Of a DNA stretch of 62,050 nucleotides, positions 1-62,050 are shown piece after piece. How positions within the stretch are numbered: the stretch's first letter is position 1; the number at the start of each line of letters is the position of its first letter. The stretch is taken from NCBI GenBank assembly GCA_038063195.1, contig JBBTVO010000011.1, positions 1 to 62,050 on the forward strand. Direction: 5' to 3'. Below the pieces are notes generated by a model that was not told the DNA's origin, made no database searches, and saw only the letters and a program-made list of their open reading frames with translations. The translations under genes were made by a program, and so were the position numbers. This stretch comes from Patescibacteria group bacterium. Its GTDB lineage: Bacteria; Patescibacteriota; Microgenomatia; Levybacterales; UBA12049.

Positions 1-88
1 TGTTTTGGCAGGATAGAATATTTTATAAAAGATACGGAAAATTTCGTAAACTGCTCAAGAAGAATCTCTCCAGCTCCAAATCCGTAGA

Positions 89-1228
89 TTATTTAATAAA
101 TCCAAGTGCTTTCAATCGCTTGGTAAGATAAATCCTAAGCTGTTGTTCATCGCCGATTTTGTATAGATTTGATAAATTTCCTCTTCGGTATTGATGCACT
201 GAAACAGGACAGTCATCTGAGATGATATTCCTAGCTCTTAGTATCCTGTTTCCTCCCACCTTCCTTCCGGCAATTTCAAAAATAAGTTTTTCAAGAGGAG
301 CATAATTCCCGCTCGTAAACAACTCTCCCGCCCTAACGTCTCTTGTGTTTTTCTTTCCAAAACTCACCACAGGATTTATCCGAAGCGGATCAAGTTCTTT
401 CGCTTTTTGTATGGCTTCTATTGCTCTTTTCTTGTCTGTTGCACAAATTACGTAATAATTATATTCAACCTCTCTACCTCTTTTTCTATCCTGGTAGACG
501 TGAGGAACAACCCCAGCAGGAATCTCCAGCTCTTTAATTACTTTATAAATTGCTGGAACTTTATCTATTCTAAAATACAATCCTGCTTCACGTGCTATCG
601 CAGAAATAAATATAATTGACGAATTTTCTCCTGAGGATAAAACTTCTATTGTACTCTGGGTAGTTATAGAATCAAGTAGTCTTTGTTTTTCTTCATCTGA
701 GATATCTGGATTTTCTAGTTCCCCAAACTTCTCACGAATTTTCTCTTTTAATGGAACATTCATTCTTCTTCTCGCAAATACTTGTCTCGCAGCACTAATC
801 TGTTCCCCGCTATAAACTTCTCTTAATTGATCGTAGGCTTGTCCTTCCTGTACTGAGTTAGCAATTTTCAGATTTACTTCCTTGTTTTTGGAATTATTAA
901 TTTTTCCCTCAAATCCAGCTGGTTTTCGAAAGTCAAACGATCCAAGCGGATGCTCGGTTTGAACTTCTGGGCTTTGAGCTTGGTGAATATTTTCAATGCT
1001 TTCGCTTACAATTTGCCGTACGCGCTCCCTGGTCAAATCATAATCGCTCCCTACTCTATCCAGAGTTTTATCTAGTCCGGCAAACTTACCTAACATCTCC
1101 CAATCTCTTGGATTTTTCAGAGAAGATTTATAAGTATCTTTTCTGGATAAAGGAATGGAGCTTACTCTTTCATCACTTACAAACGCTATTAAATTATCAA
1201 AGCTTTTGCCTGTCTCTTTTCCTGCCAT
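89..1228 (-). CDS. hypothetical protein with sigma-70 region-4-like helix-turn-helix
   Basis: 379-aa ORF. Segment LTRERVRQIVSESIENI resembles a sigma-70 region-4 HTH. The rest is unrecognised. Confidence 0.5.
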   Translation of the reverse strand: MAGKETGKSFDNLIAFVSDERVSSIPLSRKDTYKSSLKNPRDWEMLGKFAGLDKTLDRVGSDYDLTRERVRQIVSESIENIHQAQSPEVQTEHPLGSFDFRKPAGFEGKINNSKNKEVNLKIANSVQEGQAYDQLREVYSGEQISAARQVFARRRMNVPLKEKIREKFGELENPDISDEEKQRLLDSITTQSTIEVLSSGENSSIIFISAIAREAGLYFRIDKVPAIYKVIKELEIPAGVVPHVYQDRKRGREVEYNYYVICATDKKRAIEAIQKAKELDPLRINPVVSFGKKNTRDVRAGELFTSGNYAPLEKLIFEIAGRKVGGNRILRARNIISDDCPVSVHQYRRGNLSNLYKIGDEQQLRIYLTKRLKALGFIK

Positions 1229-1293
1229 AATCGGGAATTATAGCAAAAAAACCCTATAGTAGCAAGGTAAGAGACACTACTTTTATTTAGCAT

Positions 1294-1491
1294 CTATTTG
1301 CTCATCATTGCTTTTTTGGCCCAGCCCACCAAAATTAAGATAACTCCTCCTGCAATCCAAGCCATATATTCCGGCCACGACAAATTCTCAATAAGATATG
1401 TTCCTATTCCGTAAACTACTGCAATTACTCCAGCTGTCTCAAGCAGCTTTCCTTTTCCTCCGTGCATTTTTTCATCTACCATTTTCATCAC
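1294..1491 (-). CDS. small membrane protein, unknown function
   Basis: 65-aa ORF with two hydrophobic helices (AGVIAVVYGIGTYLI, IAGGVILILVGWA), co-oriented with the neighbouring rpe gene. Confidence 0.4.
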   Translation of the reverse strand: MMKMVDEKMHGGKGKLLETAGVIAVVYGIGTYLIENLSWPEYMAWIAGGVILILVGWAKKAMMSK

Positions 1492-1497
1492 CTCCTT

Positions 1498-2127
1498 TTA
1501 TGAAACTTTATTCAAAAGCTCTTTGTATCTTTCTTCCGGATCTCCTTCAAAGATATGTGAAGTTGCGACAAATCTTGATGCTCCCGCATTCTTAGCTTTG
1601 ATAATTGTTTCCGGATTTATCCCACCATCTACTTGGATCGGAATAAATGATTTGATTATATTCTCTAGCTTCTTAAGGACATTTTCATCAAATTTTTGCC
1701 CCGACTCCCCAGCTTTTACCGTCATAAGAAATAATAAGTCCAGATCTTCAACTGGGACCTCAATTTTTTCAACTGGAGTAGGACTGTCAACCGCAAGTCC
1801 TACTTCTCCCAAAAGCTCACCCTGAACGACAAACTCTACTTGGTCCGACATTTTTTCTATTTGTCCTATAAATCTTACGAAGCCTGCATCGGCAAAGCTC
1901 TTCAGATAATTTATAGGTTCCTCGACCATCATATGAACTTCAAATTCAATTTCTCCGCTGTATTTTTTAAAAGGCGCTGGATCCATAAAAGTCGTGTGCG
2001 GGGCGAATTTTCCGTCGATAAGATCTATGTGGATTTTATTAGTAAAAGCTTTAACTATCTCGATCTTTTTCTCAATTTCTTCCCAAGTTTCTTCAAGAAT
2101 TCCGGGGATAATAATATTACTTGCCAT
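1498..2127 (-). CDS. rpe: ribulose-phosphate 3-epimerase
   Basis: 209 aa. Motifs IHIDLIDGKFAP, HMMV and QVDGGIN are typical of Rpe TIM-barrel enzymes. Overlaps the rpiB stop. Confidence 0.85.
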   Translation of the reverse strand: MASNIIIPGILEETWEEIEKKIEIVKAFTNKIHIDLIDGKFAPHTTFMDPAPFKKYSGEIEFEVHMMVEEPINYLKSFADAGFVRFIGQIEKMSDQVEFVVQGELLGEVGLAVDSPTPVEKIEVPVEDLDLLFLMTVKAGESGQKFDENVLKKLENIIKSFIPIQVDGGINPETIIKAKNAGASRFVATSHIFEGDPEERYKELLNKVS

Positions 2128-2620
2128 TTTCGATTTGCTTAAGCTTGCTCAATCTTCTAATGTGTCTCTCGTCATTTGAAAAAGGCGTTTCAAGCCACAT
2201 CTCAACAACTTTCATCACATCTTCTTCTTTTAAAAATCTTGCTCCAAGAGAAAGCATATTTGCATCATTGTGCTCTCTTGTAAGTCTTGCAATTTCAAGC
2301 GGATCCGCACTCGTCCGTCCGGTCACGTCCGCAGGAAAAACCGGAACTGCAGGGGAATAAAAAAGTGCACAGCGGACATTAGAGAATTTATTTGCAACCA
2401 TTGCTTCTGCTTGTCCTGAACCACCAAGTACGATCCCCCGAGCTTGCGGATCTGTAGAAACTCCCTCTGCCGCCTTACCTATAAAATCAGGGTAATCGTC
2501 ATCTTTATTGAATTCATACGCTCCGCAATCTTCAACTTCATATCCTTTATCTTGCAAGTAATTCTTGATCTTTTCCTTTAATTCAAAACCTGCGTGGTCC
2601 GTTCCCAAAAATATTTTCAT
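2117..2620 (-). CDS. rpiB: ribose-5-phosphate isomerase B
   Basis: 167 aa. N-terminus MKIFLGTDHAGFELKEKIKNYL and the GGSGQAEAMVANK segment are characteristic of RpiB/LacAB. Confidence 0.9.
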   Translation of the reverse strand: MKIFLGTDHAGFELKEKIKNYLQDKGYEVEDCGAYEFNKDDDYPDFIGKAAEGVSTDPQARGIVLGGSGQAEAMVANKFSNVRCALFYSPAVPVFPADVTGRTSADPLEIARLTREHNDANMLSLGARFLKEEDVMKVVEMWLETPFSNDERHIRRLSKLKQIENGK

Positions 2621-3504
2621 ACAATTGCCTTGCCTGCTGAGCCAAACACATCAATTTTTTCCTCAACTACTCTTTGGACTGCCTCGATAATCGGCGGTTC
2701 TAATTTTACCACCGCATATTCGTCAGGATGTTCATGGAGCTGCTTTTCAAGTTCTGTACGATAAGCAAAACGCATATCTGAATTTATATTAACCTTACTT
2801 ACGCCAACCTTAATTGCATCAACAAAATATTGTGCAGGAGTATCGCTTCCGCCATGTAAGCTAATCGCGCATGATACAGCTTGCCGAATTAATTTTAACA
2901 ATTCTATATCGAGCTTTTTTGGTACAGGATATTTTCCGTGAAGATTTCCTATAGCAGCTGCAAAAGTATCTATCCCCGTAGCATCAACAAAAGCCCTAGC
3001 CCCTTCCGGAGTACTAAAAGTTTTTTTAATTTCCTCGTAGTCAATTTCTTCTTTATGAACATTTGAGCTTCCTCCAAAATAATGAGGTTCACTTTCGACC
3101 AAAGCTCCTGTTTTCTTAGCGTACTCCATTACTTGCCGGGTGGCATCGACTATTTCCTGATCAGTTGCATCTTTTTTTGCCTGAGAAAGATCGATGTGTA
3201 TAAACTCAAATCCTGCATCAATTCCTTTCTTAGCATTCTCAACTGAAGGAGAATGGTCGAGATTAAGATACATTTCAACACCGTACTCCTGCTTATAATT
3301 ATCCACTAAATCACGCGCATTCGACAGTCCAATCGCATCCACTTCTGCCTGACTTAACTCCACAAGAACCGGGCTTTTCTTAGCCTTTGCTGCGCGGGCT
3401 ATTGCAATCAGAGTTTCCTGATTATCTATATTAAATGCTCCTACTGCAAACTTCTCTTTTTTTGTCCTTTCCCAGAGTTCACGTGCTTTCTGCTGATTCG
3501 TCAT
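2617..3504 (-). CDS. fba: class II fructose-bisphosphate aldolase family protein
   Basis: 295 aa. FAVGAFNIDNQETL, LNLDHS and LHGGSD motifs of class II (metal-dependent) FBA/tagatose-bisphosphate aldolases. Confidence 0.8.
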   Translation of the reverse strand: MTNQQKARELWERTKKEKFAVGAFNIDNQETLIAIARAAKAKKSPVLVELSQAEVDAIGLSNARDLVDNYKQEYGVEMYLNLDHSPSVENAKKGIDAGFEFIHIDLSQAKKDATDQEIVDATRQVMEYAKKTGALVESEPHYFGGSSNVHKEEIDYEEIKKTFSTPEGARAFVDATGIDTFAAAIGNLHGKYPVPKKLDIELLKLIRQAVSCAISLHGGSDTPAQYFVDAIKVGVSKVNINSDMRFAYRTELEKQLHEHPDEYAVVKLEPPIIEAVQRVVEEKIDVFGSAGKAIV

Positions 3505-4487
3505 ATTGTTGCTACGGGTTGATTATGAATATTGGATGTACTCTCAATATTTTCTTTTCTCAAAAGTCCTGCTGTTGCGCCTACTTGCCCAACTACTGAG
3601 GCGGCGTTTTCACTTCCCCAATTCATCGCGGTGTCGTAATCTTTTCCCATAATAAGGGCAGATAAAAATCCGGAAGCAAATGCGTCTCCTGCGCCGGTTC
3701 TTTCTATAATTTCAACCGTACGCGGCTCTTTAAAATATAATTTCCCCGACTCATCAATCATACTTGCACCTTTGCCGCCGTCTGTAATAACAACTTTCTT
3801 AGGTCCCCTGTTCTTTACCTGCGAAAGCAAATGAGGAATAAGGCTTCCTTCATTTGATACTTCAATTCCGCAAATAAGACACGCTTCTTCTTTATTCAAG
3901 AAAACAATCTCAGAAGATGAAAGTATTTCTCTTAATGCATCTGCTCCATCCGAGAGTTGATTTGTTCCCGGATTGAAAGCGAGCTTGATGTTATTATTCT
4001 TAACAAATTCAACTGTTTTTCTGTACGCATCGTGCCATTTGTTTCCCATAGAAGTTAAATAAATCCACTTTGTAGAAATGTTTTCAAAAGAAAAATTATG
4101 TTCTCTTTCAAGGTGTTCTGTGAAAATGGTCCTTTCCCTCTGATAATTTATAATCACCGAGAAAGATGATGCAGACTGGGTCTTTTTGAGAAATTTTTCA
4201 GAAACTTTTTCGCTATTTAAAGTATTAATTATTTTATCTGCAAATTCATCTGAGCCAATTTCTGCTACGATTGCGCTTTTTAAGCCCATTCTTGAAATTC
4301 CAATACAAACATTTGCAGCATTTCCGCCTATCAGAATTGAGGCATTATCAACCGTCGCTTTGTCTCCTGATTTGATTCGCAATTCTTTTGTCTGTGGATC
4401 CAAGCGGAAGTGCTTATTGGCATCGTGGATTTGAAGAAAAATATCTACTTTGGCGTTTCCTACAACAATAACGTCAAACAAGTCCAT
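3501..4487 (-). CDS. PfkB-family carbohydrate kinase
   Basis: 328 aa. GGNAANV near the N-terminus and TGAGDAFASGFL near the C-terminus (ribokinase/PfkB signatures). First gene of the sugar-phosphate operon. Confidence 0.8.
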   Translation of the reverse strand: MDLFDVIVVGNAKVDIFLQIHDANKHFRLDPQTKELRIKSGDKATVDNASILIGGNAANVCIGISRMGLKSAIVAEIGSDEFADKIINTLNSEKVSEKFLKKTQSASSFSVIINYQRERTIFTEHLEREHNFSFENISTKWIYLTSMGNKWHDAYRKTVEFVKNNNIKLAFNPGTNQLSDGADALREILSSSEIVFLNKEEACLICGIEVSNEGSLIPHLLSQVKNRGPKKVVITDGGKGASMIDESGKLYFKEPRTVEIIERTGAGDAFASGFLSALIMGKDYDTAMNWGSENAASVVGQVGATAGLLRKENIESTSNIHNQPVATI

Positions 4488-4493
4488 AACTTA

Positions 4494-4522
4494 ATCCTAC
4501 ACAAAAGAATTTTGCGGGTCAA
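4494..4522 (-). promoter_or_regulatory. sigma-70-type promoter of the pfkB-fba-rpiB-rpe operon (TTGACC-17-TAGGAT)
   Basis: Minus strand reads TTGACC, a 17-nt spacer, TAGGAT, then 6 nt to the ATG. No Shine-Dalgarno sequence, so a leaderless mRNA is implied. Confidence 0.5.
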
Positions 4523-4545
4523 TTCCGATCCCGATTTAATCGGGA

Positions 4546-5142
4546 TTATTTACCTACTATAACAACAGCATCAGAAGAAGAACTTGAGGGCAAATCAGAA
4601 GTTGCAGATCCTATGGTATATTCCGAACTCAAATCTTTCTTAATAAGCGGCAGAAAATCACTTTCTGTACTTTTAACCTGGATCGTAATGTCTGAATAAT
4701 TGAAATTATCTGCATTTCCCGTAGAAACAACATCATATCCAAGGTTTTTTAGTATATCGGCTGCTTTACCGGCTACGCCACTCTCTCCGCTTCCGTTTTG
4801 AACAATAACTTTTAAGTCTTTCCTGTCAAGCCCAGTTACTTTGTCTACTGAATTTACAGACGTTTTTGGAGTAGGAGATGGCGTAGGCTTAGAAGTTGGG
4901 CTTGGAGTCACTTCTTCCGTGATAGTGGGAGCAGGAGTATCGGTTGGGATTATAAACTCCTCCGTTGGGGTCGGGGTAATTTCCGCATTCTCATTGGTCG
5001 TATTTGTGCCTAAAACTTTTGAACCTACATAAATAAGAAGGAGAATAAAAACTATTGCAAAAAATAAAAATACGAACCTTTTTCTTTTTTTCGAGGCAGT
5101 CTTGTTATCTAAAGACGGAGATGGAAATGGGTTTTCGTCCAT
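4546..5142 (-). CDS. membrane-anchored LytR_C (cell-envelope-related transcriptional-attenuator C-terminal) domain protein
   Basis: 198 aa. N-terminal TM helix, Pro/Thr-rich linker, C-terminal VIVQNGSGESGVAGKAADILKNLGYDV typical of the LytR_C domain. Confidence 0.7.
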   Translation of the reverse strand: MDENPFPSPSLDNKTASKKRKRFVFLFFAIVFILLLIYVGSKVLGTNTTNENAEITPTPTEEFIIPTDTPAPTITEEVTPSPTSKPTPSPTPKTSVNSVDKVTGLDRKDLKVIVQNGSGESGVAGKAADILKNLGYDVVSTGNADNFNYSDITIQVKSTESDFLPLIKKDLSSEYTIGSATSDLPSSSSSDAVVIVGK

Positions 5143-5211
5143 ATAATTTCTGCCTCATATTATCATATAAAACATCCTTTAGCAAGAGTTAATCTGCTAT
5201 AATAAATAAGC

Positions 5212-6912
5212 ATGAAGAGATTTTTTCTGCTGGTTTTAATTCCTGTTTTACTCATCCTAACTCTCTTTTACCAGGTCCCCAAAAGCTCATCCGATGAACT
5301 CGATGATATAACCAAGCAAATCCAGGATCTTACCAAGAATCTCAATGAATCACTCAAAGCAACTCAGCCTCTCGAATCAGAGCTCAATAACTTAAAAAAA
5401 CAGGTTGCAGGAATAAAAAGCAGAATTTCTTTTATAGAAGCTGACATTGAAAATAAAGAAAAAAGTATTAATGACAGCTATAAAAATCTTGAAAAGCAGG
5501 AAAAGATCTTAAATGAAACAGTAAGGGATTTTTATATAAAATCATACTACAATTCCCCGCTTTATATTTTCCTTTCCTCCTCCTCAGTCACTGATATTAC
5601 TAACATTCTTACTTACCAAAAAGTAGCAACTGATCAGGACAAAGCGATTATCACAAATATTGCTCTTTCGATTGTAGATTTAGAAACTAAAAAAACTCAG
5701 CTCGAGCGTGAAAGAGCACAGTTTGCCTCTATAAAAGCAGACCTTGATGTGCAATCGGATAAATTAGATAAAATAGTTTCAGGCGCAAAATCGTATCAGC
5801 AAACTTTATCAAGCCAAATAGCCCAGCTTTCTTCAAAACAGCAAAGTATATTAAGCCAAAGGCTTGGAAGTCTTGGTATTCCTCGATCTGCTGGAACATC
5901 CGTTCGGGGTTGTACTGATGATAGAGATATTGACCCGGGATTTTCACCAAGAATTGCATTTTTTTCCTATGGAGCTCCTCATAGAAATGGGTTAAATCAA
6001 TACGGAGCGTTCGCGCGAGCAAAAGAGGGCCAAGGCGAACAAAAAATACTTGAGGAATATTATCCGGGTAAAACCCTGAAGACAGATTACGACCAAAATA
6101 TTCAAATCAGAACAACCACAGGATGGTCTGGCGCAATTGAAGATTATGTTAAAAGAATATATGAAGTACCAAACTCTTGGGGCGATGAAGGTGGCATGGC
6201 GGCATTAAAGGCACAAGCTGTGGCAGCCCGTACATACGCCTTAAATGTAACTGGAAATGGCTCCAAACAAATATGCACATCCGAACAATGCCAAGTTTTT
6301 AAACCGGACCCAAAAGGAGGAAATTGGGATACTGCGGTTGAAGCGACCAGAGGATGGGTGCTAATGGATGGAGCCTCCCCTGCTTTCACTCAATATGCAT
6401 CGACTCATGGAGGGTACATCCAGAATTTAGGGAAATTTGACGGCAGAGTAGGTACGCCAACAAACTTTGCTGAATTAAACGAACGGGCATACGACAGAGA
6501 ATCCCCATGGTTTTACTGCGATTGGGGTGCGCGCCCTCAATATAACAAAACCGCATGGTTAAAATCGGATGAAGTGGCTGACATTGTAAACGTCCTTCTT
6601 CTTGTTCAAAAAGATTCAAGTATAAAAGAACATCTTTATCAAACTGACAAACCGAATCCTGCAGGAACAGACACATGGGACGAGGCAAGAGTGAAGCAAG
6701 AACTCCAAAACAGAGGAGGTAATCCCTTTAGCAGTGTTTCAAGCATAACAGTTAGCGCAGATTTTTCATCCGGAAAAACTTCGACTGTTTCTTTATCAGG
6801 TGACGCAGGAAGCGTAAGTTTTGCCGCATCTGATTTTAAAAATTATTTTAATATAAGAGCACCAGCAAATATACAAATTGTCGGACCTTTATTTAATATA
6901 GAAAAAAAATGA
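5212..6912 (+). CDS. SpoIID/LytB domain protein with N-terminal coiled coil
   Basis: 566 aa. Signal/TM segment, coiled-coil segment, then AALKAQAVAARTYAL and CTSEQCQVF motifs of SpoIID-type lytic transglycosylases. TGcTATAAT lies 8 nt upstream of the ATG. Confidence 0.8.
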   Translation: MKRFFLLVLIPVLLILTLFYQVPKSSSDELDDITKQIQDLTKNLNESLKATQPLESELNNLKKQVAGIKSRISFIEADIENKEKSINDSYKNLEKQEKILNETVRDFYIKSYYNSPLYIFLSSSSVTDITNILTYQKVATDQDKAIITNIALSIVDLETKKTQLERERAQFASIKADLDVQSDKLDKIVSGAKSYQQTLSSQIAQLSSKQQSILSQRLGSLGIPRSAGTSVRGCTDDRDIDPGFSPRIAFFSYGAPHRNGLNQYGAFARAKEGQGEQKILEEYYPGKTLKTDYDQNIQIRTTTGWSGAIEDYVKRIYEVPNSWGDEGGMAALKAQAVAARTYALNVTGNGSKQICTSEQCQVFKPDPKGGNWDTAVEATRGWVLMDGASPAFTQYASTHGGYIQNLGKFDGRVGTPTNFAELNERAYDRESPWFYCDWGARPQYNKTAWLKSDEVADIVNVLLLVQKDSSIKEHLYQTDKPNPAGTDTWDEARVKQELQNRGGNPFSSVSSITVSADFSSGKTSTVSLSGDAGSVSFAASDFKNYFNIRAPANIQIVGPLFNIEKK

Positions 6913-6957
6913 GCTCAGATTTTTTATTTTTAATATTTAATTTTTGATATTATCATC

Positions 6958-7680
6958 ATGCCTGATATATTTGTTTCAAAACATAAAACAATTTCTTCTA
7001 AGACAGAACATTCAGAAAAAACGCATCCTGAAAGTACAAATCTGACTGAGAAAAAAATTGAGCAGCTGGTTACTTCGGAGCTTAAACCTGAAAGCTCTGA
7101 GAAGCACATGGGAGTTTTCTCCGCTTATTGCGTTGATCCGGCCGGTGTTTCTTTTGCCGATCAGGAGAAAGACGAGAAGATACTTTTATTTCTTAGAAGG
7201 CATTTTATAACCAATCTTGATTGGATAATCATAGCCATCCTCCTTTCCTTAGTTCCCTTAATTTTTAGTGTGGTAAATCTTTTTACCTCTGTGGACTTTA
7301 ATGTATTTTCACTTCTCAATATTCCCGCCCGCTTCATTACTTTTTTTCTTATTTTTTATTATTCCGCAATTTTTACTTTTATATTGGTAAACTCGGTAAG
7401 CTGGTTTTACAACATAGGACTTATAACAACAAAAAGAGTAGTCGATATAGACCTTGTAGAGCTTGTTTTTAAAAACATTGCCACAACACAGCATAGTCTA
7501 ATCCAGGACGTTAGTTATTCCCAAAATGGAGCGATCAGATCACTGTTTCACTTTGGAGATGTCATAGTTCAGACTGCAGGACAGGAAGGAAAATTTGAGC
7601 TTGAAGCAGTCCCGCATCCTGACAAAGTAGTCCATTTAATTGAGGATTTTATAGGCAAAAGACACAAAAATGAGCATTGA
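6958..7680 (+). CDS. membrane protein with bacterial PH-like (YdbT/bPH_2-like) C-terminal region
   Basis: 240 aa. Two TM helices followed by a compact domain. Assignment rests on architecture only. Confidence 0.45.
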   Translation: MPDIFVSKHKTISSKTEHSEKTHPESTNLTEKKIEQLVTSELKPESSEKHMGVFSAYCVDPAGVSFADQEKDEKILLFLRRHFITNLDWIIIAILLSLVPLIFSVVNLFTSVDFNVFSLLNIPARFITFFLIFYYSAIFTFILVNSVSWFYNIGLITTKRVVDIDLVELVFKNIATTQHSLIQDVSYSQNGAIRSLFHFGDVIVQTAGQEGKFELEAVPHPDKVVHLIEDFIGKRHKNEH

Positions 7681-7900
7681 AATATTCAATAATATCCTAA
7701 GCTCCTTTATAATCTTTAAAATTGGACTTTTGGTTCTTATTTTTTTTCACGCTGTTTTTCTTTTTATTGTGTTTACTCAAATAAATTCAATGAACAGAAT
7801 AATAAGCCATGTTTATGCGTCATCACTTCTTAAGTTTATTTCAATTTTGAGCATTATTTTCTCTATTTCGCTTTTTCTTTTGGCAGTTGTTATACTGTAA
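7670..7900 (+). CDS. small membrane protein
   Basis: 76 aa with two hydrophobic helices. Start overlaps the stop of the upstream gene. Confidence 0.4.
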   Translation: MSIEIFNNILSSFIIFKIGLLVLIFFHAVFLFIVFTQINSMNRIISHVYASSLLKFISILSIIFSISLFLLAVVIL

Positions 7901-7904
7901 AAGT

Positions 7905-9641
7905 ATGCCGGATGGTGAAAATATCTCGGTTGCAAAAATTGCAGCAACTCCCACTGCCTCCTCGTGGTCGCAGGCTTACAACGCAGGAAAGCTTTTTGCG
8001 GTAATATCTTTATCGAAAGAGGCTTCAGAAGAAGATGGGAAAGATTTTCTAAATATACTTGGCAAAGACGTAATAGAAACGCTCGAGCAGGAATTTTTTG
8101 GTCTTGAAACCAAAGACCTAACTTCTATAAAGAAGGCTTTTGAGGAAGCTTCGAAAAAAATCCCCGAAGAAGTTGAAGCTTCATTCTTAGCATCTTCAAT
8201 TGTAAAAGACATAATCTACGTATTTCATAAAGGAGAGGCACGGGTCAGTCTTAAAAGAGGCGGTGAATTTGGAGTATTAATTGATTCAAAAGAAGAAATA
8301 GGTGCATCTTCCGGGATGATAAAAAATGATGATATCTTAATTCTTCAAACCCAACAATTCAAAGAACTTGTACCTTCCAGTGTTTTGACTAAAGCTCTTG
8401 ACCAGGAATCTCCAAGTGATGTCGCAGAAGCCTTGGCTCCCTTAATTCACCGTGAGGAAAAGGGAGGAGCAGCTGCAATTATTCTTCAATATAAAGCAAA
8501 GCAGGAGGAGGCAGTTCCGCAAACCATGGATGAAAAAGAAATGGAAGATGAGAAACAAGAAAGTTCTTCCGCAAGTAAATTTAATTTACCCGCATTTATT
8601 GCAAAATTAAGCTCACTAATAAAAGTTCCAAGTCTGAAAAAGATTAGTCACTCGCGGAAACTAATACTTACAATCATCATCATAATTGCGGCTCTTTTCC
8701 TTGTAATAGTTGTGCTTTCGGTAAAAAATCAGAATGAAGCAAAAAATAAAGCTTTCTTTGAAAGCATTTATAAACCGTCAGTTGAAAAGTTTAAAGAAGG
8801 AGAAAGCTTGCTTACACTTAACAAGAATCTTGCGAGGGATAATTTCTCAGAGGCTTACAAAATTCTAAATGAAAATAGAGATAAGTTTCCGAAAAATTCA
8901 AAAGAAGAGAAACAAATTCTTGAACTTTTAGAAAAAACACAAAAAGCACTTGGGGAAAGTTCTGGAGTGAGTAAAATTGAGGCAAAAGAAGAAAAAGAAG
9001 ACGCGAGTCCACTATTGCAAACTGTAAACAAAACAAACACGAACTATATATCGCAAGACGACAAAAATATTTATTTTATAAAAAAGGGCGTAGTATCTCA
9101 CGACAAGGGAAATAATAAAGAAAAAACGATAATAGAGGAGGAAGATTTACCCACGTCTATCGGAGGGCTTTCGGGATATAACGGAAATGTTTACGTACTG
9201 GATAAGGAAGAAAACCAAATTTATAAATTCGCAGGTGCAGATTATTCAAAGTCCAATTACTTCAAATCTCCGCCGGATCTGTCAAGTGCAAAAACAATTG
9301 CGATTGACGGATCTATCTGGATTCTTCTTAATGGGAGTATAGAGAAATTCACGAAAGGAATTTCAGATAACTTTAATATTACAAGGCTTGATAATCCTCT
9401 GTCTGCTCCAACAAGGATTTTTACAGATGCAAATACTGACAATGTGTATATTCTTGATAACGGCAATTCAAGGATCGTGGTTCTAAATAAAAGCGGCGAA
9501 TATCAGGCACAATACCAAACAGATATTCTAAAAAATGCAAAAGATTTTGAAGTAAAAGAAAAAGACCTGCCTGCCGGCAGGCAGGGCGAAATCATTTATA
9601 TTTTATCCGGCGGAAAAATATATTCTATTAAACTTCAGTAA
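7905..9641 (+). CDS. membrane protein: PP2C/SpoIIE-like N-terminal domain, TM helix, C-terminal NHL-like beta-propeller repeats
   Basis: The ATG at 7905 is preferred over the TTG at 7887 because the upstream ORF ends at 7900. The N-terminal ~200 aa resemble PP2C-like phosphatases weakly. TM segment LILTIIIIIAALFLVIVVL. Repeats such as NVYVLDKEENQIYKF and NVYILDNGNSRIVVLNKSGEY. Confidence 0.55.
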   Translation: MPDGENISVAKIAATPTASSWSQAYNAGKLFAVISLSKEASEEDGKDFLNILGKDVIETLEQEFFGLETKDLTSIKKAFEEASKKIPEEVEASFLASSIVKDIIYVFHKGEARVSLKRGGEFGVLIDSKEEIGASSGMIKNDDILILQTQQFKELVPSSVLTKALDQESPSDVAEALAPLIHREEKGGAAAIILQYKAKQEEAVPQTMDEKEMEDEKQESSSASKFNLPAFIAKLSSLIKVPSLKKISHSRKLILTIIIIIAALFLVIVVLSVKNQNEAKNKAFFESIYKPSVEKFKEGESLLTLNKNLARDNFSEAYKILNENRDKFPKNSKEEKQILELLEKTQKALGESSGVSKIEAKEEKEDASPLLQTVNKTNTNYISQDDKNIYFIKKGVVSHDKGNNKEKTIIEEEDLPTSIGGLSGYNGNVYVLDKEENQIYKFAGADYSKSNYFKSPPDLSSAKTIAIDGSIWILLNGSIEKFTKGISDNFNITRLDNPLSAPTRIFTDANTDNVYILDNGNSRIVVLNKSGEYQAQYQTDILKNAKDFEVKEKDLPAGRQGEIIYILSGGKIYSIKLQ

Positions 9642-9677
9642 TTTTACTTTTGAGCCTCTTTCCACTATCATTAAAGC

Positions 9678-10109
9678 GTGAAAATAACCAATAAGAAGGC
9701 ATTTTTAAATTACCAGATTATTGAGAAAATTGAGGCGGGAATAAATCTTTTGGGCTCCGAAGTCAAGGCTGTGCGACAAGGCATGGCTGATCTATCGGGA
9801 AGTTTTGCAAAAGTAATCGGAAGCGAAATTTATCTTATAAATGCGAAAATTTTTCCATACAAATATGCAAGACCCGAAGGCTATGATGAGAAAAGAACCA
9901 GAAAGCTTCTTCTTCACAGAAGTGAAATTATAGCCATAAAATCGCGTATTGATGGCGCCAATCTTTCGGTCATTCCTCTTTCAATGTATACAACCAAAGC
10001 TTTCATAAAGGTGGAGCTTGGGCTTGGAAAAGGTAAAAAAGAATATCAAAAAAAAGAAGCAAAAAAGAAAAAAGATATACAGCGCTCCATCGAACAAGAA
10101 CTCTCCTAG
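9678..10109 (+). CDS. smpB: SsrA-binding protein SmpB
   Basis: 143 aa, GTG start. NKKAFLNYQIIEKIEAGINLLGSEVKAVR and the basic C-terminal tail are typical of SmpB. Confidence 0.9.
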   Translation: MKITNKKAFLNYQIIEKIEAGINLLGSEVKAVRQGMADLSGSFAKVIGSEIYLINAKIFPYKYARPEGYDEKRTRKLLLHRSEIIAIKSRIDGANLSVIPLSMYTTKAFIKVELGLGKGKKEYQKKEAKKKKDIQRSIEQELS

Positions 10110-10158
10110 CTTTCCTTTAAGGAATTTGGAAGTTATCGCAAGGGGCTATTGAAGCAAG
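10105..10158. repeat. degenerate copy of the cassette-junction motif (3' side of a minus-strand cassette gene)
   Basis: cctagctttcctttaaggaatttggaagttatcgcaagg...attgaagcaagattatta aligns with the junction copies at 11390-11457, 12759-12811 and 13300-13365. Overlaps the smpB stop codon. Confidence 0.6.
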
Positions 10159-10162
10159 ATTA

Positions 10163-10837
10163 TTATTTTCCTCTTTGGAGAAAGCCTTTAACCATAGCCA
10201 CAGGACCACGACTATACCGTGACTTGAGTTCTCTCACTTGTTCTCCTGTTAGCCAATTTTCCGTGTATGAATGGACTGAATCTGGCTCAACTGCTCCAGT
10301 TGTTACACCATGCTCATATTCGTAAACTGCGTCTGCAGATAAAGTATCAGGATAAATCCTAACCCATGTTCGCCTTTTTATATCTCTTAGGTCTGTAGTT
10401 TTTAATTCTCCCACCTTTCTGCCTGCTAGCTCTACTGTTTCTGGCTCAGTTGTTTCGATTACTTCAGTTTTATCAGTCCGTAAAGTTCCAATAATTTCAT
10501 CATAATACAATCTCCCAAGGTCGATTCCACCATCAATTCTATTACGAGCTCTGTCTATCGAAGTTGAGTCAACTTCTGCAATTAAGTTTTTCATAAACGA
10601 ATTTAATCTATCCACATCAAACTCAGGATTTTTTGGAGATACGATTATGCTTACAAACTCGGTAAAATATCCACGCTGCGGAGCGTATGAATCGTACTTG
10701 TGTAGTTCTCCAGCAAGATGCACATCAGGATTGGCTTTTAGTAGCTCTCTTACTGTATCAATTTTTGTTCTCGGTCTTTCAGGAGTAGCTGATGCCTCAC
10801 CAGCTCCTCGTGCATTACCAGTTGGAAACTCTGTCAT
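10163..10837 (-). CDS. hypothetical protein, paralogue A of a two-member family in this window
   Basis: Collinear with 13372-14046 (MTEFPTGNARGAGEAS... vs MTEIPTSHSRGAGEVS..., both ending GFLQRGK). The start at 10837 was chosen by alignment to the paralogue and by the promoter 7 nt upstream. Confidence 0.7.
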   Translation of the reverse strand: MTEFPTGNARGAGEASATPERPRTKIDTVRELLKANPDVHLAGELHKYDSYAPQRGYFTEFVSIIVSPKNPEFDVDRLNSFMKNLIAEVDSTSIDRARNRIDGGIDLGRLYYDEIIGTLRTDKTEVIETTEPETVELAGRKVGELKTTDLRDIKRRTWVRIYPDTLSADAVYEYEHGVTTGAVEPDSVHSYTENWLTGEQVRELKSRYSRGPVAMVKGFLQRGK

Positions 10838-10844
10838 GGCAAGA

Positions 10845-10873
10845 AATATACCAGAAAGCAAACCAAAAATCAA
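10845..10873 (-). promoter_or_regulatory. cassette promoter TTGATT-17-TATATT
   Basis: Minus strand reads ...ccacaaacagtcctatagcTTGATT, 17-nt spacer, TATATT, 7 nt, ATG. The upstream motif is shared with two other cassette promoters. Confidence 0.55.
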
Positions 10874-10949
10874 GCTATAGGACTGTTTGTGGTTTACCAC
10901 GCAAAGCTAATTACTGAAAGTAATGAGCGAAGTGTGGACATTTCGGAAA

Positions 10950-11204
10950 TTAAATTAGGCGTTTATTCCTGAAAGCAAATCCAGAACTAGACTTTAGATA
11001 TTTTTCAAACTCTAGAGCTTTCTTTTTAGATTCAAAAGCAGAGTAATAAATTAGCTTAATTGGTCTTAAATTTTTTGTGGAAGCGATTAATCCTTGCGCA
11101 TGAGCTTTGATTCTTTTTTTCAAATCTGTAGAAAACCCATGATAATAAGTCTTATCTTTTAATCTAAGAATATAAACGTAGTACACACATAAATAATACA
11201 ACAA
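10950..11204 (-). CDS. GIY-YIG nuclease domain protein
   Basis: YYVYILRLKDKTYYHGFSTDLKKRIKAHAQG matches the GIY-YIG (URI) motif. The likely true start is the GTG at 11186, giving MYYVYIL. The TTG at 11204 is simply the longest ORF. Confidence 0.75.
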   Translation of the reverse strand: MLYYLCVYYVYILRLKDKTYYHGFSTDLKKRIKAHAQGLIASTKNLRPIKLIYYSAFESKKKALEFEKYLKSSSGFAFRNKRLI

Positions 11205-11327
11205 AAAATGTCCCCCTTCGCATAAAGCTTCGGTAGGGACACTCTTCGTTATTTAGCCAACTTTATTTTTCTTTAGAAGTGTGGCTTGCCACTTCGTAGC
11301 TCATAGGTTCCAACTCATGAGCGAAGA

Positions 11328-11457
11328 GTGGACATTTCAGAAATAAAGTGGAATCAGATTGAAGAGTATGTCTTTAAATGGTATCCCCGCCTTCAGAATA
11401 TGAACCTAGCTTCGCTTTGAGGAATTTATAGAGTTATCACAAGGGAGTGTTGGAACA
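11328..11457. repeat. 130-nt cassette-junction repeat, copy 1
   Basis: gtggacatttcagaaataaagtggaatcagattgaagagtatgtctttaaatggtatccccgccttcagaatatgaacctagcttcgctttgaggaatttatagagttatcacaagg... is near-identical to 13236-13365. Confidence 0.9.
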
Positions 11458-11469
11458 GTATAATTCAGT

Positions 11470-12297
11470 TTAGTCATCAATCATTCTTACATCAACCTTT
11501 TTTAATTTCTTAACTTCCTTCTTAACCTCTTTTATATGCTTTTCAGGAGATAGATCTTCTGGAAGTACTCCTCCGATCTCTTTAATCGTTTGTCGTACCT
11601 TGCCCCCTACCATATTGTGAGTACTTATCGCTGCTTGCTCATCTCTTGTTTCATCTTTTCTTAGTTTTTCGTCTGTCTGTGTTATCCTGAAGAGATTCGC
11701 AGCCAATTCAGTTGAGCCTGCTCTATCTAATAATTCTCCTTTTTTTATTCCCTTTTTTTTCTCAACCTCTTTAAGAGGCATCCCATACAGACCTTTGTAT
11801 CCTGCGTCATTAAAAACTCCGAACATCCTAACTCCTGCTTTTTGTGCCACCCGAGCAAGTTTTTTATTGTGATCAGATACTTCATTGCGTGTAAACAGGC
11901 GCTTTTCGCTTTCTGACAGATTGTCGTAAACCTCTTGTCTTCTTGTTTGAACTGCGAAATATGTCTGAGCAAAAGCAATCTCGGGTTTCTTGGAATCTCC
12001 ATTTTGAGCAATTAAGTAGCATGCATATCTATCTAATTTCCAGTCTTTAAGTTTTCTAATAGTGTTGTATCCTACGGTAACCAATTTACTGACATCAATA
12101 AAATGATTATCCACATACTGTCCACTCTTAATTGAGGCTACTTGTGCTTTTTTTATAACCTCTTCAAAATTTTGCCAATTTGCGTATCCAAGCACTATCA
12201 TCAACTCCCTAGCTGTCCAGTATTCCGTGCCATTTTCGTCTACTTTCTTGAGGTTTTCAAAGTTTTTATTGAGAGTAGCCGGTAAATTATAACTCAT
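11470..12297 (-). CDS. dinD: DNA-damage-inducible protein D (DinD family)
   Basis: Collinear resemblance to E. coli DinD as I recall it (WTARELMIVLGY, RYACYLIAQNGD..KPEIAFAQTYFAVQTRRQE, EKRLFTRNEV, GSTELAANLFRITQT, GGKVRQTI). Start at the internal ATG 12297, which has TTGAGT-17-TATAGT upstream. Confidence 0.8.
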   Translation of the reverse strand: MSYNLPATLNKNFENLKKVDENGTEYWTARELMIVLGYANWQNFEEVIKKAQVASIKSGQYVDNHFIDVSKLVTVGYNTIRKLKDWKLDRYACYLIAQNGDSKKPEIAFAQTYFAVQTRRQEVYDNLSESEKRLFTRNEVSDHNKKLARVAQKAGVRMFGVFNDAGYKGLYGMPLKEVEKKKGIKKGELLDRAGSTELAANLFRITQTDEKLRKDETRDEQAAISTHNMVGGKVRQTIKEIGGVLPEDLSPEKHIKEVKKEVKKLKKVDVRMIDD

Positions 12298-12307
12298 AAG
12301 TTTTACT

Positions 12308-12336
12308 ACTATAGCACCAGAGAAACTACAACTCAA
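12308..12336 (-). promoter_or_regulatory. promoter of dinD (TTGAGT-17-TATAGT)
   Basis: Hexamers and 17-nt spacing read on the minus strand; 10 nt from the -10 element to the ATG. Confidence 0.5.
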
Positions 12337-12436
12337 TAGTTCATCAAAAAAGAAAATGCCTATTACTTTTGCTCCCAGAGTACTTGCAGTTAATGATACT
12401 ATTTGATATACTTCATAACCAAATCTGGCATAGTAT

Positions 12437-12739
12437 ATGGAAGACAACGGAAATTCTATTGGATCTTTTATAGGTGGAGCAATAATCATAGGAATTGTTT
12501 GGTTCTTATTCTCAGGTTCAGGTAAATATGAAGGCGAAAATGCTGAATATTGGTATAACGAATATGACGCAGAAACTGCTGTATCAGAGAGCTATAAGAC
12601 AGCTCTTGAAGAAGCGAACTCAAATATTGAAGAGGCAAATGATATGATTGATAATGCAAAGTCTTATGATGATGCAGAAAGCCTTATAGACGGTGTGAAT
12701 AGTCTTGAAGAAATAGAAACAGTTGCTGAGCCTTATTAA
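12437..12739 (+). CDS. small membrane-anchored acidic protein, unknown function
   Basis: 100 aa. N-terminal TM helix (GGAIIIGIVWFLF) and acidic coiled C-terminus. The only plus-strand ORF in the array. Confidence 0.5.
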   Translation: MEDNGNSIGSFIGGAIIIGIVWFLFSGSGKYEGENAEYWYNEYDAETAVSESYKTALEEANSNIEEANDMIDNAKSYDDAESLIDGVNSLEEIETVAEPY

Positions 12740-12758
12740 ACCTCTCCTTTAGAAACCA

Positions 12759-12811
12759 AACCTAGCTTCGCTTTAAGGAATTTAGAAGAATATCACTAGG
12801 AAGTATTGGAA
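12759..12811. repeat. short copy of the cassette-junction motif
   Basis: aacctagcttcgctttaaggaatttagaagaatatcactaggaagtattggaa matches the 3' half of the 130-nt junction repeat. Confidence 0.8.
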
Positions 12812-12813
12812 TC

Positions 12814-13182
12814 TTATCTTGCCGTAGCTAAAGGATGTGGAAGTCCTAACAAAGACATTCCGATAGGACTTTTTGCAGGAGCAACTGGTTTTACTATTAT
12901 GTTGAGCTCAGGGTCGTTTGGCGTTTCTACACTAAATACAGTTTGCATGTCATCGCTTAATCTGTACTTAATTGTTCCAGACGGTGCCCTACCCTGAGAT
13001 AAAAGACGATTTAGAGCAGCGTCATATCTATTTTGTAAAGATGTCCCAACTCTTTCAGCGGTATCCAGGAAGGATGACTGAGCTTTATCCACAGACTCAA
13101 TTGTTCTGCGTAATTGGTCTGCTTTTTGTTCAAACTTTTCAAATGCTTTATGGTAGTTTTTGTCGCCTTCTGCGGTACTCAT
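12814..13182 (-). CDS. hypothetical protein
   Basis: 122-aa ORF with its own consensus promoter 9 nt upstream. No recognisable motif. Confidence 0.55.
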   Translation of the reverse strand: MSTAEGDKNYHKAFEKFEQKADQLRRTIESVDKAQSSFLDTAERVGTSLQNRYDAALNRLLSQGRAPSGTIKYRLSDDMQTVFSVETPNDPELNIIVKPVAPAKSPIGMSLLGLPHPLATAR

Positions 13183-13191
13183 AATCGTTGA

Positions 13192-13220
13192 ATTTTACTA
13201 CAAAAAGAGGATTTTGTCAA
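13192..13220 (-). promoter_or_regulatory. cassette promoter TTGACA-17-TAAAAT
   Basis: Minus strand reads tccacaaatagtcctatagcTTGACA, 17-nt spacer, TAAAAT, 9 nt, ATG. Confidence 0.65.
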
Positions 13221-13235
13221 GCTATAGGACTATTT

Positions 13236-13365
13236 GTGGACATTTCAGGAATAAAGTGGAATCAGATTGAAGAGTATGTCTTTAAATGGTATCCCCGCCC
13301 TCAGAATATGAACCTAGCTTCGCTTTGAGGAATTTATAGAGTTATCACAAGGAAGTATTGGAACA
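13236..13365. repeat. 130-nt cassette-junction repeat, copy 2
   Basis: Near-identical to 11328-11457, with a handful of substitutions by eye. Confidence 0.9.
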
Positions 13366-13371
13366 AGATTA

Positions 13372-14046
13372 TTATTTGCCTCTTTGAAGAAAACCTATTA
13401 CCTTAGATACAGGACCACGACTATGCTGTGCCTTAAGTTCTCTTATTTGTTCTCCTCTAAGCCAATGTTGTGTATAACCGTGAATCGAATTTGGTTCAAT
13501 AGTTCCATTTATTACCCCTTGCTCATACTCGTATACTTCATGGGCTGAAAGAGTATCGGGATAAACTCTAACCCAGGTTCTTCTTTGTAACGGCTTTATT
13601 TCTTCAGCTTTTGTTTCTCCGACTTTCTTACCAGCTCGCTGTACAGTTTCTAGCTCAGTTGTTTCGATTGTTTCAGTTCTCTCAATTCGTATCAAGCCAA
13701 TAGCTTCATCATAATATAGCTTGCCGAGATGTATTCCTCCATCATTTTCTTCATAGGCACGGTCTTTTGCAGATAAGTCAACTTCAGTAATTAAACCATC
13801 CATATAAACATTTAGCTTATCAACATCAAATTGGGGATTTGTAGGAGCGACAATCATACTTACTGTTTCAGTCCAGTAGCCAACATTGGGAGCATCTGGA
13901 TGAAAATCATGTATTTCTCCCGCAAAATATACATCTTTGTTAGCCTGCAGTTGCTCTCTAACAGCAGCAATTTTTGTTTTTGGTCTCTCAGAGGGAGGCG
14001 ATACTTCACCAGCTCCTCGTGAATGACTGGTTGGAATCTCTGTCAT
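13372..14046 (-). CDS. hypothetical protein, paralogue B
   Basis: Collinear with 10163-10837. Start at the ATG 14046, 8 nt downstream of the -10 element. Confidence 0.7.
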   Translation of the reverse strand: MTEIPTSHSRGAGEVSPPSERPKTKIAAVREQLQANKDVYFAGEIHDFHPDAPNVGYWTETVSMIVAPTNPQFDVDKLNVYMDGLITEVDLSAKDRAYEENDGGIHLGKLYYDEAIGLIRIERTETIETTELETVQRAGKKVGETKAEEIKPLQRRTWVRVYPDTLSAHEVYEYEQGVINGTIEPNSIHGYTQHWLRGEQIRELKAQHSRGPVSKVIGFLQRGK

Positions 14047-14054
14047 ACTTGCGG

Positions 14055-14083
14055 AGTATACCACATACGAGGCTAGCCGTCAA
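14055..14083 (-). promoter_or_regulatory. cassette promoter TTGACG-17-TATACT, immediately downstream of the tmRNA 3' end
   Basis: Minus strand reads ...catctccacaaatagtcctatagcTTGACG, 17-nt spacer, TATACT, 8 nt, ATG. Confidence 0.6.
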
Positions 14084-14099
14084 GCTATAGGACTATTTG

Positions 14100-14457
14100 T
14101 GGAGATGTCGAGTAGTGAGCTCGAGTCCAAGAAGGTAAAGTAAAAACGTCTACAAGCTTATCTGATTTTTAATCTCGCAATATTCTCCCCAACCAGAAGG
14201 AAACAAATATTGCAAAGGTTGAAAGTTCGGATAAAAAGCCAACCAACTTCTTATCTATAGCTCAACTTTATTTATGCCTTATAAAATCTCGTTGAGAAAG
14301 ATTTTACAGACACTTCGACATGCTTAAGCAGCTAGTGCATAAGCGTATCTCGGGCTAGAATCTCTTCCAGCATTTATTTTTTGACTCTGTTTTACGACTG
14401 TCATCAAAGTCGGCTTGCAGTTTTTAAAGTACAATCCTGTCGATGCAATGCATCCCC
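14100..14457 (-). ncRNA. ssrA: tmRNA (SsrA)
   Basis: Minus strand starts GGGGATGCATTGCATCGACAGGATT. The 3' end ...GGACTCGAGCTCACTACTCGACATCTCCA pairs with the 5' end to form a 7-bp acceptor stem containing a G3:U wobble, the alanine identity element. Internal frame GCT GGA AGA GAT TCT AGC CCG AGA TAC GCT TAT GCA CTA GCT GCT TAA (14324-14371) encodes a tag ending YALAA. About 358 nt. CCA is not encoded (CAA follows). Confidence 0.85.
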
Positions 14458-14466
14458 AAGGGCTAG

Positions 14467-14496
14467 ATTATAGCATATTTTGAAGCCAAAAGTCAA
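14467..14496 (-). promoter_or_regulatory. ssrA promoter TTGACT-18-TGcTATAAT
   Basis: Minus strand reads TTGACT, 18-nt spacer, TATAAT preceded by TGc, then 9 nt to the GGGG 5' end of the tmRNA. Confidence 0.7.
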
Positions 14497-14505
14497 TCTA
14501 AGCTG

Positions 14506-14533
14506 TTGACAAATTATTCTTTAGTGCTAAAAT
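14506..14533 (+). promoter_or_regulatory. promoter TTGACA-16-TAAAAT for the 79-aa ORF
   Basis: Consensus hexamers. The ATG at 14540 lies 6 nt after the -10 element with no Shine-Dalgarno sequence, so a leaderless transcript is likely. Confidence 0.6.
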
Positions 14534-14539
14534 GAGCTC

Positions 14540-14779
14540 ATGGAAAGAAGAATAGGTATATCAAAAGGTCCAAACCGAGCAACGCCTGTATACAGACCAG
14601 ATACCCGAACACCAGAGGAATATCAAAGAGACTTAGCTAAACTACAACCAACCTCAGTGGCAAGAGAAGGATCAATAAAGGGCACGAGAATAACCATTGG
14701 GAGATTTGCGAAAAGACTAAATAAACAACGAGGAATTCCACAAGGATTATCCCCGGTTAAACAATTAACCGCGCGCTAA
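14540..14779 (+). CDS. small basic hypothetical protein
   Basis: 79-aa Arg/Lys-rich ORF behind a near-consensus promoter. Its 3' end overlaps the convergent comF by 15 nt. Confidence 0.5.
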   Translation: MERRIGISKGPNRATPVYRPDTRTPEEYQRDLAKLQPTSVAREGSIKGTRITIGRFAKRLNKQRGIPQGLSPVKQLTAR

Positions 14780-15460
14780 AGTAAGACCCCAGACGTCCTT
14801 TGCTCCGTTTCTTTTTAAGATTTTTCCTGCTTCTAGAAGTGTTGATCCGGTCGTAAAAACATCATCAACTAAGAAGATTTGTTTATTCTTAATCTCTTTT
14901 TCAAACCTAATATCAATGGCAAAAGCATCTTTAAGGTTTTTCTTTCTCTCATCTTTTCCCAAATCAACTTGTGTTTTGGTATTTTTAATTCTTTTGAGGA
15001 CTTTAAGAAGCGGTAAGTTTAATTTCTCAGATAATTCTTGGGCTAAAATATGCGCATGGTTATACCCCCTCTTCCGCTCACGCGCATGATAAAGCGGAAT
15101 CGGAACTAGAATTGCATTTGAGGAATCCAGAACTTTATGAAACTCTTCTTTTTGAATAAGCCCTTCATAAAATAAATCTGATAAAACTGTCTTAATTCCG
15201 GTAAGATATGGGTCATACTTGAACTTGATTATCATTTTCTTCGCAACTCCTTTATAAGAAATGCTTGAGAAAACACCGTCAATTGTGTATTTATTTTTAC
15301 ACTTTGGGTGAGTAAATCCATTGAAAGAAGGAAGATTGCAGACCGCGCAAATTTTATCTACATCAAAGGAAAGAAAAGTAAAGCATTTGGCGCAAAGAAA
15401 ATCTCCGAGCTTCCGGCAATTTATGCAATATTTTGGGAAAATGATATCGAGCAGATCCAC
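14765..15460 (-). CDS. comF: ComF-family phosphoribosyltransferase
   Basis: 231 aa. N-terminal Cys clusters (CINCRK...CAKC, CAVCN...HPKC) and the PRTase motif IFLVDDVFTTGSTL. Confidence 0.85.
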   Translation of the reverse strand: MDLLDIIFPKYCINCRKLGDFLCAKCFTFLSFDVDKICAVCNLPSFNGFTHPKCKNKYTIDGVFSSISYKGVAKKMIIKFKYDPYLTGIKTVLSDLFYEGLIQKEEFHKVLDSSNAILVPIPLYHARERKRGYNHAHILAQELSEKLNLPLLKVLKRIKNTKTQVDLGKDERKKNLKDAFAIDIRFEKEIKNKQIFLVDDVFTTGSTLLEAGKILKRNGAKDVWGLTLARG

Positions 15461-15464
15461 ACTG

Positions 15465-15549
15465 CGGAGGGTATGGGAGTCGAACCCATTCAGGACTTTC
15501 GCCCTGCAGGTTTAGCAAACCTGTCTCGTGACCGTCTGAGTCACCCTCC
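15465..15549 (-). tRNA. tRNA-Ser(GCU)
   Basis: Minus strand GGAGGGT...CAGGT-TTGCTAA-ACCTG, long variable arm, ATGGG-TTCGACT-CCCAT-ACCCTCC-G. Class II tRNA with anticodon GCT. No encoded CCA. Confidence 0.85.
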
Positions 15550-16536
15550 ATTCCACTTTAACAATCTTGGATTATGAGTCCCTACTACTTCTAGATATCT
15601 CTCGACTTCGTTTGTATTATACAGCCAAACCTTCTTATTTTCTACTTTATCTATTATTTTTGGAGTAAATCCTAATTCTGCTAGTGTATTTTTAACAAAT
15701 AAGAGCAAGGGAGCTGAGCGATTTGAAAATGAGATTTTTTTATATTTATACTCCTTCCCGCCTACTTTATATCTATGAAGAAAAACTCCCCCATCAGTAT
15801 CCATGAGTCCCCTCAAACAAGAGATTCTAAAACTCTTTTCTGCCAATATCCAAATTGGCACATCTACTTGTTGTTTTACTTTGTTGCCAATTTTTAATCC
15901 TATTTGCAAAAGATATCTTACCAGAGATGATCCATTGTAATATAAGGCTACAGCATTACAGTCTTTCTTCTGGAAATGTTTCGGTGGTTCACCGAATAAT
16001 TTTCTCGAAAAACTTGATACAAAATTTATATATTCCCTATCTGCTATAGAATTTAAAGTAACCGTACACTGTCCTAGTGTTAGCCCACCGTCTCCAAGCA
16101 TAATTCCTACATATTCTGCTAGCTCTTTACAGAAGGCGGGTTGATTATACGTCTTAACTCTTGGTATAATTCCGTTTCTTCGAAAATTAGCGAGCGCTTT
16201 TGCTCCACCTTTTCTTCTCCCCTCCTCTGTTGCGGGACTTCCATGTTTTTTAAAACGCTCAATTCCTCCAATTTTGCTTGCCGCCTGCTTAGTTTTTTGC
16301 CACCTCGATATTAAAGATGCTTTTTCCTCCGGTAGAAAAATCTTAAACATCTCACAGAAAAGTTCTGCAGCAAAGAGAGTCATTGTTAGTCTCTCTCTTT
16401 TCCAATCCCTGAAGCTACGCGGATGAATTTTTGCAAATTCTGCCAATCGATCTGTATTTAAACCGCTTACTCTATAAACCGTGTCTAGAAATTCTTTCTG
16501 TTTGTTCGGAAGAAATTTGATTCGTAAGTTTTCCAT
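15541..16536 (-). CDS. LAGLIDADG-family homing-endonuclease-like protein with N-terminal HTH-like region
   Basis: Two LAGLIDADG motifs (YVGIMLGDGGL and LRGLMDTDGGVF). Start set at the ATG 16536 because the longer ORF extension only translates the antisense of tRNA-Ser(UGA). The stop overlaps the tRNA-Ser(GCU) 5' end by 9 nt. Confidence 0.8.
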   Translation of the reverse strand: MENLRIKFLPNKQKEFLDTVYRVSGLNTDRLAEFAKIHPRSFRDWKRERLTMTLFAAELFCEMFKIFLPEEKASLISRWQKTKQAASKIGGIERFKKHGSPATEEGRRKGGAKALANFRRNGIIPRVKTYNQPAFCKELAEYVGIMLGDGGLTLGQCTVTLNSIADREYINFVSSFSRKLFGEPPKHFQKKDCNAVALYYNGSSLVRYLLQIGLKIGNKVKQQVDVPIWILAEKSFRISCLRGLMDTDGGVFLHRYKVGGKEYKYKKISFSNRSAPLLLFVKNTLAELGFTPKIIDKVENKKVWLYNTNEVERYLEVVGTHNPRLLKWNGG

Positions 16537-16594
16537 ACGGCTTTGCTTATCCTCTATTACTATACCATATGCTATACTAAGTTTGAAATATTCT

Positions 16595-16681
16595 GGAGAG
16601 GTCGCATAGCGGACTAGTGCAATGGTCTTGAAAACCATCGTGGCAGAAATGCTACCGTGGGTTCGAATCCCACCCTCTCCG
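16595..16681 (+). tRNA. tRNA-Ser(UGA)
   Basis: GGAGAGG-TC-GCAT...ATGGT-CTTGAAA-ACCAT, long variable arm, GTGGG-TTCGAAT-CCCAC-CCTCTCC-G. Anticodon TGA. Confidence 0.9.
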
Positions 16682-16928
16682 CACAAACCCTTCGGTTGCT
16701 CCAAGTCCCACCCACTATGTCAACTTGGCTTGATGTGGCTTGCCAATAAAGTTAGAGAAAACGGACAAATCCCAAATATAGCCTGTAATGTTGGAAATAG
16801 CCGAAAATACCCTAAAGGTATTTGCTCTTGGTTCTAAGCTTTTGTAGAAAAGAGCTATTATTAGCCATATTTCATGAGATATTTTCGTTCTAAGCCTGTT
16901 TTCTCTATTGAAAGTATTGCCCGAGGAT

Positions 16929-18254
16929 TTATTGAAGATTAAGCTGGCGATCAGAAAGATTAAATTTCGAAGTAACTCCTTTAAGAATCTTTACTCTCTC
17001 CTCCGGTGTTCCGAATTGAAGAACATGTAGAAGATATTCCTTAAGCATATCTTTTTGTGTCTGGGTATATATTCTGGGACTTTGATCTCCAGTATTATGA
17101 GGAGTAATCTCAGCTCTTGGAATATATTCATCTATTACTGTTGCTTTAAGATGCTGAAGTCTTTTTACTTCTACTTCAAACTCTTGCATTAGGTATGAAG
17201 TACTGAGTTTAATCTTTGGAAGGTGACTAATGAGTTGCTTAATTAGTTCCTGTTCTGTGATATATGGTTCTGGACAATCATACTTCCTTATTCTATTGCA
17301 GTGGTAATAAATGTGAGAATTTACAATATTTGCTTTAGTTCTTCTGTATTTAATCTCTGCTGTTACACTTCCACCACAACTTCCGCAGATACAGATCTTC
17401 TTGAAAGGAAAGAGTTGTTTATTCCATTGTCTGGGAGCAACTTGTAGTTGAATCTGTACCTTCTCAAAGAGTGGTTTGGTAATTAATGGTTCATATGTTC
17501 CCTTATACCACTTGTCTCCATATCGAAACTCACCGTAGTAAAATGGGTTTTCTAGTGCAACATATATCTTACTAAGTGCCATCTTGTATCCATTCTTTGT
17601 GGTAAAGGAAATATCATCAAGCCACTTCTTTATCATTCTTCCTGAAAACCCTTGATAAGCTACTTTATTAAATATTTGTTTAATAACAGGTGCACGTTCT
17701 GGATCTAGTTCTACAGTTGATATACGGTTCTCCTTAAGAACATTACGGTAGCCTATTGGAGCAACACCAGGTCTTATTCCTATTTCACATTTATTCCTTA
17801 GTCCTCTTTTTACATTTACTCCTCTGTTATCATTCTCAAGTTTTGCCTGAGAGCAGAGAATCATAAGTAGGAACTTTTCATTGGGGTTATCAGAGAACGA
17901 TTGAGAGTATGTTTTAATATGAGCAAGTTTTCCTTGATCCATTAAATCAACTATTCTTCCTAAGTCTCCTGCATTACGGGACAGTCTGTCTGGTGCCCAA
18001 GTGAGGATACTGTTATACCTTCCTTCTGTTACTCCAAGAAGAAGCTTATTAAACTCTGGTCTTTGTCCTGATTCTTTGGCTGAATGGCTTTCTGTAATAG
18101 TTTCAGTAATATTTAGCTTTTCTCTCTTGGCAAGAAGTTGCATCTCCTTCAGTTGTCCGTCAATACTCATCGCTTGTCTTTCATCTGACTCAGAAGACTT
18201 ACGGACATACAGACAGTAGGCGATATTCTGATCTAGTTGTATATGCTTTTTCAT
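16929..18254 (-). CDS. large serine recombinase
   Basis: 441 aa. Resolvase-type N-terminus (YLYVRKSSESDERQAMSIDGQ, PDRLSRN), a recombinase domain, and a Cys-rich zinc ribbon (CICGSCGG...YYHCN...DCP). Confidence 0.85.
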   Translation of the reverse strand: MKKHIQLDQNIAYCLYVRKSSESDERQAMSIDGQLKEMQLLAKREKLNITETITESHSAKESGQRPEFNKLLLGVTEGRYNSILTWAPDRLSRNAGDLGRIVDLMDQGKLAHIKTYSQSFSDNPNEKFLLMILCSQAKLENDNRGVNVKRGLRNKCEIGIRPGVAPIGYRNVLKENRISTVELDPERAPVIKQIFNKVAYQGFSGRMIKKWLDDISFTTKNGYKMALSKIYVALENPFYYGEFRYGDKWYKGTYEPLITKPLFEKVQIQLQVAPRQWNKQLFPFKKICICGSCGGSVTAEIKYRRTKANIVNSHIYYHCNRIRKYDCPEPYITEQELIKQLISHLPKIKLSTSYLMQEFEVEVKRLQHLKATVIDEYIPRAEITPHNTGDQSPRIYTQTQKDMLKEYLLHVLQFGTPEERVKILKGVTSKFNLSDRQLNLQ

Positions 18255-18356
18255 AGTCAGGATAGACAGTACCGCAAGGGTTTTATGAAGTCAAGGAGGG
18301 GGATATCGCTAAAGCTCTCCGCTTAAACAGCCTAATTGTTTGATATAATACCCGAT

Positions 18357-19172
18357 ATGTCTAGGCAGGAAAGTAGTTCATCAAAGACAAGGAATGCCTG
18401 GTTTAGAGAAGCAACCTGCGGGAGTATTCAATCGATTACTAAAGTTCTACATGAGTGCTTTCCAGATTTGACTGCAGATCATATTACGGTGGCGGGAGTT
18501 GTAGGAGTAGCGATAGGCGCAGTTATTGCAGAAACACAAAATAGAAATACTGACAACAATTTGTCAAGAAAAATTCCAACAGTTTTATTTTTGGGTGCTG
18601 CATCGATCCTGGATGCATTTGACGGAGCAATAGCTAGATTAAGAGCTAAGGAAAGCTCTGGCGCTGATAATTCTCACGGACAGCTCGTTGATGTAATAGC
18701 GGATCGAATACAGGAAGCAACTTTAGCAACTTCTCGTGCTGTCTCTGCGAATAAGAGAGGCGACAGAGCTGGTGAGCTACTTGCGTATGTATCAGAGATG
18801 AGCAATGTCGCACCCAGTCTTATGCGCGCAATTTCGGAGACAAGAGGAGTGACAGTTCCGGAAGCAGGTAGAAACGTAATTGGATTTCTGGGAACAAGGG
18901 TTGGTAGATCAATGACTGGTATAGCGTCTACAGTATTTCCAGAAATACGAGGAATACCTACTCAAAAAATTATAGATATTTTAAATATTACTGCGAATGC
19001 GCTCACGACTTATGATCGTACTAAAACTGCATTTAGCGAGCCAGAAACAGACAATCTATTACCTTCTGATAAAAGAGAAGAGGCAGAAGTCAGAGCGAAA
19101 GTATTGACTGGAATCGCAGGAGCTACTATTATATCCGCAATTGGAACATACGTAGTACTAAGAAATAAATAA
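18357..19172 (+). CDS. CDP-alcohol phosphatidyltransferase family protein (phosphatidylinositol-synthase-like)
   Basis: Motif DAFDGAIARL...GQLVDVIADRI fits D-x2-DG-x2-AR...G-x3-D-x3-D. The ATG at 18357 is 7 nt downstream of TGaTATAAT. The ORF-track start at 18336 is a TTG. Confidence 0.7.
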   Translation: MSRQESSSSKTRNAWFREATCGSIQSITKVLHECFPDLTADHITVAGVVGVAIGAVIAETQNRNTDNNLSRKIPTVLFLGAASILDAFDGAIARLRAKESSGADNSHGQLVDVIADRIQEATLATSRAVSANKRGDRAGELLAYVSEMSNVAPSLMRAISETRGVTVPEAGRNVIGFLGTRVGRSMTGIASTVFPEIRGIPTQKIIDILNITANALTTYDRTKTAFSEPETDNLLPSDKREEAEVRAKVLTGIAGATIISAIGTYVVLRNK

Positions 19173-19203
19173 GAACTCTATCTATCGATGATACAATTGC
19201 TTG

Positions 19204-20565
19204 ATGAATAGTACGGAAAGACGATCAGGGCTTAGTGTCTTAATCCATTCTCCTTATCCACTCGACAAAAGTGCACCTGGAGGAGTAAGCAGTTATGTCC
19301 AAGAACTTGTACCACATCTAAGAGATTTGGGCTGTACCGTTACGACGGTTGCTCCAAAAGTTAAAGATGCGAATAACGATGCTGCGGAATATAACTTGGG
19401 AAGAACTATGTCAATTGAAGCCATCGGAACCAAGCTTGAAGCAGGAATTACTTTCAACAAAGGCCTTGCTAGGAATATTTTAAGTAAGGTAAATCCTGAC
19501 ATAATTATTGCTCAACAGCCTGAAATGCCTCCTAATTCTGGTCACACTTTTATATCTGCAATTCCAAAAACTGAAACAGGAAGAAGACTGATACCTATAG
19601 TGGGTCAATTTCATGCCGGTAGACCATTCGGCGGTCTTGATTTAAGAACAAGATTGCTTACTGAACTTGCACAAAGATTAAGGAGACCAATATTCAAATA
19701 TGGTGTGCCAGTGGGTTTAAGCGCAACTTACGTAGGCACTTTGCGGAATGCATTGGACGGGTGGTTGGCAATTTCTCATGGTACAGAAAATTATCCAAAG
19801 GAGTTTGCCCCAGGTAATTACGAAGTCATTCCTAATGGAATTGATGTTGAAACATTTACTCCCGAGGGACCCAAATTCGAAGAATGGCAGAAAGATGGGA
19901 GGAAAACTATTTTCTTTGCTGCTGGAAGACATGATAAAAGAAAAGGATTAGAGTATCTTGTGAAAGCATTTATTGAGCTTGTCAAAGAAGGTAATGATGA
20001 TATTAAACTTAAAATTACAGGTGAAGGTACTGAAACAAAAAAAATAAAAGAATTAATCGCTCGAGAAGGTGAGTTTGATATAGAATTTCTTGGGCTTTTG
20101 CCTCGAGAAGACTTAGCAAGAGCATATAGAAGCGTTGATCTTTTCGTAGCGCCTTCACTTGGAGGAGAGGGATTCACGAGAGTTATAGCAGAGGCAAGAG
20201 CAAGCGGAGCACCAGTATTGTGCACCAATATAGACGGACAAACAGAGGCAATAGGTCCAGATTTTGAGCCATTTATGGCAGCGCCTGCAGATTACAAAGA
20301 CTTGAAGAAGAAAGTTAAAAAAATTCTTAATTTGCCTGAAGAAGGCTTAGTTGGATTAAGGATGAGATCTATGGAGGATGCCAGAAGAGAGCTTGCTTGG
20401 CCAGGTATTGCGAAAAGAAATGAATCCTACTATCGTAGAGTACTCTCAGAGGTAGGTTATCCACCCAAATGGGAAACCAGAAAAACTTTTCTAACTAAGC
20501 TTATCCCACCGCTTGGAATTATTTATGTAAGCGATAGCGCCTATACGATCAAGGAATCTGCTTAG
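19204..20565 (+). CDS. GT4-family glycosyltransferase, PimA-like
   Basis: N-terminus IHSPYPLDKSAPGGVSSYVQELVPHLRDLGCTVTTVAP, IPNGIDVETF and GGEGFTRVIAEARASGAPVLCTNIDG parallel mycobacterial PimA segments as I recall them. Confidence 0.75.
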   Translation: MNSTERRSGLSVLIHSPYPLDKSAPGGVSSYVQELVPHLRDLGCTVTTVAPKVKDANNDAAEYNLGRTMSIEAIGTKLEAGITFNKGLARNILSKVNPDIIIAQQPEMPPNSGHTFISAIPKTETGRRLIPIVGQFHAGRPFGGLDLRTRLLTELAQRLRRPIFKYGVPVGLSATYVGTLRNALDGWLAISHGTENYPKEFAPGNYEVIPNGIDVETFTPEGPKFEEWQKDGRKTIFFAAGRHDKRKGLEYLVKAFIELVKEGNDDIKLKITGEGTETKKIKELIAREGEFDIEFLGLLPREDLARAYRSVDLFVAPSLGGEGFTRVIAEARASGAPVLCTNIDGQTEAIGPDFEPFMAAPADYKDLKKKVKKILNLPEEGLVGLRMRSMEDARRELAWPGIAKRNESYYRRVLSEVGYPPKWETRKTFLTKLIPPLGIIYVSDSAYTIKESA

Positions 20566-20645
20566 ATTTGGATTTTTATTCCTAATATAATACTTTATGT
20601 TATAGGCGAAAGAGGTAGGTAGGTAGAGCAATCAGTTGACGTTAA

Positions 20646-21218
20646 TTATGAAATTAACCTCCAGACAAACGGAACAATTCTTGTAGTCGGCAGTTTGTAT
20701 TTATAAGCCACTTTGTAATACCACCTAAGATACAATTTTTGTAATACTTCGAATTGATGATTAAATACAGAGTCCTTCTGTATGTTTATTAATCTGTTCC
20801 CAACTGCTCTTTCTATTGCAACACTTAAAAATGCAAATTCAAAATCATAATCAGGATCTGCGTAGTCGGATTGATTTTGTTTTGCTATAGAGAGCTGGAT
20901 CAACTCATTTTCTACAGAAAAATAAACTTTTATTCTTTCTCTATCAGGTAATTTGTTAGTAAGAGAGAAAGTTTTATCTAAAACTAGTGCTTCCCATAAA
21001 GGTTTGTAGGGAAGACTTAGTGTTCGGGAGAGTTTTGATATTTCAGGGACAGACTTCTTATTAAAATATTTACTTCGTAATTCTTTTGGTTTTAATTTAT
21101 TATCAAATTTATATTTTGCTCTTATTCCTTGTGATATACGATAAAAAGGGTAAGAACGGAGAAATAGGAAAAGTCTTAATTTCTTAAATGCTAAACGGGT
21201 TCTTCCTGCTTTTCTCAT
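20646..21218 (-). CDS. hypothetical protein (190 aa), last gene of the Fic/AEP-helicase module
   Basis: Basic N-terminus, no motif recognised. Co-oriented 88 nt downstream of the helicase gene. Confidence 0.55.
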   Translation of the reverse strand: MRKAGRTRLAFKKLRLFLFLRSYPFYRISQGIRAKYKFDNKLKPKELRSKYFNKKSVPEISKLSRTLSLPYKPLWEALVLDKTFSLTNKLPDRERIKVYFSVENELIQLSIAKQNQSDYADPDYDFEFAFLSVAIERAVGNRLINIQKDSVFNHQFEVLQKLYLRWYYKVAYKYKLPTTRIVPFVWRLIS

Positions 21219-21306
21219 AAGATTAGGGCAGGATAATAACTATATCAAGCTGATTACTAAGTTGTTACGGGATTATAATAGAATGCAGTAGGAGATTTTT
21301 CCCATG

Positions 21307-23454
21307 TTAAGATATCCATCCGCGTTTTCGATAATATGCCTGTCGTTTCTTAAATAGTCTATCAAAATATGTTACGTGTGGATCATGATAGTCGTAGACA
21401 ACTTGATTCTTTTTAGAACGTTGGATTCTCCCTATATATTGAGTAAGCTTCCCCTCAAAAGAAAATGGGTAGACCAAGAAAAGGCAATTAAGAGATGCCA
21501 GATCTATTCCCTCACCAAATAATTGTCCTGTCGCGACAAGTACTTGAAAATGACCAAGACTTATTTGTTCTAGTTTTAATTTTCTTTTAGATGCAGAATC
21601 TTCGCCCGTTAAAGTAATTACTTCGCACTTACTTTTAAGATAAAGATTTAGGACTTCTACGTGTTCTTTTCGTTCCGTTAAGACAAGAACTTTCCTACCA
21701 TCCTGTATTTGTTTCAGGACATCATCAATAATCATCTGATTTCTCGCACTGTCATAGATAAGTATTTTTGATAAAACCTCAAATGTGTCAGTCTTATAAT
21801 CAAATGGGGCTTCGAGTGAAGTTTTCTTTATATTAAGTAAAACGTCCTGATCACTTGACGGTGAGTTTTTCAGATCCGGATTTATTTCTACAAGTATATC
21901 ACCAATGTAAAAATAAATAAGTTTTTCATCGTTGTATTTTCTTTTTGGTGTTGCTGTAAGACCATACAAATAATATGGGTTGAATTGGACAATCAATTCC
22001 CTAAATGTTTTTGCGGGAATATGATGACATTCATCAACAATTACAATTCCGAATTGATCAGCAAAACTATCAATGTCTTTTATTTTGGTAAGACTTTGCA
22101 TCATGGCAACAGTGATTTGTTTTCCAATTATTTTTTTACTTCCTGAGATTTGGCCGATTTGGTTTTTTGGGATACCTAAAAATGATTGAATTCGCTCAAT
22201 CCACTGATCAAGTAATTGTTTTCTGTGGACAAGAATTAACGCAGGTTGAGACTTTTGGACAATAAGCTCAAGGCCAATAATAGTTTTTCCTGAGCCGGAC
22301 GGCGCAACGATAACTCCAGAATCATTTCCTTCTATTTCCTTGAGTGCTTGTTTTTGATAATCATAAAGAGTAATCTTCGAATTAAATTCACTTTGAGATT
22401 TACGTTTTCGCTCGTCAACTATTACGTGGGGTATTTCGTGTTCCCGGCAAAAATCTATGAGCTGAGGAAGGAATCCTCTTGGGATATGAACAAATTCCGT
22501 TGTTTCTGTAATTAATTTAAAATACTTTTCGGTTTGGTAGGTACTTACACCAATACGTTTTTTAATTAAATATTCGGTATTTAAAAAATTAAGATTCTCT
22601 CGTAAATATTTGACTAAAAGAGGTGTAAGGCTTGATTTTTGTATCCCGATATGATTCTTCAGGACGATATTTAATGCGTTTGATTTTATCTTCGATTTAG
22701 ATTTCGTTTTCTCAATTTGAGTGAAGTTTGACTCGACCAGCGAACTATAAAGTTCATCAAGTTGATTCTTGCTTAGTTTTTGAATTGTTCGTAAATATTC
22801 CCACTGATCCGGTATAATTTCGAACGTTTCGGGATTAAGAAAAACGGTGTTGCCTTTTTTATTTGATACTCCCTGAAAGGGAAGCGCAATTAAATTGCCA
22901 AAGCCCTGTCCGCTATGATAATCTTGATTTGGGAAAAGACGGTCAAAACCTACTTCCTTTTCAAACTCAGAAAGATTGAGAGCTTTTCTAATAAGTTCAA
23001 GCATGATGGTTCTTGATTTTTGCGCCAGATATTTTTCCTCAAAGAAAACCCATATATGAGAACCGATTCCCGACCGAGAGCGTTCGATGCATGCCGGAAT
23101 TTTATATTCCTTACAAACTTTAAGAAAATTAACGCTTTCCTTTTGCCAGTTTTCTTTATCAAAATCTGCAGCGATAAAATGAGAAGTATTATCGACAAGT
23201 AGTGGATAAATACCTATCGTTTGCACGCCAGCCAAATGTGACTGGATTACTTCTGGAGTAAGCATAAGTGGTTTTTTGTTAGGAAAGTCACTAAATTTTC
23301 CGCCCCTTGCTTTAAAAGCCATGAATTCTTTCCAGTCGAGTTCGTATGCAGGCGAATATCCGTTTTTACCGTTTTTCTCCCAGCGCCTAGCATACACATC
23401 GGTTCTACCTTTGAAAAGAGACATAAAAAGATTAATTTGTTTTGTATCAACCAT
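21307..23454 (-). CDS. archaeo-eukaryotic primase (PrimPol)-like domain fused to an SF2 DEAD/DEAH (ResIII-type) helicase
   Basis: N-terminal AEP motifs FIAADFDKENW (DxD) and SRSGIGSHIWVFF (sGxGxH). C-terminal helicase motifs APSGSGKT (I), VIVDECHH (II), LTATP (III) and QYIGRIQR (VI). Confidence 0.85.
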   Translation of the reverse strand: MVDTKQINLFMSLFKGRTDVYARRWEKNGKNGYSPAYELDWKEFMAFKARGGKFSDFPNKKPLMLTPEVIQSHLAGVQTIGIYPLLVDNTSHFIAADFDKENWQKESVNFLKVCKEYKIPACIERSRSGIGSHIWVFFEEKYLAQKSRTIMLELIRKALNLSEFEKEVGFDRLFPNQDYHSGQGFGNLIALPFQGVSNKKGNTVFLNPETFEIIPDQWEYLRTIQKLSKNQLDELYSSLVESNFTQIEKTKSKSKIKSNALNIVLKNHIGIQKSSLTPLLVKYLRENLNFLNTEYLIKKRIGVSTYQTEKYFKLITETTEFVHIPRGFLPQLIDFCREHEIPHVIVDERKRKSQSEFNSKITLYDYQKQALKEIEGNDSGVIVAPSGSGKTIIGLELIVQKSQPALILVHRKQLLDQWIERIQSFLGIPKNQIGQISGSKKIIGKQITVAMMQSLTKIKDIDSFADQFGIVIVDECHHIPAKTFRELIVQFNPYYLYGLTATPKRKYNDEKLIYFYIGDILVEINPDLKNSPSSDQDVLLNIKKTSLEAPFDYKTDTFEVLSKILIYDSARNQMIIDDVLKQIQDGRKVLVLTERKEHVEVLNLYLKSKCEVITLTGEDSASKRKLKLEQISLGHFQVLVATGQLFGEGIDLASLNCLFLVYPFSFEGKLTQYIGRIQRSKKNQVVYDYHDPHVTYFDRLFKKRQAYYRKRGWIS

Positions 23455-23528
23455 AATAATAGGCTAGATTATAGCATGCACGGTTACGCTTTTGAAGTTT
23501 AGGGGATAAGTTAGGAAAATGGTTCTGA

Positions 23529-24542
23529 TTATTCTGATAATGTTTGCTTCAACTCGGCGATTGTTAAGCGTTTCTCTTTTTGTAATTTCCTGATTCTTTT
23601 TATCCTCTCAATTGCACTAGGTGAATAAAGTTGATATCCTCCCTCTGTATAATTTTCTACTTTCAGGAGTCCTTCTTTTGTCCAATAGCGAAGAGTATGA
23701 ATTGTCTCCTTGGTTTCTTTGGCAAGCTCACCAATCTTCAGAAGATTGGCCTTGGGTTTAGTAGTAAATTCTTTTAGAACCGATTTCTTGTTTTCTAAGG
23801 CATTAAGGTATATATCAAGAGATCTATCAACAGCAGTATAGATTAATTCATAAAATGGCTGTAGCGAATGTTCGCGTCGTTCAATTTCAAATGCGCGAAG
23901 ATAAATCGTTCTATCCTCATTTCGAATAATTGCCATTGGGTAGCCATTCAATAGCAGGATTAAATTCATAAGCAACCTGGTAGTTCTACCGTTCCCGTCA
24001 ATAAACGGATGAATGCCTACGAATTTGAAATGAGCATCAGCTGCAATTTTTACCGGATGCACTTCTTGCTGAGCGGAAAGCCACTCAATAAATTCATTCA
24101 TAGCGTAAGGAATTGCGTGTGGTCTTGGAAATTCGGCATCAGAGCCACGAATAAAAACCTCTGTTTGTCTATATTTTCCGGCCCAATAGTTATTGATGCC
24201 CGTTAAAATAATTTTGTGAATCTCCAAAATGTCTTTCTCTGTAATGAACTGGTGTCCTTTTCGTTCTTTTGCCAGTTGTTTTATAAACTCAACAGCTTTT
24301 GCATGATTAATTGCCTCTAATTGATCTTTTAATGGTTTTCCGCTTATAACCGCTGAAACCCCCTTTTCTATCACTTCTGCTGTTTCGATTCGCGTTAGAG
24401 TATTCCCTTCAATAGCATTGGAAGAGTAAGTAATCTCAACCTTAAGCCACTCTTCAAGATTTTTTATTAATTCCTCAGGAAGTGGTTTATATGAATCAAG
24501 TTTTTGTTTTTTCTCTGTAAGTTTAGAAAGTAAAAGGTCCAT
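23529..24542 (-). CDS. Fic-family AMPylase-type protein with N-terminal autoinhibitory motif and C-terminal MerR-type HTH
   Basis: Fic motif HPFIDGNGRTTR. Inhibitory helix motif SNAIEG, which fits (S/T)xxxE(G/N). C-terminal LKIGELAKETKETIHTLRYWTKEGLL...YQLYSPSAIERIKRIRKLQ resembles a MerR N-terminal HTH. Confidence 0.85.
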   Translation of the reverse strand: MDLLLSKLTEKKQKLDSYKPLPEELIKNLEEWLKVEITYSSNAIEGNTLTRIETAEVIEKGVSAVISGKPLKDQLEAINHAKAVEFIKQLAKERKGHQFITEKDILEIHKIILTGINNYWAGKYRQTEVFIRGSDAEFPRPHAIPYAMNEFIEWLSAQQEVHPVKIAADAHFKFVGIHPFIDGNGRTTRLLMNLILLLNGYPMAIIRNEDRTIYLRAFEIERREHSLQPFYELIYTAVDRSLDIYLNALENKKSVLKEFTTKPKANLLKIGELAKETKETIHTLRYWTKEGLLKVENYTEGGYQLYSPSAIERIKRIRKLQKEKRLTIAELKQTLSE

Positions 24543-24552
24543 AACAACATAA

Positions 24553-24581
24553 AGTATAAAGCATCACTTTATGCTTGTCAA
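24553..24581 (-). promoter_or_regulatory. promoter of the Fic gene (TTGACA-17-TATACT)
   Basis: Consensus hexamers on the minus strand, 10 nt from the -10 element to the ATG. Confidence 0.6.
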
Positions 24582-24781
24582 GAACTAAATGACATTGTAA
24601 ATGAGACACCCCTTTTTAAGGACTGTCTCGTTTGTCTCATTCAGCCTCGAGGATGAGACACTATAAGGACAAAAATCTCAAGATTTGGTACAATACTACT
24701 CATGGAGCTTATGGGATAATTGGGTTCCAGACCCAGATGCTCCGCATTGACTACTTTCTTCAAATAAGTTAAATTAAACTT

Positions 24782-25402
24782 ATGGCTGCTCAGAAAAAAG
24801 AAGAAGAATTTTTGCCGAAAGAACCGAAGGATTTACCCAAAGAACCGCTGGAACTTGAAGCACACAATGAGCATCAAGCCAAAGGGCAAGAATATCCTCA
24901 TGAAGTAAGAACCCTTCTCTCATGGACTGCTCCGGGAAGACCATTCAGAAAAAGGACCAAGCAGTATTTCCTCACCGTTCTTCTCATAATGCTTCTTGTT
25001 GAGATTATTCTTTTCCTTTTCTCGCAGTATGTTCTCATGCTTGTAGTCCTTTCTCTGGTATTTGTTTCCTTTGCTCTTGCTACAGTCCCACCCCATGACT
25101 TTCATTATAGAATTTCAACCGAAGGAATTACGGTCGAAGACCATTTTTCTCTCTGGCAGGAGCTTTACGATTTTTATTTCAAGAAAATTGAAGGAGTTGA
25201 GGTTCTTCATATACGAACTCATGATTTTATCCCCGGGGTTCTTGCAATTCCCATACAAGGGCTTGATAAAGAACACGTCAAGTCTATTCTTCTTCCTTAT
25301 CTTCCCTACAGAGAAGTCGTGCGGGAAACCTTTATGGAAAAATCTGGAGAATGGCTTGTGCGAAATTTTCCGCTTGAGAACCCCAAGCATATTGCCTCAT
25401 AA
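24782..25402 (+). CDS. membrane protein, unknown function
   Basis: 206 aa. Acidic/basic N-terminus, two TM helices, small C-terminal domain. Confidence 0.5.
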   Translation: MAAQKKEEEFLPKEPKDLPKEPLELEAHNEHQAKGQEYPHEVRTLLSWTAPGRPFRKRTKQYFLTVLLIMLLVEIILFLFSQYVLMLVVLSLVFVSFALATVPPHDFHYRISTEGITVEDHFSLWQELYDFYFKKIEGVEVLHIRTHDFIPGVLAIPIQGLDKEHVKSILLPYLPYREVVRETFMEKSGEWLVRNFPLENPKHIAS

Positions 25403-25496
25403 ACCTAAAAAAGGTAAAATGTGAATCAGGGTATAGTTACTAGCGTATAGCGTCCAGTTAACTATTTCCTAAACGCTATTTTCTAAACGCTGGACT

Positions 25497-25572
25497 GCGC
25501 TTGTAGCTCAAAGGATAGAGCATTGGATTGCGGATCCAAAGGTTGGTGGTTCGATTCCACTCAGGCGCGCCA
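25497..25572 (+). tRNA. tRNA-Arg(GCG), CCA encoded
   Basis: GCGCTTG-TA-GCTC...TTGGA-TTGCGGA-TCCAA...GGTGG-TTCGATT-CCACT-CAGGCGC-G-CCA. Anticodon GCG. Confidence 0.8.
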
Positions 25573-25659
25573 GGAGAGGTCGCATAGCGGACTAGTGCGG
25601 CGGTTTCGAAAACCGCTGTTGCCGAAAGGTAACCGTGAGTTCGAATCTCACCCTCTCCG
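25573..25659 (+). tRNA. tRNA-Ser(CGA)
   Basis: The 5' 26 nt are identical to tRNA-Ser(UGA). Anticodon arm GCGGT-TTCGAAA-ACCGC, long variable arm, GTGAG-TTCGAAT-CTCAC-CCTCTCC-G. Confidence 0.9.
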
Positions 25660-25660
25660 C

Positions 25661-26098
25661 ATGAAATTTGAATTCTCAGCAGGCGGTGTTGTTTTTCGAA
25701 AAGCCCATTCGGCAAGCTCAGGGCAAGAAGAAATTTTTATTTTGGTTGCTCAGCATTCCCAGCATCATGGTTGGGTTTTTCCAAAAGGATGGATTGAAAA
25801 GAGTGAAACCAAAGAAGATGCTGCTCTAAGGGAAGTTAAGGAAGAGACAGGCATCATCGGGAGGATCACAAAACCTTTACAACCCGTCACATACTGGTAT
25901 GATCTTGAACGAGTAAAAATAAAAAAGACTGTTTATTATTTTCTGATGGAATTTGCCGGAGGAAATACTGAGGAACATGACGATGAGATGGAAAACGTAG
26001 AATGGATGCCCAAAAAAGAAGTTTTGGAAAAATTAACATATAAATCAGATAAGGAGGTTTGGGTTCAGGCAGAAAGAATATTAGCAACTAGCCACTAG
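25661..26098 (+). CDS. NUDIX hydrolase
   Basis: Nudix box GWVFPKGWIEKSETKEDAALREVKEETG. The ATG at 25661 is used because the upstream ORF extension only translates the tRNA genes. Confidence 0.85.
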   Translation: MKFEFSAGGVVFRKAHSASSGQEEIFILVAQHSQHHGWVFPKGWIEKSETKEDAALREVKEETGIIGRITKPLQPVTYWYDLERVKIKKTVYYFLMEFAGGNTEEHDDEMENVEWMPKKEVLEKLTYKSDKEVWVQAERILATSH

Positions 26099-26110
26099 TT
26101 ACTAGTCGCT
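26081..26110. repeat. CTAG-rich repeat (contains ACTAGCCACTAG)
   Basis: ttagcaactagccactagttactagtcgct. Supplies the last codons and stop of the NUDIX gene. Inverted copy at 26933-26962. Confidence 0.8.
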
Positions 26111-26120
26111 GTTTTACTTG

Positions 26121-26207
26121 CGGTGGGACCGGGATTCGAACCCGGGATAATCTTACGACCATACACGCTTTCCAAGCGTGCTCCTTAAACCACTCGGACA
26201 CCCCACC
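26121..26207 (-). tRNA. tRNA-Ser(GGA)
   Basis: Minus strand GGTGGGG...CACGC-TTGGAAA-GCGTG, long variable arm, CCGGG-TTCGAAT-CCCGG-TCCCACC-G. Confidence 0.85.
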
Positions 26208-26218
26208 CGTTTCCCGAT

Positions 26219-26593
26219 TTAAATTACTTTAATATCGTATTTTTTGATTTTCCTATCGTCTGTAAGAAGCGTAAGCCCTTCGGCTTTTGCCTGAGCAATA
26301 AGCATTCTGTCAAACGGATCATTGTGATAAATAGGAAGTTTTCCTAAATTTAGAACATGAGAAAGATTTATGGATAATAATTCAAAACCAGAAAAAGACA
26401 CCATTTCCGTTATTGTAGTTTTTAAAGGTAACTTTCCTGCAGTATTTTTAATGCTTATTTCCCAAAGAGTAGCAATGCTGACATAGATATGGCTATTTGG
26501 ATCTTTTAATATTTTCTGCGTTGACTTGTTGAGCTTCTTATCTTCGCTTAACCACCAAATAAAAATATGAGTATCTACCAGATAACTTTCCAT
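26219..26593 (-). CDS. vapC: type II toxin VapC (PIN domain)
   Basis: 124 aa. YLVDTHIFIWW N-terminus and the spacing of acidic residues are typical of PIN toxins. Follows the antitoxin gene. Confidence 0.8.
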   Translation of the reverse strand: MESYLVDTHIFIWWLSEDKKLNKSTQKILKDPNSHIYVSIATLWEISIKNTAGKLPLKTTITEMVSFSGFELLSINLSHVLNLGKLPIYHNDPFDRMLIAQAKAEGLTLLTDDRKIKKYDIKVI

Positions 26594-26601
26594 ATCTTAG
26601 G

Positions 26602-26835
26602 TTATTTACCATAAAACATTTTGTTTATTTCGGGATCTTCGTCTGTAAAGTTATCCGGCATAAAAATTTTCCCCTTCAAAAGCCCTGGCTTGCGGGGCTT
26701 TAATGGCTTCTTGTAGCCGATCAATTTCGCGACAGGTTTCCCTGCCTTTGCAATTATTACATTCTCGCCAGCAGCCACCTGCTCAATGAGTTTTGACAGA
26801 TTTGTTTTTGCCTGATGAATATTTATTATCTGCAT
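26602..26835 (-). CDS. Phd/YefM-type antitoxin
   Basis: 77 aa. MQIINIHQAKTNLSKLIEQVAAGENVIIAKAGKPVAKL is typical of the prevent-host-death family. Confidence 0.8.
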   Translation of the reverse strand: MQIINIHQAKTNLSKLIEQVAAGENVIIAKAGKPVAKLIGYKKPLKPRKPGLLKGKIFMPDNFTDEDPEINKMFYGK

Positions 26836-26932
26836 AAATTATTTAATTAGCTAACTTAGCTAAGTATAATAAAAAACTTATTTTATGTCAACATTGCCGA
26901 TCAAAAAATTAAAAAATACGACATTTCAACAA

Positions 26933-26962
26933 TCTAGCTAACTAATCGCTAGTGGCTAGTCT
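26933..26962. repeat. CTAG-rich repeat, inverted copy (contains CTAGTGGCTAGT)
   Basis: tctagctaactaatcgctagtggctagtct. The 14-mer tcgctagtggctagt recurs at 32197-32210. Confidence 0.8.
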
Positions 26963-27009
26963 CTAAATTCCTTGACAAGGTCTTGAAAATATATCAGACT
27001 AAGGTAGGA

Positions 27010-28704
27010 ATGAAATTTTCTGCCCTAAAGTTACTTCTTTTTTTCTTTTCTATTTTCGTTCTTTTGGGATTTCTGGTAAAACCTGCTCAAGCCCAAACAG
27101 ATTACGAGACCCAGCCTTCTTCATCCGCTCCTACCTCCCAAACAACTACTGGCCATTACACTGCTCCGAACACTGAGGATGATGTACCGAACAATCTTCA
27201 CACATACTCTCAAAACGTGCTTATTGAGGTAATGGCGGCAGTTGCCTGCCAGCTTACAGGAATTGATCCCAGTAACCTTTCTCAAAAATGTCTGGGAATA
27301 AATCCTTCGACCGGAAAGATCGGGTATGCAGGAAGTGACGGAGGAGCGATAGGCTTTATGGGAAATATGATTGCGGTACTCTATGAACCTCCTGCACACG
27401 TCGGAGATTATGTTCAAAATCTTGCTCAGGATTTCGGAATAACCAATAAAACATACGCAAGACAGATAGATATCGTGCCTACTCTGAAAAAACCTTCAAC
27501 CACAGCAGATACCAGGGGAATTGGCTTTGAGGGATTAAGTCCTCTGCTGAATATTTGGAAAGCTTTTAGAGATATTGCTTATCTTCTATTTGTGCTCGTA
27601 TTTATTATATTGGGTGTTGCGATAATGCTGAGGGTAAAAATAGACCCCCGAACTGTAATGAGCATACAAAATCAAATACCCAAAGTTATCATTGGCATCT
27701 TGCTTGTGACATTTTCTTTTGCAATTGCAGGATTTCTTATTGACGTTATGTGGATTGCTATCTATCTTTTTTACGGTGCGTTCGCAAATATTAATATTGC
27801 ACCAGAGGGGGCACCCGCTGTCCTTCTTGATGTTTCTCAATTTAGCCCTCAAAACATAACTGGGACCACTCCTCTCGGGGCAATCGGAGGATTTGGAGGA
27901 ATAGGTGATTTATCAAGAGATGGTTCGGGTGCTATTAAAAGTGTTATCTCAAGCCTTTTCAGCAATAGTGCTGGATCAATTGTTGCTGCAATATTAGGAG
28001 GACTAATAGGAACTGCAAGCTGTGCCGCTACAGGACTTGGGCTCTTGATTTCACCTATCTGCGGTCTGATAGGAGCTGGAGCTGGGGCAGCTATTGGAGG
28101 GAGCTTAATATCCACCATTGGAGGATTTATTGCATTTATAATTATTGCGGTAGCACTTCTTTGGGCGCTTATCAGGGTTTGGTTTATTCTTCTTATGGCT
28201 TATATAATGATCCTACTTGATGTGGTATTTGCGCCATTCTGGATCATAGGAGGAATATTTCCCGGAAGCAAGATAAGCTTTAGTGGATGGCTTCGTGATC
28301 TCGTAGGTAACTTGGCTGCGTTTCCTGCAGTTTTTGTTATGTTCTTGCTTGGCAAAACTTTTATTGTCGCTTTTGCCAGCGGTCCGGGAGAAGCGTCTAA
28401 TTTCCTACCGCCATTTATAGGAAACCCTACCGATTACAAGTCGTTTGGAGCCCTGATCGGTCTTGGGATAATTCTTACGACTCCCAATGCTGTCAAGATG
28501 ATGAAGTCAGTCTTTGGCGCTCCACAAATCGATGTCTCTTCAATAGGTCAGGCAGTTAGCGCGGGGGCTGCGGCTCCGGGACGTCTAATTGGCGGAGGTG
28601 CATCTGCTATCTTTACTCCTCACTATAATAAAGAAGGTACTAAATTTGTTTATCCAGGTGGTCCACTTGGAAAAGCTATTAGGGCATTTGGTCTGGTACG
28701 TTGA
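27010..28704 (+). CDS. polytopic membrane protein, candidate VirB6/TrbL-like T4SS channel component
   Basis: Signal peptide MKFSALKLLLFFFSIFVLLGFLVKPAQA after an aaggtagga RBS. At least six hydrophobic helices and Gly-rich loops. Assignment rests on architecture and position only. Confidence 0.5.
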   Translation: MKFSALKLLLFFFSIFVLLGFLVKPAQAQTDYETQPSSSAPTSQTTTGHYTAPNTEDDVPNNLHTYSQNVLIEVMAAVACQLTGIDPSNLSQKCLGINPSTGKIGYAGSDGGAIGFMGNMIAVLYEPPAHVGDYVQNLAQDFGITNKTYARQIDIVPTLKKPSTTADTRGIGFEGLSPLLNIWKAFRDIAYLLFVLVFIILGVAIMLRVKIDPRTVMSIQNQIPKVIIGILLVTFSFAIAGFLIDVMWIAIYLFYGAFANINIAPEGAPAVLLDVSQFSPQNITGTTPLGAIGGFGGIGDLSRDGSGAIKSVISSLFSNSAGSIVAAILGGLIGTASCAATGLGLLISPICGLIGAGAGAAIGGSLISTIGGFIAFIIIAVALLWALIRVWFILLMAYIMILLDVVFAPFWIIGGIFPGSKISFSGWLRDLVGNLAAFPAVFVMFLLGKTFIVAFASGPGEASNFLPPFIGNPTDYKSFGALIGLGIILTTPNAVKMMKSVFGAPQIDVSSIGQAVSAGAAAPGRLIGGGASAIFTPHYNKEGTKFVYPGGPLGKAIRAFGLVR

Positions 28705-28706
28705 TC

Positions 28707-31688
28707 TTATTTTCTACCAGCAGCTCCCTTTGCTCCTGATATTTCATACGCCTCTGAGAATAGAGCTGTAAGTAAAAAGATAAAGAAAGACATTCCTCTT
28801 CTGGCTGACTGTGGAAGAAGCCCAAGCTGAAGTTTTTTCTCAAGTCCTTTCCAGAGCGTCGGATCGCCATTCATTAGAGTGTTTATTTCATCCGCCTTTG
28901 CTCTTGCAGTATCGCGGCTTATAGGCGTTGCTTGTGGACCAAAAATTCTTTCAATTTTTGATATAGGTCTTCTGAATATTCCTTTTGATATACCCAGGCT
29001 GTCTGACATTAGATCCTGAAGAGAAGCTATAAGAAATGTGCCTCTGGTGAACCTTATACACTTTGCTCTCCCAGGTTCTCCATTATACTGGCTTACTGCA
29101 TCACCAAAAGCTCTTGCTGCTTTGTCATTTTCCTCATCGTGCTCGACATTCTTCATAAATCCAACAAGACTCTGTCCTGCTTTCATTCCGTTTGCGGTAT
29201 CATTCCAGATTCTTACATAGGCATCTCCGCCCTTATCTGTCCCAAACATCTTTGAAAGCGGCACTATTCCTCTTTCTTTTTCCTCATCGCTTACCAACTC
29301 AAGCCTATCAAGCAATGCATCGTCAACGGTTAAAGTACGGTTATAAATATCCTCAAATTTAGTACTAGTCATAAGCTGATCAATCATTTTGTTATCCGTT
29401 ATATACTTTTGCATTGCTGCAAATATCCCTACTGCATCACTTACCGCTTCTTCACTACCCATTATCTTGAGAAAAGATGCTTTTTGTTCGTCAGTTAGAG
29501 TTGCTAAGTTAATTTGTTCAGGGGCCCACTTTTTCTTCCCAGCCGGGTTGCCTTCATCATCCAATACATCTATCTCTTTTCTAAAATATTCTTCCCTTAG
29601 CATTCTTATCGCCGCTCCGTATTTGTCTTTAAACTTGGTATATGCAGTGATCTTCCCCATATCAGGATGCTCTTCATCATTTTTGTTTATCAAACGGTTA
29701 TGTTCTTTTTCTTCGTCTGTAAGCCTCAGGTAGTCATCCACACCTTCAAGTTGTGCGTAAAGACCTTCCAGTTGGCCATTGTCTCTTTCTTTAAAAAGCC
29801 TTATTATTTCTTCCGGCCGATAGCCAGCTATTTTGTCCCATATTTGCGCCCTTGCTCTAACTCTTTCCCTACCTTCACCAATTCTAGGATCTTTAAGTCT
29901 TAAAAATAGCCCAAAATCCTGTGCATTTTCAAATCTGCTTTCTATTGACTTAAGTATTCCTTGTACCCTCCAGCTAGATGAGAAAAAGTCAGGAACAAGG
30001 AAAAGATCTCTAAAGAGCCTCGTCCCAAGCTCAATCTTATCCTCTCTGCTCATAGACCAGGTGCTTTTCCCTCTTGTTTTAAGATCTTCATCTGCCATGT
30101 CTATTTTCGTCTCATCTAAATACTTTCGTTCATCTTCAGTGTAGAGTCCGAATTTTGCTGTAAGAAGATCCTCAAGGTTATAGACATTAAGAGGCCCCCC
30201 CACAGCATCTGAAAAGTAAGCATCTGCGCCTTGCAAATGTTTTCCTCTTGCAGTAATAACTGCCTGACGCTGGGACGAAACGAAGACATCATAAGCTGTG
30301 CCTATTGCTCTTTTTATCTCTCCTTCCATCTCTGCCTGATTTTTTTCAGCGCTGAAGAAAATTCCAATCCCTCTTCCCGCCATATCTATCTGCTCTTTAA
30401 TTAGTTTATCCTGCAGCTTTGCTTGCATCTCAGGTGTTACATGGTTTCTCTCAGCCTTAAGTCTCTCGTTCTCAAGTAGCTCGTCAAATCTGTTAAACAT
30501 TGCCCCTACCTTCCCATCCTCAAAGCTCATACCTGTAAATAGTCCATGAACCTGAAGATTATAAGATTCCTGCTGTATTTGCTCTATGCTTCTATAACCT
30601 ATAGCTGATCGCATTTTTAATAAGTTAAGTCTGATTATTTGTAGTTTTTCAAATTCCTGTAAGCTTTTATTAAGCCTATCTGCTTCACCGGTATTACCTG
30701 TATCAGCTTCTACTGCCGCCTTTTCTTTAAGAATTCTCATAGCCTCACTTGCCTGTTGCAAAATACTGTTTACAATAGGTGAGTCAAATGCCTGTCCTTC
30801 GGCGGCGATACGGTATATAACGTCAAACTGACTATTCAACCAGGCTATTGGGTCTCTAGCGATAGCCTCTATTGCAGGCTGGCTTATGTAAAGACTGCTC
30901 GTTTCCCTTCTTCTCTCTTCCATGGCAGTTCTTTCATCAGCTCTAGTATTTGCTATCTTCTCATTTATTTTCTGCAATAGCATATCTCGATCAGCTTCTT
31001 GTCCTAGTGTAACTGTCATTGCTGCTACCTGATCGTGGATATCCGTGAGCCTATCTGAGGATACACCAAGACTTGCAAGATTATTATTGTATCGCTCGCC
31101 AATAGCCTGTATTCCTGCGTCTCCGATACCACTGATATCTATGGCGGACGGGCGTGGTCCTCCCGCAGCCATAGTCCCGGGGCCCATACTAAGCGGCTCT
31201 GGTTGTAAATGGCTGTTTGTTGCTCTCAGGATTAGTTTCCCAATATCCGCTCCTCTGTCTTGGAGCTCTGCTAACATTCCCCACCCTACCTGCTGGGCTT
31301 CAGAAGCAATACCTTCTCTCTCAAAACCTTCTGCATGTCCCATTGCTAGGCGTTGTCTCTCAGTAAGTAATTTTACGTAGGCGTCTTCAAGGTCAGCATC
31401 TGACCATTTATTAAGAGGGTTAATTTCTAACTTAGCTTTTAAATCTGCTGCGAATTCTTTAAGAATCGGGGTTTTTATATTCTCAAGGTCTGGTGATGCC
31501 CATTTTGGAGACTCGATAGGTGGCGTTTCCTGAATACTAGAACTTTTTATAGGTGGTCTCTCTGACTTACCTTGATCCATGAAAATATTTCCTCTTACAT
31601 CAAGTGTAGGAACAACCGGCGGGGTTGTCAAATCCGCCGAAGGCGAGACAGGCTTATTAAATTGTGCTCGAACTTCAAATTCTTTCAT
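28707..31688 (-). CDS. 993-aa tail-anchored protein of unknown function
   Basis: Long uninterrupted ORF. Pro-rich N-terminus, largely helical/charged body, single C-terminal TM helix (MSFFIFLLTALFSEAY). No NTPase or relaxase motifs seen. Confidence 0.7.
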   Translation of the reverse strand: MKEFEVRAQFNKPVSPSADLTTPPVVPTLDVRGNIFMDQGKSERPPIKSSSIQETPPIESPKWASPDLENIKTPILKEFAADLKAKLEINPLNKWSDADLEDAYVKLLTERQRLAMGHAEGFEREGIASEAQQVGWGMLAELQDRGADIGKLILRATNSHLQPEPLSMGPGTMAAGGPRPSAIDISGIGDAGIQAIGERYNNNLASLGVSSDRLTDIHDQVAAMTVTLGQEADRDMLLQKINEKIANTRADERTAMEERRRETSSLYISQPAIEAIARDPIAWLNSQFDVIYRIAAEGQAFDSPIVNSILQQASEAMRILKEKAAVEADTGNTGEADRLNKSLQEFEKLQIIRLNLLKMRSAIGYRSIEQIQQESYNLQVHGLFTGMSFEDGKVGAMFNRFDELLENERLKAERNHVTPEMQAKLQDKLIKEQIDMAGRGIGIFFSAEKNQAEMEGEIKRAIGTAYDVFVSSQRQAVITARGKHLQGADAYFSDAVGGPLNVYNLEDLLTAKFGLYTEDERKYLDETKIDMADEDLKTRGKSTWSMSREDKIELGTRLFRDLFLVPDFFSSSWRVQGILKSIESRFENAQDFGLFLRLKDPRIGEGRERVRARAQIWDKIAGYRPEEIIRLFKERDNGQLEGLYAQLEGVDDYLRLTDEEKEHNRLINKNDEEHPDMGKITAYTKFKDKYGAAIRMLREEYFRKEIDVLDDEGNPAGKKKWAPEQINLATLTDEQKASFLKIMGSEEAVSDAVGIFAAMQKYITDNKMIDQLMTSTKFEDIYNRTLTVDDALLDRLELVSDEEKERGIVPLSKMFGTDKGGDAYVRIWNDTANGMKAGQSLVGFMKNVEHDEENDKAARAFGDAVSQYNGEPGRAKCIRFTRGTFLIASLQDLMSDSLGISKGIFRRPISKIERIFGPQATPISRDTARAKADEINTLMNGDPTLWKGLEKKLQLGLLPQSARRGMSFFIFLLTALFSEAYEISGAKGAAGRK

Positions 31689-31772
31689 GCGCTGAGTGTA
31701 TAGGAAGAGCAGGCGGAGTACTTGACGTTTACATTACAGCTTCCTGACGATATACTTACAATAGAATTAAAC

Positions 31773-31817
31773 AGCAACTAGCAGGCTAGCAATTAGCCAC
31801 TAGTTATTAGGCACTAG
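31773..31817. repeat. CTAG-rich repeat upstream of a four-helix-bundle gene
   Basis: agcaactagcaggctagcaattagccactagttattaggcactag. Confidence 0.75.
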
Positions 31818-31821
31818 AATT

Positions 31822-32202
31822 ATGAAAATAACATCCTACAGAGAGCTGATTGTATGGCAGAAATCAATGGATTTAGCAACTTTAATATTTAACATAACTA
31901 AGTCTTTCCCTGCTTCTGAGCAGTATGGACTTACAAATCAAATAAGAAGGGCTTGTTTTTCAATCCCATCAAACATAGCAGAGGGATTTTGTAGAGGCGG
32001 TAGGCCAGAATTCAGACAATTCCTGCAAATCGCATTTGCATCCGGAGCAGAGCTTGAAACAGAACTGGAAATAGCTAAAAACATTGGAATATTACAAGAT
32101 AAAGATTATAAAATTTTAATTTCAAAGCTTGATGAAATCATGCGAATGCTGAATAAAATGATCAGAACTGTTAGAGATAATCAGAAACAATCTAGTCGCT
32201 AG
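31822..32202 (+). CDS. four-helix-bundle protein (23S rRNA intervening-sequence protein family)
   Basis: YRELIVWQKSMDLATLIF...FPASEQYGLTNQIRRACFSIPSNIAEG is the family signature. Confidence 0.85.
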   Translation: MKITSYRELIVWQKSMDLATLIFNITKSFPASEQYGLTNQIRRACFSIPSNIAEGFCRGGRPEFRQFLQIAFASGAELETELEIAKNIGILQDKDYKILISKLDEIMRMLNKMIRTVRDNQKQSSR

Positions 32203-32221
32203 TGGCTAGTTGCTAATCGCT
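32191..32221. repeat. CTAG-rich repeat downstream of the four-helix-bundle gene (inverted relative to 31773-31817)
   Basis: tctagtcgctagtggctagttgctaatcgct contains CTAGTGGCTAGT, the reverse complement of ACTAGCCACTAG. Confidence 0.8.
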
Positions 32222-33604
32222 ATGGAAGCTACACATTTCGAATCTCTATATCCAGCACAGTCCCGCTTTGACGAGATTGAGAAAATACTTAAATTTGCCA
32301 GAGAAGGGAAATCTTCTCAGCTTGTGGGGCTTCCCGGAGTAGGTAGGTCAAATACTCTTGGGCTTTTAAGCTACAACAAGAATATAAGAAAGAAACATTT
32401 GGGCGAAAATCAGAAATGGTTTCATTTTGTCTCCTGCGATTTTTCAGAAATCCGCAAGAAGCCTGTCTCTGATGCGATGAAATTTATATTCCTGCGCCTT
32501 GCTGATTCGCTTCGCGAAAGAAAAATATTAAAAAACGCAGAATCTGAATTCGCAGGAGAAGGCTCTTTTGAGCAGATTGATAAAATTTTTAAAGAATCTG
32601 CCGCGACAAATGACGAGATGGTTCTTTTTCAGGGTCTCAAGCGCGCAATAGACTTCCTTTGTATTGAAAAAGAGCTGACAATTGTATTCTTGTTCGACAG
32701 ATTTGAAGAATATATTCCAATGCTTACTCCCGAGTTTTTTGCAAACTTAAGGGTCTTGAGAAACCGCGCAAAGTACAGATTCTCAGTAGTATTTTCTCTT
32801 AATAGACCCCTTGAAGAACTTATCGAGCCCATACTTTTTGCCGATTTCTATGAATTTCTTGCAGATAATATTGTCTATCTTCCTATTTTGGATAAACCCG
32901 GCTTAGATTTCAGGATTTCTTATCTCGAAAAAGTGACAATGAAACAATTGAACAATGAAACAATTGAACAAGTCCTTTTACTAACCGGCGGACACGGGAA
33001 GCTTACAAGACTCAGTCTGGAAACAATATTAGCAACTAGCGACTGGCCACTAGCAACTAGTGAAAAACTGCAAGAGTTTCTGTTGGAGCAAAAAAGCGTA
33101 AAAGCAAGTCTATACGAGATATGGATATCGCTAATTCCGGAGGAACAATTACTGCTAGCGTCTAGAGAAAAGCGTTTAGCGTTTAGTTTTTCAGGTAGTT
33201 CCTACTTAGAGAAAATTGGACTTCTTAAAAATGAAGTAATAACTATTCCCCTTTTTGAAGAATTTATCTCAACCCTACTTCGTCAAGACTCCGGAAGGGC
33301 ACAGCAAATATCTTTTGATCAGAACACAAATGAGATCAAAATGGGCGAAACAGCTCTGTCTGATTCTTTAACTTCATCTGAATTCAAGCTTCTTAAATTT
33401 CTTCTTGATAATCCAGACAAACTAATCGAACGGGAAGAAATAATTAAGGCCGTATGGAAAGATGAAAAGACCACAGAAGGAGTCACAGACCAGGCACTTG
33501 ACCAGCTTATATTCCGCCTTCGCAAAAAAATTGAAGTTGATCCAAATAATCCTGTCCACCTCCAAACCTTAAAAGGCAAGGGGATAAGGTTTAGCAATCG
33601 CTAG
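32222..33604 (+). CDS. P-loop NTPase-like domain fused to an OmpR/PhoB-type winged-helix DNA-binding domain
   Basis: Walker-A-like GLPGVGRSN (Arg where Lys is expected), Walker-B-like IVFLFDRFEE. C-terminal LTSSEFKLLKFLLDNPDKLIEREEIIKAVW...ALDQLIFRLRKKIE...LQTLKGKGIRF matches trans_reg_C. The ATG at 32222 is preferred over the TTG at 32210. Confidence 0.75.
   Translation: MEATHFESLYPAQSRFDEIEKILKFAREGKSSQLVGLPGVGRSNTLGLLSYNKNIRKKHLGENQKWFHFVSCDFSEIRKKPVSDAMKFIFLRLADSLRERKILKNAESEFAGEGSFEQIDKIFKESAATNDEMVLFQGLKRAIDFLCIEKELTIVFLFDRFEEYIPMLTPEFFANLRVLRNRAKYRFSVVFSLNRPLEELIEPILFADFYEFLADNIVYLPILDKPGLDFRISYLEKVTMKQLNNETIEQVLLLTGGHGKLTRLSLETILATSDWPLATSEKLQEFLLEQKSVKASLYEIWISLIPEEQLLLASREKRLAFSFSGSSYLEKIGLLKNEVITIPLFEEFISTLLRQDSGRAQQISFDQNTNEIKMGETALSDSLTSSEFKLLKFLLDNPDKLIEREEIIKAVWKDEKTTEGVTDQALDQLIFRLRKKIEVDPNNPVHLQTLKGKGIRFSNR
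33029..33062. repeat. CTAG-rich repeat embedded in-frame in the NTPase-wHTH gene
   Basis: ttagcaactagcgactggccactagcaactagtg encodes LATSDWPLATS. Same word family as 26081-26110. Confidence 0.75.
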
Positions 33605-33714
33605 ACTTTTAAATTTTCAATTTTTAATTTTAATTGAAAACTTCAAATTTTAAATTTCAAATTAAATTCCGTCGCCTATTGACGTAGGACGACCAATAAG
33701 TATACGATAATTGT

Positions 33715-34980
33715 GTGAGAAAGTTTCTGCTCTTCATTCTTTCTTTTTATATATTCCTCTCTTTTTTCTATACAAAAACTTTCGCAAGCTATACTGTAAA
33801 GGCTGATCCTCCAGTGACATCTGCTAATCCATTTAACGGACAACCTACCCACAAATCTGCATTGCAAATATTTAAAGACTTAAGTCTTTCAGCTCAATCC
33901 CCTATTATTACCGAGAACACAAACACAGTCACAATTAACTTCGAAAACCTTGGACAAAATAAAGAATATGTAGTTTGGGCAGGAAAAGAGGATTTCCTTG
34001 GCAAATATTCTTCTTCGGCAGACAGAAAGCTAGATTTTGCAGTCTGTGGCTGGGGAAGTATACTTAAATTAGCTGACAAAGACAATCCTGGTACAGGAAA
34101 ATGTGCAGATGATGATTATTTCCACGCTGGAACTTATACTCTTCAAATATGTACTGACGAGGAATGTAATAACGTTGTGGAGTCTGTACCCCTTTCTGTG
34201 GCTCGTTACTATCCTGATTTTATAATTAGCGAGAAAGATCCTGTTACAGTAACTTTAATTGGATTAAGAAAACGAAACGACGACGGAGGACGAAATAATT
34301 ACTCAATAGAAATCTCCCGTATGTCAGACCTTGGTAAAGAAATTGAAGAACACTGCACCACAGTTAAGCCTGACGGAACCAATGATCCCCCAGTTACTTT
34401 CAAATCTCTTGAGCCTGGCAATTATGAACTTAGAATTAATGAAAGGCAGAAGGAGGGGAATTCATTTACCCGCGCATTTGGCAGTGATTGTAATACTGGT
34501 TTTACTTATTACTCTGTCCGGCTGTTTGTTGGATTAGATGGAGCAATAAAGGTAGAAGAGGTTATCGCTGATCCATATGGTCAGGATGTCGGAGGACAAG
34601 AGCGAAAAGATTATAAAGCTCCGAATGCGCCATGCGAAGTAGATCAGAAAACCGGAAAAGGAAAGTGTCCTACCGGTCTTGGTATATCTATAAATACAAG
34701 CCCAGGTGGCTTCGTCAGGTCTGTATTTGGGCTTATCTTAAGTATCGCAGGCGGAATTGCGCTTCTTCTTATAATATACTCCGGATATCAGCTAATTACA
34801 TCTCAAGGCACTCCTGAAAAGCTTGAAGCAGCCAGACAGCAGCTTGTTTCAGCAATTGTCGGACTCTTGTTTATAATTTTCGCACTGGTTATTCTTCAGG
34901 TAATAGGGGTAGATATTTTGCAAATTCCTGGTTTTGAACCAAGCACTACGTCTCATTCCCAAAAATCAGCGGCACCTTAA
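33715..34980 (+). CDS. secreted protein with large N-terminal domain fused to a C-terminal VirB2/TrbC-like T4SS pilin module
   Basis: GTG start. Signal peptide ...FFYTKTFA. The C-terminal ~90 aa (LILSIAGGIALLLIIYSGYQLITSQGTPEKLEAARQQLVSAIVGLLFIIFALVILQ) is paralogous to the three small pilins downstream. Confidence 0.7.
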   Translation: MRKFLLFILSFYIFLSFFYTKTFASYTVKADPPVTSANPFNGQPTHKSALQIFKDLSLSAQSPIITENTNTVTINFENLGQNKEYVVWAGKEDFLGKYSSSADRKLDFAVCGWGSILKLADKDNPGTGKCADDDYFHAGTYTLQICTDEECNNVVESVPLSVARYYPDFIISEKDPVTVTLIGLRKRNDDGGRNNYSIEISRMSDLGKEIEEHCTTVKPDGTNDPPVTFKSLEPGNYELRINERQKEGNSFTRAFGSDCNTGFTYYSVRLFVGLDGAIKVEEVIADPYGQDVGGQERKDYKAPNAPCEVDQKTGKGKCPTGLGISINTSPGGFVRSVFGLILSIAGGIALLLIIYSGYQLITSQGTPEKLEAARQQLVSAIVGLLFIIFALVILQVIGVDILQIPGFEPSTTSHSQKSAAP

Positions 34981-34983
34981 ATT

Positions 34984-35310
34984 ATGATTGTAAAAAATGT
35001 TGATTATTTAGCACTTAAACTAGGGGACACAGAAATTGGTGCGCCGGGAGGAATCCCAACTGGGGGTACAGGCACAGGTCAAAAAATAATCCAAACAGGA
35101 ATAACACTTTTGTTTATATTTGCCATCATTCTTGCCCTTTTCTATATCGTGCAGGGTGGAATTCAGTGGATAGTATCAGGCGGAGATAAACAGCAGATAG
35201 ATCAGGCAAGACTGAGAATTACATATGCAATAGTAGGTCTTGTTATAGTTCTTGCCGGGTTTTTCATAGTAAATCTAGTTTCCGGAATTTTCAAGATAAA
35301 TTTTTTCTAG
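34984..35310 (+). CDS. VirB2/TrbC-like T4SS pilin paralogue
   Basis: 108 aa. Two TM helices flanking a conserved WIVSGGDKQQIDQAR loop. Confidence 0.7.
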   Translation: MIVKNVDYLALKLGDTEIGAPGGIPTGGTGTGQKIIQTGITLLFIFAIILALFYIVQGGIQWIVSGGDKQQIDQARLRITYAIVGLVIVLAGFFIVNLVSGIFKINFF

Positions 35311-35361
35311 CAAAAGTAGCTCTTGACAAAGTAAAAAATTCATAATAGCATTAACTTAAGC

Positions 35362-35790
35362 ATGAAGAAATTTATTCCAGCCATTGCCCTCTCAACATAT
35401 CTTCTAACTCCCGCTGTTGCTTTTGCTCAAACGAGTGTATCAACATGCCCGCCTGGTCAATTTAATGTCCTTTGTGGTTTTACAGCTAGCAGCTTTGGAA
35501 GCGTAGTAAGTACTCTTGTCAGTGTACTTTTTGTAATTGCAGTAGTAATTGCATTGGTATTCTTAATCTGGGGAGGTATAAAATGGATTCTCTCAGGCGG
35601 AGATAAAAGTGCTGTTGAGAGCGCAAGGAATACTATAGTTGCGGCAGTAGTCGGATTGATAATAGTCTTCCTGTCTTACTTTATATTGAATATCGTTCTC
35701 GGATTCTTTGATATTAAGCTTGCAGACCTTAAGATTCCCAAAATAAACCCGGCTGCACCAATTGAAACGCCTGAAACGCCTTCTTTGTAA
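35362..35790 (+). CDS. VirB2/TrbC-like T4SS pilin paralogue
   Basis: 142 aa. Signal peptide ...PAVAFA, then two TM helices flanking WILSGGDKSAVESAR. Confidence 0.7.
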   Translation: MKKFIPAIALSTYLLTPAVAFAQTSVSTCPPGQFNVLCGFTASSFGSVVSTLVSVLFVIAVVIALVFLIWGGIKWILSGGDKSAVESARNTIVAAVVGLIIVFLSYFILNIVLGFFDIKLADLKIPKINPAAPIETPETPSL

Positions 35791-35837
35791 TCTCTTCTAG
35801 TCTTGCCTTTTTTTTCCTTCCCTGCTAATCTAGTTAT

Positions 35838-36149
35838 ATGCCATGGACAGACTGTCTTTCCCCAGAAGGGGTAGCAACCCTTAACTGCATCCCTATTGTT
35901 TTTAGTAACATCGTTAATTGGGCGCTTATACTATCAGGTACGACTGCTTTGTTCTTCGTAATAATCTCGGGCACGAGATACATAAGGTCCGGAGGAGATC
36001 AGGAGAAAATTAAAGGCGCAAGGGAGACTCTGACTTATGCAATAATAGGGTTGGTTATTATCCTACTTTCGTTCGGCATAATAAATTTCATAAGCTATGT
36101 TACAAACGTCGAATGTATAAAGCAATTTGGTTTTGGAAACTGCACATGA
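35838..36149 (+). CDS. VirB2/TrbC-like T4SS pilin paralogue
   Basis: 103 aa. Two TM helices flanking YIRSGGDQEKIKGAR. Confidence 0.7.
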   Translation: MPWTDCLSPEGVATLNCIPIVFSNIVNWALILSGTTALFFVIISGTRYIRSGGDQEKIKGARETLTYAIIGLVIILLSFGIINFISYVTNVECIKQFGFGNCT

Positions 36150-36153
36150 AGCA

Positions 36154-36350
36154 GATACTAGATACTAGTTGTTAGATATTAGCATTTAGTTAATAATTTC
36201 CAGACTATTATCTAGTATCTATTACCTATTAACTGTCAGGTTTTCACAGCCAGCTTCAATTCTCAGAAATTTTGACACATTTTGATTATCTTGCATTGAT
36301 ATTTTTCACATAGTTAAATAGATAATAGATACTAGTTACTAGATATTAGT
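36154..36350. repeat. TAG/ACTAG-rich repeat blocks upstream of the second four-helix-bundle gene
   Basis: gatactagatactagttgttagatattagc...tctagtatctattacc... and tagataatagatactagttactagatattagt. The terminal 14-mer tactagatattagt is inverted at 36722-36735. Confidence 0.75.
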
Positions 36351-36358
36351 AAATACAA

Positions 36359-36733
36359 ATGGCAAGTATTAAATCATACAAGGACTTAATTGTATGGCAA
36401 AAATCTATGATTTTAGTAAAAGAGGTTTTTGCTCTAACAGCAAGATTTCCAAAATCTGAACTATATGGAATTATTTCTCAAATCAGAAGATCCGCTATAA
36501 GTATTCCATCCAATATCGCCGAAGCGTTTGGCCGAAGATCTGTTAGGTCAACTGCTCAATTTTATTCAATTGCACTCGGCTCAGCGCTGGAGCTTGAAAC
36601 GCAGCTTCTGATATCACGTGACCTTAAGATGGCGGATTTGCAATATTTTAAACCAAGCGATGACTTATTATTGGAAGTTTGCAAAATGTTGAATTCAATG
36701 ACTGGGAAATTAAAGTTCTCAACTAATATCTAG
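36359..36733 (+). CDS. four-helix-bundle protein (23S rRNA intervening-sequence protein family)
   Basis: YKDLIVWQKSMILVKEVF...FPKSELYGIISQIRRSAISIPSNIAEA. Paralogue of 31822-32202. Confidence 0.85.
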   Translation: MASIKSYKDLIVWQKSMILVKEVFALTARFPKSELYGIISQIRRSAISIPSNIAEAFGRRSVRSTAQFYSIALGSALELETQLLISRDLKMADLQYFKPSDDLLLEVCKMLNSMTGKLKFSTNI

Positions 36734-36750
36734 TATCTAATTACTAATAA
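36722..36750. repeat. inverted copy of the ACTAGATATTAGT repeat, overlapping the stop of the four-helix-bundle gene
   Basis: actaatatctagtatctaattactaataa. Its reverse complement ends ...gatactagatattagt. Confidence 0.75.
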
Positions 36751-36756
36751 CTATTT

Positions 36757-37956
36757 ATGGAAAATCATCCAATACCTCAGGACATTACTGGCTTTCAATT
36801 TAAGCTGATTGGAGATATGACAATCAAACAATTTGCTTATCTTGCTGCGGGCATAATACTTGGCTGGATTACTTATATCCTGCCCATATTTATAATTATA
36901 AAAATCCCGATACTTGTTACTTTTGTAGGACTTGGTGTTGCGGCCGCATTTTTGCCAATTGAAGGAAGACCATTTGATGTAATGATAGGGAATTATTTTA
37001 AGGCGCTCTTGAGCCCTACTCAATATATATACCAAAAAATCGGGGGACATATCTGGTTCCCGGATACACCTATTCAGAATCAGAAAGCTGCCCAAAGTAT
37101 TGCTCCAAGCGATAATGCCGAGTCCTCGAGAAAGCTTAAGGAGTTCTTAAAATCATTACCCCAGAAGCCCAAAAATAAGCTGGATGAAAAGGAAATGAAT
37201 TTCTTAAATTCCCTGGGATTCTCTCCTACTGCTGTCTCAGTTCCAGTTGTAAATTCCGGAAACAGTGCATATGAAAAAATTATATCCCATCATGACCCGA
37301 TAATTCCTCTGCAGATACATCCTGAAGAAAAAAAAGAGCCTGATAAGAATCCTGAGCCAAAACTTAATCACGACGAAACACAACCCGGGAAAGAACCCGA
37401 AAAAGCAAAACTGCCTGAAAAAGTTCAGGAAAGTCTTCCTCAGTATAGTATCGCCCAACAGGAACTACTTTCTCAAAAACAAAACCTTGAAAATCAGGTT
37501 CTTGAGCTAAGAAATAAAATGAGTGCGCAAAACCAAAATATTACCACATCGGACGCTTCAGCTGTAAAACAGGAGAGCCAGACGGTAAGAACAATACCAA
37601 GAAACATGGGAAAAACAGCAGGACTTCCCTTCATGTCTGACGTGCCAAATCTCATAATGGGTATTATTAAAGGGCCGCGGGAAAATCCTCTTTCAAATAT
37701 TCTGGTGGAGGTAAAAGACACAAGCGGCAATCCCGTAAGAGCCTTTAAGACCAATGCTCTTGGCCAATTTTCCTCAGCGACCCCGCTTGGAAACGGAACA
37801 TATACGATATCGTTTGAAGATCCCAAAAGCGAAAATAAATTCGATATAATCGAGATAAAAGCCAATGGAGACGTGCTTATGCCGCTTGAAGTCATTTCCC
37901 TTGACCAAAGAGAAGAATTAAGAAGGTCACTATTTAATCCGGCACAAAAATCATGA
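36757..37956 (+). CDS. PrgI-like (VirB3-analogue) membrane protein with C-terminal carboxypeptidase-regulatory-like beta-sandwich
   Basis: N-terminus IPQDITGFQFKLIGDMTIKQFAYLAAGIILGWITY plus a second TM helix resembles the PrgI family of Gram-positive T4SS. C-terminal ILVEVKDTSGNPVRAFKTNALGQFSS...GTYTISFED. Confidence 0.6.
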   Translation: MENHPIPQDITGFQFKLIGDMTIKQFAYLAAGIILGWITYILPIFIIIKIPILVTFVGLGVAAAFLPIEGRPFDVMIGNYFKALLSPTQYIYQKIGGHIWFPDTPIQNQKAAQSIAPSDNAESSRKLKEFLKSLPQKPKNKLDEKEMNFLNSLGFSPTAVSVPVVNSGNSAYEKIISHHDPIIPLQIHPEEKKEPDKNPEPKLNHDETQPGKEPEKAKLPEKVQESLPQYSIAQQELLSQKQNLENQVLELRNKMSAQNQNITTSDASAVKQESQTVRTIPRNMGKTAGLPFMSDVPNLIMGIIKGPRENPLSNILVEVKDTSGNPVRAFKTNALGQFSSATPLGNGTYTISFEDPKSENKFDIIEIKANGDVLMPLEVISLDQREELRRSLFNPAQKS

Positions 37957-38618
37957 GTAAAACTGCCCAAAAGAAAAATTCAACCACTCAGAAATTTATA
38001 GAAATCGACCACATCGAAGAAGATATTGCACTTCTGTCCGGAAAGCACGCCTGTCTTATAATAGAAGTGAATGCGACTAACTTCGCGCTTTTGTCCAAAG
38101 AAGAACAGGATACCAAAATATTTTCCTATGCTTCGCTTCTCAACTCCCTCTCCTTTCCCATACAGATTTTCATAAGAAGCAAGAAGCTTGATATATCTGC
38201 TTATCTTAAGCTTCTTGAGGCTCAGGCCTCTCAATCACAAAACCACCTCCTTTCATCCCAGATACGTCTTTATAGAGACTTTATTAAAGAGCTTGTTAAA
38301 GTAAATACGGTTCTTGATAAAAAATTCTACATTGTCCTTTCTCACTCATCTCTTGAAAGAGGCGTTCATAATGCAAAAGCTACAGAGAAAAAGAATATTC
38401 CTGCAGATTCTTTCGCTTCAACTGCAAAGACAACGCTTCATTCAAAAGCAGAATCAGTTCTCTCCCAGCTCGCAAGATTGAACCTGCGGGCCAAAACACT
38501 TCAGAAGGAAGAGCTAATAAAGCTTTATTACGAAATTTATAATGGCAGTACTGTTGAGACCAATCAAATATCTGATGATATAAGTACGCCAATAGTCAGA
38601 GGAGGAAATCAGGCATGA
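37953..38618 (+). CDS. T4SS-associated protein resembling a VirB4 N-terminal domain (no ATPase motifs)
   Basis: 221 aa. FIEIDHIEEDIALLSGKHACLIIEVNATNFALLSKEEQ...SLSFPIQIFIRS pattern. Translationally coupled on both sides (ATGA overlaps). Confidence 0.5.
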   Translation: MSKTAQKKNSTTQKFIEIDHIEEDIALLSGKHACLIIEVNATNFALLSKEEQDTKIFSYASLLNSLSFPIQIFIRSKKLDISAYLKLLEAQASQSQNHLLSSQIRLYRDFIKELVKVNTVLDKKFYIVLSHSSLERGVHNAKATEKKNIPADSFASTAKTTLHSKAESVLSQLARLNLRAKTLQKEELIKLYYEIYNGSTVETNQISDDISTPIVRGGNQA

Positions 38619-40618
38619 GTCTTTTTGGGAACAAGAAACAGCCGCAGGAAATAAAAAATCCGACCGTAACTTACCCTGCTCAGCAGCCGGCTCCAAAACC
38701 TGCGGCAATAAATTCTCAGCCACAGCCGCAGCCGCCTGCAAAATCACTTCCGGGAATTGAGAAGCTTGAAAAAGGAATATCATCATTAAATGATATTATT
38801 GCCCCATCATCTATTGAAGTGGACTTTAATTTTATAAGAGTCGGGGATCATTACTACAAGACATTTTTTATAATTGGTTACCCCCGGTTCGTCTCTCCAA
38901 ACTGGCTATCGCCCCTTATTGATTTTGACCATTCAATGAATATCTCAATGTTTTGCTATCCTGCTTCATCAAACGACGTCTTATCAGATTTAAGACGGAA
39001 AATTGCCGAGATGGAAGCAACTCTATCTTCTCAGGCAGAAGAAGGAAAAATCACAGACCCGAAAGTTCAGGCTGCGCTTGAGGACGCGCTTTCTCTTCAG
39101 GAACAGCTAGCAAAAGGAGTCGAGAGATTTTTCCAGTTCGGGCTTTATATAACTCTTTTTTCGGAAAACCTCCAGGATCTTGAGGACTCGGCAAGGAGAT
39201 TAACATCAACGCTCTCCTCAATCCTTCTGATACCCAAGATGACAACGCTTCAGATGGAAGACGGTTTCAAGTCCACAATTCCTGCGGGGCTTGACAGGCT
39301 TTATATAACAAGGAACATGGACACTACATCTCTTGCCTCAACTTTTCCGTTTACCTCAGCAACTCTTACTCAGGACAAAGGCATAATGTACGGAATAAAT
39401 GAGCAGAATGGCTCACTAATAGTCTTTGACAGATTTTCTCTCGAGAATGCCAATGAAATCGTATTGGGAAAATCAGGAGCAGGAAAGTCATATCTTATTA
39501 AACTTGAGGCTCTTAGGCAATTTATGTTTGGCACTGAAGTCATAATAATAGACCCCGAAGGTGAATATGAAGCTCTTTCAAAAACTCTGGGCGGTGAACA
39601 CGTATCATTTACCCCTTCTGACCCTATAAAAATAAATCCATTTGATCTTTCAGGGCTTTATGAAGAAGGAGAAAATGAGCTGGGGCTTAAAATCCTTTCT
39701 CTGCATGGACTCTTGCGGATAGTTATGGGAGAGCTTGGGGCTGCGGAAGATGCGATACTTGACCGCGCGCTGGTTGAAACATATCGGCAAAAAGGAATTA
39801 CAGCAGAGCCGTCAACGCAGAAAAATCAGCCTCCTCTTATGGAAGACTTATATAAGGTTTTGCTTGGAACTGAGGATGCGACGGCAAGAGGCCTGGCCTT
39901 GCGGCTTGAGAAGTTTATTAAAGGAAGCTTAAACGGAATATTCAATCAGCAGTCAAATTTTGATATAACTAATCCATTTACGGTTTTTTCAATAAAGGCG
40001 CTTGAGGAGGAACTGCGGCCAATTGCGATGCATATAATCCTTGACTTCGTCTGGACGAGAGTAAGAAAGAGTCTCAAGAAAAGATTATTAATTTTGGATG
40101 AGGCATGGTATATTATGAAATACGAAGATTCCGCAAGCTTTGTGTATGGAATTGCCAAGCGGGCAAGAAAATACTACCTTGCCCTAACTACGGCAACGCA
40201 GGATGTGCAGGATTTCCTGTCCACCGACTACGGAAAAGCAGTCCTTTCAAACTCATCAATTCAGATGCTTCTTAAGCAAAGTCCCACTGAAGTCGACTTG
40301 ATAAGTAAGGAGTTTTATCTCTCAGAAGGAGAGCGTGAGCTCTTGCTTTCTGCTGATGTTGGAGAAGGACTCTTCTTCGCAGGCCAAAGTCATGTAGTAA
40401 TAAAAGTTATCGCAGCGCCATTTGAGCATACAATTATAACATCTAATCCTCAAGAAATTTTAAAACAGAGAGAAGATGCAGGACAAGCAGGCGAGGCGCC
40501 TACTCAGCCTCAAGCTCCGGTCTCAGCTATTGAACAGATTTCAAAAGAGCCGGCACCCCAAAGCCCTCCAAGTCAACCGCAAGATTCAGCTACACCTCCT
40601 GCGTCTGGCGGGTCGTAG
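38615..40618 (+). CDS. virB4: VirB4/TraC-like T4SS ATPase
   Basis: 667 aa. Walker A GKSGAGKSY, Walker B LLILDEAW. The N-terminal domain pattern (IRVGDHYYKTFFIIGYPRFVSPNWLSPLI) is typical of VirB4 homologues. Pro/Gln-rich termini. Confidence 0.85.
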   Translation: MSLFGNKKQPQEIKNPTVTYPAQQPAPKPAAINSQPQPQPPAKSLPGIEKLEKGISSLNDIIAPSSIEVDFNFIRVGDHYYKTFFIIGYPRFVSPNWLSPLIDFDHSMNISMFCYPASSNDVLSDLRRKIAEMEATLSSQAEEGKITDPKVQAALEDALSLQEQLAKGVERFFQFGLYITLFSENLQDLEDSARRLTSTLSSILLIPKMTTLQMEDGFKSTIPAGLDRLYITRNMDTTSLASTFPFTSATLTQDKGIMYGINEQNGSLIVFDRFSLENANEIVLGKSGAGKSYLIKLEALRQFMFGTEVIIIDPEGEYEALSKTLGGEHVSFTPSDPIKINPFDLSGLYEEGENELGLKILSLHGLLRIVMGELGAAEDAILDRALVETYRQKGITAEPSTQKNQPPLMEDLYKVLLGTEDATARGLALRLEKFIKGSLNGIFNQQSNFDITNPFTVFSIKALEEELRPIAMHIILDFVWTRVRKSLKKRLLILDEAWYIMKYEDSASFVYGIAKRARKYYLALTTATQDVQDFLSTDYGKAVLSNSSIQMLLKQSPTEVDLISKEFYLSEGERELLLSADVGEGLFFAGQSHVVIKVIAAPFEHTIITSNPQEILKQREDAGQAGEAPTQPQAPVSAIEQISKEPAPQSPPSQPQDSATPPASGGS

Positions 40619-40636
40619 TTTAATTATTATTAATTT

Positions 40637-41887
40637 ATGGCACAAAATAATCAAGAAAATGGGCTTGATGATGCTAGAAGACTAGGAGCTGCTTTGCTCC
40701 AGAATGCAGCAAGAAGCGCTGTAAGCGGTTTTGCGGTACCTATTGCAATAGTAATTGCAGTTATTTTGATCGTAACTTTTATTATTCTGCTTGGCGGAGG
40801 CGGTGGGGCAACCCCCGGCCTTGCCAACAACAACACTCCTCCAGTGGGAGACAATCCCGGAAGCCCCCCTGTACCAGCTGGCCCCAATCTAAATTACACA
40901 ATTAAATTCAGGGATACAACTGTCGTTCCTGTAAAAAGCACATCTATCGATGCAATAAAACAGCAATTTCCGAAAGCACAAGTTCAGTATTACGATATAA
41001 TCGTGGATCGCGCAATACAAGCAGGCTGGAATCCAGCTTTTGTTCTTACTCTCTGGATAGAAGAAACAGGCGCTTCCCAGAACACAAAAATAGCCGCAGG
41101 CGGAGCCGGAGTTTTACCAGCGTCTAATGGACACCTTGGGTGCGCTCCATGGGAATTACAGACTATAAACGAAAGTCTTGATTGTCTTTTCAAGAATTTC
41201 TCGGGATATTCAAATGATCAGTTTGAGAAGTTTATGAGGACATATTCAGGAGAGAGCTCCGATTCTGGTCCTTTCGTAAACAACCCAAATTTCCCCGGGA
41301 ATGTTTTGAAATTTTATTCAATGCTCGTCCCTTCAGGCCCAGGAGCCGCAACGGGAACAGGCGGGACGACAGCCGGAATTCAAGTTTCCTGTCCCATCAA
41401 TAAAACCAACAACACCGCTTATTTTACCTGTGGTACAGCTACGAATCCGCGAAATGGCTGCGGACATGGTGTCCCACCTGTATATCCACCGTGCACGCAA
41501 CCACCATACGCATTCTGCCCTTTCTCCGAACAGCTTAAGAATTCTGTAGACATTCAGTTGTCACCCGGAAATGGATCAAATCTACCCGTTTATCTTCCGA
41601 CTATCAACGGGGCATCGCAGCAATGGACGTTTACGGGAGGCACATATATTGACAGCGGTAACGCTTCAAAACAGGCATATGAAACTAATTCTGGAGGACA
41701 TAATATAATCGCAGTATTTACGCATCTCAACCAACGAACTCCTCTTGCAGGAAGTAGGGCAACTTACTCTTCGGGAACAAAGGTTGGCACGACTTTTGCC
41801 GGAAAAAACCACCTTCATGCAGAAATCGTAATTGATGGAATCCCAACAGACCCAATAACTGGAGTTTCAATGTGTACGGGAAGTTAG
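40637..41887 (+). CDS. membrane-anchored putative cell-wall hydrolase (VirB1-like role) with C-terminal M23-peptidase-like motif
   Basis: N-terminal TM helix, Gly/Pro linker, central region AIQAGWNPAFVLTLWIEETG, C-terminal GKNHLHAEIVIDGIPTDP resembling the HLHxE motif of M23 peptidases. Confidence 0.5.
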   Translation: MAQNNQENGLDDARRLGAALLQNAARSAVSGFAVPIAIVIAVILIVTFIILLGGGGGATPGLANNNTPPVGDNPGSPPVPAGPNLNYTIKFRDTTVVPVKSTSIDAIKQQFPKAQVQYYDIIVDRAIQAGWNPAFVLTLWIEETGASQNTKIAAGGAGVLPASNGHLGCAPWELQTINESLDCLFKNFSGYSNDQFEKFMRTYSGESSDSGPFVNNPNFPGNVLKFYSMLVPSGPGAATGTGGTTAGIQVSCPINKTNNTAYFTCGTATNPRNGCGHGVPPVYPPCTQPPYAFCPFSEQLKNSVDIQLSPGNGSNLPVYLPTINGASQQWTFTGGTYIDSGNASKQAYETNSGGHNIIAVFTHLNQRTPLAGSRATYSSGTKVGTTFAGKNHLHAEIVIDGIPTDPITGVSMCTGS

Positions 41888-41902
41888 ATATACTTATAGA
41901 CA

Positions 41903-42394
41903 ATGAGCAGAATTATTAATTATCGTTTTTTACTTCTAGCTTTTTTTGCCCTACTTTTCTTAGGATTAATAACAATAATCTTCTTAAGTATAACAAAAAA
42001 GCCAAAGCAGGTGGAAACATATCCATCCGATCTTTCAAGCGAAGACATAAGAAGAATTACACCAATTGATTCTCAAGATAAAAGAAAACCGTTAAGAATC
42101 TTGGCTGAAACAAAATCAGAAGCCAATTTTGGGATTCAAAAAGCATTTGTGGTACATTTTTCTGAAAAACCTTCGCCTTTTTACTTTTCTTATTCAATTA
42201 CGCCTAATGCAACTATAAGTGCAACTATCGATGAGAACAATATGGTTCTTATGCCCATCCCGCGCTGGGAATCAGAAACAGAATACAAGCTGACTGTAAA
42301 TAAAGATACAAGAGACGTATACGGCAATCTATTGGATAGGAATTACGAATTCAGGTTTACAACTATTCGCGATGAAATCTATGAAATCTATTGA
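41903..42394 (+). CDS. membrane-anchored Ig-like (SbsA/Big-type) domain protein
   Basis: 163 aa. TM helix then a single beta-sandwich-like domain ending YEFRFTT. Confidence 0.5.
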   Translation: MSRIINYRFLLLAFFALLFLGLITIIFLSITKKPKQVETYPSDLSSEDIRRITPIDSQDKRKPLRILAETKSEANFGIQKAFVVHFSEKPSPFYFSYSITPNATISATIDENNMVLMPIPRWESETEYKLTVNKDTRDVYGNLLDRNYEFRFTTIRDEIYEIY

Positions 42395-43501
42395 TCAACC
42401 TTGAATCCTTATCGGCATTATTATGTGGAGATAGTTGGGCTCGCCTTCTATTTTAAAAACTCCTGAATTAAGAGGGCCGGACATTTCAAAGATTATTTTT
42501 TCTCCATCCGTATTTGAAAGAAACTCTAGAACATATCTTACGTTAAATGCAATTTCGTTTTCTTCCCCCTCCATAGTGGCATCGACATCAATAGTTGTCT
42601 CACCTACTGACGGCGCGGATGCTGAAACAACAATCTTATTTTTCCCAATAGATAATTTAATAATATTGGCAGTTTCTCTCGCAAAAACAGCACAGGTCTT
42701 AACAGCCGAAAGAAAGTCTTTCCTGTCTATCACAGCTTTTGTCGAATAATCCTGAGGAATAATCTTTTGATAGTTGGGAAATTCTGCTTCAATAAGTCTT
42801 CCCACCATAATAACATCCTCCTGCTCAAAAATAATCTGATTACTTTTGGGAGAGACGCGGACAGATACATCTCCGCCGTCTTTAAGCATTGCAAGTTCCC
42901 TTAATATTCTTGAAGGCACCAGGATTTTATCCTCGTCCCCGTCTCCTACGCCACCCTTTTTAAAGGATAATCTGTATCCGTCGGTTGCCACCATATAGAA
43001 ATCTCCCTTCCTGCTTTTTCCCCTGCCAAACAAGACACCTGAAAGAGCAGGTCTTCCAGTGTCCTGCGATGCTGAAAAAACAACTTCAGGGATTTCTTTT
43101 TCCAAAACTTCTTTGGTAAAAATCCCAATCTCTTCACCTTTTTCTTCGTAGATCTTAGGAAACTCGTCTGCCTTTATTGTCTGGAAAATTGTTCTTATCT
43201 TGTCTCCTTCAAAAATAAGATTGTTTTCTTCTGTTTTTAAAACTATCTTACCTTTATCAACGCTTGATAAAAGGTCATAGAATGTCTTAGCCGGTACTGT
43301 TACTGACCCCTCCTCTTCGATACTTGCGGGTACTTCTGCTTCTATTCCTATTTCAAGATCTGTAGCGCTTATTGTGAATTTACCTTTTTCTGCTTTGAAG
43401 AGAAAATTTAAAAGAATTGGAAGTTGAGATCTGCTTGAGACTGCATGGTTTACAATTGAAATTTTCTTATTAACATTTTCGCAGAGGAACGAGACCTTCA
43501 T
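42395..43501 (-). CDS. dnaN: DNA polymerase III beta sliding clamp
   Basis: 368 aa. Three-domain clamp pattern, N-terminus MKVSFLCENVNKKISIVNHAVSSRSQLPIL, directly downstream of dnaA. Confidence 0.9.
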   Translation of the reverse strand: MKVSFLCENVNKKISIVNHAVSSRSQLPILLNFLFKAEKGKFTISATDLEIGIEAEVPASIEEEGSVTVPAKTFYDLLSSVDKGKIVLKTEENNLIFEGDKIRTIFQTIKADEFPKIYEEKGEEIGIFTKEVLEKEIPEVVFSASQDTGRPALSGVLFGRGKSRKGDFYMVATDGYRLSFKKGGVGDGDEDKILVPSRILRELAMLKDGGDVSVRVSPKSNQIIFEQEDVIMVGRLIEAEFPNYQKIIPQDYSTKAVIDRKDFLSAVKTCAVFARETANIIKLSIGKNKIVVSASAPSVGETTIDVDATMEGEENEIAFNVRYVLEFLSNTDGEKIIFEMSGPLNSGVFKIEGEPNYLHIIMPIRIQG

Positions 43502-43635
43502 CTTGAATTACTTTCTATTAATTTGTAGTTGTAGTAGTTTATAGGGAAAAGCGGAAAAAAGCAAGCGTAAAGCCTTGTAGGAAATGTTGAAAACAAGTGT
43601 ATAAAAATAAGGATAAGTTGTGGATATCCCGGAAG

Positions 43636-44976
43636 TTAGGAAACTGTTGTGGATTTCGTAAGTTCTTTAATTTTATTTATTTCTCCTGATAAATTATTCT
43701 CATCAAGCATGCCTTCAATTTTACCAACACCATGCATTATCGTGGAGTGGTCCCTTCCGCCCAAAAGATTCCCAATTTCCATAAATGAAAGGCCAAGCTC
43801 ATTTCTTAAGATATACATTGCAATCTGCCTTGCTTTTACCAAAGACGCATCTCTTTTCCCGCTTTTTATCTGGGTTGGTTTAAGACCATAATAATTACAA
43901 AGAGTTTTGATAATCTCATCAGGATGAAAACGGCTCGCCTGCTTTGATGCTTCACTTCCCATAAGCCGATCAACGATGCTATCCATTGAAGATGTGCTTT
44001 TTTCCATCTCCGTCATGAGTCGTAATAAATTTCCCTCAAGGCTTCTTGTGTCAAAAATTTCCTCAGCTATTTTTTTTGCGATATCGATATTTAGCTCGAA
44101 ATTATATTTCTTGGCTTTTATAAGAAGTATTGCGGTCCTAAGTTCAAAATCAGGCGGTTCGATATCCACAGTAAGCCCTCCTGAAAAACGGGAAGACAAT
44201 CTTTTTTCGAGTTTGGAAATTTCTGTAGGAGGCCGGTCTGAAGAAAACACAATCTGCGATCCTCTGTCAATAAGAGTGTTAAATGTATGGAAAAGTTCCT
44301 CCTGAACTCTGTCTTTTCCTGCAATAAACTGAATATCATCTATTACGAGAAGATCCGCGCTTCTGAATTTTCTTTTCATCCGCGCGGTATCTCCTGATCT
44401 AATTGCCTCAACGACTTCATTTGTGAAATCTTCACTTGTCATGTAGACAGTTTTTTTATCGGGAGAATCATGATAAACCTGATTTGCTATAGCCTGCATG
44501 ATGTGAGTCTTCCCGACTCCTACGGGACCATATATAAAAAGCGGGTTATATGCATTTCCGATTTTCTTGGCAACAGTTTGAGCGCTTACGTATGCAAGCT
44601 GATTGCCTCCTGATACTGCAAAAGTTTCAAATGTATAATCTTTCCTGGCTCTCGGAAGATGTCCTATTGATGGCTTCTGGTAGCTTTCTTTAAAAAGAGG
44701 AGTGTTTTCGTGATTGGTGGTCTCAGGCGTTTTGGGAATGAAAATTATTTTTGCATTTTTCTTTGTTTGTTTATCTACCGCCTGTTTAATAACTTCATAA
44801 AACCTTTTTTCTAAAAGGTCTAGTATCATCGCAGAAGGAGCAGCAATGGTAACCACGTCGTTCTCAATTGAGAGCAGTTGAGTTTTTTTAAAGAGTGTTA
44901 AGAAATTTGCCTTTGAAATTTGAGTTTCAATCTCGTTTAATATTATTTTCCAAAGCTCACTTTCATTTTGTTTCAT
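43636..44976 (-). CDS. dnaA: chromosomal replication initiator DnaA
   Basis: 446 aa. Walker A [9 protein letters not shown], Walker B [9 protein letters not shown], C-terminal domain IV [35 protein letters not shown]. Confidence 0.95.
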   Translation of the reverse strand: [446 protein letters not shown]

Positions 44977-45102
44977 AAAATTTGGGGTAAAAACAAGTTT
45001 AGTGAGTAGGCCTACTTCTTGTCAAGAATATTAAATAGATTAAACTGTATCCTTTTTCCACTATTAAAAATTTCACTTCTTTGCTATAATTTGGAAAGCA
45101 AA

Positions 45103-45237
45103 ATGGAAAAAACAATAAAACTTAAAAAAGTTAAGCGCAAAAGAAAACATGGATTTCTAAAAAGATCCGAAAGTCATTCGGGGAGAAAAGTCATTAAAAG
45201 AAGAAAGCAAAAAGGAAGAAAAAGAATTGCAGTCTAA
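45103..45237 (+). CDS. rpmH: 50S ribosomal protein L34
   Basis: 44 aa, MEKTIKLKKVKRKRKHGFLKRSESHSGRKVIKRRKQKGRKRIAV. Divergent from dnaA. Confidence 0.9.
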   Translation: MEKTIKLKKVKRKRKHGFLKRSESHSGRKVIKRRKQKGRKRIAV

Positions 45238-45238
45238 A

Positions 45239-45565
45239 ATGCTTCATAAAAAGCATAGACTTCCCAGTAATATTAACTTTGGCAGTAGCAAGATATTTTT
45301 CTCTAATGCTTTTTCTATTAAGATAGCACAAGGCCAAAGCGAGTTTTCGAGATTTGGAGTAGTGGTAGGTAAGAAAATTGACAAGAGGGCGGTTGGGCGG
45401 AATAAAATAAAAAGACTAATAAGAAGTAGCATTGAAAAATTAATTCCCAAGATGCAAAAGCCAAGCGAAGTTTTAATAATAGCAAGAGCGGGAATAAGAG
45501 AAATGAATAATAGTGAAGTTGCAAGCTTACTTACGGAGTCTTTTAAAAAAATTAAATTAATTTAA
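45239..45565 (+). CDS. rnpA: ribonuclease P protein component
   Basis: About 108 aa, basic. RFGVVVGKKIDKRAVGRNKIKRLIR motif. The ATG at 45239 is 1 nt after the rpmH stop (the track TTG start is at 45227). Confidence 0.85.
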   Translation: MLHKKHRLPSNINFGSSKIFFSNAFSIKIAQGQSEFSRFGVVVGKKIDKRAVGRNKIKRLIRSSIEKLIPKMQKPSEVLIIARAGIREMNNSEVASLLTESFKKIKLI

Positions 45566-45792
45566 TGAAGTATTTACTACTCGGTTTTATCATTTTTTAT
45601 CAAAAATTCCTCTCAATAGTCTTAAAAAATTTACTTGGGATTAGCGGTTCGTGCCGATTCTCCCCAACTTGTTCTGAATACGCAAAGCAATCGATTCTTG
45701 AAAAGGGAGCGATTACCGGAAGCCTTTTAACAATTCAAAGACTTGCCAAATGCCAGCCCTTTTATAAAGTAGCTTATGATAGAAATATTTAA
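45565..45792 (+). CDS. yidD: membrane protein insertion efficiency factor YidD
   Basis: 75 aa. FYQKFLS...CRFSPTCSEYA signature. Confidence 0.85.
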   Translation: MKYLLLGFIIFYQKFLSIVLKNLLGISGSCRFSPTCSEYAKQSILEKGAITGSLLTIQRLAKCQPFYKVAYDRNI

Positions 45793-46609
45793 TTTCATTT
45801 TAGTCAATCCAATTATTAATATACTTGTTGCAATATACAAGCTGCTTTTAGTTTTGCATATTCCGTTTCCTCTGGGGTTTTCAATAATCGGACTTACTGT
45901 CGTAATAAGACTTATTCTTTATCCCCTCACCCATTCTCAGCTTAAAGCTTCTAAAAAAATGCAGGAGTTGTCACCTCATATATCAAGGCTTAAGGACAAG
46001 CATAAAAATGATGCCAAAACTCTTCAGGCAGAGACCATGAAGCTTTACAAAGAATTCGGAGTAAATCCTGCAGCCGGATGCCTTCCTCTTATAATCCAAA
46101 TTCCCGTAATCTGGGGACTCTACTCAGTGCTAGATAAGGTTGTTAAGCTTAACTCAGTAGATCTTTTGAAATACGTAAATGGCGTAGTACTCCCTCCTCT
46201 TAAACTGACTAGTGCATGGGATACTTATTTTTTTGGGATTCCCCTTGGAGATAATCCGGCCAAACTTTTTTCTATAATGCCATTTATAATTCTGGTTCCG
46301 GTTTTAACCGCAGTCTTTCAGTTCATGCAGTCAAAAATGATGATGGCATCAAAGGATAAGACGGCCAAGCAAACGGATAAGAAAGTTTTGCCTGCGGGTA
46401 AAGAAGTAAAAAAGAAAGATGATTTTGCTTCAGTTTTTCAATCGCAGTCGCTATATATATTTCCTCTTATGATAGGATTTTTCTCTTACACTTTCCCCAT
46501 AGGACTTTCCCTGTACTGGAATACATTTTCTGTTTTTGGTATCATACAGCAATATCAAATTTCAGGCTGGGGAGCACTTTCTGACTTATGGAAAAGAAGA
46601 AAAAAATAA
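45776..46609 (+). CDS. yidC: membrane protein insertase YidC (short form)
   Basis: 277 aa. MQELSPHISRLKDKHKND...LYKEFGVNPAAGCLPLIIQIPV signature. Conserved rnpA-yidD-yidC order. Confidence 0.9.
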   Translation: MIEIFNFILVNPIINILVAIYKLLLVLHIPFPLGFSIIGLTVVIRLILYPLTHSQLKASKKMQELSPHISRLKDKHKNDAKTLQAETMKLYKEFGVNPAAGCLPLIIQIPVIWGLYSVLDKVVKLNSVDLLKYVNGVVLPPLKLTSAWDTYFFGIPLGDNPAKLFSIMPFIILVPVLTAVFQFMQSKMMMASKDKTAKQTDKKVLPAGKEVKKKDDFASVFQSQSLYIFPLMIGFFSYTFPIGLSLYWNTFSVFGIIQQYQISGWGALSDLWKRRKK

Positions 46610-47040
46610 TTCAAAAAACTACAAAAGAGCTTTTCAAACTGCTTGAGATAGAAGGAGATATTACAGTCGGGCTTGACGATGAGATGGCAAGCATAGTATT
46701 GTCAACTGAAGACAGCGGAATTGTAATTGGGCGCCACGGCGACATGCTTGAGTCTCTCCAAACTATCCTGGCACTTTGTGTTTCAAAAAAACTGGATAAA
46801 TTCTACAGGATTTCACTAGAGGTGGGAGATTATAAAAAAAACAGAGAAGAGTGGCTAAGAAGTATGGTTATTGACACAAAGGATAGAGTCCTTTCGGAAA
46901 ATAGAGAAATAACCATCCCCTCTCTTAAAGCCTGGGAGAGAAGGATTGTTCATCTAAGTCTTTCTGATGATAAAGAAGTTGTATCAGAATCAATTGGTGA
47001 AGGCAAAGACAGGGTTCTTCTCATCCGTCCCAAAAATTAA
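46588..47040 (+). CDS. jag: Jag/KhpB-type RNA-binding protein (KH + R3H)
   Basis: 150 aa. GIVIGRHGDMLESLQ (KH-like) and ERRIVHLSL (R3H). Conserved position after yidC. Confidence 0.8.
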   Translation: MEKKKKIIQKTTKELFKLLEIEGDITVGLDDEMASIVLSTEDSGIVIGRHGDMLESLQTILALCVSKKLDKFYRISLEVGDYKKNREEWLRSMVIDTKDRVLSENREITIPSLKAWERRIVHLSLSDDKEVVSESIGEGKDRVLLIRPKN

Positions 47041-48289
47041 GCTGGAAGATTTTATTTTTCTTCTAATCCTTTTTTTATTACCCACGCAATTTGGCAGGCA
47101 TTTTTGGCCGGACTTTTCATACATATCCGGAGTAAGAATCGATTATCTATCCCCCACTATTTATATTACTGATATTTTAATTTTACTGCTTTTTATTTCA
47201 GTGTTCATAAAAAGTTTTAAAAACAGCATCTTAAAAGTTATTAAAAAAAATCGAACGCTTGTAAATCATTTAATCCTAATTACGCTATTCATAATTCTTA
47301 ACATTTTGTTTTCAAAGAATATTTTACCCTCGCTTTATGGGGCAATTAAATTATCGGAATGTATTTTTTTCGCATTGTACACATTTTTTAAAATAAGGAA
47401 AATTAAGCAGGATTTGATTCTTTTTGTTTTCTCCAGCGGAGTTATCTTTCAATCATTGCTTTCAATTGCGCAATATATAAAACAAGGGTCACTGGGAGGA
47501 ATGTTTTATTTTCTTGGAGAGAGAACATTTAATGGGCAAACACCTGGTATCGCAAATGTTTCTCTAAATGGGGAATTAATACTCCGCTCTTATGGTACAT
47601 TTTCTCATCCGAATGTCCTTGCAGGATTTCTTCTTCTGATAATGACTTTTATTTTATTCAATTCAGATTTTAAAAAAATAATGTCGTCTTTATATATTTG
47701 CGCAATTATTCTTGGAACCGTAGCTCTTCTTTTTACCTTTTCGAGAATTGCAATTCTTCTTTGGCTGTTTAGTATTCTATTTTTTGTTTTTTCAAAAGTT
47801 AGAACAAGCCCTAAATACAAAGCTTCATTAGTGGCTTTACTAACGCTTTCGGTTATTACTTCTTTCTTTTTATATTCTCCCTTCTATTTAAGGTTTATAC
47901 AAACCTCTTTCTTTGAAGATGCACTCATCTTGCGGGAAAAATTAATCTTCGCAGGATTTGAACAGTTTCTTAAAAATCCAATCCTGGGAGTAGGATTGAA
48001 TAATTATTTCTCAGCTATTGTTGCGTCCGGGAACGTTTTTATTCTTCAGCCGGTACACAATATTTTCTTGCTTACCTTAATACAGACAGGAGTTGTAGGA
48101 TTTTGTTATTTCATGTGGATCTTCTATAAAGCCTTAGCGGCTGTCGTAAAAACAAAGTATATCTATCTTAAATTAATATTTTTCTATATTATATTAATTG
48201 GGCTTTTTGACCATTATTTTATTACACTTCAGCAGGGACAGCTTTTATTTTCATATTTTATGGGAGTTATACTAAGTAAACATGATTAA
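46967..48289 (+). CDS. O-antigen ligase (Wzy_C)-like polytopic membrane protein
   Basis: 440 aa, at least 10 TM helices, FTFSRIAILLW loop typical of Wzy_C. The first ATG overlaps jag by 74 nt, so the start is uncertain. Confidence 0.6.
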   Translation: MIKKLYQNQLVKAKTGFFSSVPKIKLEDFIFLLILFLLPTQFGRHFWPDFSYISGVRIDYLSPTIYITDILILLLFISVFIKSFKNSILKVIKKNRTLVNHLILITLFIILNILFSKNILPSLYGAIKLSECIFFALYTFFKIRKIKQDLILFVFSSGVIFQSLLSIAQYIKQGSLGGMFYFLGERTFNGQTPGIANVSLNGELILRSYGTFSHPNVLAGFLLLIMTFILFNSDFKKIMSSLYICAIILGTVALLFTFSRIAILLWLFSILFFVFSKVRTSPKYKASLVALLTLSVITSFFLYSPFYLRFIQTSFFEDALILREKLIFAGFEQFLKNPILGVGLNNYFSAIVASGNVFILQPVHNIFLLTLIQTGVVGFCYFMWIFYKALAAVVKTKYIYLKLIFFYIILIGLFDHYFITLQQGQLLFSYFMGVILSKHD

Positions 48290-48707
48290 GACTTTAAATA
48301 TCTTTACCGACGGAGGAGCAAGGGGAAATCCCGGCCCTTCCGCAATTGGTGTGTATATTGAAGATGAAGAGGGAAAAGAGATTGCACGGATTGGCAAGAC
48401 AATTGGAATAGCTACAAATAATACGGCAGAGTACAAGGCGGTAATTGAGGCACTTTCGTGGACTGTAGAAAATAAAGAAAAATTGTCAAAAGAGACTATT
48501 ATCAATTTCCATCTTGATTCTCTCTTGGTCTGCTCGCAAATAAAGGGATTATATAAAATTAAAAACGCAGATCTCAGAACTTATTTATTTAGAATTCGTG
48601 AACTTGAAGCCGAGATTGAAAGTCCGCTATTTTATACACACATTCCGCGTGAGAAAAATAAAAAAGCAGATGACCTCGTGAATAAGGCGCTAGACACAGG
48701 TCTATAA
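48282..48707 (+). CDS. rnhA: ribonuclease HI family protein
   Basis: 141 aa. IFTDGGARGNPGPSAIGV, NNTAEYKAVIEAL and NKKADDLVN motifs carrying the DEDD catalytic residues. Confidence 0.85.
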   Translation: MIKTLNIFTDGGARGNPGPSAIGVYIEDEEGKEIARIGKTIGIATNNTAEYKAVIEALSWTVENKEKLSKETIINFHLDSLLVCSQIKGLYKIKNADLRTYLFRIRELEAEIESPLFYTHIPREKNKKADDLVNKALDTGL

Positions 48708-48726
48708 ATTGCCTTAAAATAGGCTA

Positions 48727-51396
48727 ATGAAGAGGCCTGCCCTTTTTGCTTCAGAAGAGAAAACGAATCCCGTACTTGTTGTTGATAAAAATGGGATTTT
48801 GGGAGTAGAAATTGCTAAGGAATTATCCAAAGAGCTATTGATAATTCTTGTAACTTCACAAAATCCAAAAGACCTAAATGACAGCAATATTATTACAGTT
48901 CCTTACAGAAAAAAGTTTCCCGTAATTCCGGATAATGTTTATTCCCATATCATACTTTTTGACGAAGATGATAAGGGGATTGAAGAAAGTATCTCCTCAT
49001 TTATAAAAAAAGCAGAAAAAGATAATTCGGTTCTGACTTATTCTTCAGGAGTTTCTGAAAAATCTCAAAAGTTTTCGGAAAAACTTACGGGGTCTTTTAA
49101 AAAGGCAAAAGCAGTTTTGTACGGAGATATTTTTGGAGAGGGCTCTGCTATGCGTTTTCAAAATCCTGTCAATTTTGTAATAAGCCAAATTGCAAAAGAC
49201 AGGAAAATAAGGATTCCGGGAGAAGGGCTTACTCAAACTTATCCTGTTTATCTTCCGGATGTTGTAAGAGAAATTATATCAGCGGTTTTTGGAGCAAGTA
49301 AGGAAAAAGTATTTTTTGTTTTTTCAAAGCATCCAAAAAGCATTATGTCTCTTTCCCATATTTTCCAAAAAAAAGACCCGACGATTACTGTAGATTTTAT
49401 AAAAGGAAAAAAAGAGACTGGTGATAGGAATATTATTGTCCCAGGTGAGTATATACTTCCGGAGGATTACGATTTTGAAAAAAAATTAAAGGATCTTGAT
49501 CTTACTTCCGATGAGACAGAGAGAGAAACGGTCTTTCAGAAAGAGAATAGTCCTAAGTCTTTTAAATTTAATTTTGTTCCATATTTATTATTTTTTGTAT
49601 TTTTATTACTGCTCCCAGTTTTATCAACTTCGCTATTCGCTGGTCTTGGATTTCTTCAGCTTAATAATGCCAGGAATGAGGTTGGTAGCGGTAATCTAAA
49701 AAACTTAGAAGGGACTCTTGGAAATACTCAAGCTCTTTTTGAGATGGCCACGAATACAAGCAGGGCCCTTGAATATGAAGCAAAAGCGGTTGGTCTTTGG
49801 GGAAAAGCATCAGAGCTTTCTTATAAAATTGAAACCGCAAGAAAAATAGCTCATGCTCTTAGTGAAGTTTCTCAAGCCTCTTCAAAATTGCAGAATGTTT
49901 TCGGCGGTAATTCCAAGAATCCCCCTGATGACACGCTTGCTTTTCTAAGTTCATTCAAAAATTCAGCCGGCGTTATAAAAGAAGCTCAGCTAAATGGAGT
50001 ATTGGATAAAAGCATTATGGATAAATTAAATGATTATGATGCGATGCTAAATTCTGCATATGGACTTTCTGATAGTTTTTATCCGCTGATTAATCCGGGC
50101 GGAAAGTCAACTTATCTTGTGCTTTTTCAGAACAACATGGAACTGCGGCCGGGAGGGGGATTTATAGGTTCCTACGGAATTCTATCGCTTGATCGCGGGA
50201 AGCTTATGGATTTTTCCATACACGATGTTTATGATGCGGACGGCCAGCTTAAGGTGCATGTTGAGCCGCCATATGCGATAAGAAGATATTTACCGTCTGT
50301 CCATTTGTACTTGCGCGACAGCAATTTTAATGTTGATTTCACAGAATCGGCATCAACAGCTGCTAATTTTCTCTTTCTGGAAACCGGACAAAAAGCTGAC
50401 GGAGTCATTGGAGTTGACGTGAGCTTTGTAAAGGAGCTAATTAGCGCGCTCGGAGAGATAAATGTTCCTGAATACAATGAGAAGATTAATGAACATAATT
50501 TTTTCAAAGTTACGGAATCACATGTTGAGAAAAACTTTTTCCCCTCATCAACCCAGAAGAAGGATTTCCTGGGAGCGCTTTTTACTGCTATTAAGAATAA
50601 TTTGTCTGAAAGAAAAAATATCCCGTATCCTCAAATATTAAAGGCGCTTTTTACTGCAATTGAAGAAAAGCATGTACTTTTTGCTTTTTCTGACAATAAT
50701 ATCCAGAAGAGCTTTTCCGCAAACGGCTGGTCATCAAGGCTGGATGACTATAGAGATAGTTCGCAGATCAACGATTTCCTGGGAATAAATGAAGCAAATT
50801 TAGGAGTTAATAAGGCTAACTTTTTTGTAGGAAGAAGTCTCAGATACGAGCTTAATATAAAAGACGACGGAAGTCTTTCTTCATCGGCAATTCTAAATCT
50901 AAGAAACGATTCCAATGCATGGCCGGGCGGAGATTATAAAACATATGTCCGAATCATAACTCCCCAGGGATCTTCATTAACATCAATAATTATTGATGGG
51001 CAGACTCAGAAAATTACTTCAGCAATCACTGACCCACTTATTTATGAGAAGAAAGGTTTTAAGCCTCCTGCCGGACTCGAAGTGGAAAAATATGAGGAAA
51101 ATGGAAAAACAATTTATGGAATCCTTACTATCGTTCCTCAAGGAAAATCAAAAAAAATAGTTTTTAATTATACTCTTTCCAGAAAGATTTCACTCAAAAG
51201 TCCTTTGTCAATTTACTCACTTAAGCTTTTCAAGCAACCCGGCACCGAAAACTACCCTTTTGATTTTATAGCATCGTACCCGCCGTCCGTTACTGTCTCG
51301 TCTTCCCAAAAATCTGAAATAGTTAATGGAAAAGTTGTAATATCAAAAACTTTAACGGCAGACGAAAGCATAGAGCTTAATATTTCAAGGAAGTAG
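48727..51396 (+). CDS. DUF4012-like large membrane-anchored protein with N-terminal Rossmann-like region
   Basis: 889 aa. Central TM helix. NNMELRPGGGFIGSYG motif, which I associate with DUF4012. Confidence 0.6.
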   Translation: MKRPALFASEEKTNPVLVVDKNGILGVEIAKELSKELLIILVTSQNPKDLNDSNIITVPYRKKFPVIPDNVYSHIILFDEDDKGIEESISSFIKKAEKDNSVLTYSSGVSEKSQKFSEKLTGSFKKAKAVLYGDIFGEGSAMRFQNPVNFVISQIAKDRKIRIPGEGLTQTYPVYLPDVVREIISAVFGASKEKVFFVFSKHPKSIMSLSHIFQKKDPTITVDFIKGKKETGDRNIIVPGEYILPEDYDFEKKLKDLDLTSDETERETVFQKENSPKSFKFNFVPYLLFFVFLLLLPVLSTSLFAGLGFLQLNNARNEVGSGNLKNLEGTLGNTQALFEMATNTSRALEYEAKAVGLWGKASELSYKIETARKIAHALSEVSQASSKLQNVFGGNSKNPPDDTLAFLSSFKNSAGVIKEAQLNGVLDKSIMDKLNDYDAMLNSAYGLSDSFYPLINPGGKSTYLVLFQNNMELRPGGGFIGSYGILSLDRGKLMDFSIHDVYDADGQLKVHVEPPYAIRRYLPSVHLYLRDSNFNVDFTESASTAANFLFLETGQKADGVIGVDVSFVKELISALGEINVPEYNEKINEHNFFKVTESHVEKNFFPSSTQKKDFLGALFTAIKNNLSERKNIPYPQILKALFTAIEEKHVLFAFSDNNIQKSFSANGWSSRLDDYRDSSQINDFLGINEANLGVNKANFFVGRSLRYELNIKDDGSLSSSAILNLRNDSNAWPGGDYKTYVRIITPQGSSLTSIIIDGQTQKITSAITDPLIYEKKGFKPPAGLEVEKYEENGKTIYGILTIVPQGKSKKIVFNYTLSRKISLKSPLSIYSLKLFKQPGTENYPFDFIASYPPSVTVSSSQKSEIVNGKVVISKTLTADESIELNISRK

Positions 51397-51502
51397 CTTG
51401 TTTTTAAAATCTATCTTTAGTAGAATTTGCGGATAGTTTAATGGTTTGTGAATTTTTCGTGTTATCTATGCTCAAGTTGTATAATGATTAATAATAAATA
51501 TT

Positions 51503-53734
51503 ATGGATAAAGCATATGATCATAAAAAAGTAGAAGACAAGATTTATAAAATGTGGGAGGAAAAAGATTACTTCTCCGCAAAGATTGATCCTTCGGCACC
51601 CTTCGGCAATGCTCAGGATAAAAGCTCAGGACAAGTAAAAGGTAAGAAGCCTTTTTCAATAATTCTTCCTCCGCCCAATGCCAATGCTCCTCTTCATTTA
51701 GGACACGCGATGTATGTAATAGAAGACTTGCTTATCAGATTTCATAGGATGAAGGGTATTCCGTCTCTCTGGCTTCCCGGGGCTGATCACGCGGGTTTTG
51801 AAACCCAGTTTGTTTTTGAAAAGCATTTACAAAAAGAAGGAAAGTCGCGCATGGATTATCCGCGGGAAACTCTTTACCGAATGATCTGGGATTTCGTACA
51901 GGAGAATAGGAAGGGAATGGAGGGACAGCTCCGAAAACTTGGATTTTCGCTCGATTGGTCACGCAAGAAATTTACTCTTGATAAAGATATCATTGCGATT
52001 GTTTATAAGACTTTTAAGAAAATGTACGAAGATAATTTAATTTACCGCGAGGAAAGACTTGTTAATTATTGCACCTACTGCGGGACCTCCTTTTCGGATC
52101 TAGAAGTGAATCACAGAGAGCAAAAAGATCCTTTATATTTTATAAAATACGGGCCTCTTATTATTGCGACCGTGAGACCCGAAACAAAGTTCGGAGATAC
52201 TGCTGTTGCTGTAAATCCGAAAGACAAAAGATACCAGAAATATATCGGCAAGATTCTTGAGTTTGATACGCTTCTCGGAAAAAAGAAATTAAAAGTAATT
52301 GCAGATGATGTTATAGATCCTAATTTCGGAACAGGAGCCGCCAAGGTGACACCAGCGCATGATGAGAAGGATTTTGAAATGGCGGGAAGGCACGATCTTG
52401 AAATAGTAAAAGTAATAGATTTTGATGGGAGACTTACAGATATAGCAGGTCCTTATGAAGGCTTAAGAGTTAAGGAAGCCAGAAAAAAAGTCGCAGAAGA
52501 TATGAAGACAAAAGGTTTAATAGAAAAAGTCGACGAAGAATATATTCATATAATTGAGACATGTTATAAATGCGGGACGACAATTGAACCAATGCTACTT
52601 CCTCAGTGGTTTATAAAAATGGAGCCTTTGGCAAAACCCGCAATTGAGGCAGTTAAAAAAGGGAAGATAAAGATTACACCTTCGAAGTTTGAAAAAATAT
52701 ATTTTCAGTTCCTCGAAAACATAAGGGATTGGAATATTTCAAGACAAATCGTATGGGGGATAAGAATTCCTGCATGGCAATGCGTTCGCTGCGCTCGAAC
52801 GAATAACGAAGAAGGAAAAACGAATAACAAAGATGGATGGATTATTACCGATGGGCAGAGACCAGAAGAATGTCTGGTTTGTAAATCAAAAGATTTAGAG
52901 CAGGATCCGGACACTTTTGACACGTGGTTTTCATCGTCGCAATGGCCGTTTGCAACGCTTCAAACTACAAAGCCGGGAGATTATGAATATTTTTATCCTA
53001 CGACTGTTATGGAGACAGGCTATGATATCCTGCGTTGGTGGGTGGCAAGAATGGTAATGGTGGGACTTTACGTTACGGAAAAAGTGCCGTTTGAAAATGT
53101 TGTCCTTCACGGGCTCGTGAATGATCCGCTTGGCAAGAAAATGAGTAAAAGTAAAGGAAATATTGTAAATCCCCTGGAGCTTGTTGAGCAATACGGAGCT
53201 GATGCGGTACGTTTTGCTCTTGTCTTCGGGACAGCACTTGGTAATGATCAGGCGCTTTCATATCCCAAGCTCGATGCCGCCAGAAAGTTTACCAATAAAT
53301 TATGGAACATAGCCCGTTTCATAGACATGAAACGGGAAGCACTAAATCCGAAATTCGAAATTTCAAACAATAAAACAATTAAGCAATTAGACAACCTTGC
53401 AAGAAATAAAACAGACAAGGAATGGATTAATAAAACAGAAAAACTCGCAAAGGATGTTACGGAAGATTTGGAAAAATATAATTTCAACTTTGCTGCGGAA
53501 AAGCTCTATGAGTTTACTTGGCATCAGTTCGCCGATATTTATATTGAAGACGTGAAAAAACGTATTGATGAAAACTCATACTTAATACTTAATACTTTAT
53601 ACTTAATACTTCTCAAGCTTCTTCACCCGATAATGCCTTTTGTGACAGAGGAAATTTATCAGAGATTTAATCCGCCAGCTGGCGGAGGCGAATCTTTAAT
53701 GATATCCGCTTGGCCCCATGAGCAAAAATATTAA
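51503..53734 (+). CDS. valS: valine--tRNA ligase (short form)
   Basis: Class I HIGH (PPPNANAPLHLGHA) and KMSKS (KMSKSKGN) motifs. The editing-domain segment TGAAKVTPAHDEKDF is typical of ValRS. No long C-terminal coiled coil. Confidence 0.8.
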   Translation: MDKAYDHKKVEDKIYKMWEEKDYFSAKIDPSAPFGNAQDKSSGQVKGKKPFSIILPPPNANAPLHLGHAMYVIEDLLIRFHRMKGIPSLWLPGADHAGFETQFVFEKHLQKEGKSRMDYPRETLYRMIWDFVQENRKGMEGQLRKLGFSLDWSRKKFTLDKDIIAIVYKTFKKMYEDNLIYREERLVNYCTYCGTSFSDLEVNHREQKDPLYFIKYGPLIIATVRPETKFGDTAVAVNPKDKRYQKYIGKILEFDTLLGKKKLKVIADDVIDPNFGTGAAKVTPAHDEKDFEMAGRHDLEIVKVIDFDGRLTDIAGPYEGLRVKEARKKVAEDMKTKGLIEKVDEEYIHIIETCYKCGTTIEPMLLPQWFIKMEPLAKPAIEAVKKGKIKITPSKFEKIYFQFLENIRDWNISRQIVWGIRIPAWQCVRCARTNNEEGKTNNKDGWIITDGQRPEECLVCKSKDLEQDPDTFDTWFSSSQWPFATLQTTKPGDYEYFYPTTVMETGYDILRWWVARMVMVGLYVTEKVPFENVVLHGLVNDPLGKKMSKSKGNIVNPLELVEQYGADAVRFALVFGTALGNDQALSYPKLDAARKFTNKLWNIARFIDMKREALNPKFEISNNKTIKQLDNLARNKTDKEWINKTEKLAKDVTEDLEKYNFNFAAEKLYEFTWHQFADIYIEDVKKRIDENSYLILNTLYLILLKLLHPIMPFVTEEIYQRFNPPAGGGESLMISAWPHEQKY

Positions 53735-54236
53735 AAAATTTTACAAAAACAAAACAGAAAGAAAGTCACCGCAAGTGCGGGATCCCGACTGGAAATCCCG
53801 ACGAATTCCATTCGTGCGGGATGCCGTATGGAAGCTACCATCGGCACTACCAGCGGGACAATTCCCGAAGAATAACCGATCAATTACCGAGAACTTTATT
53901 TTTAAGGTTATTCATAAGCATAGAAGACTTCTTCTAATAAGTTTTGTATCCTTATTGATTTTTCTAGCAATTGTTACGGTTTCAATAGATGCTTATGTAA
54001 ATTATCAGGATAATAAGAGATTTACTCAGGAGAGAATTAAAATTGAGAGTGAAATTAAGCTCTGGCAATCAGCAATTGAAAGGTTCCCAAACTACAGAGA
54101 TGCTTATTTCAAGCTTGCAGCTTTAAATTATCAATTGAGGAAATTTGATAAAGCGCGGGAATATTTGGATAAAGCCTTAAAATTGGATCCGAATTTTAAA
54201 GAGGGAAGAGAGCTTGAGAAAAAACTAAATCAGTGA
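53718..54236 (+). CDS. membrane-anchored TPR-repeat protein
   Basis: 172 aa. TM helix then TPR-like AYFKLAALNYQLRKFDKAREYLDKALKLDPNF. Confidence 0.6.
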   Translation: MSKNIKKFYKNKTERKSPQVRDPDWKSRRIPFVRDAVWKLPSALPAGQFPKNNRSITENFIFKVIHKHRRLLLISFVSLLIFLAIVTVSIDAYVNYQDNKRFTQERIKIESEIKLWQSAIERFPNYRDAYFKLAALNYQLRKFDKAREYLDKALKLDPNFKEGRELEKKLNQ

Positions 54237-54239
54237 TTC

Positions 54240-54980
54240 CTAATGTCCGTTTGAGCTTGTCATTTGCACAACTCGTTCTCTAACCGCTTCACGTAGATCT
54301 CTTCTAGCTTTTATAATCGGATACATATCTTCCAGCTCAGTTACAAAATCTCTAAAATCGTTGTCCTCTCGCATTCTTCTTAAAACTCTTCTTATTGAAT
54401 TAATTGCTGCAGCATGACTTCTGTTAACACTACTTCCTGATTCTTTAAGAGATGATCCACTCGTCCTTACTAAATATACCAGCAAATGTCTTACATTCGA
54501 TGTATATTCCTCCCTTACATTTTTTTTGATAAACTTCAAATCTACGTTCAATATAGGTGGAACAGTATCTAATACATCATGTTTAATAGTATCTACGCCA
54601 TTAATTGAAGGAATCTTATTTTCTATTTTGTCAATTTTTCTTGCAGTGTTTGGATTGTCATGCATTAAATGTTCGATTTTATTGATACCTCTGTTTACAC
54701 TGTTTAGATCCGATCGGAACAAATGAGCTACGTCTTCCGTTGGGACACCTGCTCTCTCTAGAAGATAGCTTGATAGGTATTTCGCAGCTTTAATTTCTGG
54801 TGTAGGTTTTATATCAGGATTTTGTATGTCTGCCGGTGATTGCAGTTTTAAATGTATTGCGACTAATTCAAAAATAGAATCAAGAGGATTTGGTTGTGGT
54901 TGCTTTGTTTCTTGTGAAGAGATTGAGCCGTTTCGAGAGCCATCTGGAACAGAAACTAAAATTGGTGACTCGACTGTCAT
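54240..54980 (-). CDS. protein with two DnaA-domain-IV-like HTH repeats, no AAA+ module
   Basis: Segments AAKYLSSYLLERAGVPTEDVAHLFRSDLNSVNRGINKIEHLM and VRHLLVYLVRTSGSSLKESGSSVNRSHAAAINSIRRVLRRM parallel the DnaA C-terminus [43 protein letters not shown] in this same window. Confidence 0.5.
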   Translation of the reverse strand: MTVESPILVSVPDGSRNGSISSQETKQPQPNPLDSIFELVAIHLKLQSPADIQNPDIKPTPEIKAAKYLSSYLLERAGVPTEDVAHLFRSDLNSVNRGINKIEHLMHDNPNTARKIDKIENKIPSINGVDTIKHDVLDTVPPILNVDLKFIKKNVREEYTSNVRHLLVYLVRTSGSSLKESGSSVNRSHAAAINSIRRVLRRMREDNDFRDFVTELEDMYPIIKARRDLREAVRERVVQMTSSNGH

Positions 54981-54991
54981 AAAAGAGTAGA

Positions 54992-55735
54992 CTATTGGCC
55001 TTCGGGTTTTGCTTTCTCGCCCTCCGAAGCTTTAGCGGAGGAGGGTTCTTTTTGTCCTTCTTCTTTTGGTTTTTCGCCTTCTGCAGGTGCTTCTTCTTCG
55101 GCTGCGGCTTCACCCTCAGCGCTCTCAGCTTTTGCTTCTTCAGCTGCCGCTGCTTCTGCCGCGGCTTGCTCTTGTGCCTCTTTACTTACCAGTTCATCGA
55201 TCTTAACTATTACTTGTCCCGGATCTGTAATAATTGTAACTCCGGCTGTTGCTTTTATATCGGCCACTGTAATGTGATCGCCAACATTTGCAAGATTTTC
55301 TACATTTATCTCAATATTTTCAGGAAGTTCCGTAGGAAGTGCTTCTACCTCGACTTCATTTGTGATATTCATAAGAAGTCCTATTTTTTCGCTCACTGCC
55401 TTTGGCTCGCCAACGATTTCAAGCGGTACCATAGTCTTTACTTTCTCAGAAAGATTCACTTTGTAAAACTCTGCGTGAAGAGGATTTCCGAGGTAATCTT
55501 TATCTACGTTATGAATAAGTACGGGAATAGTCTTTGAATCAATAGCAATATCTACAACTCCGGTTTCTCCGGCAACTTTATAGACTTTGTCAAAATCTTT
55601 AAAAGGAACTTGGACCGAAATAGACTTAAAATCCTTGCCGTAAATATTTGCCGGCAAGATCCCGTCGCGTCTTAAGTTTTTAACTTTTTTACCAGTAATT
55701 TTGCGTTTTTCGACTTTGAGATCCTCTCTCTTCAT
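54992..55735 (-). CDS. rplY: 50S ribosomal protein L25/general stress protein Ctc
   Basis: LKVEKRKITGKKVKNLRRDGILPANIYGK N-terminus, two-domain Ctc form, acidic/Ala-rich tail. Confidence 0.85.
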   Translation of the reverse strand: MKREDLKVEKRKITGKKVKNLRRDGILPANIYGKDFKSISVQVPFKDFDKVYKVAGETGVVDIAIDSKTIPVLIHNVDKDYLGNPLHAEFYKVNLSEKVKTMVPLEIVGEPKAVSEKIGLLMNITNEVEVEALPTELPENIEINVENLANVGDHITVADIKATAGVTIITDPGQVIVKIDELVSKEAQEQAAAEAAAAEEAKAESAEGEAAAEEEAPAEGEKPKEEGQKEPSSAKASEGEKAKPEGQ

Positions 55736-55795
55736 AAGGCTATATTCTATACTAATGAGCCGATTATTACAAGATGATATAATAGTAAAGATTTT

Positions 55796-56281
55796 ATGAG
55801 AGTTTTGGGGATTGACCCGGGGATTGCAAGGACCGGATGGGGGATAATAGACGGAATTCAGAGTTCAAAATTCAGAGTTCAGAATTATGGTTGTCTCGAG
55901 ACTTCTTCAAAAAAAAAGACTCATGAGAGACTTGTGGAGATTTATAATCATATTTTAAAGCTTATACAAAAATATTCTCCAGATGAAATGGCAATTGAAG
56001 AGTTGTTTTTCAATACCAACTCAAAAACTGCATTTGTAGTGGGGCAGGCAAGAGGAGTAGTAATTTTAGCAGGAGCGCAAAAGAAATTATCAATTGGGAT
56101 TTACACGCCGCTACAGGTCAAAATTGCGGTCTCAGGGTATGGGCGGGCAGAGAAAGCGCAAGTTGGAAAAATGGTTAAGACAATTCTGGGTCTTAAAGAA
56201 ATTCCCACACCTGATGATACTACAGATGCACTTGCAGTAGGACTTGCGCATTTGTTCTCAAGGAAAATAAATAAATTATGA
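55796..56281 (+). CDS. ruvC: crossover junction endodeoxyribonuclease RuvC
   Basis: MRVLGIDPGIARTGWG, AIEELFF and DTTDALAVGLAH catalytic-site motifs. Confidence 0.9.
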   Translation: MRVLGIDPGIARTGWGIIDGIQSSKFRVQNYGCLETSSKKKTHERLVEIYNHILKLIQKYSPDEMAIEELFFNTNSKTAFVVGQARGVVILAGAQKKLSIGIYTPLQVKIAVSGYGRAEKAQVGKMVKTILGLKEIPTPDDTTDALAVGLAHLFSRKINKL

Positions 56282-56322
56282 CCCATTCGACAAGCTCAGG
56301 GTCATATTGAATTAATTGAAGT

Positions 56323-56901
56323 ATGATAGGAAGTTTAAAGGGAAAAGTAGAGCTTCAAGACGGGACAACTTTAATCGTTGACGTAAATGGAGTAGGCTAT
56401 AAGGTGACAGCTACAGCGGATGTTTTAAGAAATGCCACAATTTCTTCAAATATAAAAGTTTTTACTTTTACATATGTAAGAGAAGATGTTTTGGAGCTCT
56501 TCGGATTTTCAGCAGCAGAAGATCTAAAGCTTTTTGAAAGGATTATTGCAATTTCGGGAATTGGACCAAGGACCGCAATAAATATTTTCTCAGTTGGAAG
56601 CAGGGAGGAAATAATCGGTGCGATCGTAAAAGGTGATGTAGATTTCTTTACCGGAGTGCCGAGGCTTGGGCGGAAAAATGCACAGAAGCTTATAATTGAA
56701 CTGCGCGGAAAACTCGGAAGCCTTGAAGATCTTGATTTATCAGCTGAGGCGGACGGACAATCAAATGAAGTTATCTCGGCTCTTAAGACTTTTGGGTTTT
56801 CGGCAGGCGAAGCAAGAGAGGCACTGAAAGCTGTAGGTAAAGATGGGAAAACAACTGAGGATAAGATTAGATTAACACTTAAGTACTTAGGCAAAGCATG
56901 A
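56323..56901 (+). CDS. ruvA: Holliday junction DNA helicase subunit RuvA
   Basis: MIGSLKGKV...VNGVGYKV, HhH motifs ISGIGPRTA and VPRLGRKNAQK. Confidence 0.9.
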   Translation: MIGSLKGKVELQDGTTLIVDVNGVGYKVTATADVLRNATISSNIKVFTFTYVREDVLELFGFSAAEDLKLFERIIAISGIGPRTAINIFSVGSREEIIGAIVKGDVDFFTGVPRLGRKNAQKLIIELRGKLGSLEDLDLSAEADGQSNEVISALKTFGFSAGEAREALKAVGKDGKTTEDKIRLTLKYLGKA

Positions 56902-57005
56902 AAATTTCTAATTGACCTAATTAATCTAATTGATCTAAGGTTTGGAGTTTAGAGATTTGGGATTTGATTAGAAATTAGTAATTAGAACTTAGGAATTTTG
57001 AAGAT

Positions 57006-58058
57006 ATGAAAGATAAAACAGACAAGAAGATTAAAATTGATGAATCGGCAACTCCTGAAGAGCAGATGCTTTTTACTTCTCTTCGCGTCTCTGACTGGAT
57101 AGGATTTTTGGGACAGAGCCAGGTTAAAGAATCTTTGCATATCGCGATAAATGCCGCGAAGAAAAGAAAAGAAGCAATTGAACACATACTTCTTTACGGA
57201 CCCCCGGGACTTGGTAAAACTACGCTTTCACATCTTATTGCCAAGCAAATGGGAGCAAATATAAGAGTGACATCAGGCCCTGCAATTGAAAGAGCTGGAG
57301 ATCTTGCATCGATCCTCACCAATCTTGAAAAAGGAGATATTTTATTTATCGATGAGATTCACAGACTTAATAAAGTTGTTGAGGAGACACTTTATCCTGC
57401 GATGGAAGATTATGCATTAGACATTGTATTAGGAAAAGGGCCGTCTGCCCGCACATTAAGATTAGATCTTCCCCAGTTTACTATCATCGGCGCGACAACC
57501 AGAATAGGTCTTATGTCTGCGCCTCTTCGCGACAGATTCGGCGTAGTCCATCGTTTGAATTTCTATGATCCGAAAGATCTCGAGACTATTATTGAAAATG
57601 CAGCCAAGAAACTTAAAGTCTCAATTGATAAGGAAAGTATCAGGCAGATTGCCAAAAGAGCAAGAGGAACACCTCGCATAAGTTTAAAACTACTAAAACG
57701 CGCAAGAGATTTTGCCCAAGTCAGGGGAGAGGGGAAGATCACCAAAGAATTGGTAAAGGAAGCGCTTGCAATGCTTGAGGTGGATGAGATGGGGCTTGAT
57801 AGCTCTGACAGGCGATTTTTAAAAGCAATTATAGATAAGCATACAGGAGGACCGGTGGGTCTTGAAACAATCGCATCTACAATATCTGAAGACACAGGAA
57901 CACTAGAAGAGGTAGTAGAACCATACCTTCTTCAGATAGGATTTATAAAAAGGACTTCAAGAGGAAGAGTCGCAACTCCAGCTGCCTACGCTCACCTCGG
58001 CAAGCCGCCTCCACCAAAATCTTCTCCAGAAAACAAAAGCCAGCGAAAATTATTGTGA
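57006..58058 (+). CDS. ruvB: Holliday junction DNA helicase RuvB
   Basis: Walker [10 protein letters not shown], Walker [10 protein letters not shown], sensor TLIGATTR, RGTPRI. Confidence 0.95.
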
Positions 58059-58070
58059 TAGAATATACTT

Positions 58071-59396
58071 ATGTCTGATGTAAGCGGAGAACGAGAACCC
58101 CCAAAAGAAATTTCAGCTCAATTTCCTAAAGTTAGTTTGGATACCGTTTATAAAATTGGAGATCTTATTCTTGCTGGAGAAGAAGAAGGAAAGTATAGTG
58201 AATTTGATCAAATGATGAGTAAAACTCAAGATGGGATCATAAGGGATGAGCCAGATCTGCTTGAGTTTCTTCAGGGGCAATTAGAAGATGATCCAGAAAC
58301 TGCTGTCGAATTTATTTCCGGAGTTATGTTTGTTCGGGCAGCGTTTGATGCAGAAGGTATAAAATTGCCACCTGTAACATGGAGTGCTTCAATGGCTATT
58401 GCTCAAGAACATTTATTTAAGCAGCAGAAAATTAGGCGAATAACTGATCTTGATGCAAGAAATGCATTAAAGGGAACGGAATCAGTGATTATTCCCCATC
58501 CAATTGATTTAGCCGAAGAAAATCCCTCATTAATGAGTTTTATTTCAGCACTTGGGGTAACCGAAGATGGTCTCTTTACTGCATTTGGAAAAGGAGCAAT
58601 GTACTATTACGAAGTTAAAAGAAAACAATTTTTTGCAGAACAAATAAGAAAAAGCCCATTTGGGAATGAGGTAAAAGCTGAGGGTGGAGATCAAGACAAA
58701 GAGCAAGCTCCGCCATTCTTAGAATTTAAGACTTTTGAAGTTGAAGGTGATATGTGGGATTATGAAGAATTGGCAGAAGTATCAGGAAAAATTGGAGAAG
58801 CTTTCTTAGATAGATTTTACAAAACACAACCTGAGGATGAAAGAAAAAGAGAATTGGAGAGCTTTATTCATAGGATTAGGGCAGGCAATGAAACTCCTCT
58901 TAGATTTTTCGAGGATATGGCGGTATTACCACAAGCAACCGAAGGGTATGTCCAATTAACTTTTCAAAGACACTATGATGCTGAAGAAAGTACAGGACCA
59001 TTGGAGTATGACGAAGAAGAAAGATTAATACTTCCCTTAGAAAATCCTCCTAGAAAACCAGCTAAAGAAGCGATCATTAATGATTGTGTGATTAATATTA
59101 CCGCTAGACCAGCTGCCCTTGTTGAATTGCAAAGTAAATTTCCCGAAAAGGGAAGAGAACTGAAAGAAGATGTTAGAGATTTTGCAGAAAACGCACCTAA
59201 ATTAGTTGAAGGACTAAGTGTAGGAATGGGAATAGATTTGGGAGATTTTCTACCAGATATTGAGAAAAAATATCCTTATGGTTTACCTAGAACTATATCA
59301 CTACATTTTGATCCCAACATATTTAAGAAAGGAAGAGGAAGAATAAAAATTATGGGTGAAAAATATTGGGATAGAGAAAACTTATCAGACGCTTAA
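58071..59396 (+). CDS. acidic hypothetical protein (441 aa)
   Basis: Long ORF immediately after ruvB. No recognisable motif. Confidence 0.55.
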   Translation: MSDVSGEREPPKEISAQFPKVSLDTVYKIGDLILAGEEEGKYSEFDQMMSKTQDGIIRDEPDLLEFLQGQLEDDPETAVEFISGVMFVRAAFDAEGIKLPPVTWSASMAIAQEHLFKQQKIRRITDLDARNALKGTESVIIPHPIDLAEENPSLMSFISALGVTEDGLFTAFGKGAMYYYEVKRKQFFAEQIRKSPFGNEVKAEGGDQDKEQAPPFLEFKTFEVEGDMWDYEELAEVSGKIGEAFLDRFYKTQPEDERKRELESFIHRIRAGNETPLRFFEDMAVLPQATEGYVQLTFQRHYDAEESTGPLEYDEEERLILPLENPPRKPAKEAIINDCVINITARPAALVELQSKFPEKGRELKEDVRDFAENAPKLVEGLSVGMGIDLGDFLPDIEKKYPYGLPRTISLHFDPNIFKKGRGRIKIMGEKYWDRENLSDA

Positions 59397-59417
59397 TTTC
59401 GCATTCTAAGCTATAAT

Positions 59418-59440
59418 TCTTCTGATATAATTGCCCCGAT
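59418..59440. repeat. promoter-like repeat TTCTGATATAATTGCCCCGAT, copy 1 (orphan)
   Basis: Shares about 20 nt with copies at 60235, 61061 and 61771, and a related copy at 18339. No plus-strand gene follows this copy. Confidence 0.8.
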
Positions 59441-59472
59441 TTAATTTTACGATTAGATTTTGGAGTTTTATT

Positions 59473-59727
59473 CTAGAAATTTACAGGAGTAATGGTCCAG
59501 TTGTCTTGAGAAGTTTTAGGTTCCTGTGCTTTTGCTACTGGTTTAGCCTCTTTTACTAAAGAATTTAGAAGCTCCTCGTTTGCTTTATTTAGCTTCTCAT
59601 CTTTTTTTGAAAAAGGCACAAAAGATACATTCTTAGGCAACTTAGATAGTTTTGGTGTACTCACTAAATAATCAAGAAGCTTTTGAGTTAAATCTATATT
59701 TTTTTGGGTTTGTTTTTTCTTACTCAT
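59473..59727 (-). CDS. hypothetical protein (84 aa)
   Basis: Lys-rich ORF downstream of and co-oriented with 59784-60209. Confidence 0.45.
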   Translation of the reverse strand: MSKKKQTQKNIDLTQKLLDYLVSTPKLSKLPKNVSFVPFSKKDEKLNKANEELLNSLVKEAKPVAKAQEPKTSQDNWTITPVNF

Positions 59728-59783
59728 GTCTAAAATATATCACCTTTCTGTTATAGGAGTGTAATAATACAATATATTTTTGG

Positions 59784-60209
59784 TTAATACAAGTCAACCC
59801 CGCTGTTTTTAAGAAATTTATACCTGTAATTTAAATAATTTCTTTTTATATCTTTGAATGCCCAGTTAAATTGTTTTCTTTTGCTCTTTGATTTTTTAAC
59901 TCCCTCGGAAGACTCAACTTCTCTTCCATCATTCAATGCTATTCTAGTGTGTTTGTGAATTGATCCGATTCCGCCATGATCATCAAATCGTACAATCCAA
60001 GCCCACTCGCCCTCAATTAGAATTTCATAAGATATATTTTCTATTTTTCTAATTTCATTTTTCTTATTCATCAACACAGAAAAAGAAATTCGGTCAGATT
60101 TTGCAATATTTAAAGGTACATCACCATTCCAAGTTTTCAAATCTTCTTCTTGTGGAGGCTTCTTCAGAGGCAATGCTGCTGGTATATGTTTTCTGATTTT
60201 TCTTGCCAT
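59784..60209 (-). CDS. hypothetical protein (141 aa)
   Basis: ORF with basic termini. No motif recognised. Confidence 0.5.
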   Translation of the reverse strand: MARKIRKHIPAALPLKKPPQEEDLKTWNGDVPLNIAKSDRISFSVLMNKKNEIRKIENISYEILIEGEWAWIVRFDDHGGIGSIHKHTRIALNDGREVESSEGVKKSKSKRKQFNWAFKDIKRNYLNYRYKFLKNSGVDLY

Positions 60210-60234
60210 AGCTTATTATATCAAGCTCCTTTCC

Positions 60235-60255
60235 CTTCTGATATAATTGCCCCAG
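60235..60255 (+). promoter_or_regulatory. promoter-like repeat CTTCTGATATAATTGCCCCAG, copy 2
   Basis: Extended -10 (TGaTATAAT) 18 nt upstream of the SWIM gene ATG, with aaaagga as a possible RBS. Confidence 0.6.
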
Positions 60256-60266
60256 CTTAAAAGGAT

Positions 60267-60992
60267 ATGATTCCTAAATACGACTTGGATAAAATCAAAT
60301 TTGCTACCGATCCCCCAACTTTTCAGAAGGCAGTCGATTTATATGAGCGCGGATGCGTTACAGAGTTTAAGAATCAATTTCACGGGTATTCTGCTGTAGT
60401 GATTGGGAGCAGGCCGTATCATGTATTTGTCTCAAGCCGTAGCTTCGATATTGCAAATTGCACCTGTTACCTCGGAGTCAATGATACTCTTTGCAAGCAT
60501 ATGGTATCGGTTGCTATTCACGCCGTTAAGAATGGTAAAATTTTAACCGACGAAGATAAACTTCAAAAAAATCAGCTGATTTTTAGTGGACGCGCGGGTA
60601 ATCTTACAAAAGCGGAACTCTCATCATTTAAAAAAGAAGTAACTGGGGCTGTACGCTATATCAAACCATATTTGGGACCATCTCGAATTTGGTTTTCTTA
60701 CCAAAATTCGCTTGAGGAAGGTTGTAACCGTTTATCGGCTTTATTATCAGAATTGCCCGCAGGCAAACAGACAGCACAGCTTACAGTGGACTTGCTTTTG
60801 CGGCTAGATAAAAAATTATCTAGTGGTGGGGTTGATGATTCCGACGGAACTGTTGGTGGATTTATTGAAGAAGCAGTAAGAATGCTTCTTGAGTTTGAAA
60901 AAATAGATACAGAATGTAAAAAAGAATTTAAAAAATTAAAAGGGACAGAAACATCTTTTGGATGGGAAGAACCGCTGCTTGAGATTTTATGA
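60267..60992 (+). CDS. SWIM zinc-finger protein
   Basis: CTCYLGVNDTLCKHMVSVAIH fits the CxCxnCxH SWIM signature. Confidence 0.7.
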   Translation: MIPKYDLDKIKFATDPPTFQKAVDLYERGCVTEFKNQFHGYSAVVIGSRPYHVFVSSRSFDIANCTCYLGVNDTLCKHMVSVAIHAVKNGKILTDEDKLQKNQLIFSGRAGNLTKAELSSFKKEVTGAVRYIKPYLGPSRIWFSYQNSLEEGCNRLSALLSELPAGKQTAQLTVDLLLRLDKKLSSGGVDDSDGTVGGFIEEAVRMLLEFEKIDTECKKEFKKLKGTETSFGWEEPLLEIL

Positions 60993-61060
60993 TTACACGA
61001 ATTACAATATTACGCCATAGCGTATTGATGTAACTCACGAGAATATCATGTTAATCATAG

Positions 61061-61080
61061 CTTCTGCTATAATTGCCCCG
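61061..61080 (+). promoter_or_regulatory. promoter-like repeat CTTCTGCTATAATTGCCCCG, copy 3
   Basis: TGcTATAAT extended -10 upstream of the RHH/PIN pair. Confidence 0.6.
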
Positions 61081-61102
61081 AGGTTGAAGGAAAGAATAAA
61101 AC

Positions 61103-61378
61103 TTGATACAATACTTTTGTATGCAAACGACTATTTCACTTCCTAGAAATTTAGCACAAGAGGTAGAAAAGCAAGTTAAGAAAGGAAAGTTTAGGACACC
61201 TTCTGAGTTTGTCAACTCTGCCGTAAAAACTCTTCTTTCTTTTCAGAAAGGGGAGCTTACTTGGGAAACTCTCGCAAGCCCTTTCCGGTCTTATGCAAAG
61301 CAAAAAAAACTTACAGAGAAAGATCTTCTTCAAGCTGTAATGAAAGGCAGACGTGCAAAAACCTCCAAGAATAGTTAA
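61103..61378 (+). CDS. ribbon-helix-helix antitoxin
   Basis: TISLPRNLAQEVEKQVKKGKFRTPSEFVNSAVKTLL is RHH-like. The start may instead be the ATG at 61121. Confidence 0.65.
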   Translation: MIQYFCMQTTISLPRNLAQEVEKQVKKGKFRTPSEFVNSAVKTLLSFQKGELTWETLASPFRSYAKQKKLTEKDLLQAVMKGRRAKTSKNS

Positions 61379-61775
61379 CGATACGAACATTTGGTTATCC
61401 GCATTATATTTTTCAGGTAAACCTGCTCAAATAGTTCATCTGATTGAAGAGAAAAATTTGACATCTGTTACTTCGCATGCGATTCTGAATGAGCTGAGAG
61501 AGAAAATGATCATAAATTTTCAAACTCCGGCGTTTGCAGCAAATGGAACAGTTTCCTATATCCAGTCAATCTCAGAATTAATTCCTCTTCAGGGAATAGA
61601 TTTTGGATTGCGAGACACGGCCGATAATATGGTCTTAGAAACTGCAGTAGTAGGAAAATGCAGTTTTCTTATAACAGGTGATAAGGATTTACTAATACTT
61701 AAGAAATATAAAAACTTACAAGTGGCTACACCTTCTCAGTTTTTGAATCAATACAGGAGCCAAGAATTGATCTGA
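61353..61775 (+). CDS. PIN-domain toxin
   Basis: IVNDTNIWLSALYF...GKPAQIV and ...DNMVLETAVVGKCSFLITGDKDLL are typical of the PIN toxin family paired with small antitoxins. GTG start overlapping the antitoxin gene. Confidence 0.7.
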   Translation: MQKPPRIVNDTNIWLSALYFSGKPAQIVHLIEEKNLTSVTSHAILNELREKMIINFQTPAFAANGTVSYIQSISELIPLQGIDFGLRDTADNMVLETAVVGKCSFLITGDKDLLILKKYKNLQVATPSQFLNQYRSQELI

Positions 61776-61790
61776 TATAATTACCCTGAT
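61771..61790 (+). promoter_or_regulatory. promoter-like repeat TCTGATATAATTACCCTGAT, copy 4
   Basis: Overlaps the PIN gene stop. Precedes the partial membrane-protein ORF. Confidence 0.6.
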
Positions 61791-61826
61791 TTGATTAAAG
61801 AATTCGATCCAAAGTATACTTAGTTA

Positions 61827-62050
61827 ATGAAGTCATGGCATAGATTAAAATATAAAAACCTTACCCTACTCTTCTTCTCTATAATTCTCGCTGTTTTTCT
61901 CTCAAGACTTGAAGGTTTTCATACATTATTATTGAATTTGGGAAGCTTTGGATATATAGGAGCTTTTATTGCTGGCATATTGTTTGTATCTACTTTTACA
62001 GTCGCAACCGGAGCAGTAGTTCTTCTAGTTTTGGCGGAAAAATTATCACC
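61827..62050 (+). CDS. membrane protein, partial (runs off the window)
   Basis: MKSWHRLKYKNLTLLFFSIILAVFLSRLEG... Open to the end of the window, with two or more hydrophobic helices. Confidence 0.5.
   Translation, partial: MKSWHRLKYKNLTLLFFSIILAVFLSRLEGFHTLLLNLGSFGYIGAFIAGILFVSTFTVATGAVVLLVLAEKLS

Follow-up and report, generated by a model that had tools for sequence, protein, structure and literature searches.

A chromosomal, probably vertically inherited type IV secretion locus of the Patescibacteria clade beside dnaN and dnaA in a Levybacteria contig

The cluster of type IV secretion system (T4SS)-like genes at positions 27010–42394 of the window, which is one entire 62,050-bp MAG contig, is probably a chromosomal, vertically inherited Patescibacteria-clade T4SS in its Levybacteria (Microgenomatia) form, re-purposed from monoderm MPF-FATA conjugation machinery. 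A similarity search placed the relatives of the contig in the Levybacteria. Much of bacterial diversity belongs to the CPR bacteria, or Patescibacteria, which seem to live attached to other microbes. Few conserved envelope systems could explain how they exploit their hosts, and this T4SS-like machine is among them. In the one genetically tractable species, the T4SS is essential. Patescibacteria T4SSs were described between 2023 and 2025 (Wang 2023, PMC10633639; Quinonero-Coronel 2025, PMC12102498; FEMS review 2025, PMC12857230), and the lack of a relaxase, the pilin arrays, TrsD, PrgI, the proximity to dnaA/dnaN and the epibiotic co-option have all been published already in these sources. An earlier note on this DNA had called the substrate and architecture of the apparatus uncharacterised; judged by the available parts of the same three sources, this was right for the substrate and out of date for the architecture. 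Our analysis leaves the published picture unchanged. It clearly shows the Levybacteria version and adds testable details, which include a motor that is more conserved than DnaA, a pair of genes for a VirB6-like and a 993-aa protein, a dedicated regulator and a hypervariable, adhesin-like pilin.

Open reading frame calls recovered all T4SS-like genes that the earlier note had listed between 27010 and 42394. Four further genes had been overlooked: a minus-strand gene for a 993-aa protein, a gene for a P-loop and OmpR-type regulator, and two 23S_rRNA_IVP genes. Genes of this cluster lie on the plus strand unless stated otherwise.

The motor gene, at 38615–40618, encodes a 667-aa VirB4 ATPase of the CD1110 / MPF-FATA type. 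The protein matched Pfam P-loop_TraG (2.7e-27) and passed the cut-off of the NCBIfam model 'VirB4-like conjugal transfer ATPase, CD1110 family' (379.7 bits vs. 325), and it contains the two motifs from which it had been called a VirB4 ATPase, GKSGAGKSY (residue 285) and LLILDEAW (residue 491). Its best PDB sequence match was 4ag5 (4.9e-46), named by the depositors 'type IV secretory pathway VirB4 components-like protein'. The VirB4 is split, with a 221-aa TrsD-like protein (37953–38618) as a free-standing N-terminal domain whose gene overlaps each neighbour by 4 nt. As had been suggested for this small protein, it matched the N-terminal part of a VirB4 model (NCBIfam VirB4_plasma), covering positions 97–239 (E 4e-11) of the same 894-position model in which the ATPase covers 292–893; it also showed a weak Pfam TraC_F_IV match. 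Directly upstream is the gene for an extended PrgI/VirB3-like protein of 399 aa (36757–37956), and its residues 5–92 matched Pfam PrgI (4.1e-8, 34.1 bits vs. a cut-off of 27), consistent with the earlier description of the protein as PrgI-like. Behind the N-terminal PrgI part with its TM hairpin come a linker of low complexity and, at the C-terminus, an Ig-like (CarboxypepD_reg-like) domain, which scored below the cut-off of CarboxypepD_reg (1.4e-5).

The VirB4 similarity search gave 8000 scored matches, all with E ≤ 1e-10. The best 120 of these 8000 matches were 70–91% identical, those of them with a source name being labelled Levybacteria, Patescibacteria group or 'bacterium', and the nearest plasmid-borne relatives, from Streptomyces, Bacillales and Clostridia, were 30–38% identical. 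Judged by its sequence, this VirB4 is one of the Patescibacteria VirB4 proteins of the MPF-FATA/CD1110 type. For comparison we used 80 species-representative genomes/loci picked by VirB4 similarity. A full-length PrgI-like homologue was found directly 5' of TrsD-VirB4 in 72 of the 80 loci, and the TrsD-like gene was found in 74.

The downstream end of the cluster adjoins the replication initiation genes. The last gene, which encodes an Ig-like protein, and dnaN have their stop codons back to back with no gap, confirming the claim that the locus directly abuts dnaN and dnaA (42395–44976, minus strand, identified with Pfam). The rpmH-rnpA-yidD-yidC genes are divergent from 45019, and the cumulative G-C curve of the contig reaches its minimum at 44,653, so that the replication origin probably adjoins the 5' end of dnaA. 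Only two DnaA boxes, each with one mismatch, were found around dnaA, and oriC was not pinned down by box count. An origin-proximal position may raise gene dosage, as hypothesized previously (PMC12102498).

The earlier note had proposed comparing related genomes for this position, and the PrgI-TrsD-VirB4 core adjoined dnaN/dnaA wherever the contig extended that far (80 loci). Both VirB4 and dnaN were held by 44 Levybacteria-like and 17 more distant Microgenomatia loci. The syntenic loci included chromosomal contigs of 0.4–1.1 Mb, and the dnaN/dnaA synteny was kept in lineages with a VirB4 only about 55% identical to that of the window. Among 59 Levybacteria-like species loci, the median VirB4 identity was 75%. 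VirB4 was more conserved than DnaA in all paired genomes (38/38), with the VirB4 identity perhaps somewhat inflated because the loci were chosen by VirB4 similarity. VirB4 divergence also tracked that of DnaA, DnaN and YidC (Spearman 0.83–0.88). The conservation of VirB4 beyond that of DnaA and its correlation with these three proteins argue for strong purifying selection and vertical descent. Together with the dnaN/dnaA synteny, they argue that the cluster is vertically inherited and is not an ICE.

It is hardly credible that we are dealing with an ordinary ICE, or with a conjugative element in decay that happens to lie near the origin, for which the large serine recombinase at 16929–18254 would be the integrase. 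VirB4 does come from the conjugation-ATPase family, and the region 1–10 kb upstream contains the serine recombinase together with tRNA genes and genes for defence or toxin-antitoxin systems. However, the recombinase belongs to an island that is bounded by two tRNA-Ser genes (16595–16683 and 25573–25661) and ends at ~25.7 kb, before the T4SS locus, and the abutting stop codons leave no room for an att-type boundary at the dnaN end. The position of the T4SS core, fixed beside dnaN/dnaA across species, and a VirB4 that evolves more slowly than DnaA and in step with housekeeping genes also speak against an ICE. An ICE with the upstream integrase is largely refuted by the separate tRNA-Ser-bounded island and the dnaA synteny. 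Moreover, ORFs of at least 70 aa on the 62-kb contig had no match to Pfam relaxase (MOB) families (E ≤ 1e-3) and no match to T4CP (VirD4/TcpA) families, in agreement with the earlier observation that the window has no relaxase and no VirD4-like protein. The sole CD1115/TraD signals were background matches of VirB4 itself (E 0.02–0.09). In many Patescibacteria, VirD4 homologues are encoded at a great distance from virB4 (PMC12102498), and our T4CP evidence covers one contig of the MAG. Within that scope, the lack of a relaxase and T4CP, the dnaN/dnaA synteny and the tracking of housekeeping genes by VirB4 support the reading, put forward in the earlier note, that the locus is non-conjugative.

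Upstream of the motor genes is a pilin array, in which the earlier note had recognised four VirB2-type modules. Three of them scored above the Pfam T4SS_pilin cut-off of 26.6 bits and one scored just below. The gene for the large pilin (33715–34980; 38.4 bits, 1.3e-9) is followed by three small pilin genes at 34984–35310 (26.4 bits, marginally under the cut-off), 35362–35790 (36.1 bits) and 35838–36149 (41.9 bits). The assignments of VirB4 and the pilins therefore held in profile searches. The four modules had pairwise identities of 35–47%, and the small pilins have two TM helices each and gave one weak Pfam TrbC match besides T4SS_pilin. The large pilin consists of a signal peptide, a ~300-aa variable extracellular domain and a C-terminal VirB2-type module (residues 332–397). 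In relatives, the C-terminal module was 57–70% identical, and the N-terminal part varied in length with an identity of at most ~36%.

At the upstream end of the cluster, the gene at 27010–28704 encodes a putative VirB6/TrbL-like polytopic membrane protein, which the earlier note had called VirB6-like. NCBI calls its start at ATG 27010 (564 aa), and a TTG start at 26983 is possible. The protein itself had no direct match in Pfam or NCBIfam, and its identity rests on 3 of 49 homologues, which matched Pfam TrbL/VirB6 (best 1.3e-7), and on weak fold matches. The top four Foldseek PDB matches of its AF2 model (pLDDT 70) were all R388 TrwI/VirB6 chains, with probabilities of 0.93–0.99, E of about 0.03–0.05 and TM-scores of 0.35–0.40. 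The protein is predicted to have a signal peptide, an extracellular N-domain and about six or more TM helices, and its gene was kept upstream of the T4SS locus in 14 loci. According to a published survey, VirB6 homologues are scarce in Microgenomatia (PMC12102498), whereas here a divergent VirB6-like protein was detectable by family-level and fold evidence. Tail to tail with this gene, after a 2-nt gap, is the minus-strand gene for the conserved 993-aa protein (28707–31688), which is predicted to be soluble and has no P-loop. The convergent pairing of the two genes recurs in loci L003, L011, L025, L026 and L027. The 993-aa protein had no match in Pfam, NCBIfam or PHROGs, and none in PDB by single-sequence or profile search, and its family is narrow, with 101 clusters among 1.84 billion representatives.

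A one-component regulator is encoded between the 993-aa gene and the pilins (32222–33604). Its C-terminal OmpR/PhoB-type winged helix matched Pfam Trans_reg_C (5.5e-18), and its N-terminal P-loop-like domain carries the motifs GLPGVGRSN and VFLFDRFEE. Matches in NCBIfam and PDB were limited to residues about 345–460, and the N-terminal domain had no family or PDB match in these databases. Full-length homologues of the regulator, with a median identity of 57%, occurred in 24 Levybacteria-like loci.

The gene content of the locus, namely a split VirB4, a PrgI/VirB3-like anchor, a VirB6-like protein, four pilins, a tethered hydrolase and a regulator, would best fit a VirB4-powered pilus or contact apparatus for an epibiotic lifestyle. 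The roles of VirB3, VirB4, VirB6 and VirB2 in other T4SSs are established. On this basis, VirB4 docked on a platform of PrgI and the VirB6-like protein would extract pilins from the membrane and polymerise them into a short pilus or tube. In Agrobacterium, VirB4 is needed for pilus biogenesis but the coupling protein is not, and pilus assembly is therefore possible in a system that has no T4CP. The fast-evolving ~300-aa domain of the large pilin and the fast-changing hydrolases might tune the apparatus to the surface and wall of a particular host bacterium. The machine would serve obligate host contact and not conjugative DNA transfer, perhaps with an additional role in moving protein out or host material in. 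Southlakia epibionticum cannot grow as an epibiont without its T4SS genes and pilin array, and neither a coupling protein nor a relaxase was recognised in its T4SS (PMC10633639). Southlakia is the sole organism for which such a requirement is known; for the present locus, a VirB4 more conserved than DnaA would lend it indirect support.

The slot between virB4 and dnaN changes rapidly and may encode host specificity. In the window it begins with a gene at 40637–41887, whose product had no Pfam match. This protein starts with a predicted TM helix and continues with a lysozyme/GH73-like domain, in which a W-x-E-E-x-G motif is invariant; in the AF2 model (pLDDT 80) its C-terminal domain has a LytM/M23 fold. 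This domain content bears out its description as a membrane-anchored wall hydrolase. Foldseek matched it to Csd1/2, ShyA, LytM and lysostaphin (E 2e-4 to 1e-3, probability 1.0) and weakly to AtlE, SagB and LytB, and the whole protein aligned to phi29 gp13 over 329 columns. Its peptidase activity is uncertain because the M23 HxxxD motif lacks its first histidine. In homologues the C-terminal domain is swapped for CHAP, M23 or C39_2. Across the 44 Levybacteria-like loci, the slot contained the domains SLT, SLT_3, CHAP, M23, C39_2, Amidase_2/3, glucosaminidase, NlpC/P60, M15, M74 and YkuD, as well as Ig-like proteins. The last gene of the window's cluster, at 41903–42394, encodes such a protein, bitopic and with a predicted TM helix; the Ig-like assignment of the earlier note agrees with its Pfam Big_5 match (5.2e-6, 27.6 bits vs. 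a cut-off of 23.6), and Big_5 proteins occupied the same slot in 8 relatives. By sequence, this 163-aa protein is Ig-like and not NTF2-like, and no family match to a VirB8-like component was found in the locus with Pfam or NCBIfam.

The diversity of wall-hydrolase domains directly 3' of virB4 across species resembles host-directed adaptation, and it is tentatively possible that the system exports effectors, delivering proteins, perhaps including the slot-encoded hydrolases, onto or into the host bacterium. Such delivery has been speculated on in the literature (PMC11665869, PMC10633639), and the Ptl system of Bordetella and the VirB system of Brucella are also without a T4CP homologue (PMC12857230). 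However, the N-terminal TM anchor of the hydrolase fits Sec-dependent insertion and tethering rather than export by a T4SS, and neither a T4CP nor a known secretion signal or effector candidate was found in the contig. The hydrolase may act on the cell's own wall only, like VirB1. Effector export overlaps with the pilus or contact apparatus that we prefer and is not exclusive of it.

An uptake of DNA, nucleotides or other host macromolecules, like that by Helicobacter ComB or archaeal Ced, is unlikely to be the function of the locus. Patescibacteria cannot synthesise nucleotides and lipids, and the T4SS has been proposed as a route of import (PMC11665869, PMC12857230); in the window, VirB4 matched the CedB model (1.3e-14, 53.7 bits), and a ComFC-like gene is present on the same contig (14765–15460). 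However, the CedB score was far under its cut-off of 700, as was the CedD score (20.6 vs. 600), so the CedB signal reflects only a common VirB4/HerA ancestry. The locus has no ComEC gene and no ComB-specific or Ced-specific partner genes, and in Southlakia comEC is dispensable but the T4SS is essential (PMC12857230). A more elaborate form of import is very doubtful. It would make the locus a host-piercing conduit with a VirB2-type tube, the hypervariable large pilin at the tip, species-specific hydrolases to guide the tube across the host wall, and the 993-aa protein as a coupling-protein substitute or cytoplasmic gatekeeper. The inflowing cargo would be nucleotides, DNA and lipids, and the 993-aa protein, whose gene is paired with the VirB6-like gene, is taken to be cytoplasmic.

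The locus can be compared with known systems. Patescibacteria T4SSs are MPF-FATA-related, without a relaxase, and near dnaA/dnaN in Microgenomatia and Paceibacteria (PMC12102498). The present locus shares with this clade (Southlakia SEML1_0006-0019; PMC12102498) a VirB4 with an adjacent TrsD-like gene, a PrgI/VirB3-like and a VirB6-like gene, a divergent VirB2-type pilin array, genes for wall hydrolases behind virB4, the lack of a nearby relaxase or T4CP and a chromosomal position close to dnaA/dnaN as reported for Microgenomatia. It differs from the published descriptions, as far as their available parts go, in that the VirB6-like gene is ~10 kb upstream and tail to tail with the 993-aa gene, the P-loop and OmpR-type regulator is inside the locus, the first pilin has a hypervariable ~300-aa domain, and the operon contains two inserted IVS-protein cassettes. 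The operon here converges on dnaN, an arrangement absent from the same descriptions, whereas VirB4, dnaA and dnaN are co-directional in more distant Microgenomatia. The VirB6-like/993-aa gene pair and the fast-changing hydrolase slot between virB4 and dnaN were likewise not found in the available parts of PMC10633639, PMC12102498 and PMC12857230.

The C. difficile CTn2 / CD1110 type is one of the four MPF-FATA prototypes in the survey (PMC12102498). With this monoderm type, the locus shares a VirB4 above the CD1110 cut-off, PrgI, a two-domain VirB1-like hydrolase, a putative polytopic VirB6/PrgH analogue and the lack of outer-membrane core proteins. In contrast to it, the locus has no relaxase or T4CP on the contig and no recognised VirB8-like protein, its VirB4 is split, and it is chromosomally fixed and essential-like, not mobile. 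Monoderm MPF-FATA systems are normally without VirB2-type pilins, and the four pilin modules here are a known trait of the Patescibacteria variant. The best NCBIfam matches of the pilins and the TrsD-like protein were to Mycoplasma ICE proteins (Mbov_0395 pilin-like and Mbov_0397 VirB4), all below cut-offs. The Mycoplasma ICE is likewise a monoderm system pairing VirB4 with a pilin-like small membrane protein, but its genes sit in a mobile ICE. Bordetella Ptl and Brucella VirB, similar in having no VirD4-like coupling protein homologue (PMC12857230), differ in being diderm MPF-T systems with VirB7/9/10 cores.

The two 23S rRNA intervening-sequence (IVS) protein cassettes, each encoding a four-helix bundle, lie at 31822–32202 and 36359–36733 and matched Pfam 23S_rRNA_IVP (1e-37 and 6.3e-35, respectively). 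Sub-threshold bAvd-like matches of these proteins in Pfam raised the question of a diversity-generating retroelement, which we rejected since there was no reverse transcriptase in the locus and no template/variable repeat pair was found. An Rfam search found tRNAs and tmRNA and nothing else, a promoter/terminator scan gave few usable signals, and no relevant literature on IVS-protein cassettes turned up in a search. Cassette 1 is flanked by CTAG-rich inverted repeats at 31777–31817 and 32192–32217. Cassette 2 is flanked by inverted repeats at 36315–36350 and 36722–36757, whose 36-nt arms are 83% complementary, with further arms at 36153–36230 and an RNA fold z-score of -3.7. The position of the IVS cassettes varied among relatives.

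Gene order in the window, which is one whole metagenome-assembled contig of 62,050 bp, was determined by ORF calling combined with profile searches (Pfam and NCBIfam). The locus began with a polytopic, VirB6-like membrane protein (27010-28704, plus strand), followed by a 993-aa protein without a family match (28707-31688, minus strand). All further genes up to dnaN were on the plus strand: a first 23S_rRNA_IVP four-helix-bundle gene (31822-32202), a regulator with an OmpR-type winged helix (32222-33604), a 421-aa protein with a C-terminal T4SS_pilin module (33715-34980), three small T4SS_pilin genes (34984-36149), a second 23S_rRNA_IVP gene (36359-36733), a PrgI-family protein extended to 399 aa (36757-37956), a 221-aa TrsD-like protein (37953-38618), the 667-aa ATPase VirB4 (38615-40618), a 416-aa membrane-anchored protein (40637-41887), and a Big_5 protein (41903-42394) matching the Ig-like protein claimed earlier. 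dnaN (42395-43501) and dnaA (43636-44976) were on the minus strand, and rpmH-rnpA-yidD-yidC, from 45019, diverged from dnaA. The earlier note placed the end of the last gene 1 nt before the dnaN stop; the genes do abut, but their stop codons touch (TGA directly followed by TCA).

The VirB4 assignment is secure, with matches to Pfam P-loop_TraG (2.7e-27), to the NCBIfam CD1110-family model (379.7 bits, curated cut-off 325) and, as best PDB sequence match, to 4ag5 (4.9e-46), named a VirB4-components-like protein by its depositors. Both Walker motifs cited in the earlier note were found. The 221-aa protein, previously called VirB4 N-domain-like, aligned to an 894-position VirB4 model at positions 97-239 (E 4e-11), the ATPase aligned to that model at positions 292-893, and the two genes overlapped by 4 nt; together they constitute a split VirB4. 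The 221-aa protein is the counterpart of the component termed TrsD in a 2025 survey (PMC12102498). The PrgI-like claim held, with the 399-aa protein above the Pfam PrgI threshold. Three of the four proposed VirB2/TrbC-like pilin modules passed the T4SS_pilin threshold and the fourth fell short by 0.2 bits; all four had two hydrophobic helices flanking a GG-x-x-W/Y-I-x-SGGD-x(7)-AR motif (pairwise identity 35-47%). Among relatives, the first pilin kept its C-terminal module (57-70% identity) and varied in the length and sequence of its N-terminal domain, and it is one of two fast-evolving parts of the locus.

The polytopic protein had no direct family match in profile searches. Three of its 49 homologues matched Pfam TrbL/VirB6 (best 1.3e-7), and a Foldseek search with its AlphaFold model (pLDDT 70) ranked TrwI/VirB6 chains from the R388 T4SS in the top four places (probability 0.93-0.99), with E values of about 0.03-0.05 and low TM-scores. 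Its VirB6 identity is probable, not proven. In HMM searches of the loci, the VirB6-like and 993-aa genes were conserved as a tail-to-tail pair, located upstream of the regulator, in every case in which the 10-kb flank extended there. The 993-aa family was narrow (101 clusters among 1.84 billion representatives), and profile and PDB searches detected no relative of known function.

The 416-aa protein likewise had no family match in profile searches. Its predicted model (pLDDT 80) showed a C-terminal LytM/M23 fold matching Csd1/2, ShyA, LytM and lysostaphin (E 2e-4 to 1e-3), and the full protein aligned with gp13, the two-domain wall-degrading enzyme of phage phi29. The N-domain weakly resembled GH73 glucosaminidases; homologues retained it, with an invariant W-x-E-E-x-G motif, and carried CHAP, canonical M23 or C39-like peptidases in place of the C-domain. 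The M23 HxxxD motif of the 416-aa protein lacked its first histidine, which makes endopeptidase activity uncertain. These predictions support the proposed membrane-anchored wall hydrolase. Across 44 loci, the slot between virB4 and dnaN held one to five plus-strand genes, whose domains included SLT, SLT_3, CHAP, M23, C39_2, Amidase_2/3, glucosaminidase, NlpC/P60, M15, M74 and YkuD; Ig-like proteins were also encoded there. This slot is the second fast-evolving part of the locus.

To compare relatives, one genome per GTDB species was scanned, yielding 80 loci selected by VirB4 similarity, to which the window's proteins were mapped by tblastn. VirB4 relatives with a source name, among the matches listed at 70-91% identity, were labelled Levybacteria, "Patescibacteria group" or "bacterium", which places the source organism in the Levybacteria (class Microgenomatia). 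The PrgI-like, TrsD-like and VirB4 genes lay side by side in 72-74 of the 80 loci, and dnaN/dnaA adjoined the core in every locus with a long enough contig, including contigs of 0.4-1.1 Mb. VirB4 was better conserved than any other protein of the neighbourhood (median identity 75%, against 60% for DnaA, 53% for DnaN and 59% for YidC). Its identity exceeded that of DnaA in 38 of 38 genomes, a difference that selection by VirB4 similarity may inflate somewhat, and correlated with that of DnaA, DnaN and YidC (Spearman 0.83-0.88). Conservation, synteny and this correlation mark an old, vertically inherited and strongly constrained gene set rather than a mobile element. A Pfam scan of every ORF of at least 70 aa across the 62-kb contig matched no T4CP or relaxase family, in agreement with the earlier failure to find a relaxase or VirD4-like protein. 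The reading of a chromosomally fixed, non-conjugative locus is therefore supported.

In all 44 of the 59 Levybacteria-like loci that held both VirB4 and dnaN, the operon converged on dnaN, as in the window. The remaining 21 loci were more distant (VirB4 identity about 55%; titles including Woesebacteria and Pacebacteria) and had the order VirB4, dnaA, dnaN, all co-directional. Relative to more distant Microgenomatia (L060, L064, L073 and L075), Levybacteria have dnaA-dnaN flipped, with the flanking T4SS core and yidC in unchanged orientation; the differing orders thus indicate that the dnaA-dnaN unit was inverted between constant flanks. Cumulative G-C along the contig was lowest at 44,653, and plus-strand genes had a mean skew of +0.01 to the left of this point and +0.12 to its right, which places the origin at the dnaA 5' end. 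Right beside the origin (region 31822-44976), the 10.5-kb T4SS operon is therefore transcribed toward it and meets the replication fork head-on.

By sequence, the components are VirB2, VirB3, a split VirB4, a VirB6-like and a VirB1-like protein, without a T4CP in the contig. In well-studied VirB systems, this set is enough to build a pilus but not to recruit substrates, which favours a pilus or contact apparatus. Such a machine would be powered by VirB4 and controlled by the regulator encoded in the locus, and the variable pilin domain and wall hydrolases would tune it to the host. Both protein export and uptake of host material have been proposed (PMC10633639, PMC11665869, PMC12857230).

The feature is real and its earlier interpretation supported, but the architecture, described there as uncharacterised, was already known. 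Wang et al. 2023 (PMC10633639) showed that the homologous Southlakia cluster, pilin array included, is essential and has neither a coupling protein nor a relaxase that can be recognised. The survey (Quinonero-Coronel et al. 2025, PMC12102498) relates Patescibacteria T4SS ancestry to MPF-FATA and reports TrsD as the commonest VirB4 partner, PrgI, VirB2-type pilin genes in arrays of 2-11 (above all in Microgenomatia), relaxases as rare, and dnaA/dnaN, rnpA and rpmH often adjoining virB4 in Microgenomatia and Paceibacteria; the window shares the TrsD, PrgI, pilin array and dnaA/dnaN proximity. A 2025 FEMS review (PMC12857230) counts these systems as a recognised T4SS type. Our increments are modest: a VirB6 homologue that is very divergent yet detectable, from a class in which few were found by the survey; the conserved 993-aa partner, regulator, hypervariable pilin domain and hydrolase slot; and the head-on orientation with the dnaA-dnaN inversion.

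CTAG-rich repeats occurred at 26074-26106, 26941-26973, 31777-31817, 32192-32217, 33020-33060, 36153-36350 and 36722-36757 (nine matches against 0.13 expected by chance, all within 26.08-36.34 kb). Inverted pairs bracketed three small cassettes, a PIN/Phd toxin-antitoxin pair and both 23S_rRNA_IVP genes, which resemble mobile, rRNA-IVS-like cassettes that have entered an mRNA operon; RNase III could cut the T4SS transcript at their stems. IVP genes in three related loci (L004, L005 and L013) were likewise flanked by 23-31-nt inverted repeats of short tandem units. The copy at 33020-33060 lay in frame within the regulator ORF, encoding ...LATSDWPLATS..., and this segment was present in L001, L003, L004 and L013 and absent or shorter in L008, L010 and L037.

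A large serine recombinase (16929-18254) was rejected as part of the T4SS locus: it sits in a separate island (16595-25661) flanked by two tRNA-Ser genes (16595-16683 and 25573-25661, 83% identical), with a CDP-alcohol phosphatidyltransferase, a GT4 glycosyltransferase, a TOTE conflict-system primase-helicase (21307-23454) and a Fic-MerR protein (23529-24542). About 12 kb upstream of the T4SS, the minus strand encoded a ComFC-like protein (14765-15460) that combines a double zinc ribbon with a phosphoribosyltransferase, beside a LAGLIDADG-domain ORF (15541-16704, minus strand) whose 5' end as called overlaps tRNA-Ser. Region 10100-14460 has the appearance of two insertions in tandem at the tmRNA gene (14097-14457, minus strand): a motif that overlaps the tmRNA match at its low-coordinate end recurred at 13194-13239 and 10847-10892, and a paralogous 230/245-aa gene pair (10163-10900 and 13372-14064) enclosed BRO-N and GIY-YIG genes.

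Many Levybacteria-like contigs of the genome collection (L001, L009, L011-L015 and others) had record titles, for instance "uncultured Gammaproteobacteria" and "uncultured Pseudomonadales", that disagree with their gene content, so these organism labels appear wrong. About 10 kb from dnaA, a 246-aa protein (54240-54980, minus strand) had a DnaA domain-IV-like helix-turn-helix (Bac_DnaA_C 7.5e-6, under the Pfam cut-off) and no ATPase domain.

Follow-up and report, generated by a model that had tools for sequence, protein, structure and literature searches.

A PF05635 four-helix-bundle gene between inverted arrays of 7-nucleotide repeats in a Patescibacteria T4SS gene cluster: a probable intervening-sequence-type cassette outside rRNA

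Intervening sequences (IVSs) that carry an open reading frame (ORF) are found in 23S rRNA genes, in helix 45 of Coxiella burnetii, in Leptospira and, as has been reported, also in the rRNA genes of CPR bacteria. In the Coxiella IVS three tandem heptamers (GACAGAT) stand ahead of the S23p ORF, their number differs between strains, and the 5′ cut by RNase III falls at the first heptamer (PMC4990558). The S23p ORF of Coxiella is decaying and is seemingly not translated (PMC4990558). ORF-bearing IVSs have been regarded as selfish, horizontally acquired elements, the mobility of which is unknown (PMC4990558; PMC11270868).

Heptamer repeats are also over-represented more generally in bacteria. The families described include GGGAATC in Xanthomonas, with ~186 arrays, and GGGGA(C/T)T (STRR-type) in Nostoc (PMC4692102). 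TAACTGA heptamer repeats were described in Beggiatoaceae (PMC4679880), and TTTTGAA heptamers in the promoters of Nostoc, for which an as yet unidentified protein partner was postulated (bioRxiv 10.1101/2022.06.06.494920).

The locus described here combines a gene of the S23p family with flanking arrays of 7-nt repeats, and we place it as an IVS-type module outside rRNA, the known kind being the ORF-bearing 23S rRNA IVS. The window, that is the whole stretch of DNA analysed, comprises 62,050 nt of the Patescibacteria contig JBBTVO010000011.1 (assembly GCA_038063195.1, forward strand). The features of the locus, called cassette A, and of its surroundings are as follows.

28707-31688, minus strand: upstream neighbour gene, 993 aa
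31728-31756, plus strand: sigma-70-type promoter, TTTACA-N17-TATACT, 10/12 matches
31773-31817, plus strand: left (upstream) array of TAG-containing 7-nt units, 5′ arm of the predicted closing stem, AGCAACTAG CAGGCTAG CAATTAG CCACTAG TTATTAG GCACTAG
31822-32202, plus strand: cassette A gene, 126 aa, PF05635/TIGR02436 four-helix-bundle protein
32191-32221, plus strand: right (downstream) array, 3′ arm of the predicted stem, CTAGTCG CTAGTGG CTAGTTG CTAATCG CT
32222-33604, plus strand: downstream gene, P-loop at the N-terminus and Trans_reg_C at the C-terminus

Profile HMM searches place the cassette A protein in PF05635 (23S_rRNA_IVP; E 1e-37, 129 bits, cut-off 33.8) and in TIGR02436 (125 bits, cut-off 24). 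Its AlphaFold (AF2) model has four helices with a pLDDT of 94. The best Foldseek match to this model was 2GSC (XCC0516), with a TM of 0.87-0.96 and an rmsd of 0.8 Å; 2RLD (BT_0352) came second, and Avd of diversity-generating retroelements (DGRs) was a distant third. The modelled fold is that of a four-helix bundle like XCC0516 and BT_0352. Searches of Pfam at E up to 10 gave no further match to the protein, and of five cassette proteins none matched a PADLOC defence model at E up to 1; a defence or HEPN-like role was dropped on the strength of these empty searches.

The neighbouring genes are divergent, as the initial annotation had stated, the 993-aa gene being on the minus strand and the Trans_reg_C gene on the plus strand. 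The latter is followed on the same strand by T4SS pilin genes, a PrgI-like gene and a TraG-like ATPase gene. An Rfam scan of the window detected no rRNA and no family over the flanks of cassette A. Where an IVS is inserted in a helix of 23S (or 16S) rRNA, cassette A lies between a promoter and a protein-coding gene.

Both flanks of the gene consist of tandem 7-nt repeats, TAGNNNN upstream and CTAGNNG downstream, and the right array was scored by TRF as period 7 with 4.4 copies. The initial annotation had described inverted CTAG-rich flanks around the gene and a stop codon within the right repeat; the sequences it quoted are present, and both observations stand. The arms of the inverted repeat (31787-31818 and 32191-32222) span 32 nt with 78% complementarity, and there is a perfect 10-mer pair, AGCAACTAGC (31773-82) with GCTAGTTGCT (32205-14). 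The TAG stop codon (32200-32202) is inside the right array, which reaches the ATG (32222) of the downstream gene. CTAG is rarer than expected in the window (104 observed vs 198 ± 12 expected), and 7 copies lie in the two short flank blocks. The flank inverted-repeat score of 14.5 was reached by 0/500 shuffles (mean 6.8, maximum 11.5). Among the 57 genes of the window cassette A ranks second by flank complementarity; the first is the other PF05635 gene, that of cassette B, with a score of 21. The pattern is beyond chance. A cluster of CTAG within the downstream gene (33025-33060, 33155-33165) was also considered as an inserted array and was rejected; it encodes LATSDWPLATS, which is kept in orthologues.

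Since the promoter at 31728-31756 stands upstream of it, the left array lies in the 5′ UTR of the operon. This promoter is kept in the related loci L001 and L002, there as TATAAT. Whether the flanks fold as a hairpin was a check named in the initial annotation, and such a fold is predicted for 31766-32230: in both the MFE and the centroid structures 31773-31811 pairs with 32187-32230 (z -3.0). The predicted closing stem of ~35 bp holds the stop codon of cassette A and, at its base, the start codon of the downstream gene. Like an IVS, cassette A has an S23p-family ORF enclosed by inverted repeats that are predicted to form a stem.

A second cassette and several arrays without an ORF were found elsewhere in the window.

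36359-36733, plus strand: cassette B gene, second PF05635 protein, 124 aa, 43% identical to A
36317-36349, plus strand: cassette B upstream array, AATAGAT/ACTAGTT units
36723-36753, plus strand: cassette B downstream array, overlapping the stop codon and ending 3 nt before the ATG (36757) of the PrgI-like gene
36153-36234, plus strand: ORF-less hairpin, a miniature of cassette B, with B-type arrays and the last ~12 nt of ORF B
26077-26108, plus strand: A-type array, ATTAGCAACTAGCCACTAGTTACTAGTCGCT, providing the final codons and stop of a NUDIX gene and adjoining tRNA-Ser
26934-26963, plus strand: A-type array in the opposite sense, CTAGCTAACTAATCGCTAGTGGCTAGTCTC
33607-33663, plus strand: ORF-less TTTTAAA-type 7-nt array, in the slot of a full PF05635 cassette in L001
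25428-25495, plus strand: ORF-less GCGTATA-type array pair, adjoining tRNA-Arg
56907-56997, plus strand: complementary CTAATT / ATTAGAA array pair, intergenic, before ruvB

Cassette B has the layout of cassette A with other, AT-rich 7-nt repeats. The nearby miniature is predicted to fold at -25.9 kcal/mol (z -3.8), and its link to cassette B is seen in the repeat family D8, in which 36195-36234 and 36713-36752 are 78% identical. The two A-type arrays at 26077-26108 and 26934-26963 jointly bracket tRNA-Ser, PIN and Phd. Predicted hairpins of the remaining arrays were not significant: z was -1.0 for the TTTTAAA-type array (33603-33672), -1.2 for the weak hairpin of the GCGTATA-type pair (25424-25498) and -1.6 for the CTAATT / ATTAGAA pair (56900-57005).

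At least four related genomes carry cassette A in synteny, flanked by the same pair of genes, at identities of 89% in L001/L088, 82% in L002-L005 and 76% in L086; the neighbouring protein is 72-79% identical. Synonymous sites of the cassette gene are saturated and dN/dS is 0.03-0.14. This copy is old, vertically inherited, fixed and under purifying selection. The arrays differ in length, the left one having 2 units more in the window than in L001, and the right one having 7 units in L002. The tandem heptamers upstream of the ORF thus vary in number, as they do in Coxiella.

Other units of this kind have been less stable. L001 has an additional PF05635 cassette, with CGTAA-type repeats, between the regulator and the first pilin gene, and L002 has one with CAAAT-type repeats between two pilin genes. 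Ahead of the PrgI-like gene, cassette B is present in the window and in L001, whereas the slot is empty in L086 and in L002 is taken by a non-orthologous cassette ~21% identical to A with repeats of its own. Between the two pilin genes a decay series is seen: the full cassette in L002, a miniature in L001, a bare hairpin in L086 and nothing in the window. The miniature of cassette A, at 9638-9742 in L001, is 105 nt long and stands at another intergenic site than its parent. It retains both arrays, together with 15 nt from the start of the ORF and ~25 nt from its end, and its predicted fold has -32 kcal/mol (z -5.8). The bare A-type hairpin between the pilin genes of L086 has 52 nt (z -3.5). 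A 73%-identical gene with the same GCAACTA/GCAATTA (A-type) arrays is present in an unrelated context in L090. The termini differ among cassettes A, B, C and D of one gene cluster.

In relatives, then, the unit has changed its site, been exchanged for another and been reduced to hairpins that lack the ORF. Units with the ORF look complete, and the hairpins without it look derived from them. No target-site duplication was seen at filled/empty comparisons, where the junctions have diverged and are not placeable to the base, and no transposase adjoins the cassette copies in the window and in the syntenic relatives. The initial annotation had proposed small non-autonomous mobile cassettes and had named empty sites in relatives as a thing to look for. 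An empty site does exist, in L086 before the PrgI-like gene, and the mobile part of the proposal fits the units that moved, were replaced or decayed in L001, L090, L002 and L086. The term non-autonomous found no support in a transposase or a target-site duplication, and for the copy in hand mobility is contradicted by its ancestral, syntenic position. The statement that no mobility mechanism is established still holds.

The arrays are not peculiar to this lineage. In a scan seeded on a protein motif only, we sampled the 80 loci that matched protein A best, at 42-55% identity, and compared 79 loci with 228 control ORFs of the same loci; gene calling was crude and taxon labels were taken from record titles. 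The 79 loci span CPR, Bacteroidota, Proteobacteria, Nitrospirae, Planctomycetes, Acidobacteria and Firmicutes. The median flank inverted-repeat score was 13.5 in the 79 loci compared to 7.0 in the controls (p 3e-29). The cassette proposal of the initial annotation depended on comparable flanks in other copies of the gene family, and these were found, 61/79 loci scoring above the control 95th percentile. The best repeat period was 7 or 8 in 71/79 loci (7 in 45, 8 in 26). Array packaging is general in the A-like part of the PF05635 family, as sampled by the 79 loci. The family itself is very large: 7,998/8,000 scored candidates of a homologue search had E ≤ 0.001, so that there are at least 7,998 homologues.

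Repeat sequences vary from gene to gene, and the upstream array of each locus fits its own downstream array best. Within one orthologous Flavobacterium slot own pairing was 0.34 vs 0.20 for other pairing (6/5000 permutations). The two arrays of a locus co-evolve. The sharing of array 7-mers between loci correlates with the identity of their proteins, across phyla too (rho 0.31). In 51/56 loci the coding strand is G-rich in the upstream array and C-rich in the downstream one (p 1e-10), which points to a constraint at the level of the transcript; cassette A is an exception, with a G/C polarity opposite to the family norm. The next gene is usually co-directional and starts at a median of 37 nt past the cassette stop codon. 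An example is the XCC0516-type gene of Xanthomonas, which lies between accB and accC with GGGAATC x4 upstream and the complement x4 downstream, the downstream array ending at the accC ATG.

Among mismatches in the pairings of upstream with downstream arrays there was no excess of G-U over A-C (91 vs 96), and therefore selection for pairing in the sense RNA is not demonstrated; symmetry at the DNA level or common origin could explain the complementarity. A test for a core plus spacer gave a weak overall excess (variance 0.52 vs 0.46), with 2/125 arrays individually significant. Many Bacteroidota have 50-80 nt of AT-rich, promoter-like spacer between the upstream array and the ATG, and there both arms may not always share one transcript.

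Arrays of the same types also occur without the gene. The A-type 17-mer CTAGTRGCTAGTTGCTA was found in > 120 metagenome stretches, from which 85 sites in 80 loci were surveyed with ~700 nt around each. An A-type gene adjoins the 17-mer at 2/85 sites, and most have no such gene within ~700 nt. An inverted partner lies within 150 nt at ~31 of the 85 sites, which are ORF-less hairpins; ~48 are solo arrays, many of them directly after stop codons in GC-rich contigs.

The explanation that we prefer, and hold with moderate confidence, is that cassette A is of the IVS type, with a functional PF05635 gene in the loop of a long hairpin, the arms of which are the inverted 7-nt arrays. It lies in the 5′ leader of a T4SS pilin operon, between the promoter and the first host gene. 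In the transcript, folding predictions suggest, the two arrays would pair into a duplex of ~35 bp that closes off the ORF and buries the stop codon of the cassette together with the start codon of the next gene. By analogy with rRNA IVSs, this duplex might be cut by RNase III, or it might be opened by ribosomes terminating on the cassette ORF. By either route the insertion would leave expression of the flanking host RNA unblocked and would do the host transcript no harm. Since a period of 7 is not divisible by 3 and CTAG is its own reverse complement, a run of three units provides a stop codon in every frame on both strands, which could let a cassette safely abut or truncate coding regions. 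As a universal property of arrays this was rejected: 42/86 upstream arrays, about half, have stop codons in all three frames.

Several lines of evidence favor the IVS-type reading: the non-random anatomy of the locus, its predicted fold, the flank scores across the family, the all-frame stops in many arrays, the movement and decay seen in relatives, the age and constraint of this copy, the Coxiella precedent, the accB/accC locus of Xanthomonas, the co-evolution of the arrays, their polarity and the spacing to the next gene. On the other side stand the missing G-U excess, the reversed polarity of cassette A, the roughly one half of arrays that lack all-frame stops, the spacers in Bacteroidota, and the failure to find a target-site duplication or a mobility enzyme. 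The Coxiella S23p ORF, seemingly untranslated, also contrasts with the strongly constrained gene of cassette A.

The main rival to the IVS-type reading, which we consider possible but doubtful, takes the arrays to be cognate binding sites for the four-helix-bundle protein of the cassette, acting as a pentamer on DNA or on RNA, as duplex or single strand, in a TRAP-like or Avd-like manner. The protein would then act through the arrays, for example by regulating the gene that begins directly behind the downstream array, or by providing the recognition needed to copy the unit and its ORF-less relatives; the ORF-bearing cassette would be the autonomous form and the hairpins the dependent form. Consistent with this, repeat types differ from paralogue to paralogue and protein identity tracks the shared 7-mers, although this correlation could reflect plain co-inheritance. 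The concerted evolution of the two arrays, the absence of a G-U bias and the adjacency of the downstream array to the next start codon also fit. Many arrays resemble a constant core plus a variable spacer, a signal that is statistically weak. Among characterised proteins the nearest in structure is Avd, a pentamer whose targets are stem-loops in an RNA with paired flanks. Xanthomonas has ~186 GGGAATC arrays (PMC4692102), and arrays of this type flank a PF05635 gene there; the Nostoc study postulated a protein partner for heptamers (bioRxiv 10.1101/2022.06.06.494920). Against this reading, most of the 85 A-type 17-mer sites are without an A-type gene within ~700 nt.

A MITE-like non-autonomous DNA transposon, with terminal inverted repeats recognised by a transposase encoded elsewhere and the four-helix-bundle gene as a passenger, is an unlikely explanation. 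Cassette A does have terminal inverted repeats, imperfect and of the array type; an internally deleted miniature is present at a second site in L001, presence and absence differ among relatives, and the same repeat type brackets the tRNA-PIN-Phd segment. However, no target-site duplication is visible at any filled/empty comparison, as far as the diverged junctions show, and no transposase was seen adjoining any copy. The termini are wholly different between cassettes, even in one genome, so that there is no single transposase site; this speaks against a single transposase acting in trans. Instead of fixed termini the units have tandem arrays at their ends, with copy numbers that vary. They fit exactly into the space from a stop codon or promoter to the next ATG and have the orientation of the downstream gene, and the “cargo” is almost always one gene family, under purifying selection.

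It is very improbable that the flanking repeats are ordinary slippage-prone heptamer microsatellites of intergenic DNA with an incidental association to the gene. The known over-representation of heptamers in bacteria (PMC4692102), the differences in unit number between orthologues and the many solo arrays would be expected of such repeats, but control genes of the same loci lack these flanks, the upstream and downstream arrays are specifically complementary and polarised, and arrays are kept across orthologues in which synonymous sites are saturated. For this locus, the reading of the gene as the Avd accessory protein of a DGR is as good as refuted. Avd structures rank third among the fold matches and there is a weak bAvd Pfam match (PF22296, 36.8 bits vs cut-off 40), but the NCBIfam equivalog NF033474 scored 24.7 vs a cut-off of 80, no reverse transcriptase (RT) domain was found in 29 ORFs scanned, the scans covering 20 larger ORFs of the window and the neighbours, or in the syntenic loci, and near the gene there is no template/variable repeat pair and no direct repeat ≥ 40 nt.

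A wider proposal, which we put forward tentatively, is that PF05635 genes and short tandem heptamer/octamer repeats (STRR, GGGAATC, TAACTGA, CTAG heptads) are halves of one ubiquitous system. The gene-bearing hairpin would be its complete form, a pentamer would recognise its own arrays on RNA or DNA, and the thousands of ORF-less hairpins, the solo arrays and the rRNA IVSs would be dependants or relics. If this is true, two old puzzles merge into one testable question: the role of the very abundant “IVS protein” four-helix-bundle family, and the function of intergenic heptamer repeats in cyanobacteria, Xanthomonas, Beggiatoa and others. The accB-XCC0516-accC locus of Xanthomonas offers a concrete, culturable test case, for which a crystal structure of the protein exists. 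The findings also suggest a general class of cassettes, of which the rRNA IVSs are simply the most conspicuous, inserting at any place where an RNA tolerates cutting or interruption. For annotation, the arrays account for odd C-terminal tails and stop codons of neighbouring genes. A full-text literature search revealed no work linking PF05635 genes in general with flanking repeat arrays, and neither the packaging rule nor the link to the published heptamer families was met with in the literature searched.

With respect to known systems, the cassettes share with MITEs and REP/BIME elements short intergenic inverted repeats in many copies and ORF-less miniatures derived from longer units. They differ in that they have no common terminal sequence and that neither a target-site duplication at the diverged junctions nor a cognate transposase or RAYT could be seen; their ends are tandem arrays, and the full-length form carries a four-helix-bundle gene instead of a transposase.

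Avd has the four-helix-bundle fold that is modelled for the cassette A protein, the family being one that forms pentamers, and it binds stem-loops in an RNA in which the stretches on either side of the template pair with one another. The cassette A protein is 12-16% identical to Avd, below the cut-off of the Avd model, and unlike Avd systems it is accompanied neither by a reverse transcriptase nor by template/variable repeats.

The published heptamer families resemble the arrays described here in many respects. They are tandem 7-nt units, mostly in 3-5 copies and variable in copy number, intergenic between co-directional genes and frequently in convergent pairs. The G-rich strand follows stop codons and the C-rich strand precedes start codons, and the arrays often end 1 nt ahead of the start codon. 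These families were not tied to PF05635 genes in the studies that described them (PMC4692102; PMC4679880; bioRxiv 10.1101/2022.06.06.494920), whereas the arrays here flank such a gene, as do the GGGAATC arrays around the XCC0516-type PF05635 gene of Xanthomonas found in this analysis. The arrays of this window are CTAG- or AT-rich, and to such arrays an account in terms of G-quadruplexes is inapplicable.

The closest known thing to cassette A is the ORF-bearing 23S rRNA IVS. Unlike the rRNA IVS, cassette A is found in the leader of an mRNA or a spacer between genes, in the orientation of the protein gene that follows, and both of its arms are repeat arrays; unlike that of Coxiella, its protein is under strong purifying selection. 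Cleavage of the stem by RNase III is a feature of the IVS, and in cassette A the corresponding structure is the predicted stem of ~35 bp. What the two have in common is the gene itself, S23p being a PF05635 gene, the position of its ORF within stem-forming inverted repeats and, in Coxiella, a heptamer tandem of variable copy number directly upstream of that ORF.

Some intergenic slots of the T4SS cluster are variable, and toxin-antitoxin-like pairs found in them behave like the four-helix-bundle cassettes. These pairs and their sites, in the window and in two related loci with a syntenic cassette A (L002 and L086), are:

BrnT/CopG, DUF6922/AbiEii and PIN/Phd pairs; L002 10092-10620, L086 8752-9638, window 26219-26835

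The orthologous site after the last small pilin gene carries a 7-nt repeat array in each genome (L086 11650-11700, L002 11480-11550, window 36153-36234). Because the sequence of the array at this position differs from genome to genome, being of the ATTTACC, CAGTTGA or GATACTA type, the comparison suggests that arrays at a fixed site turn over rapidly.

Rearrangements are seen where arrays of the CTAG-rich type flanking cassette A occur near tRNA-Ser. At window 26077-26963 the Phd-PIN module lies in the opposite orientation to that in the related loci L001/L088 (compared with L088 1-840), and the NUDIX gene of this region is inverted with respect to L086 (compared with L086 1750-2300); A-type arrays are present at the breakpoints. 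A direct repeat of about 22 nt, tagtatctgtttttgcttgaca, borders the Phd-PIN module on both sides in L088. Hairpins of A-type arrays without an ORF directly adjoin tRNA genes in several unrelated contigs (L110, L144, L175) and at window 26077-26207.

Clusters of CTAG heptad-like sequence lie inside the Trans_reg_C gene directly downstream of cassette A (window 33025-33060 and 33155-33165), where they encode LATSDWPLATS, which is kept in orthologues. The clusters are similar to the A-type array and have AATATTAGCAACTAGC in common with the array at 26077. In some metagenome contigs (L098, L103, L130, L146, L173) heptads of the CTAGTAG/CTAGTTG type extend over hundreds of nt, far beyond the 3–7 units found at cassettes.

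Further features of the window are:

10131-14102, a set of direct repeats (300 nt, 74% identity; 138 nt, 95% identity; families of 46-71 nt)
15541-16704, minus strand, LAGLIDADG-domain ORF, overlapping tRNA-Ser 16595-16682 on the plus strand
16929-18254, large serine recombinase, after the LAGLIDADG-domain ORF

The direct repeats lie on both sides of a Bro-N gene and reach as far as the tmRNA gene (14097-14457, minus strand); the region could be an integrated element whose attachment-like sequences are repeated. The tRNA-Ser gene at 25573-25660 shares 83% identity with the one at 16595-16682. A Fic-MerR fusion protein is encoded beside a TOTE-type AEP primase-helicase fusion of 715 aa (21307-24542), in what looks like a small conflict-system island. 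Since dnaN and dnaA are neighbours, both on the minus strand (42395-44976), the region of the replication origin probably falls within the window.

In two Xanthomonas loci (L091 and L094, 2420-2875) the otherwise universal accB-accC operon is interrupted by a PF05635 gene of the XCC0516 type (crystal structure 2GSC), and the inverted GGGAATC repeats on its flanks are the published 'G-quadruplex' repeats (PMC4692102).

Follow-up and report, generated by a model that had tools for sequence, protein, structure and literature searches.

A gene in the middle of the window (the whole stretch of 62,050 nucleotides that was analysed) encodes a protein which we consider somewhat more probably than otherwise to be a one-component transcription factor, joining a P-loop module of the STAND/AAA+ type to a winged helix of the OmpR/PhoB type and controlling the adjacent pilin/type IV secretion system (T4SS) genes. 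Two of its linkers are encoded by copies of short repeats found between genes elsewhere in the genome, and these would be passengers. The regulator is near-core and usually single-copy in the Levybacteria order. It was found in 136 of the 151 genomes sampled there, but a sample of 301 genomes from the whole phylum yielded it in only 6.

Gene and domain organisation

The open reading frame (32222–33604, +; 460 amino acids) starts with ATG, with an alternative TTG at 32210, and its orthologues begin at an equivalent ME..HFESLYP. More than 1194 homologues share 57–78% identity with the protein, which has a single match in its own genome. The AF2 model (mean pLDDT 83.7) and Foldseek matches divide the N-terminal part (32267–33289, +) into an NTPase core (approximately residues 16–220), a lid (residues 225–272) and a helical domain (residues 280–356). 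An OmpR/PhoB-type winged helix-turn-helix follows (residues 360–460; 33299–33601, +). The first-pass annotation had recognised a canonical trans_reg_C domain here, and this is borne out: Trans_reg_C (PF00486) matches residues 382–457 at 65.3 bits (cut-off 26.2; E 5.5e-18), the sequence matches the DNA-binding domain of PhoB (1gxp, E 1.3e-09), and Foldseek superimposes the domain on the DNA-binding domains of PhoB, OmpR, KdpE and CovR with TMt values of 0.72–0.81. The recognition helix is conserved across the Levybacteria order.

No Response_reg match was found in the protein, and the NCBIfam response-regulator models cover residues 339–460 only, with scores far under their cut-offs. Pfam and the AF2 model reveal neither sensor repeats of the TPR/WD40/LRR type nor an effector domain, there are no Pfam matches to BTAD or TPR, and the winged helix is the last domain. 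The gene had also been described as ending inside a word related to the repeats discussed below (agcaatcgctag). This resemblance is weak, extending over only about 1.5 units, and the proposal was rejected because it is not reproduced in the nearest relative, the gene of which ends ...gcgaatcggtaa.

The P-loop module

The N-terminus appears to be a STAND/AAA+-type P-loop NTPase, an assignment which is transitive and based on fold. No Pfam NTPase model reaches threshold on this protein, the best being AAA_35 (E 0.075), and a sequence search of the N-domain against the PDB gave nothing at threshold. Sub-threshold matches to AAA_22, AAA_16, AAA_35 and nSTAND1 are present in the N-domain, and orthologues score AAA_22, AAA_16 and nSTAND1 at E 3e-4 to 7e-4, all under the cut-off. 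A profile of the N-domain collects 1214 clusters at 50% identity, mostly of 430–490 amino acids, and connects the protein at E 1e-23 to 1e-36 with distant relatives which do pass nSTAND1 (28.5–32 bits against 27.1) and AAA_22 (31–35 against 27). The distant relatives sampled carry GxGKS, D[QE]F[DE] and Trans_reg_C, their Walker B motif reading LFDQFDE or LFDEFDD. In the model, an alpha/beta core is capped by a helical lid, as in AAA+ and STAND proteins, and Foldseek returns with probability 1.0 members of the ORC/Cdc6 group (ORC4, Orc1), PAB2304 (2qen, TMt 0.53), SSO1545 (2fna), MuB and RFC. The full-length TM-scores are modest (0.33–0.53), and those to ORC are only 0.27–0.36.

The Walker A-like P-loop reads GLPGVGRSN (residues 36–44; 32327–32353, +). 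It occupies the right place for a GxxxxGK[ST] motif (GLPGVGRS, residues 36–43), with Arg42 where Lys is expected. That this is the Lys position, as had been noticed at first pass, is confirmed in three ways: a profile alignment pairs lvGlpGvGRSn with GSGKS of ABC P-loops, Lys itself is found in some orthologues, and the model sets the loop between a strand (residues 32–35) and a helix (residues 42–51) in a beta1-loop-alpha1 arrangement. Among 81 orthologues residue 42 is Arg in 65, Lys in 13 and Gln in three, and on their tree it changes eight times in total, with well-supported branches forcing at least five changes between Lys and Arg. Arg42 is an evolutionarily reversible trait of the subfamily. 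The earlier suggestion that the gene is possibly NTPase-impaired was right about the substitution, but the change is not a private lesion of one gene.

The Walker B-like motif, VFLFDRFE (residues 155–162; 32684–32707, +), is also unusual. Its strand spans residues 153–159 in the model, and Asp159 is followed by Arg160 where an acidic residue is expected, the acidic Glu162 coming two positions after. Residue 159 is Asp in 76 orthologues and Glu in five, whilst residue 160 is Arg in all 81. Since residue 42 is mostly Arg and Arg160 is invariant, hydrolysis is probably slow or dispensable, which would make the protein a binding-driven and not an ATP-burning switch.

The occurrence of Lys, Arg and Gln at residue 42 means that the pocket could instead be non-functional. 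The N-domain would then be a dead pseudo-NTPase, acting solely as an oligomerisation scaffold for a constitutive DNA-binding factor free of ligand control. Both Walker substitutions are in keeping with such a protein, as are the replacement of Gly41 by Asn or Ser in 7/81 orthologues and the lack of an NTPase HMM at threshold. Against it, residue 42 keeps a positive charge in 78 of the 81, Lys comes back repeatedly on the tree, and Pro38, Gly39, Ser43, the sensor-1-like Asn194/Arg195, Arg231 and Arg263 are strongly conserved. Such a pattern points to selection acting on the pocket, and we regard the pseudo-NTPase as unlikely, albeit deserving of some weight.

If the protein is a ligand-responsive regulator, as we prefer, the P-loop pocket would bind nucleotide or another phosphate-bearing ligand, and on binding it the protein would change its conformation or its state of oligomerisation. 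The changed state would in turn set the winged helices on DNA, where they would govern the promoter of the pilin/T4SS genes and perhaps also that of the regulator. With hydrolysis presumably lost in the subfamily, binding would drive the switch.

Heptamer arrays in the genome and in the regulator gene

For the word GCNACTAG, 3.65 occurrences are expected and 12 are observed, a count reached in 0 of 100 shuffles, and arrays of its family are found at 26083–26110, 26942–26966, 31771–31818 and 32192–32217. Genome-wide, successive CTAGs are spaced by exactly 7 nucleotides 39 times, compared with 1–6 times at neighbouring spacings. There are about 28 true CTAG arrays in the genome, all at gene boundaries except for two inside the regulator gene. 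When period-7 words of every kind are counted, 64 of 176 arrays fall within open reading frames of at least 120 amino acids, which by a crude measure make up 82% of the genome. Three or more CTAG heptamers place TAG in every frame, and as CTAG is palindromic the stops extend to all six frames. An exclusive tie between the arrays and the 23S_rRNA_IVP cassettes was considered and discarded, since the roughly 28 CTAG arrays of the genome far outnumber its five IVP genes.

The period-7 enrichment and the position of the CTAG arrays mainly at the edges of open reading frames mark them as heptanucleotide tandem repeats. TAACTGA repeats are known from Beggiatoaceae, Cyanobacteria and Bacteroidetes (PMC4679880), and with these, the cyanobacterial STRR and the long simple sequence repeats of Mrazek et al. 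the arrays share both the period of 7 and the location at gene boundaries. Also common to both are stops in all frames in one orientation, frequent overlap with the upstream stop codon and occasional copies within open reading frames, at the peripheries of proteins. The arrays described here differ in being built on NNNCTAG with a degenerate middle, in having stops in six frames and in often forming inverted pairs around small cassettes. Their in-frame copy is found in a conserved regulator, at a linker inside the protein; about ten species share it, its synonymous sites are conserved, and at least six different words have hit this one linker.

This first in-gene array (33029–33062, +) consists of TTAGCAA, CTAGCGA, CTGGCCA, CTAGCAA and CTAGTG. 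It is read as TTA GCA ACT AGC GAC TGG CCA CTA GCA ACT AGT, giving LATSDWPLATS in the loop between the lid and the helical domain (linker 1). Tandem Repeats Finder (TRF) reports a period of 7 and 4.4 copies at 33030–33060. The first-pass annotation had assigned this peptide to the CTAG word family of the intergenic repeats, and the array does belong to the GCNACTAG family. It survives as coding sequence because its single in-frame TAG reads TGG. The encoded loop is the least confident region of the AF2 model (pLDDT 66 for residues 271–280).

The second array (33152–33186, +; TRF) consists of CTGCTAG, CGTCTAG, AGAAAAG, CGTTTAG and CGTTTAG, and encodes LLASREKRLAFS in a second variable linker (linker 2). 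Its TAGCGTT word forms arrays elsewhere in the genome, at C28:12894 and C29:1344 by genome-wide TRF. LATSDWPLATS and LLASREKRLAFS are both copies of intergenic heptanucleotide arrays in surface linkers.

The two arrays differ in their distribution. Array 1 is identical in the nearest relative and is present at the DNA level in orthologous loci L001–L006 and L008–L010, amounting to about ten species, whilst array 2 is absent from the nearest relative and its site holds other repeats in L003, L004, L025, L032, L002, L008 and L009. Altogether, 24 period-7 arrays of at least six different words occur in 81 orthologous genes, 19 of them in linker 1 and three in linker 2. The linkers, which are flexible, appear to have repeatedly absorbed the 7-base intergenic repeats of their genomes with the reading frame intact. 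Loci with in-gene arrays are also often flanked by CTAG arrays (7/12, compared with 2/68 other loci). That repeat DNA is tolerated in frame, as first proposed, accords with the linker location of array 1 and its presence in some ten species. The same distribution, with other repeats at the site in further species, shows that LATSDWPLATS is not a private insertion, and the idea that the gene was assembled through a repeat finds no support, distant relatives without repeats having the same domain order.

One observation is left unexplained by a neutral-passenger model. Over array 1, identity at third codon positions in the ten species is 0.78–0.80, compared with a gene mean of 0.47 ± 0.08, or approximately 3.8 standard deviations higher. 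It is conceivable that the array is a working cis-element and no passenger, either a site of phase variation or a binding site or RNA element common to it and the intergenic arrays. In the contingency version, gain or loss of one 7-nucleotide unit would bring the array's own TAG stops into the shifted frame and turn off both regulator and pilin. The unit length, which is not divisible by 3, and the TAGs in the other frames are as this model requires; the array also sits in a regulator of surface pili, as judged by pilin adjacency, and its family marks gene boundaries genome-wide. Conservation at synonymous sites may be a sign of function, and so may the recurrent entry into this one linker of whichever heptamer word the genome in question possesses.

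Several observations weigh against such a role. The units of array 1 are imperfect (GCAACTA/GCGACTG/GCCACTA), which disfavours slippage, and no length variants were seen: the array has the same length in 10/10 carrier species, with no gain or loss of 21 nucleotides, and in one further metagenome contig. No local RNA structure was found around either in-gene array (z = -0.25). Unrelated repeats occupy the same spot in other species, which fits permissiveness of the linker. A distant partner is available in the window, where the inverted array upstream of the gene (32192–32217) is 88% complementary to the in-gene array (33028–33053). That the two pair over this distance, as RNA or as DNA, was nevertheless rejected as a conserved feature: the upstream array is confined to the window, L001, L004, L010 and L082 and missing in L002, L003, L005, L006 and L009, and pairing is possible in only about four of ten species. 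Binding of the regulator itself to CTAG arrays as its operator was likewise judged unlikely, the protein being order-wide with a conserved recognition helix and the CTAG arrays restricted to a subclade. Overall, a functional cis-element seems improbable, and one maintained by selection, whether as a frameshift-prone contingency switch or as a site for whatever acts on the intergenic arrays, a little more so.

The pilin neighbourhood and its promoters

Four VirB2-like T4SS pilin genes, all matching PF18895, lie immediately downstream of the regulator (33715–36149, +) and are its presumed target operon. VirB2-like pilin genes adjoin the regulator in 69–70 of 80 loci, either downstream or divergently. 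The link to the pilin/T4SS operon proposed at first pass is upheld by this adjacency, on the strength of which the regulator probably controls the operon.

The first pilin gene has a promoter TTGACG-N18-TACGAT (33679–33717, +), with a GTG start codon 6 nucleotides past the -10 element. A similar promoter beside the regulator, cTTGCA-N17/18-(C/T)TAC(G/T)ATAA followed by the start codon, is conserved in a majority of the 42 loci for which a scan gave a promoter pattern, and in many orthologues its -35 element begins 3–10 nucleotides after the regulator stop codon. Between stop codon and pilin promoter in the window is an AT-rich, partly self-complementary array of TTTTAAA (33607–33663, +; 8.3 copies by TRF; fold z = -2.3), which is missing in many orthologues. 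Direct repeats of the kind bound by OmpR-family proteins had been anticipated in 33605–33714; no conserved ones are present there, only this optional array and the conserved promoter. Optional repeat insertions displace any site upstream of the pilin promoter by 75–130 nucleotides.

Upstream of the regulator, a left heptamer array and a four-helix-bundle gene of the 23S_rRNA_IVP family (PF05635, E 1e-37) occupy 31771–32202 (+). This cassette is inserted between the start codon and the probable promoter of the regulator, a promoter-like site being found upstream of it at 31728–31762. Orthologues without the cassette have TTGAta-N17-TACAAT 8–12 nucleotides upstream of the ATG. The right arm of the cassette is the inverted-orientation CTAG array (CTAGTCG, CTAGTGG, CTAGTTG, CTAATCG, CTA; 32192–32221, +; TRF), which abuts the start codon; the same arrangement is seen in L001, L004, L010 and L082.

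Comparison with known systems

In the literature searched, neither the regulator nor heptamer arrays are described for Patescibacteria. With STAND regulators such as MalT, AfsR/SARP-LAL and GutR (Pfam nSTAND1, PF20703) the protein shares a P-loop switch, a helical lid or arm and a DNA-binding domain, and AfsR and the SARPs likewise have a winged helix of OmpR type. It differs from STAND regulators in being only 460 residues long, without BTAD, TPR or other sensor repeats, in having Arg for Lys in Walker A and D-R rather than D-[DE] in Walker B, and in falling under every Pfam NTPase threshold, whereas its distant relatives pass those of nSTAND1 and AAA_22. AfsR and the SARPs, moreover, run from an N-terminal Trans_reg_C domain through BTAD and NB-ARC to TPR; in this protein the order is reversed, with the winged helix at the C-terminus. 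The STAND part of the earlier label STAND/AfsR-like can therefore be kept, in view of the fold and of the nSTAND1 and AAA_22 matches of the relatives, whilst the AfsR-like order cannot.

OmpR/PhoB response regulators have the same C-terminal Trans_reg_C domain and conserved recognition helix. In contrast to these, the protein has no receiver domain or phospho-acceptor; its input would be the NTPase module, thus making it a one-component regulator.

The best fold matches over AAA+ core, lid and C-terminal winged helix are Orc1/Cdc6, PAB2304 (2qen) and SSO1545 (2fna), albeit with 11–17% identity, modest TM-scores and a winged helix which in our protein is of OmpR type. ORC4, Cdc6 and Orc1 head the Foldseek matches, and the T4SS genes of patescibacteria are often found close to the origin (PMC12102498), so an origin-binding or chromosome-organising protein was considered. 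This is very improbable: by sequence the winged helix is OmpR/PhoB-type and not that of Cdc6, the NTPase groups with nSTAND1, AAA_16 and AAA_22, the low full-length scores to ORC were noted above, and it is the pilin operon, in either orientation, that constantly adjoins the gene. Another candidate, a STAND-type sensor in conflict or defence (nSTAND class) that uses the winged helix as its output, is brought to mind by nSTAND1/2 matches in relatives and by some distant relatives fused to a kinase or forming very long multi-domain proteins (P0236, P0195). It is less credible still: the gene is near-core and fixed in synteny, the protein has neither an effector domain nor sensor repeats, and the neighbourhood offers no hint of defence.

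Implications for patescibacterial biology

The heptanucleotide arrays known from Beggiatoaceae and cyanobacteria are now extended to Levybacteria, and the regulator gene illustrates cleanly the entry of short intergenic repeats into proteins: having stops in every frame, they are admitted at permissive linkers alone, and only with one stop-removing substitution. If the in-frame array were after all a selected cis-element, pilus expression in this ultra-small epibiont would be tied to the dynamics of its repeats. The natural series of Lys, Arg and Gln beside an invariant Arg160 offers a probe of STAND-like switching without hydrolysis. The type IV secretion/pilus system is regarded as central to the epibiotic way of life of patescibacteria, and a 2025 survey of this system names no regulator (PMC12102498). 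The protein described here is an order-wide candidate for that role, fixed in synteny with its putative target and directly testable.

Domain organisation and fold of the regulator

The open reading frame at 32222–33604 (+) is genuine and encodes a 460-residue protein, here termed the regulator, whose ATG agrees with the start of its orthologues (ME..HFESLYP). The motifs reported in the first-pass annotation are borne out. A Walker A-like GLPGVGRSN occupies residues 36–44 and a Walker B-like VFLFDRFE residues 155–162, and the C-terminal winged helix is recognised by Pfam as Trans_reg_C (residues 382–457, E 5.5e-18, 65.3 bits against a cut-off of 26.2). Nothing else reaches threshold in the Pfam scan of the 460 residues, and matches to NCBIfam response-regulator models are confined to the last ~120 residues, far under the cut-offs. 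By sequence, no Pfam NTPase threshold is reached by the regulator or its close orthologues; AAA_22, AAA_16, AAA_35, nSTAND1 and ABC_tran appear as sub-threshold matches.

An AlphaFold2 model built with 26 homologues as input (mean pLDDT 83.7) forms the P-loop from strand 32–35, a loop and helix 42–51, and places the Walker B Asp on strand 153–159. Strand 187–193 ends in N194-R195 at a sensor-1-like position, followed by a lid (helices 225–271), a further helical domain (helices 280–356) and the winged helix (residues 360–460). In Foldseek comparisons with the PDB, the N-terminal part resembles ORC4, Cdc6/Orc1, the Walker-type ATPases PAB2304 (2qen, TMt 0.53) and SSO1545 (2fna), MuB and RFC, and the C-terminus the DNA-binding domains of PhoB, OmpR, KdpE and CovR (TMt 0.72–0.81).

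The earlier description of a STAND/AfsR-like protein holds for the fold, which is that of STAND, but not for AfsR/SARP membership, since the domain order differs and there is no BTAD or TPR. The regulator departs from STAND proteins in lacking canonical Walker A and B motifs and in lying under the HMM thresholds. Its mode of working would be like that of MalT/AfsR-type STAND regulators, and its DNA-binding fold is shared with SARPs and response regulators. A response regulator was rejected as an identity because there is no receiver.

The P-loop across the family

In the N-domain profile alignment, lvGlpGvGRSn pairs with GHTGSGKST of ABC ATPases, which puts R42 at the position of the Walker A lysine; the proposed Lys-to-Arg substitution is correct, as the lysine found here in some orthologues also indicates. 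Among 81 orthologues (the window and 80 genomes), 65 have R at residue 42, 13 have K and 3 have Q. All of them keep G39, and 77 keep P38; at residue 159, 76 have D and 5 have E, and residue 160 is Arg throughout. On the maximum-likelihood tree residue 42 changes state eight times in all, with at least five K/R changes forced by well-supported branches alone, and the three Q42 sequences form a single clade.

Searched against 1.84 billion representatives, the N-domain profile returns 1214 clusters, most of them of 430–490 aa; 645 have E <= 1e-10. Nearly all of 20 sampled distant members combine the NTPase with a C-terminal winged helix, and in most the P-loop is a canonical GxGKS; the Walker B varies, being D[QE]F[DE] in the majority and DRFD or NRFDE in others. 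Among the eight scanned against Pfam, some reach nSTAND1 (28.5–32 bits against 27.1), AAA_22 (31–35 against 27) or AAA_35, and Trans_reg_C is present in seven. GRST and NRFDE are combined again in a few distant members (P0226 and P0264). Together, the residue counts, the switches on the tree and the GxGKS of distant members make the substitution a subfamily trait: judged from sequence, the whole subfamily shows a derived and reversible state, coupled to the invariant Arg that follows the Walker B Asp.

Positive charge at residue 42 is retained in 78 of 81 orthologues, with conservation extending to the residues around it in the pocket, which suggests that the pocket would still bind an anionic ligand, with hydrolysis not required. 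Our confidence in such a binding-only pocket is evenly balanced. With the canonical lysine gone on the one hand and the charge kept on the other, a dead pseudo-NTPase serving as a scaffold appears improbable.

Heptamer repeats in the window and genome

The repeat noted within the gene is confirmed: 33029–33062 reads TTA GCA ACT AGC GAC TGG CCA CTA GCA ACT AGT, a heptamer run GCAACTA/GCGACTG/GCCACTA/GCAACTA (array 1). The window contains 12 copies of GCNACTAG, where 3.65 would be expected and 0 of 100 shuffles attain that number; the copies cluster at 26083–26110, 26942–26966, 31771–31818, 32192–32217 and 33029–33062. The genome (913 kb, 38% GC) contains 1195 CTAG sites, and a CTAG–CTAG spacing of exactly 7 is found 39 times, against 1–6 for neighbouring spacings. 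There are about 28 true CTAG heptamer arrays, located at ORF edges or between genes; the sole exceptions are array 1 and a second array (array 2, 33152–33186) within the regulator gene. Because CTAG reads the same on both strands and 3 x 7 = 21, three units are enough to bring TAG into all six frames.

CTAG arrays are one family among the far more numerous period-7 arrays of the genome (337 TRF matches, 176 with at least three copies), whose many words include TAACTAA, AATTAGA and TAGCGTT. Examples are TAACTAA x10.9 at C40:1-76, AAATTCA x5 at C25:6399 and TAGCGTT at C28:12894; stop codons are present in many of the arrays. On a rough ORF measure, ORFs of 120 aa or more cover 82% of the genome and hold 64 of the 176; period-7 arrays are thus depleted in coding sequence, though present there. 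Some arrays form inverted pairs that enclose small cassettes: 23S_rRNA_IVP four-helix-bundle (IVP) genes at 31822–32202 and 36359–36733, and a tRNA plus toxin–antitoxin unit at 26106–26941. That the arrays are mere cassette ends is ruled out by the presence of only five IVP genes in the genome.

Within 26072–26110 the gene at 25523–26098 terminates in a CTAG array in the same frame as the regulator copy, its last codons and stop coming from the array: …ATA TTA GCA ACT AGC CAC TAG (ILATSH*). The regulator counterpart is …ATA TTA GCA ACT AGC GAC TGG… (ILATSDW), and on this alignment its open frame is due to exactly one A-to-G change. The further proposal that the regulator gene ends inside a related word rested on about 1.5 units, which the closest relative lacks, and is not upheld. 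Also within the regulator gene, an octamer-type tandem at 32938–32973, ACAATGAA ACAATTGA ACAATGAA ACAATTGA, encodes MKQLNNETIEQ, where the closest relative has EKKIDEKTKEE of equal length; similar words (ATGAAACAAT...) form N-terminal extensions (MKQSNNE..., MKQFNNL...) in orthologues L006, L011, L017, L032 and others.

The in-gene array among orthologues

Array 1 DNA, TTAGCAACTAGCNACT[G/T]GCNACTAGCNACTAG, lies at identical codons in L001–L006, L008 and L009; L010 has a variant and L017 a CGTCTAG form. The stop-avoiding codon differs by lineage (TGG, TTG or GAG). Since nine members of the window's clade of ten carry the array and L010 and L017 are placed elsewhere on the tree, it is either old with losses or repeatedly acquired. 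Flanking CTAG arrays occur at 7 of 12 loci with an in-gene array but only 2 of 68 others, so that the in-gene copy follows a repeat family peculiar to the lineage. In the closest relative, from Hainich groundwater and 78% identical, array 1 is the same and array 2 is missing. Confined to a subclade and made of repeat DNA, the segment is not common to all orthologues on unrelated DNA, and its reading as an embedded repeat survives.

The 81 genes together contain 24 period-7 arrays, 19 in linker 1 (residues ~268–292) and three in linker 2 (~305–335), with at least six words (TAGCAAC, AAATCTT, AATCAAA, ACTAACA, TAGCGTC, AAATTCG). Linker 1, which joins the lid to the helical domain that follows, is a low-confidence loop in the AlphaFold2 model (pLDDT 66). 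Palindromic REP-like elements are also translated in frame, in linker 1 of L025, L056 and L062 and linker 2 of L002, L008 and L009; the resulting peptides include VMPNSFRHL, IPAKAGIQ and STSEVTGGAPRRW.

Third-codon-position identity over the array in 10 carriers is 0.78–0.80, where the gene averages 0.47 (sd of windows 0.084), ranking third among 450 windows, which indicates that the array DNA is conserved or homogenised beyond the needs of the peptide. Such conservation of synonymous sites speaks for a functional array, acting as a contingency switch or shared recognition site. However, the units are imperfect, their length is constant in 10 species and one further contig, no local RNA structure was found and the pairing partner is not conserved, leaving this explanation improbable.

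TAACTGA heptamer arrays of Beggiatoaceae, cyanobacteria and Bacteroidetes are mostly intergenic, with stops in all frames, and occasionally enter ORFs at protein peripheries (PMC4679880). The arrays described here share the mostly intergenic location and all-frame stops, but differ in their word, six-frame stops, inverted pairs and recurrent colonisation of an internal linker.

Distribution and the pilin operon

Within the same order, 136 of 151 sampled genomes (120 of the 130 of high quality) have a match to the N-domain profile; across the phylum the figure is just 6 of 301 sampled. The window's genome has one copy of the regulator; distant N-domain paralogues, a second or even a third, occur in many Levybacteria genomes of the order sample (E about 1e-25 to 1e-33, about 435–460 aa). 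Many contigs, those of L002, L004 and L009 among them, are clearly Levybacteria but are titled 'uncultured Gammaproteobacteria bacterium', or Acidobacteriota or Methylomirabilota, which points to mislabelled or mis-binned metagenome-assembled genomes. Homologues of the four VirB2-like pilin genes (PF18895; 33715–36149 (+) in the window) adjoin the regulator in 69–70 of 80 loci, in one of two arrangements (co-directional and downstream, or divergent and upstream), and are followed by PrgI-like and more T4SS genes. The protein is absent from a 2025 survey of patescibacterial T4SS (PMC12102498), and literature text searches returned no other description of it.

A promoter-pattern scan gave at least one match beside the regulator in 42 loci. 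There the first pilin gene typically has cTTGCA-N17/18-(C/T)TAC(G/T)ATAA, and the start codon lies just 5–7 nt past the -10 element, which suggests that pilin mRNAs are leaderless. The window's version is at 33679–33717 (+), TTGACG-N18-TACGAT, with a GTG start at 33715. A further conserved promoter, cTTGACAA...CTAT(G/T)ATAA..ATG, stands before a later pilin gene in many loci. The -35 element begins 3–10 nt past the regulator stop codon in many species; in the window 75 nt of AT-rich heptamers (33607–33663; TRF 8.3 copies) lie between them. The OmpR-type direct repeats anticipated in 33605–33714 were not seen in conserved form. An imperfect palindrome, CGTCGCCTA-TTGA-CGTAGGACGAC at 33680–33705, overlaps the -35 element and folds as a hairpin (RNA fold of 33590–33720, z = -2.3); this could represent an operator or the remnant of a terminator.

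Upstream, within 31722–32221, a promoter-like site (TACAAT, 31757–31762) is split from the regulator ATG by an IVP cassette with two inverted CTAG arrays. As cassette-free orthologues have TTGAta-N17-TACAAT 8–12 nt upstream of the ATG, the cassette seems to have inserted in a very short leader, making the regulator a second cistron. In different species IVP cassettes occupy different intergenic spots of the locus: upstream, downstream or inside the pilin array.

A candidate one-component switch

The structural matches to ORC4 and Cdc6/Orc1 recall an ORC-like role near the origin, but Orc1/Cdc6 is rejected by the type of winged helix, and such a role is very unlikely; a defence STAND, set against the recurrent pilin synteny, is likewise very unlikely.

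The identity, fold and repeat facts of the regulator can be held with high confidence. The reading we favour, with some but not strong assurance, is a one-component regulator in which the STAND-like module would be the switch, its pocket predicted to bind and not obliged to hydrolyse, and the OmpR-type winged helix the output. This output would act on the adjoining pilin/T4SS operon, itself a reasonably probable target, whilst two surface linkers would tolerate and absorb the short repeats of the genome.
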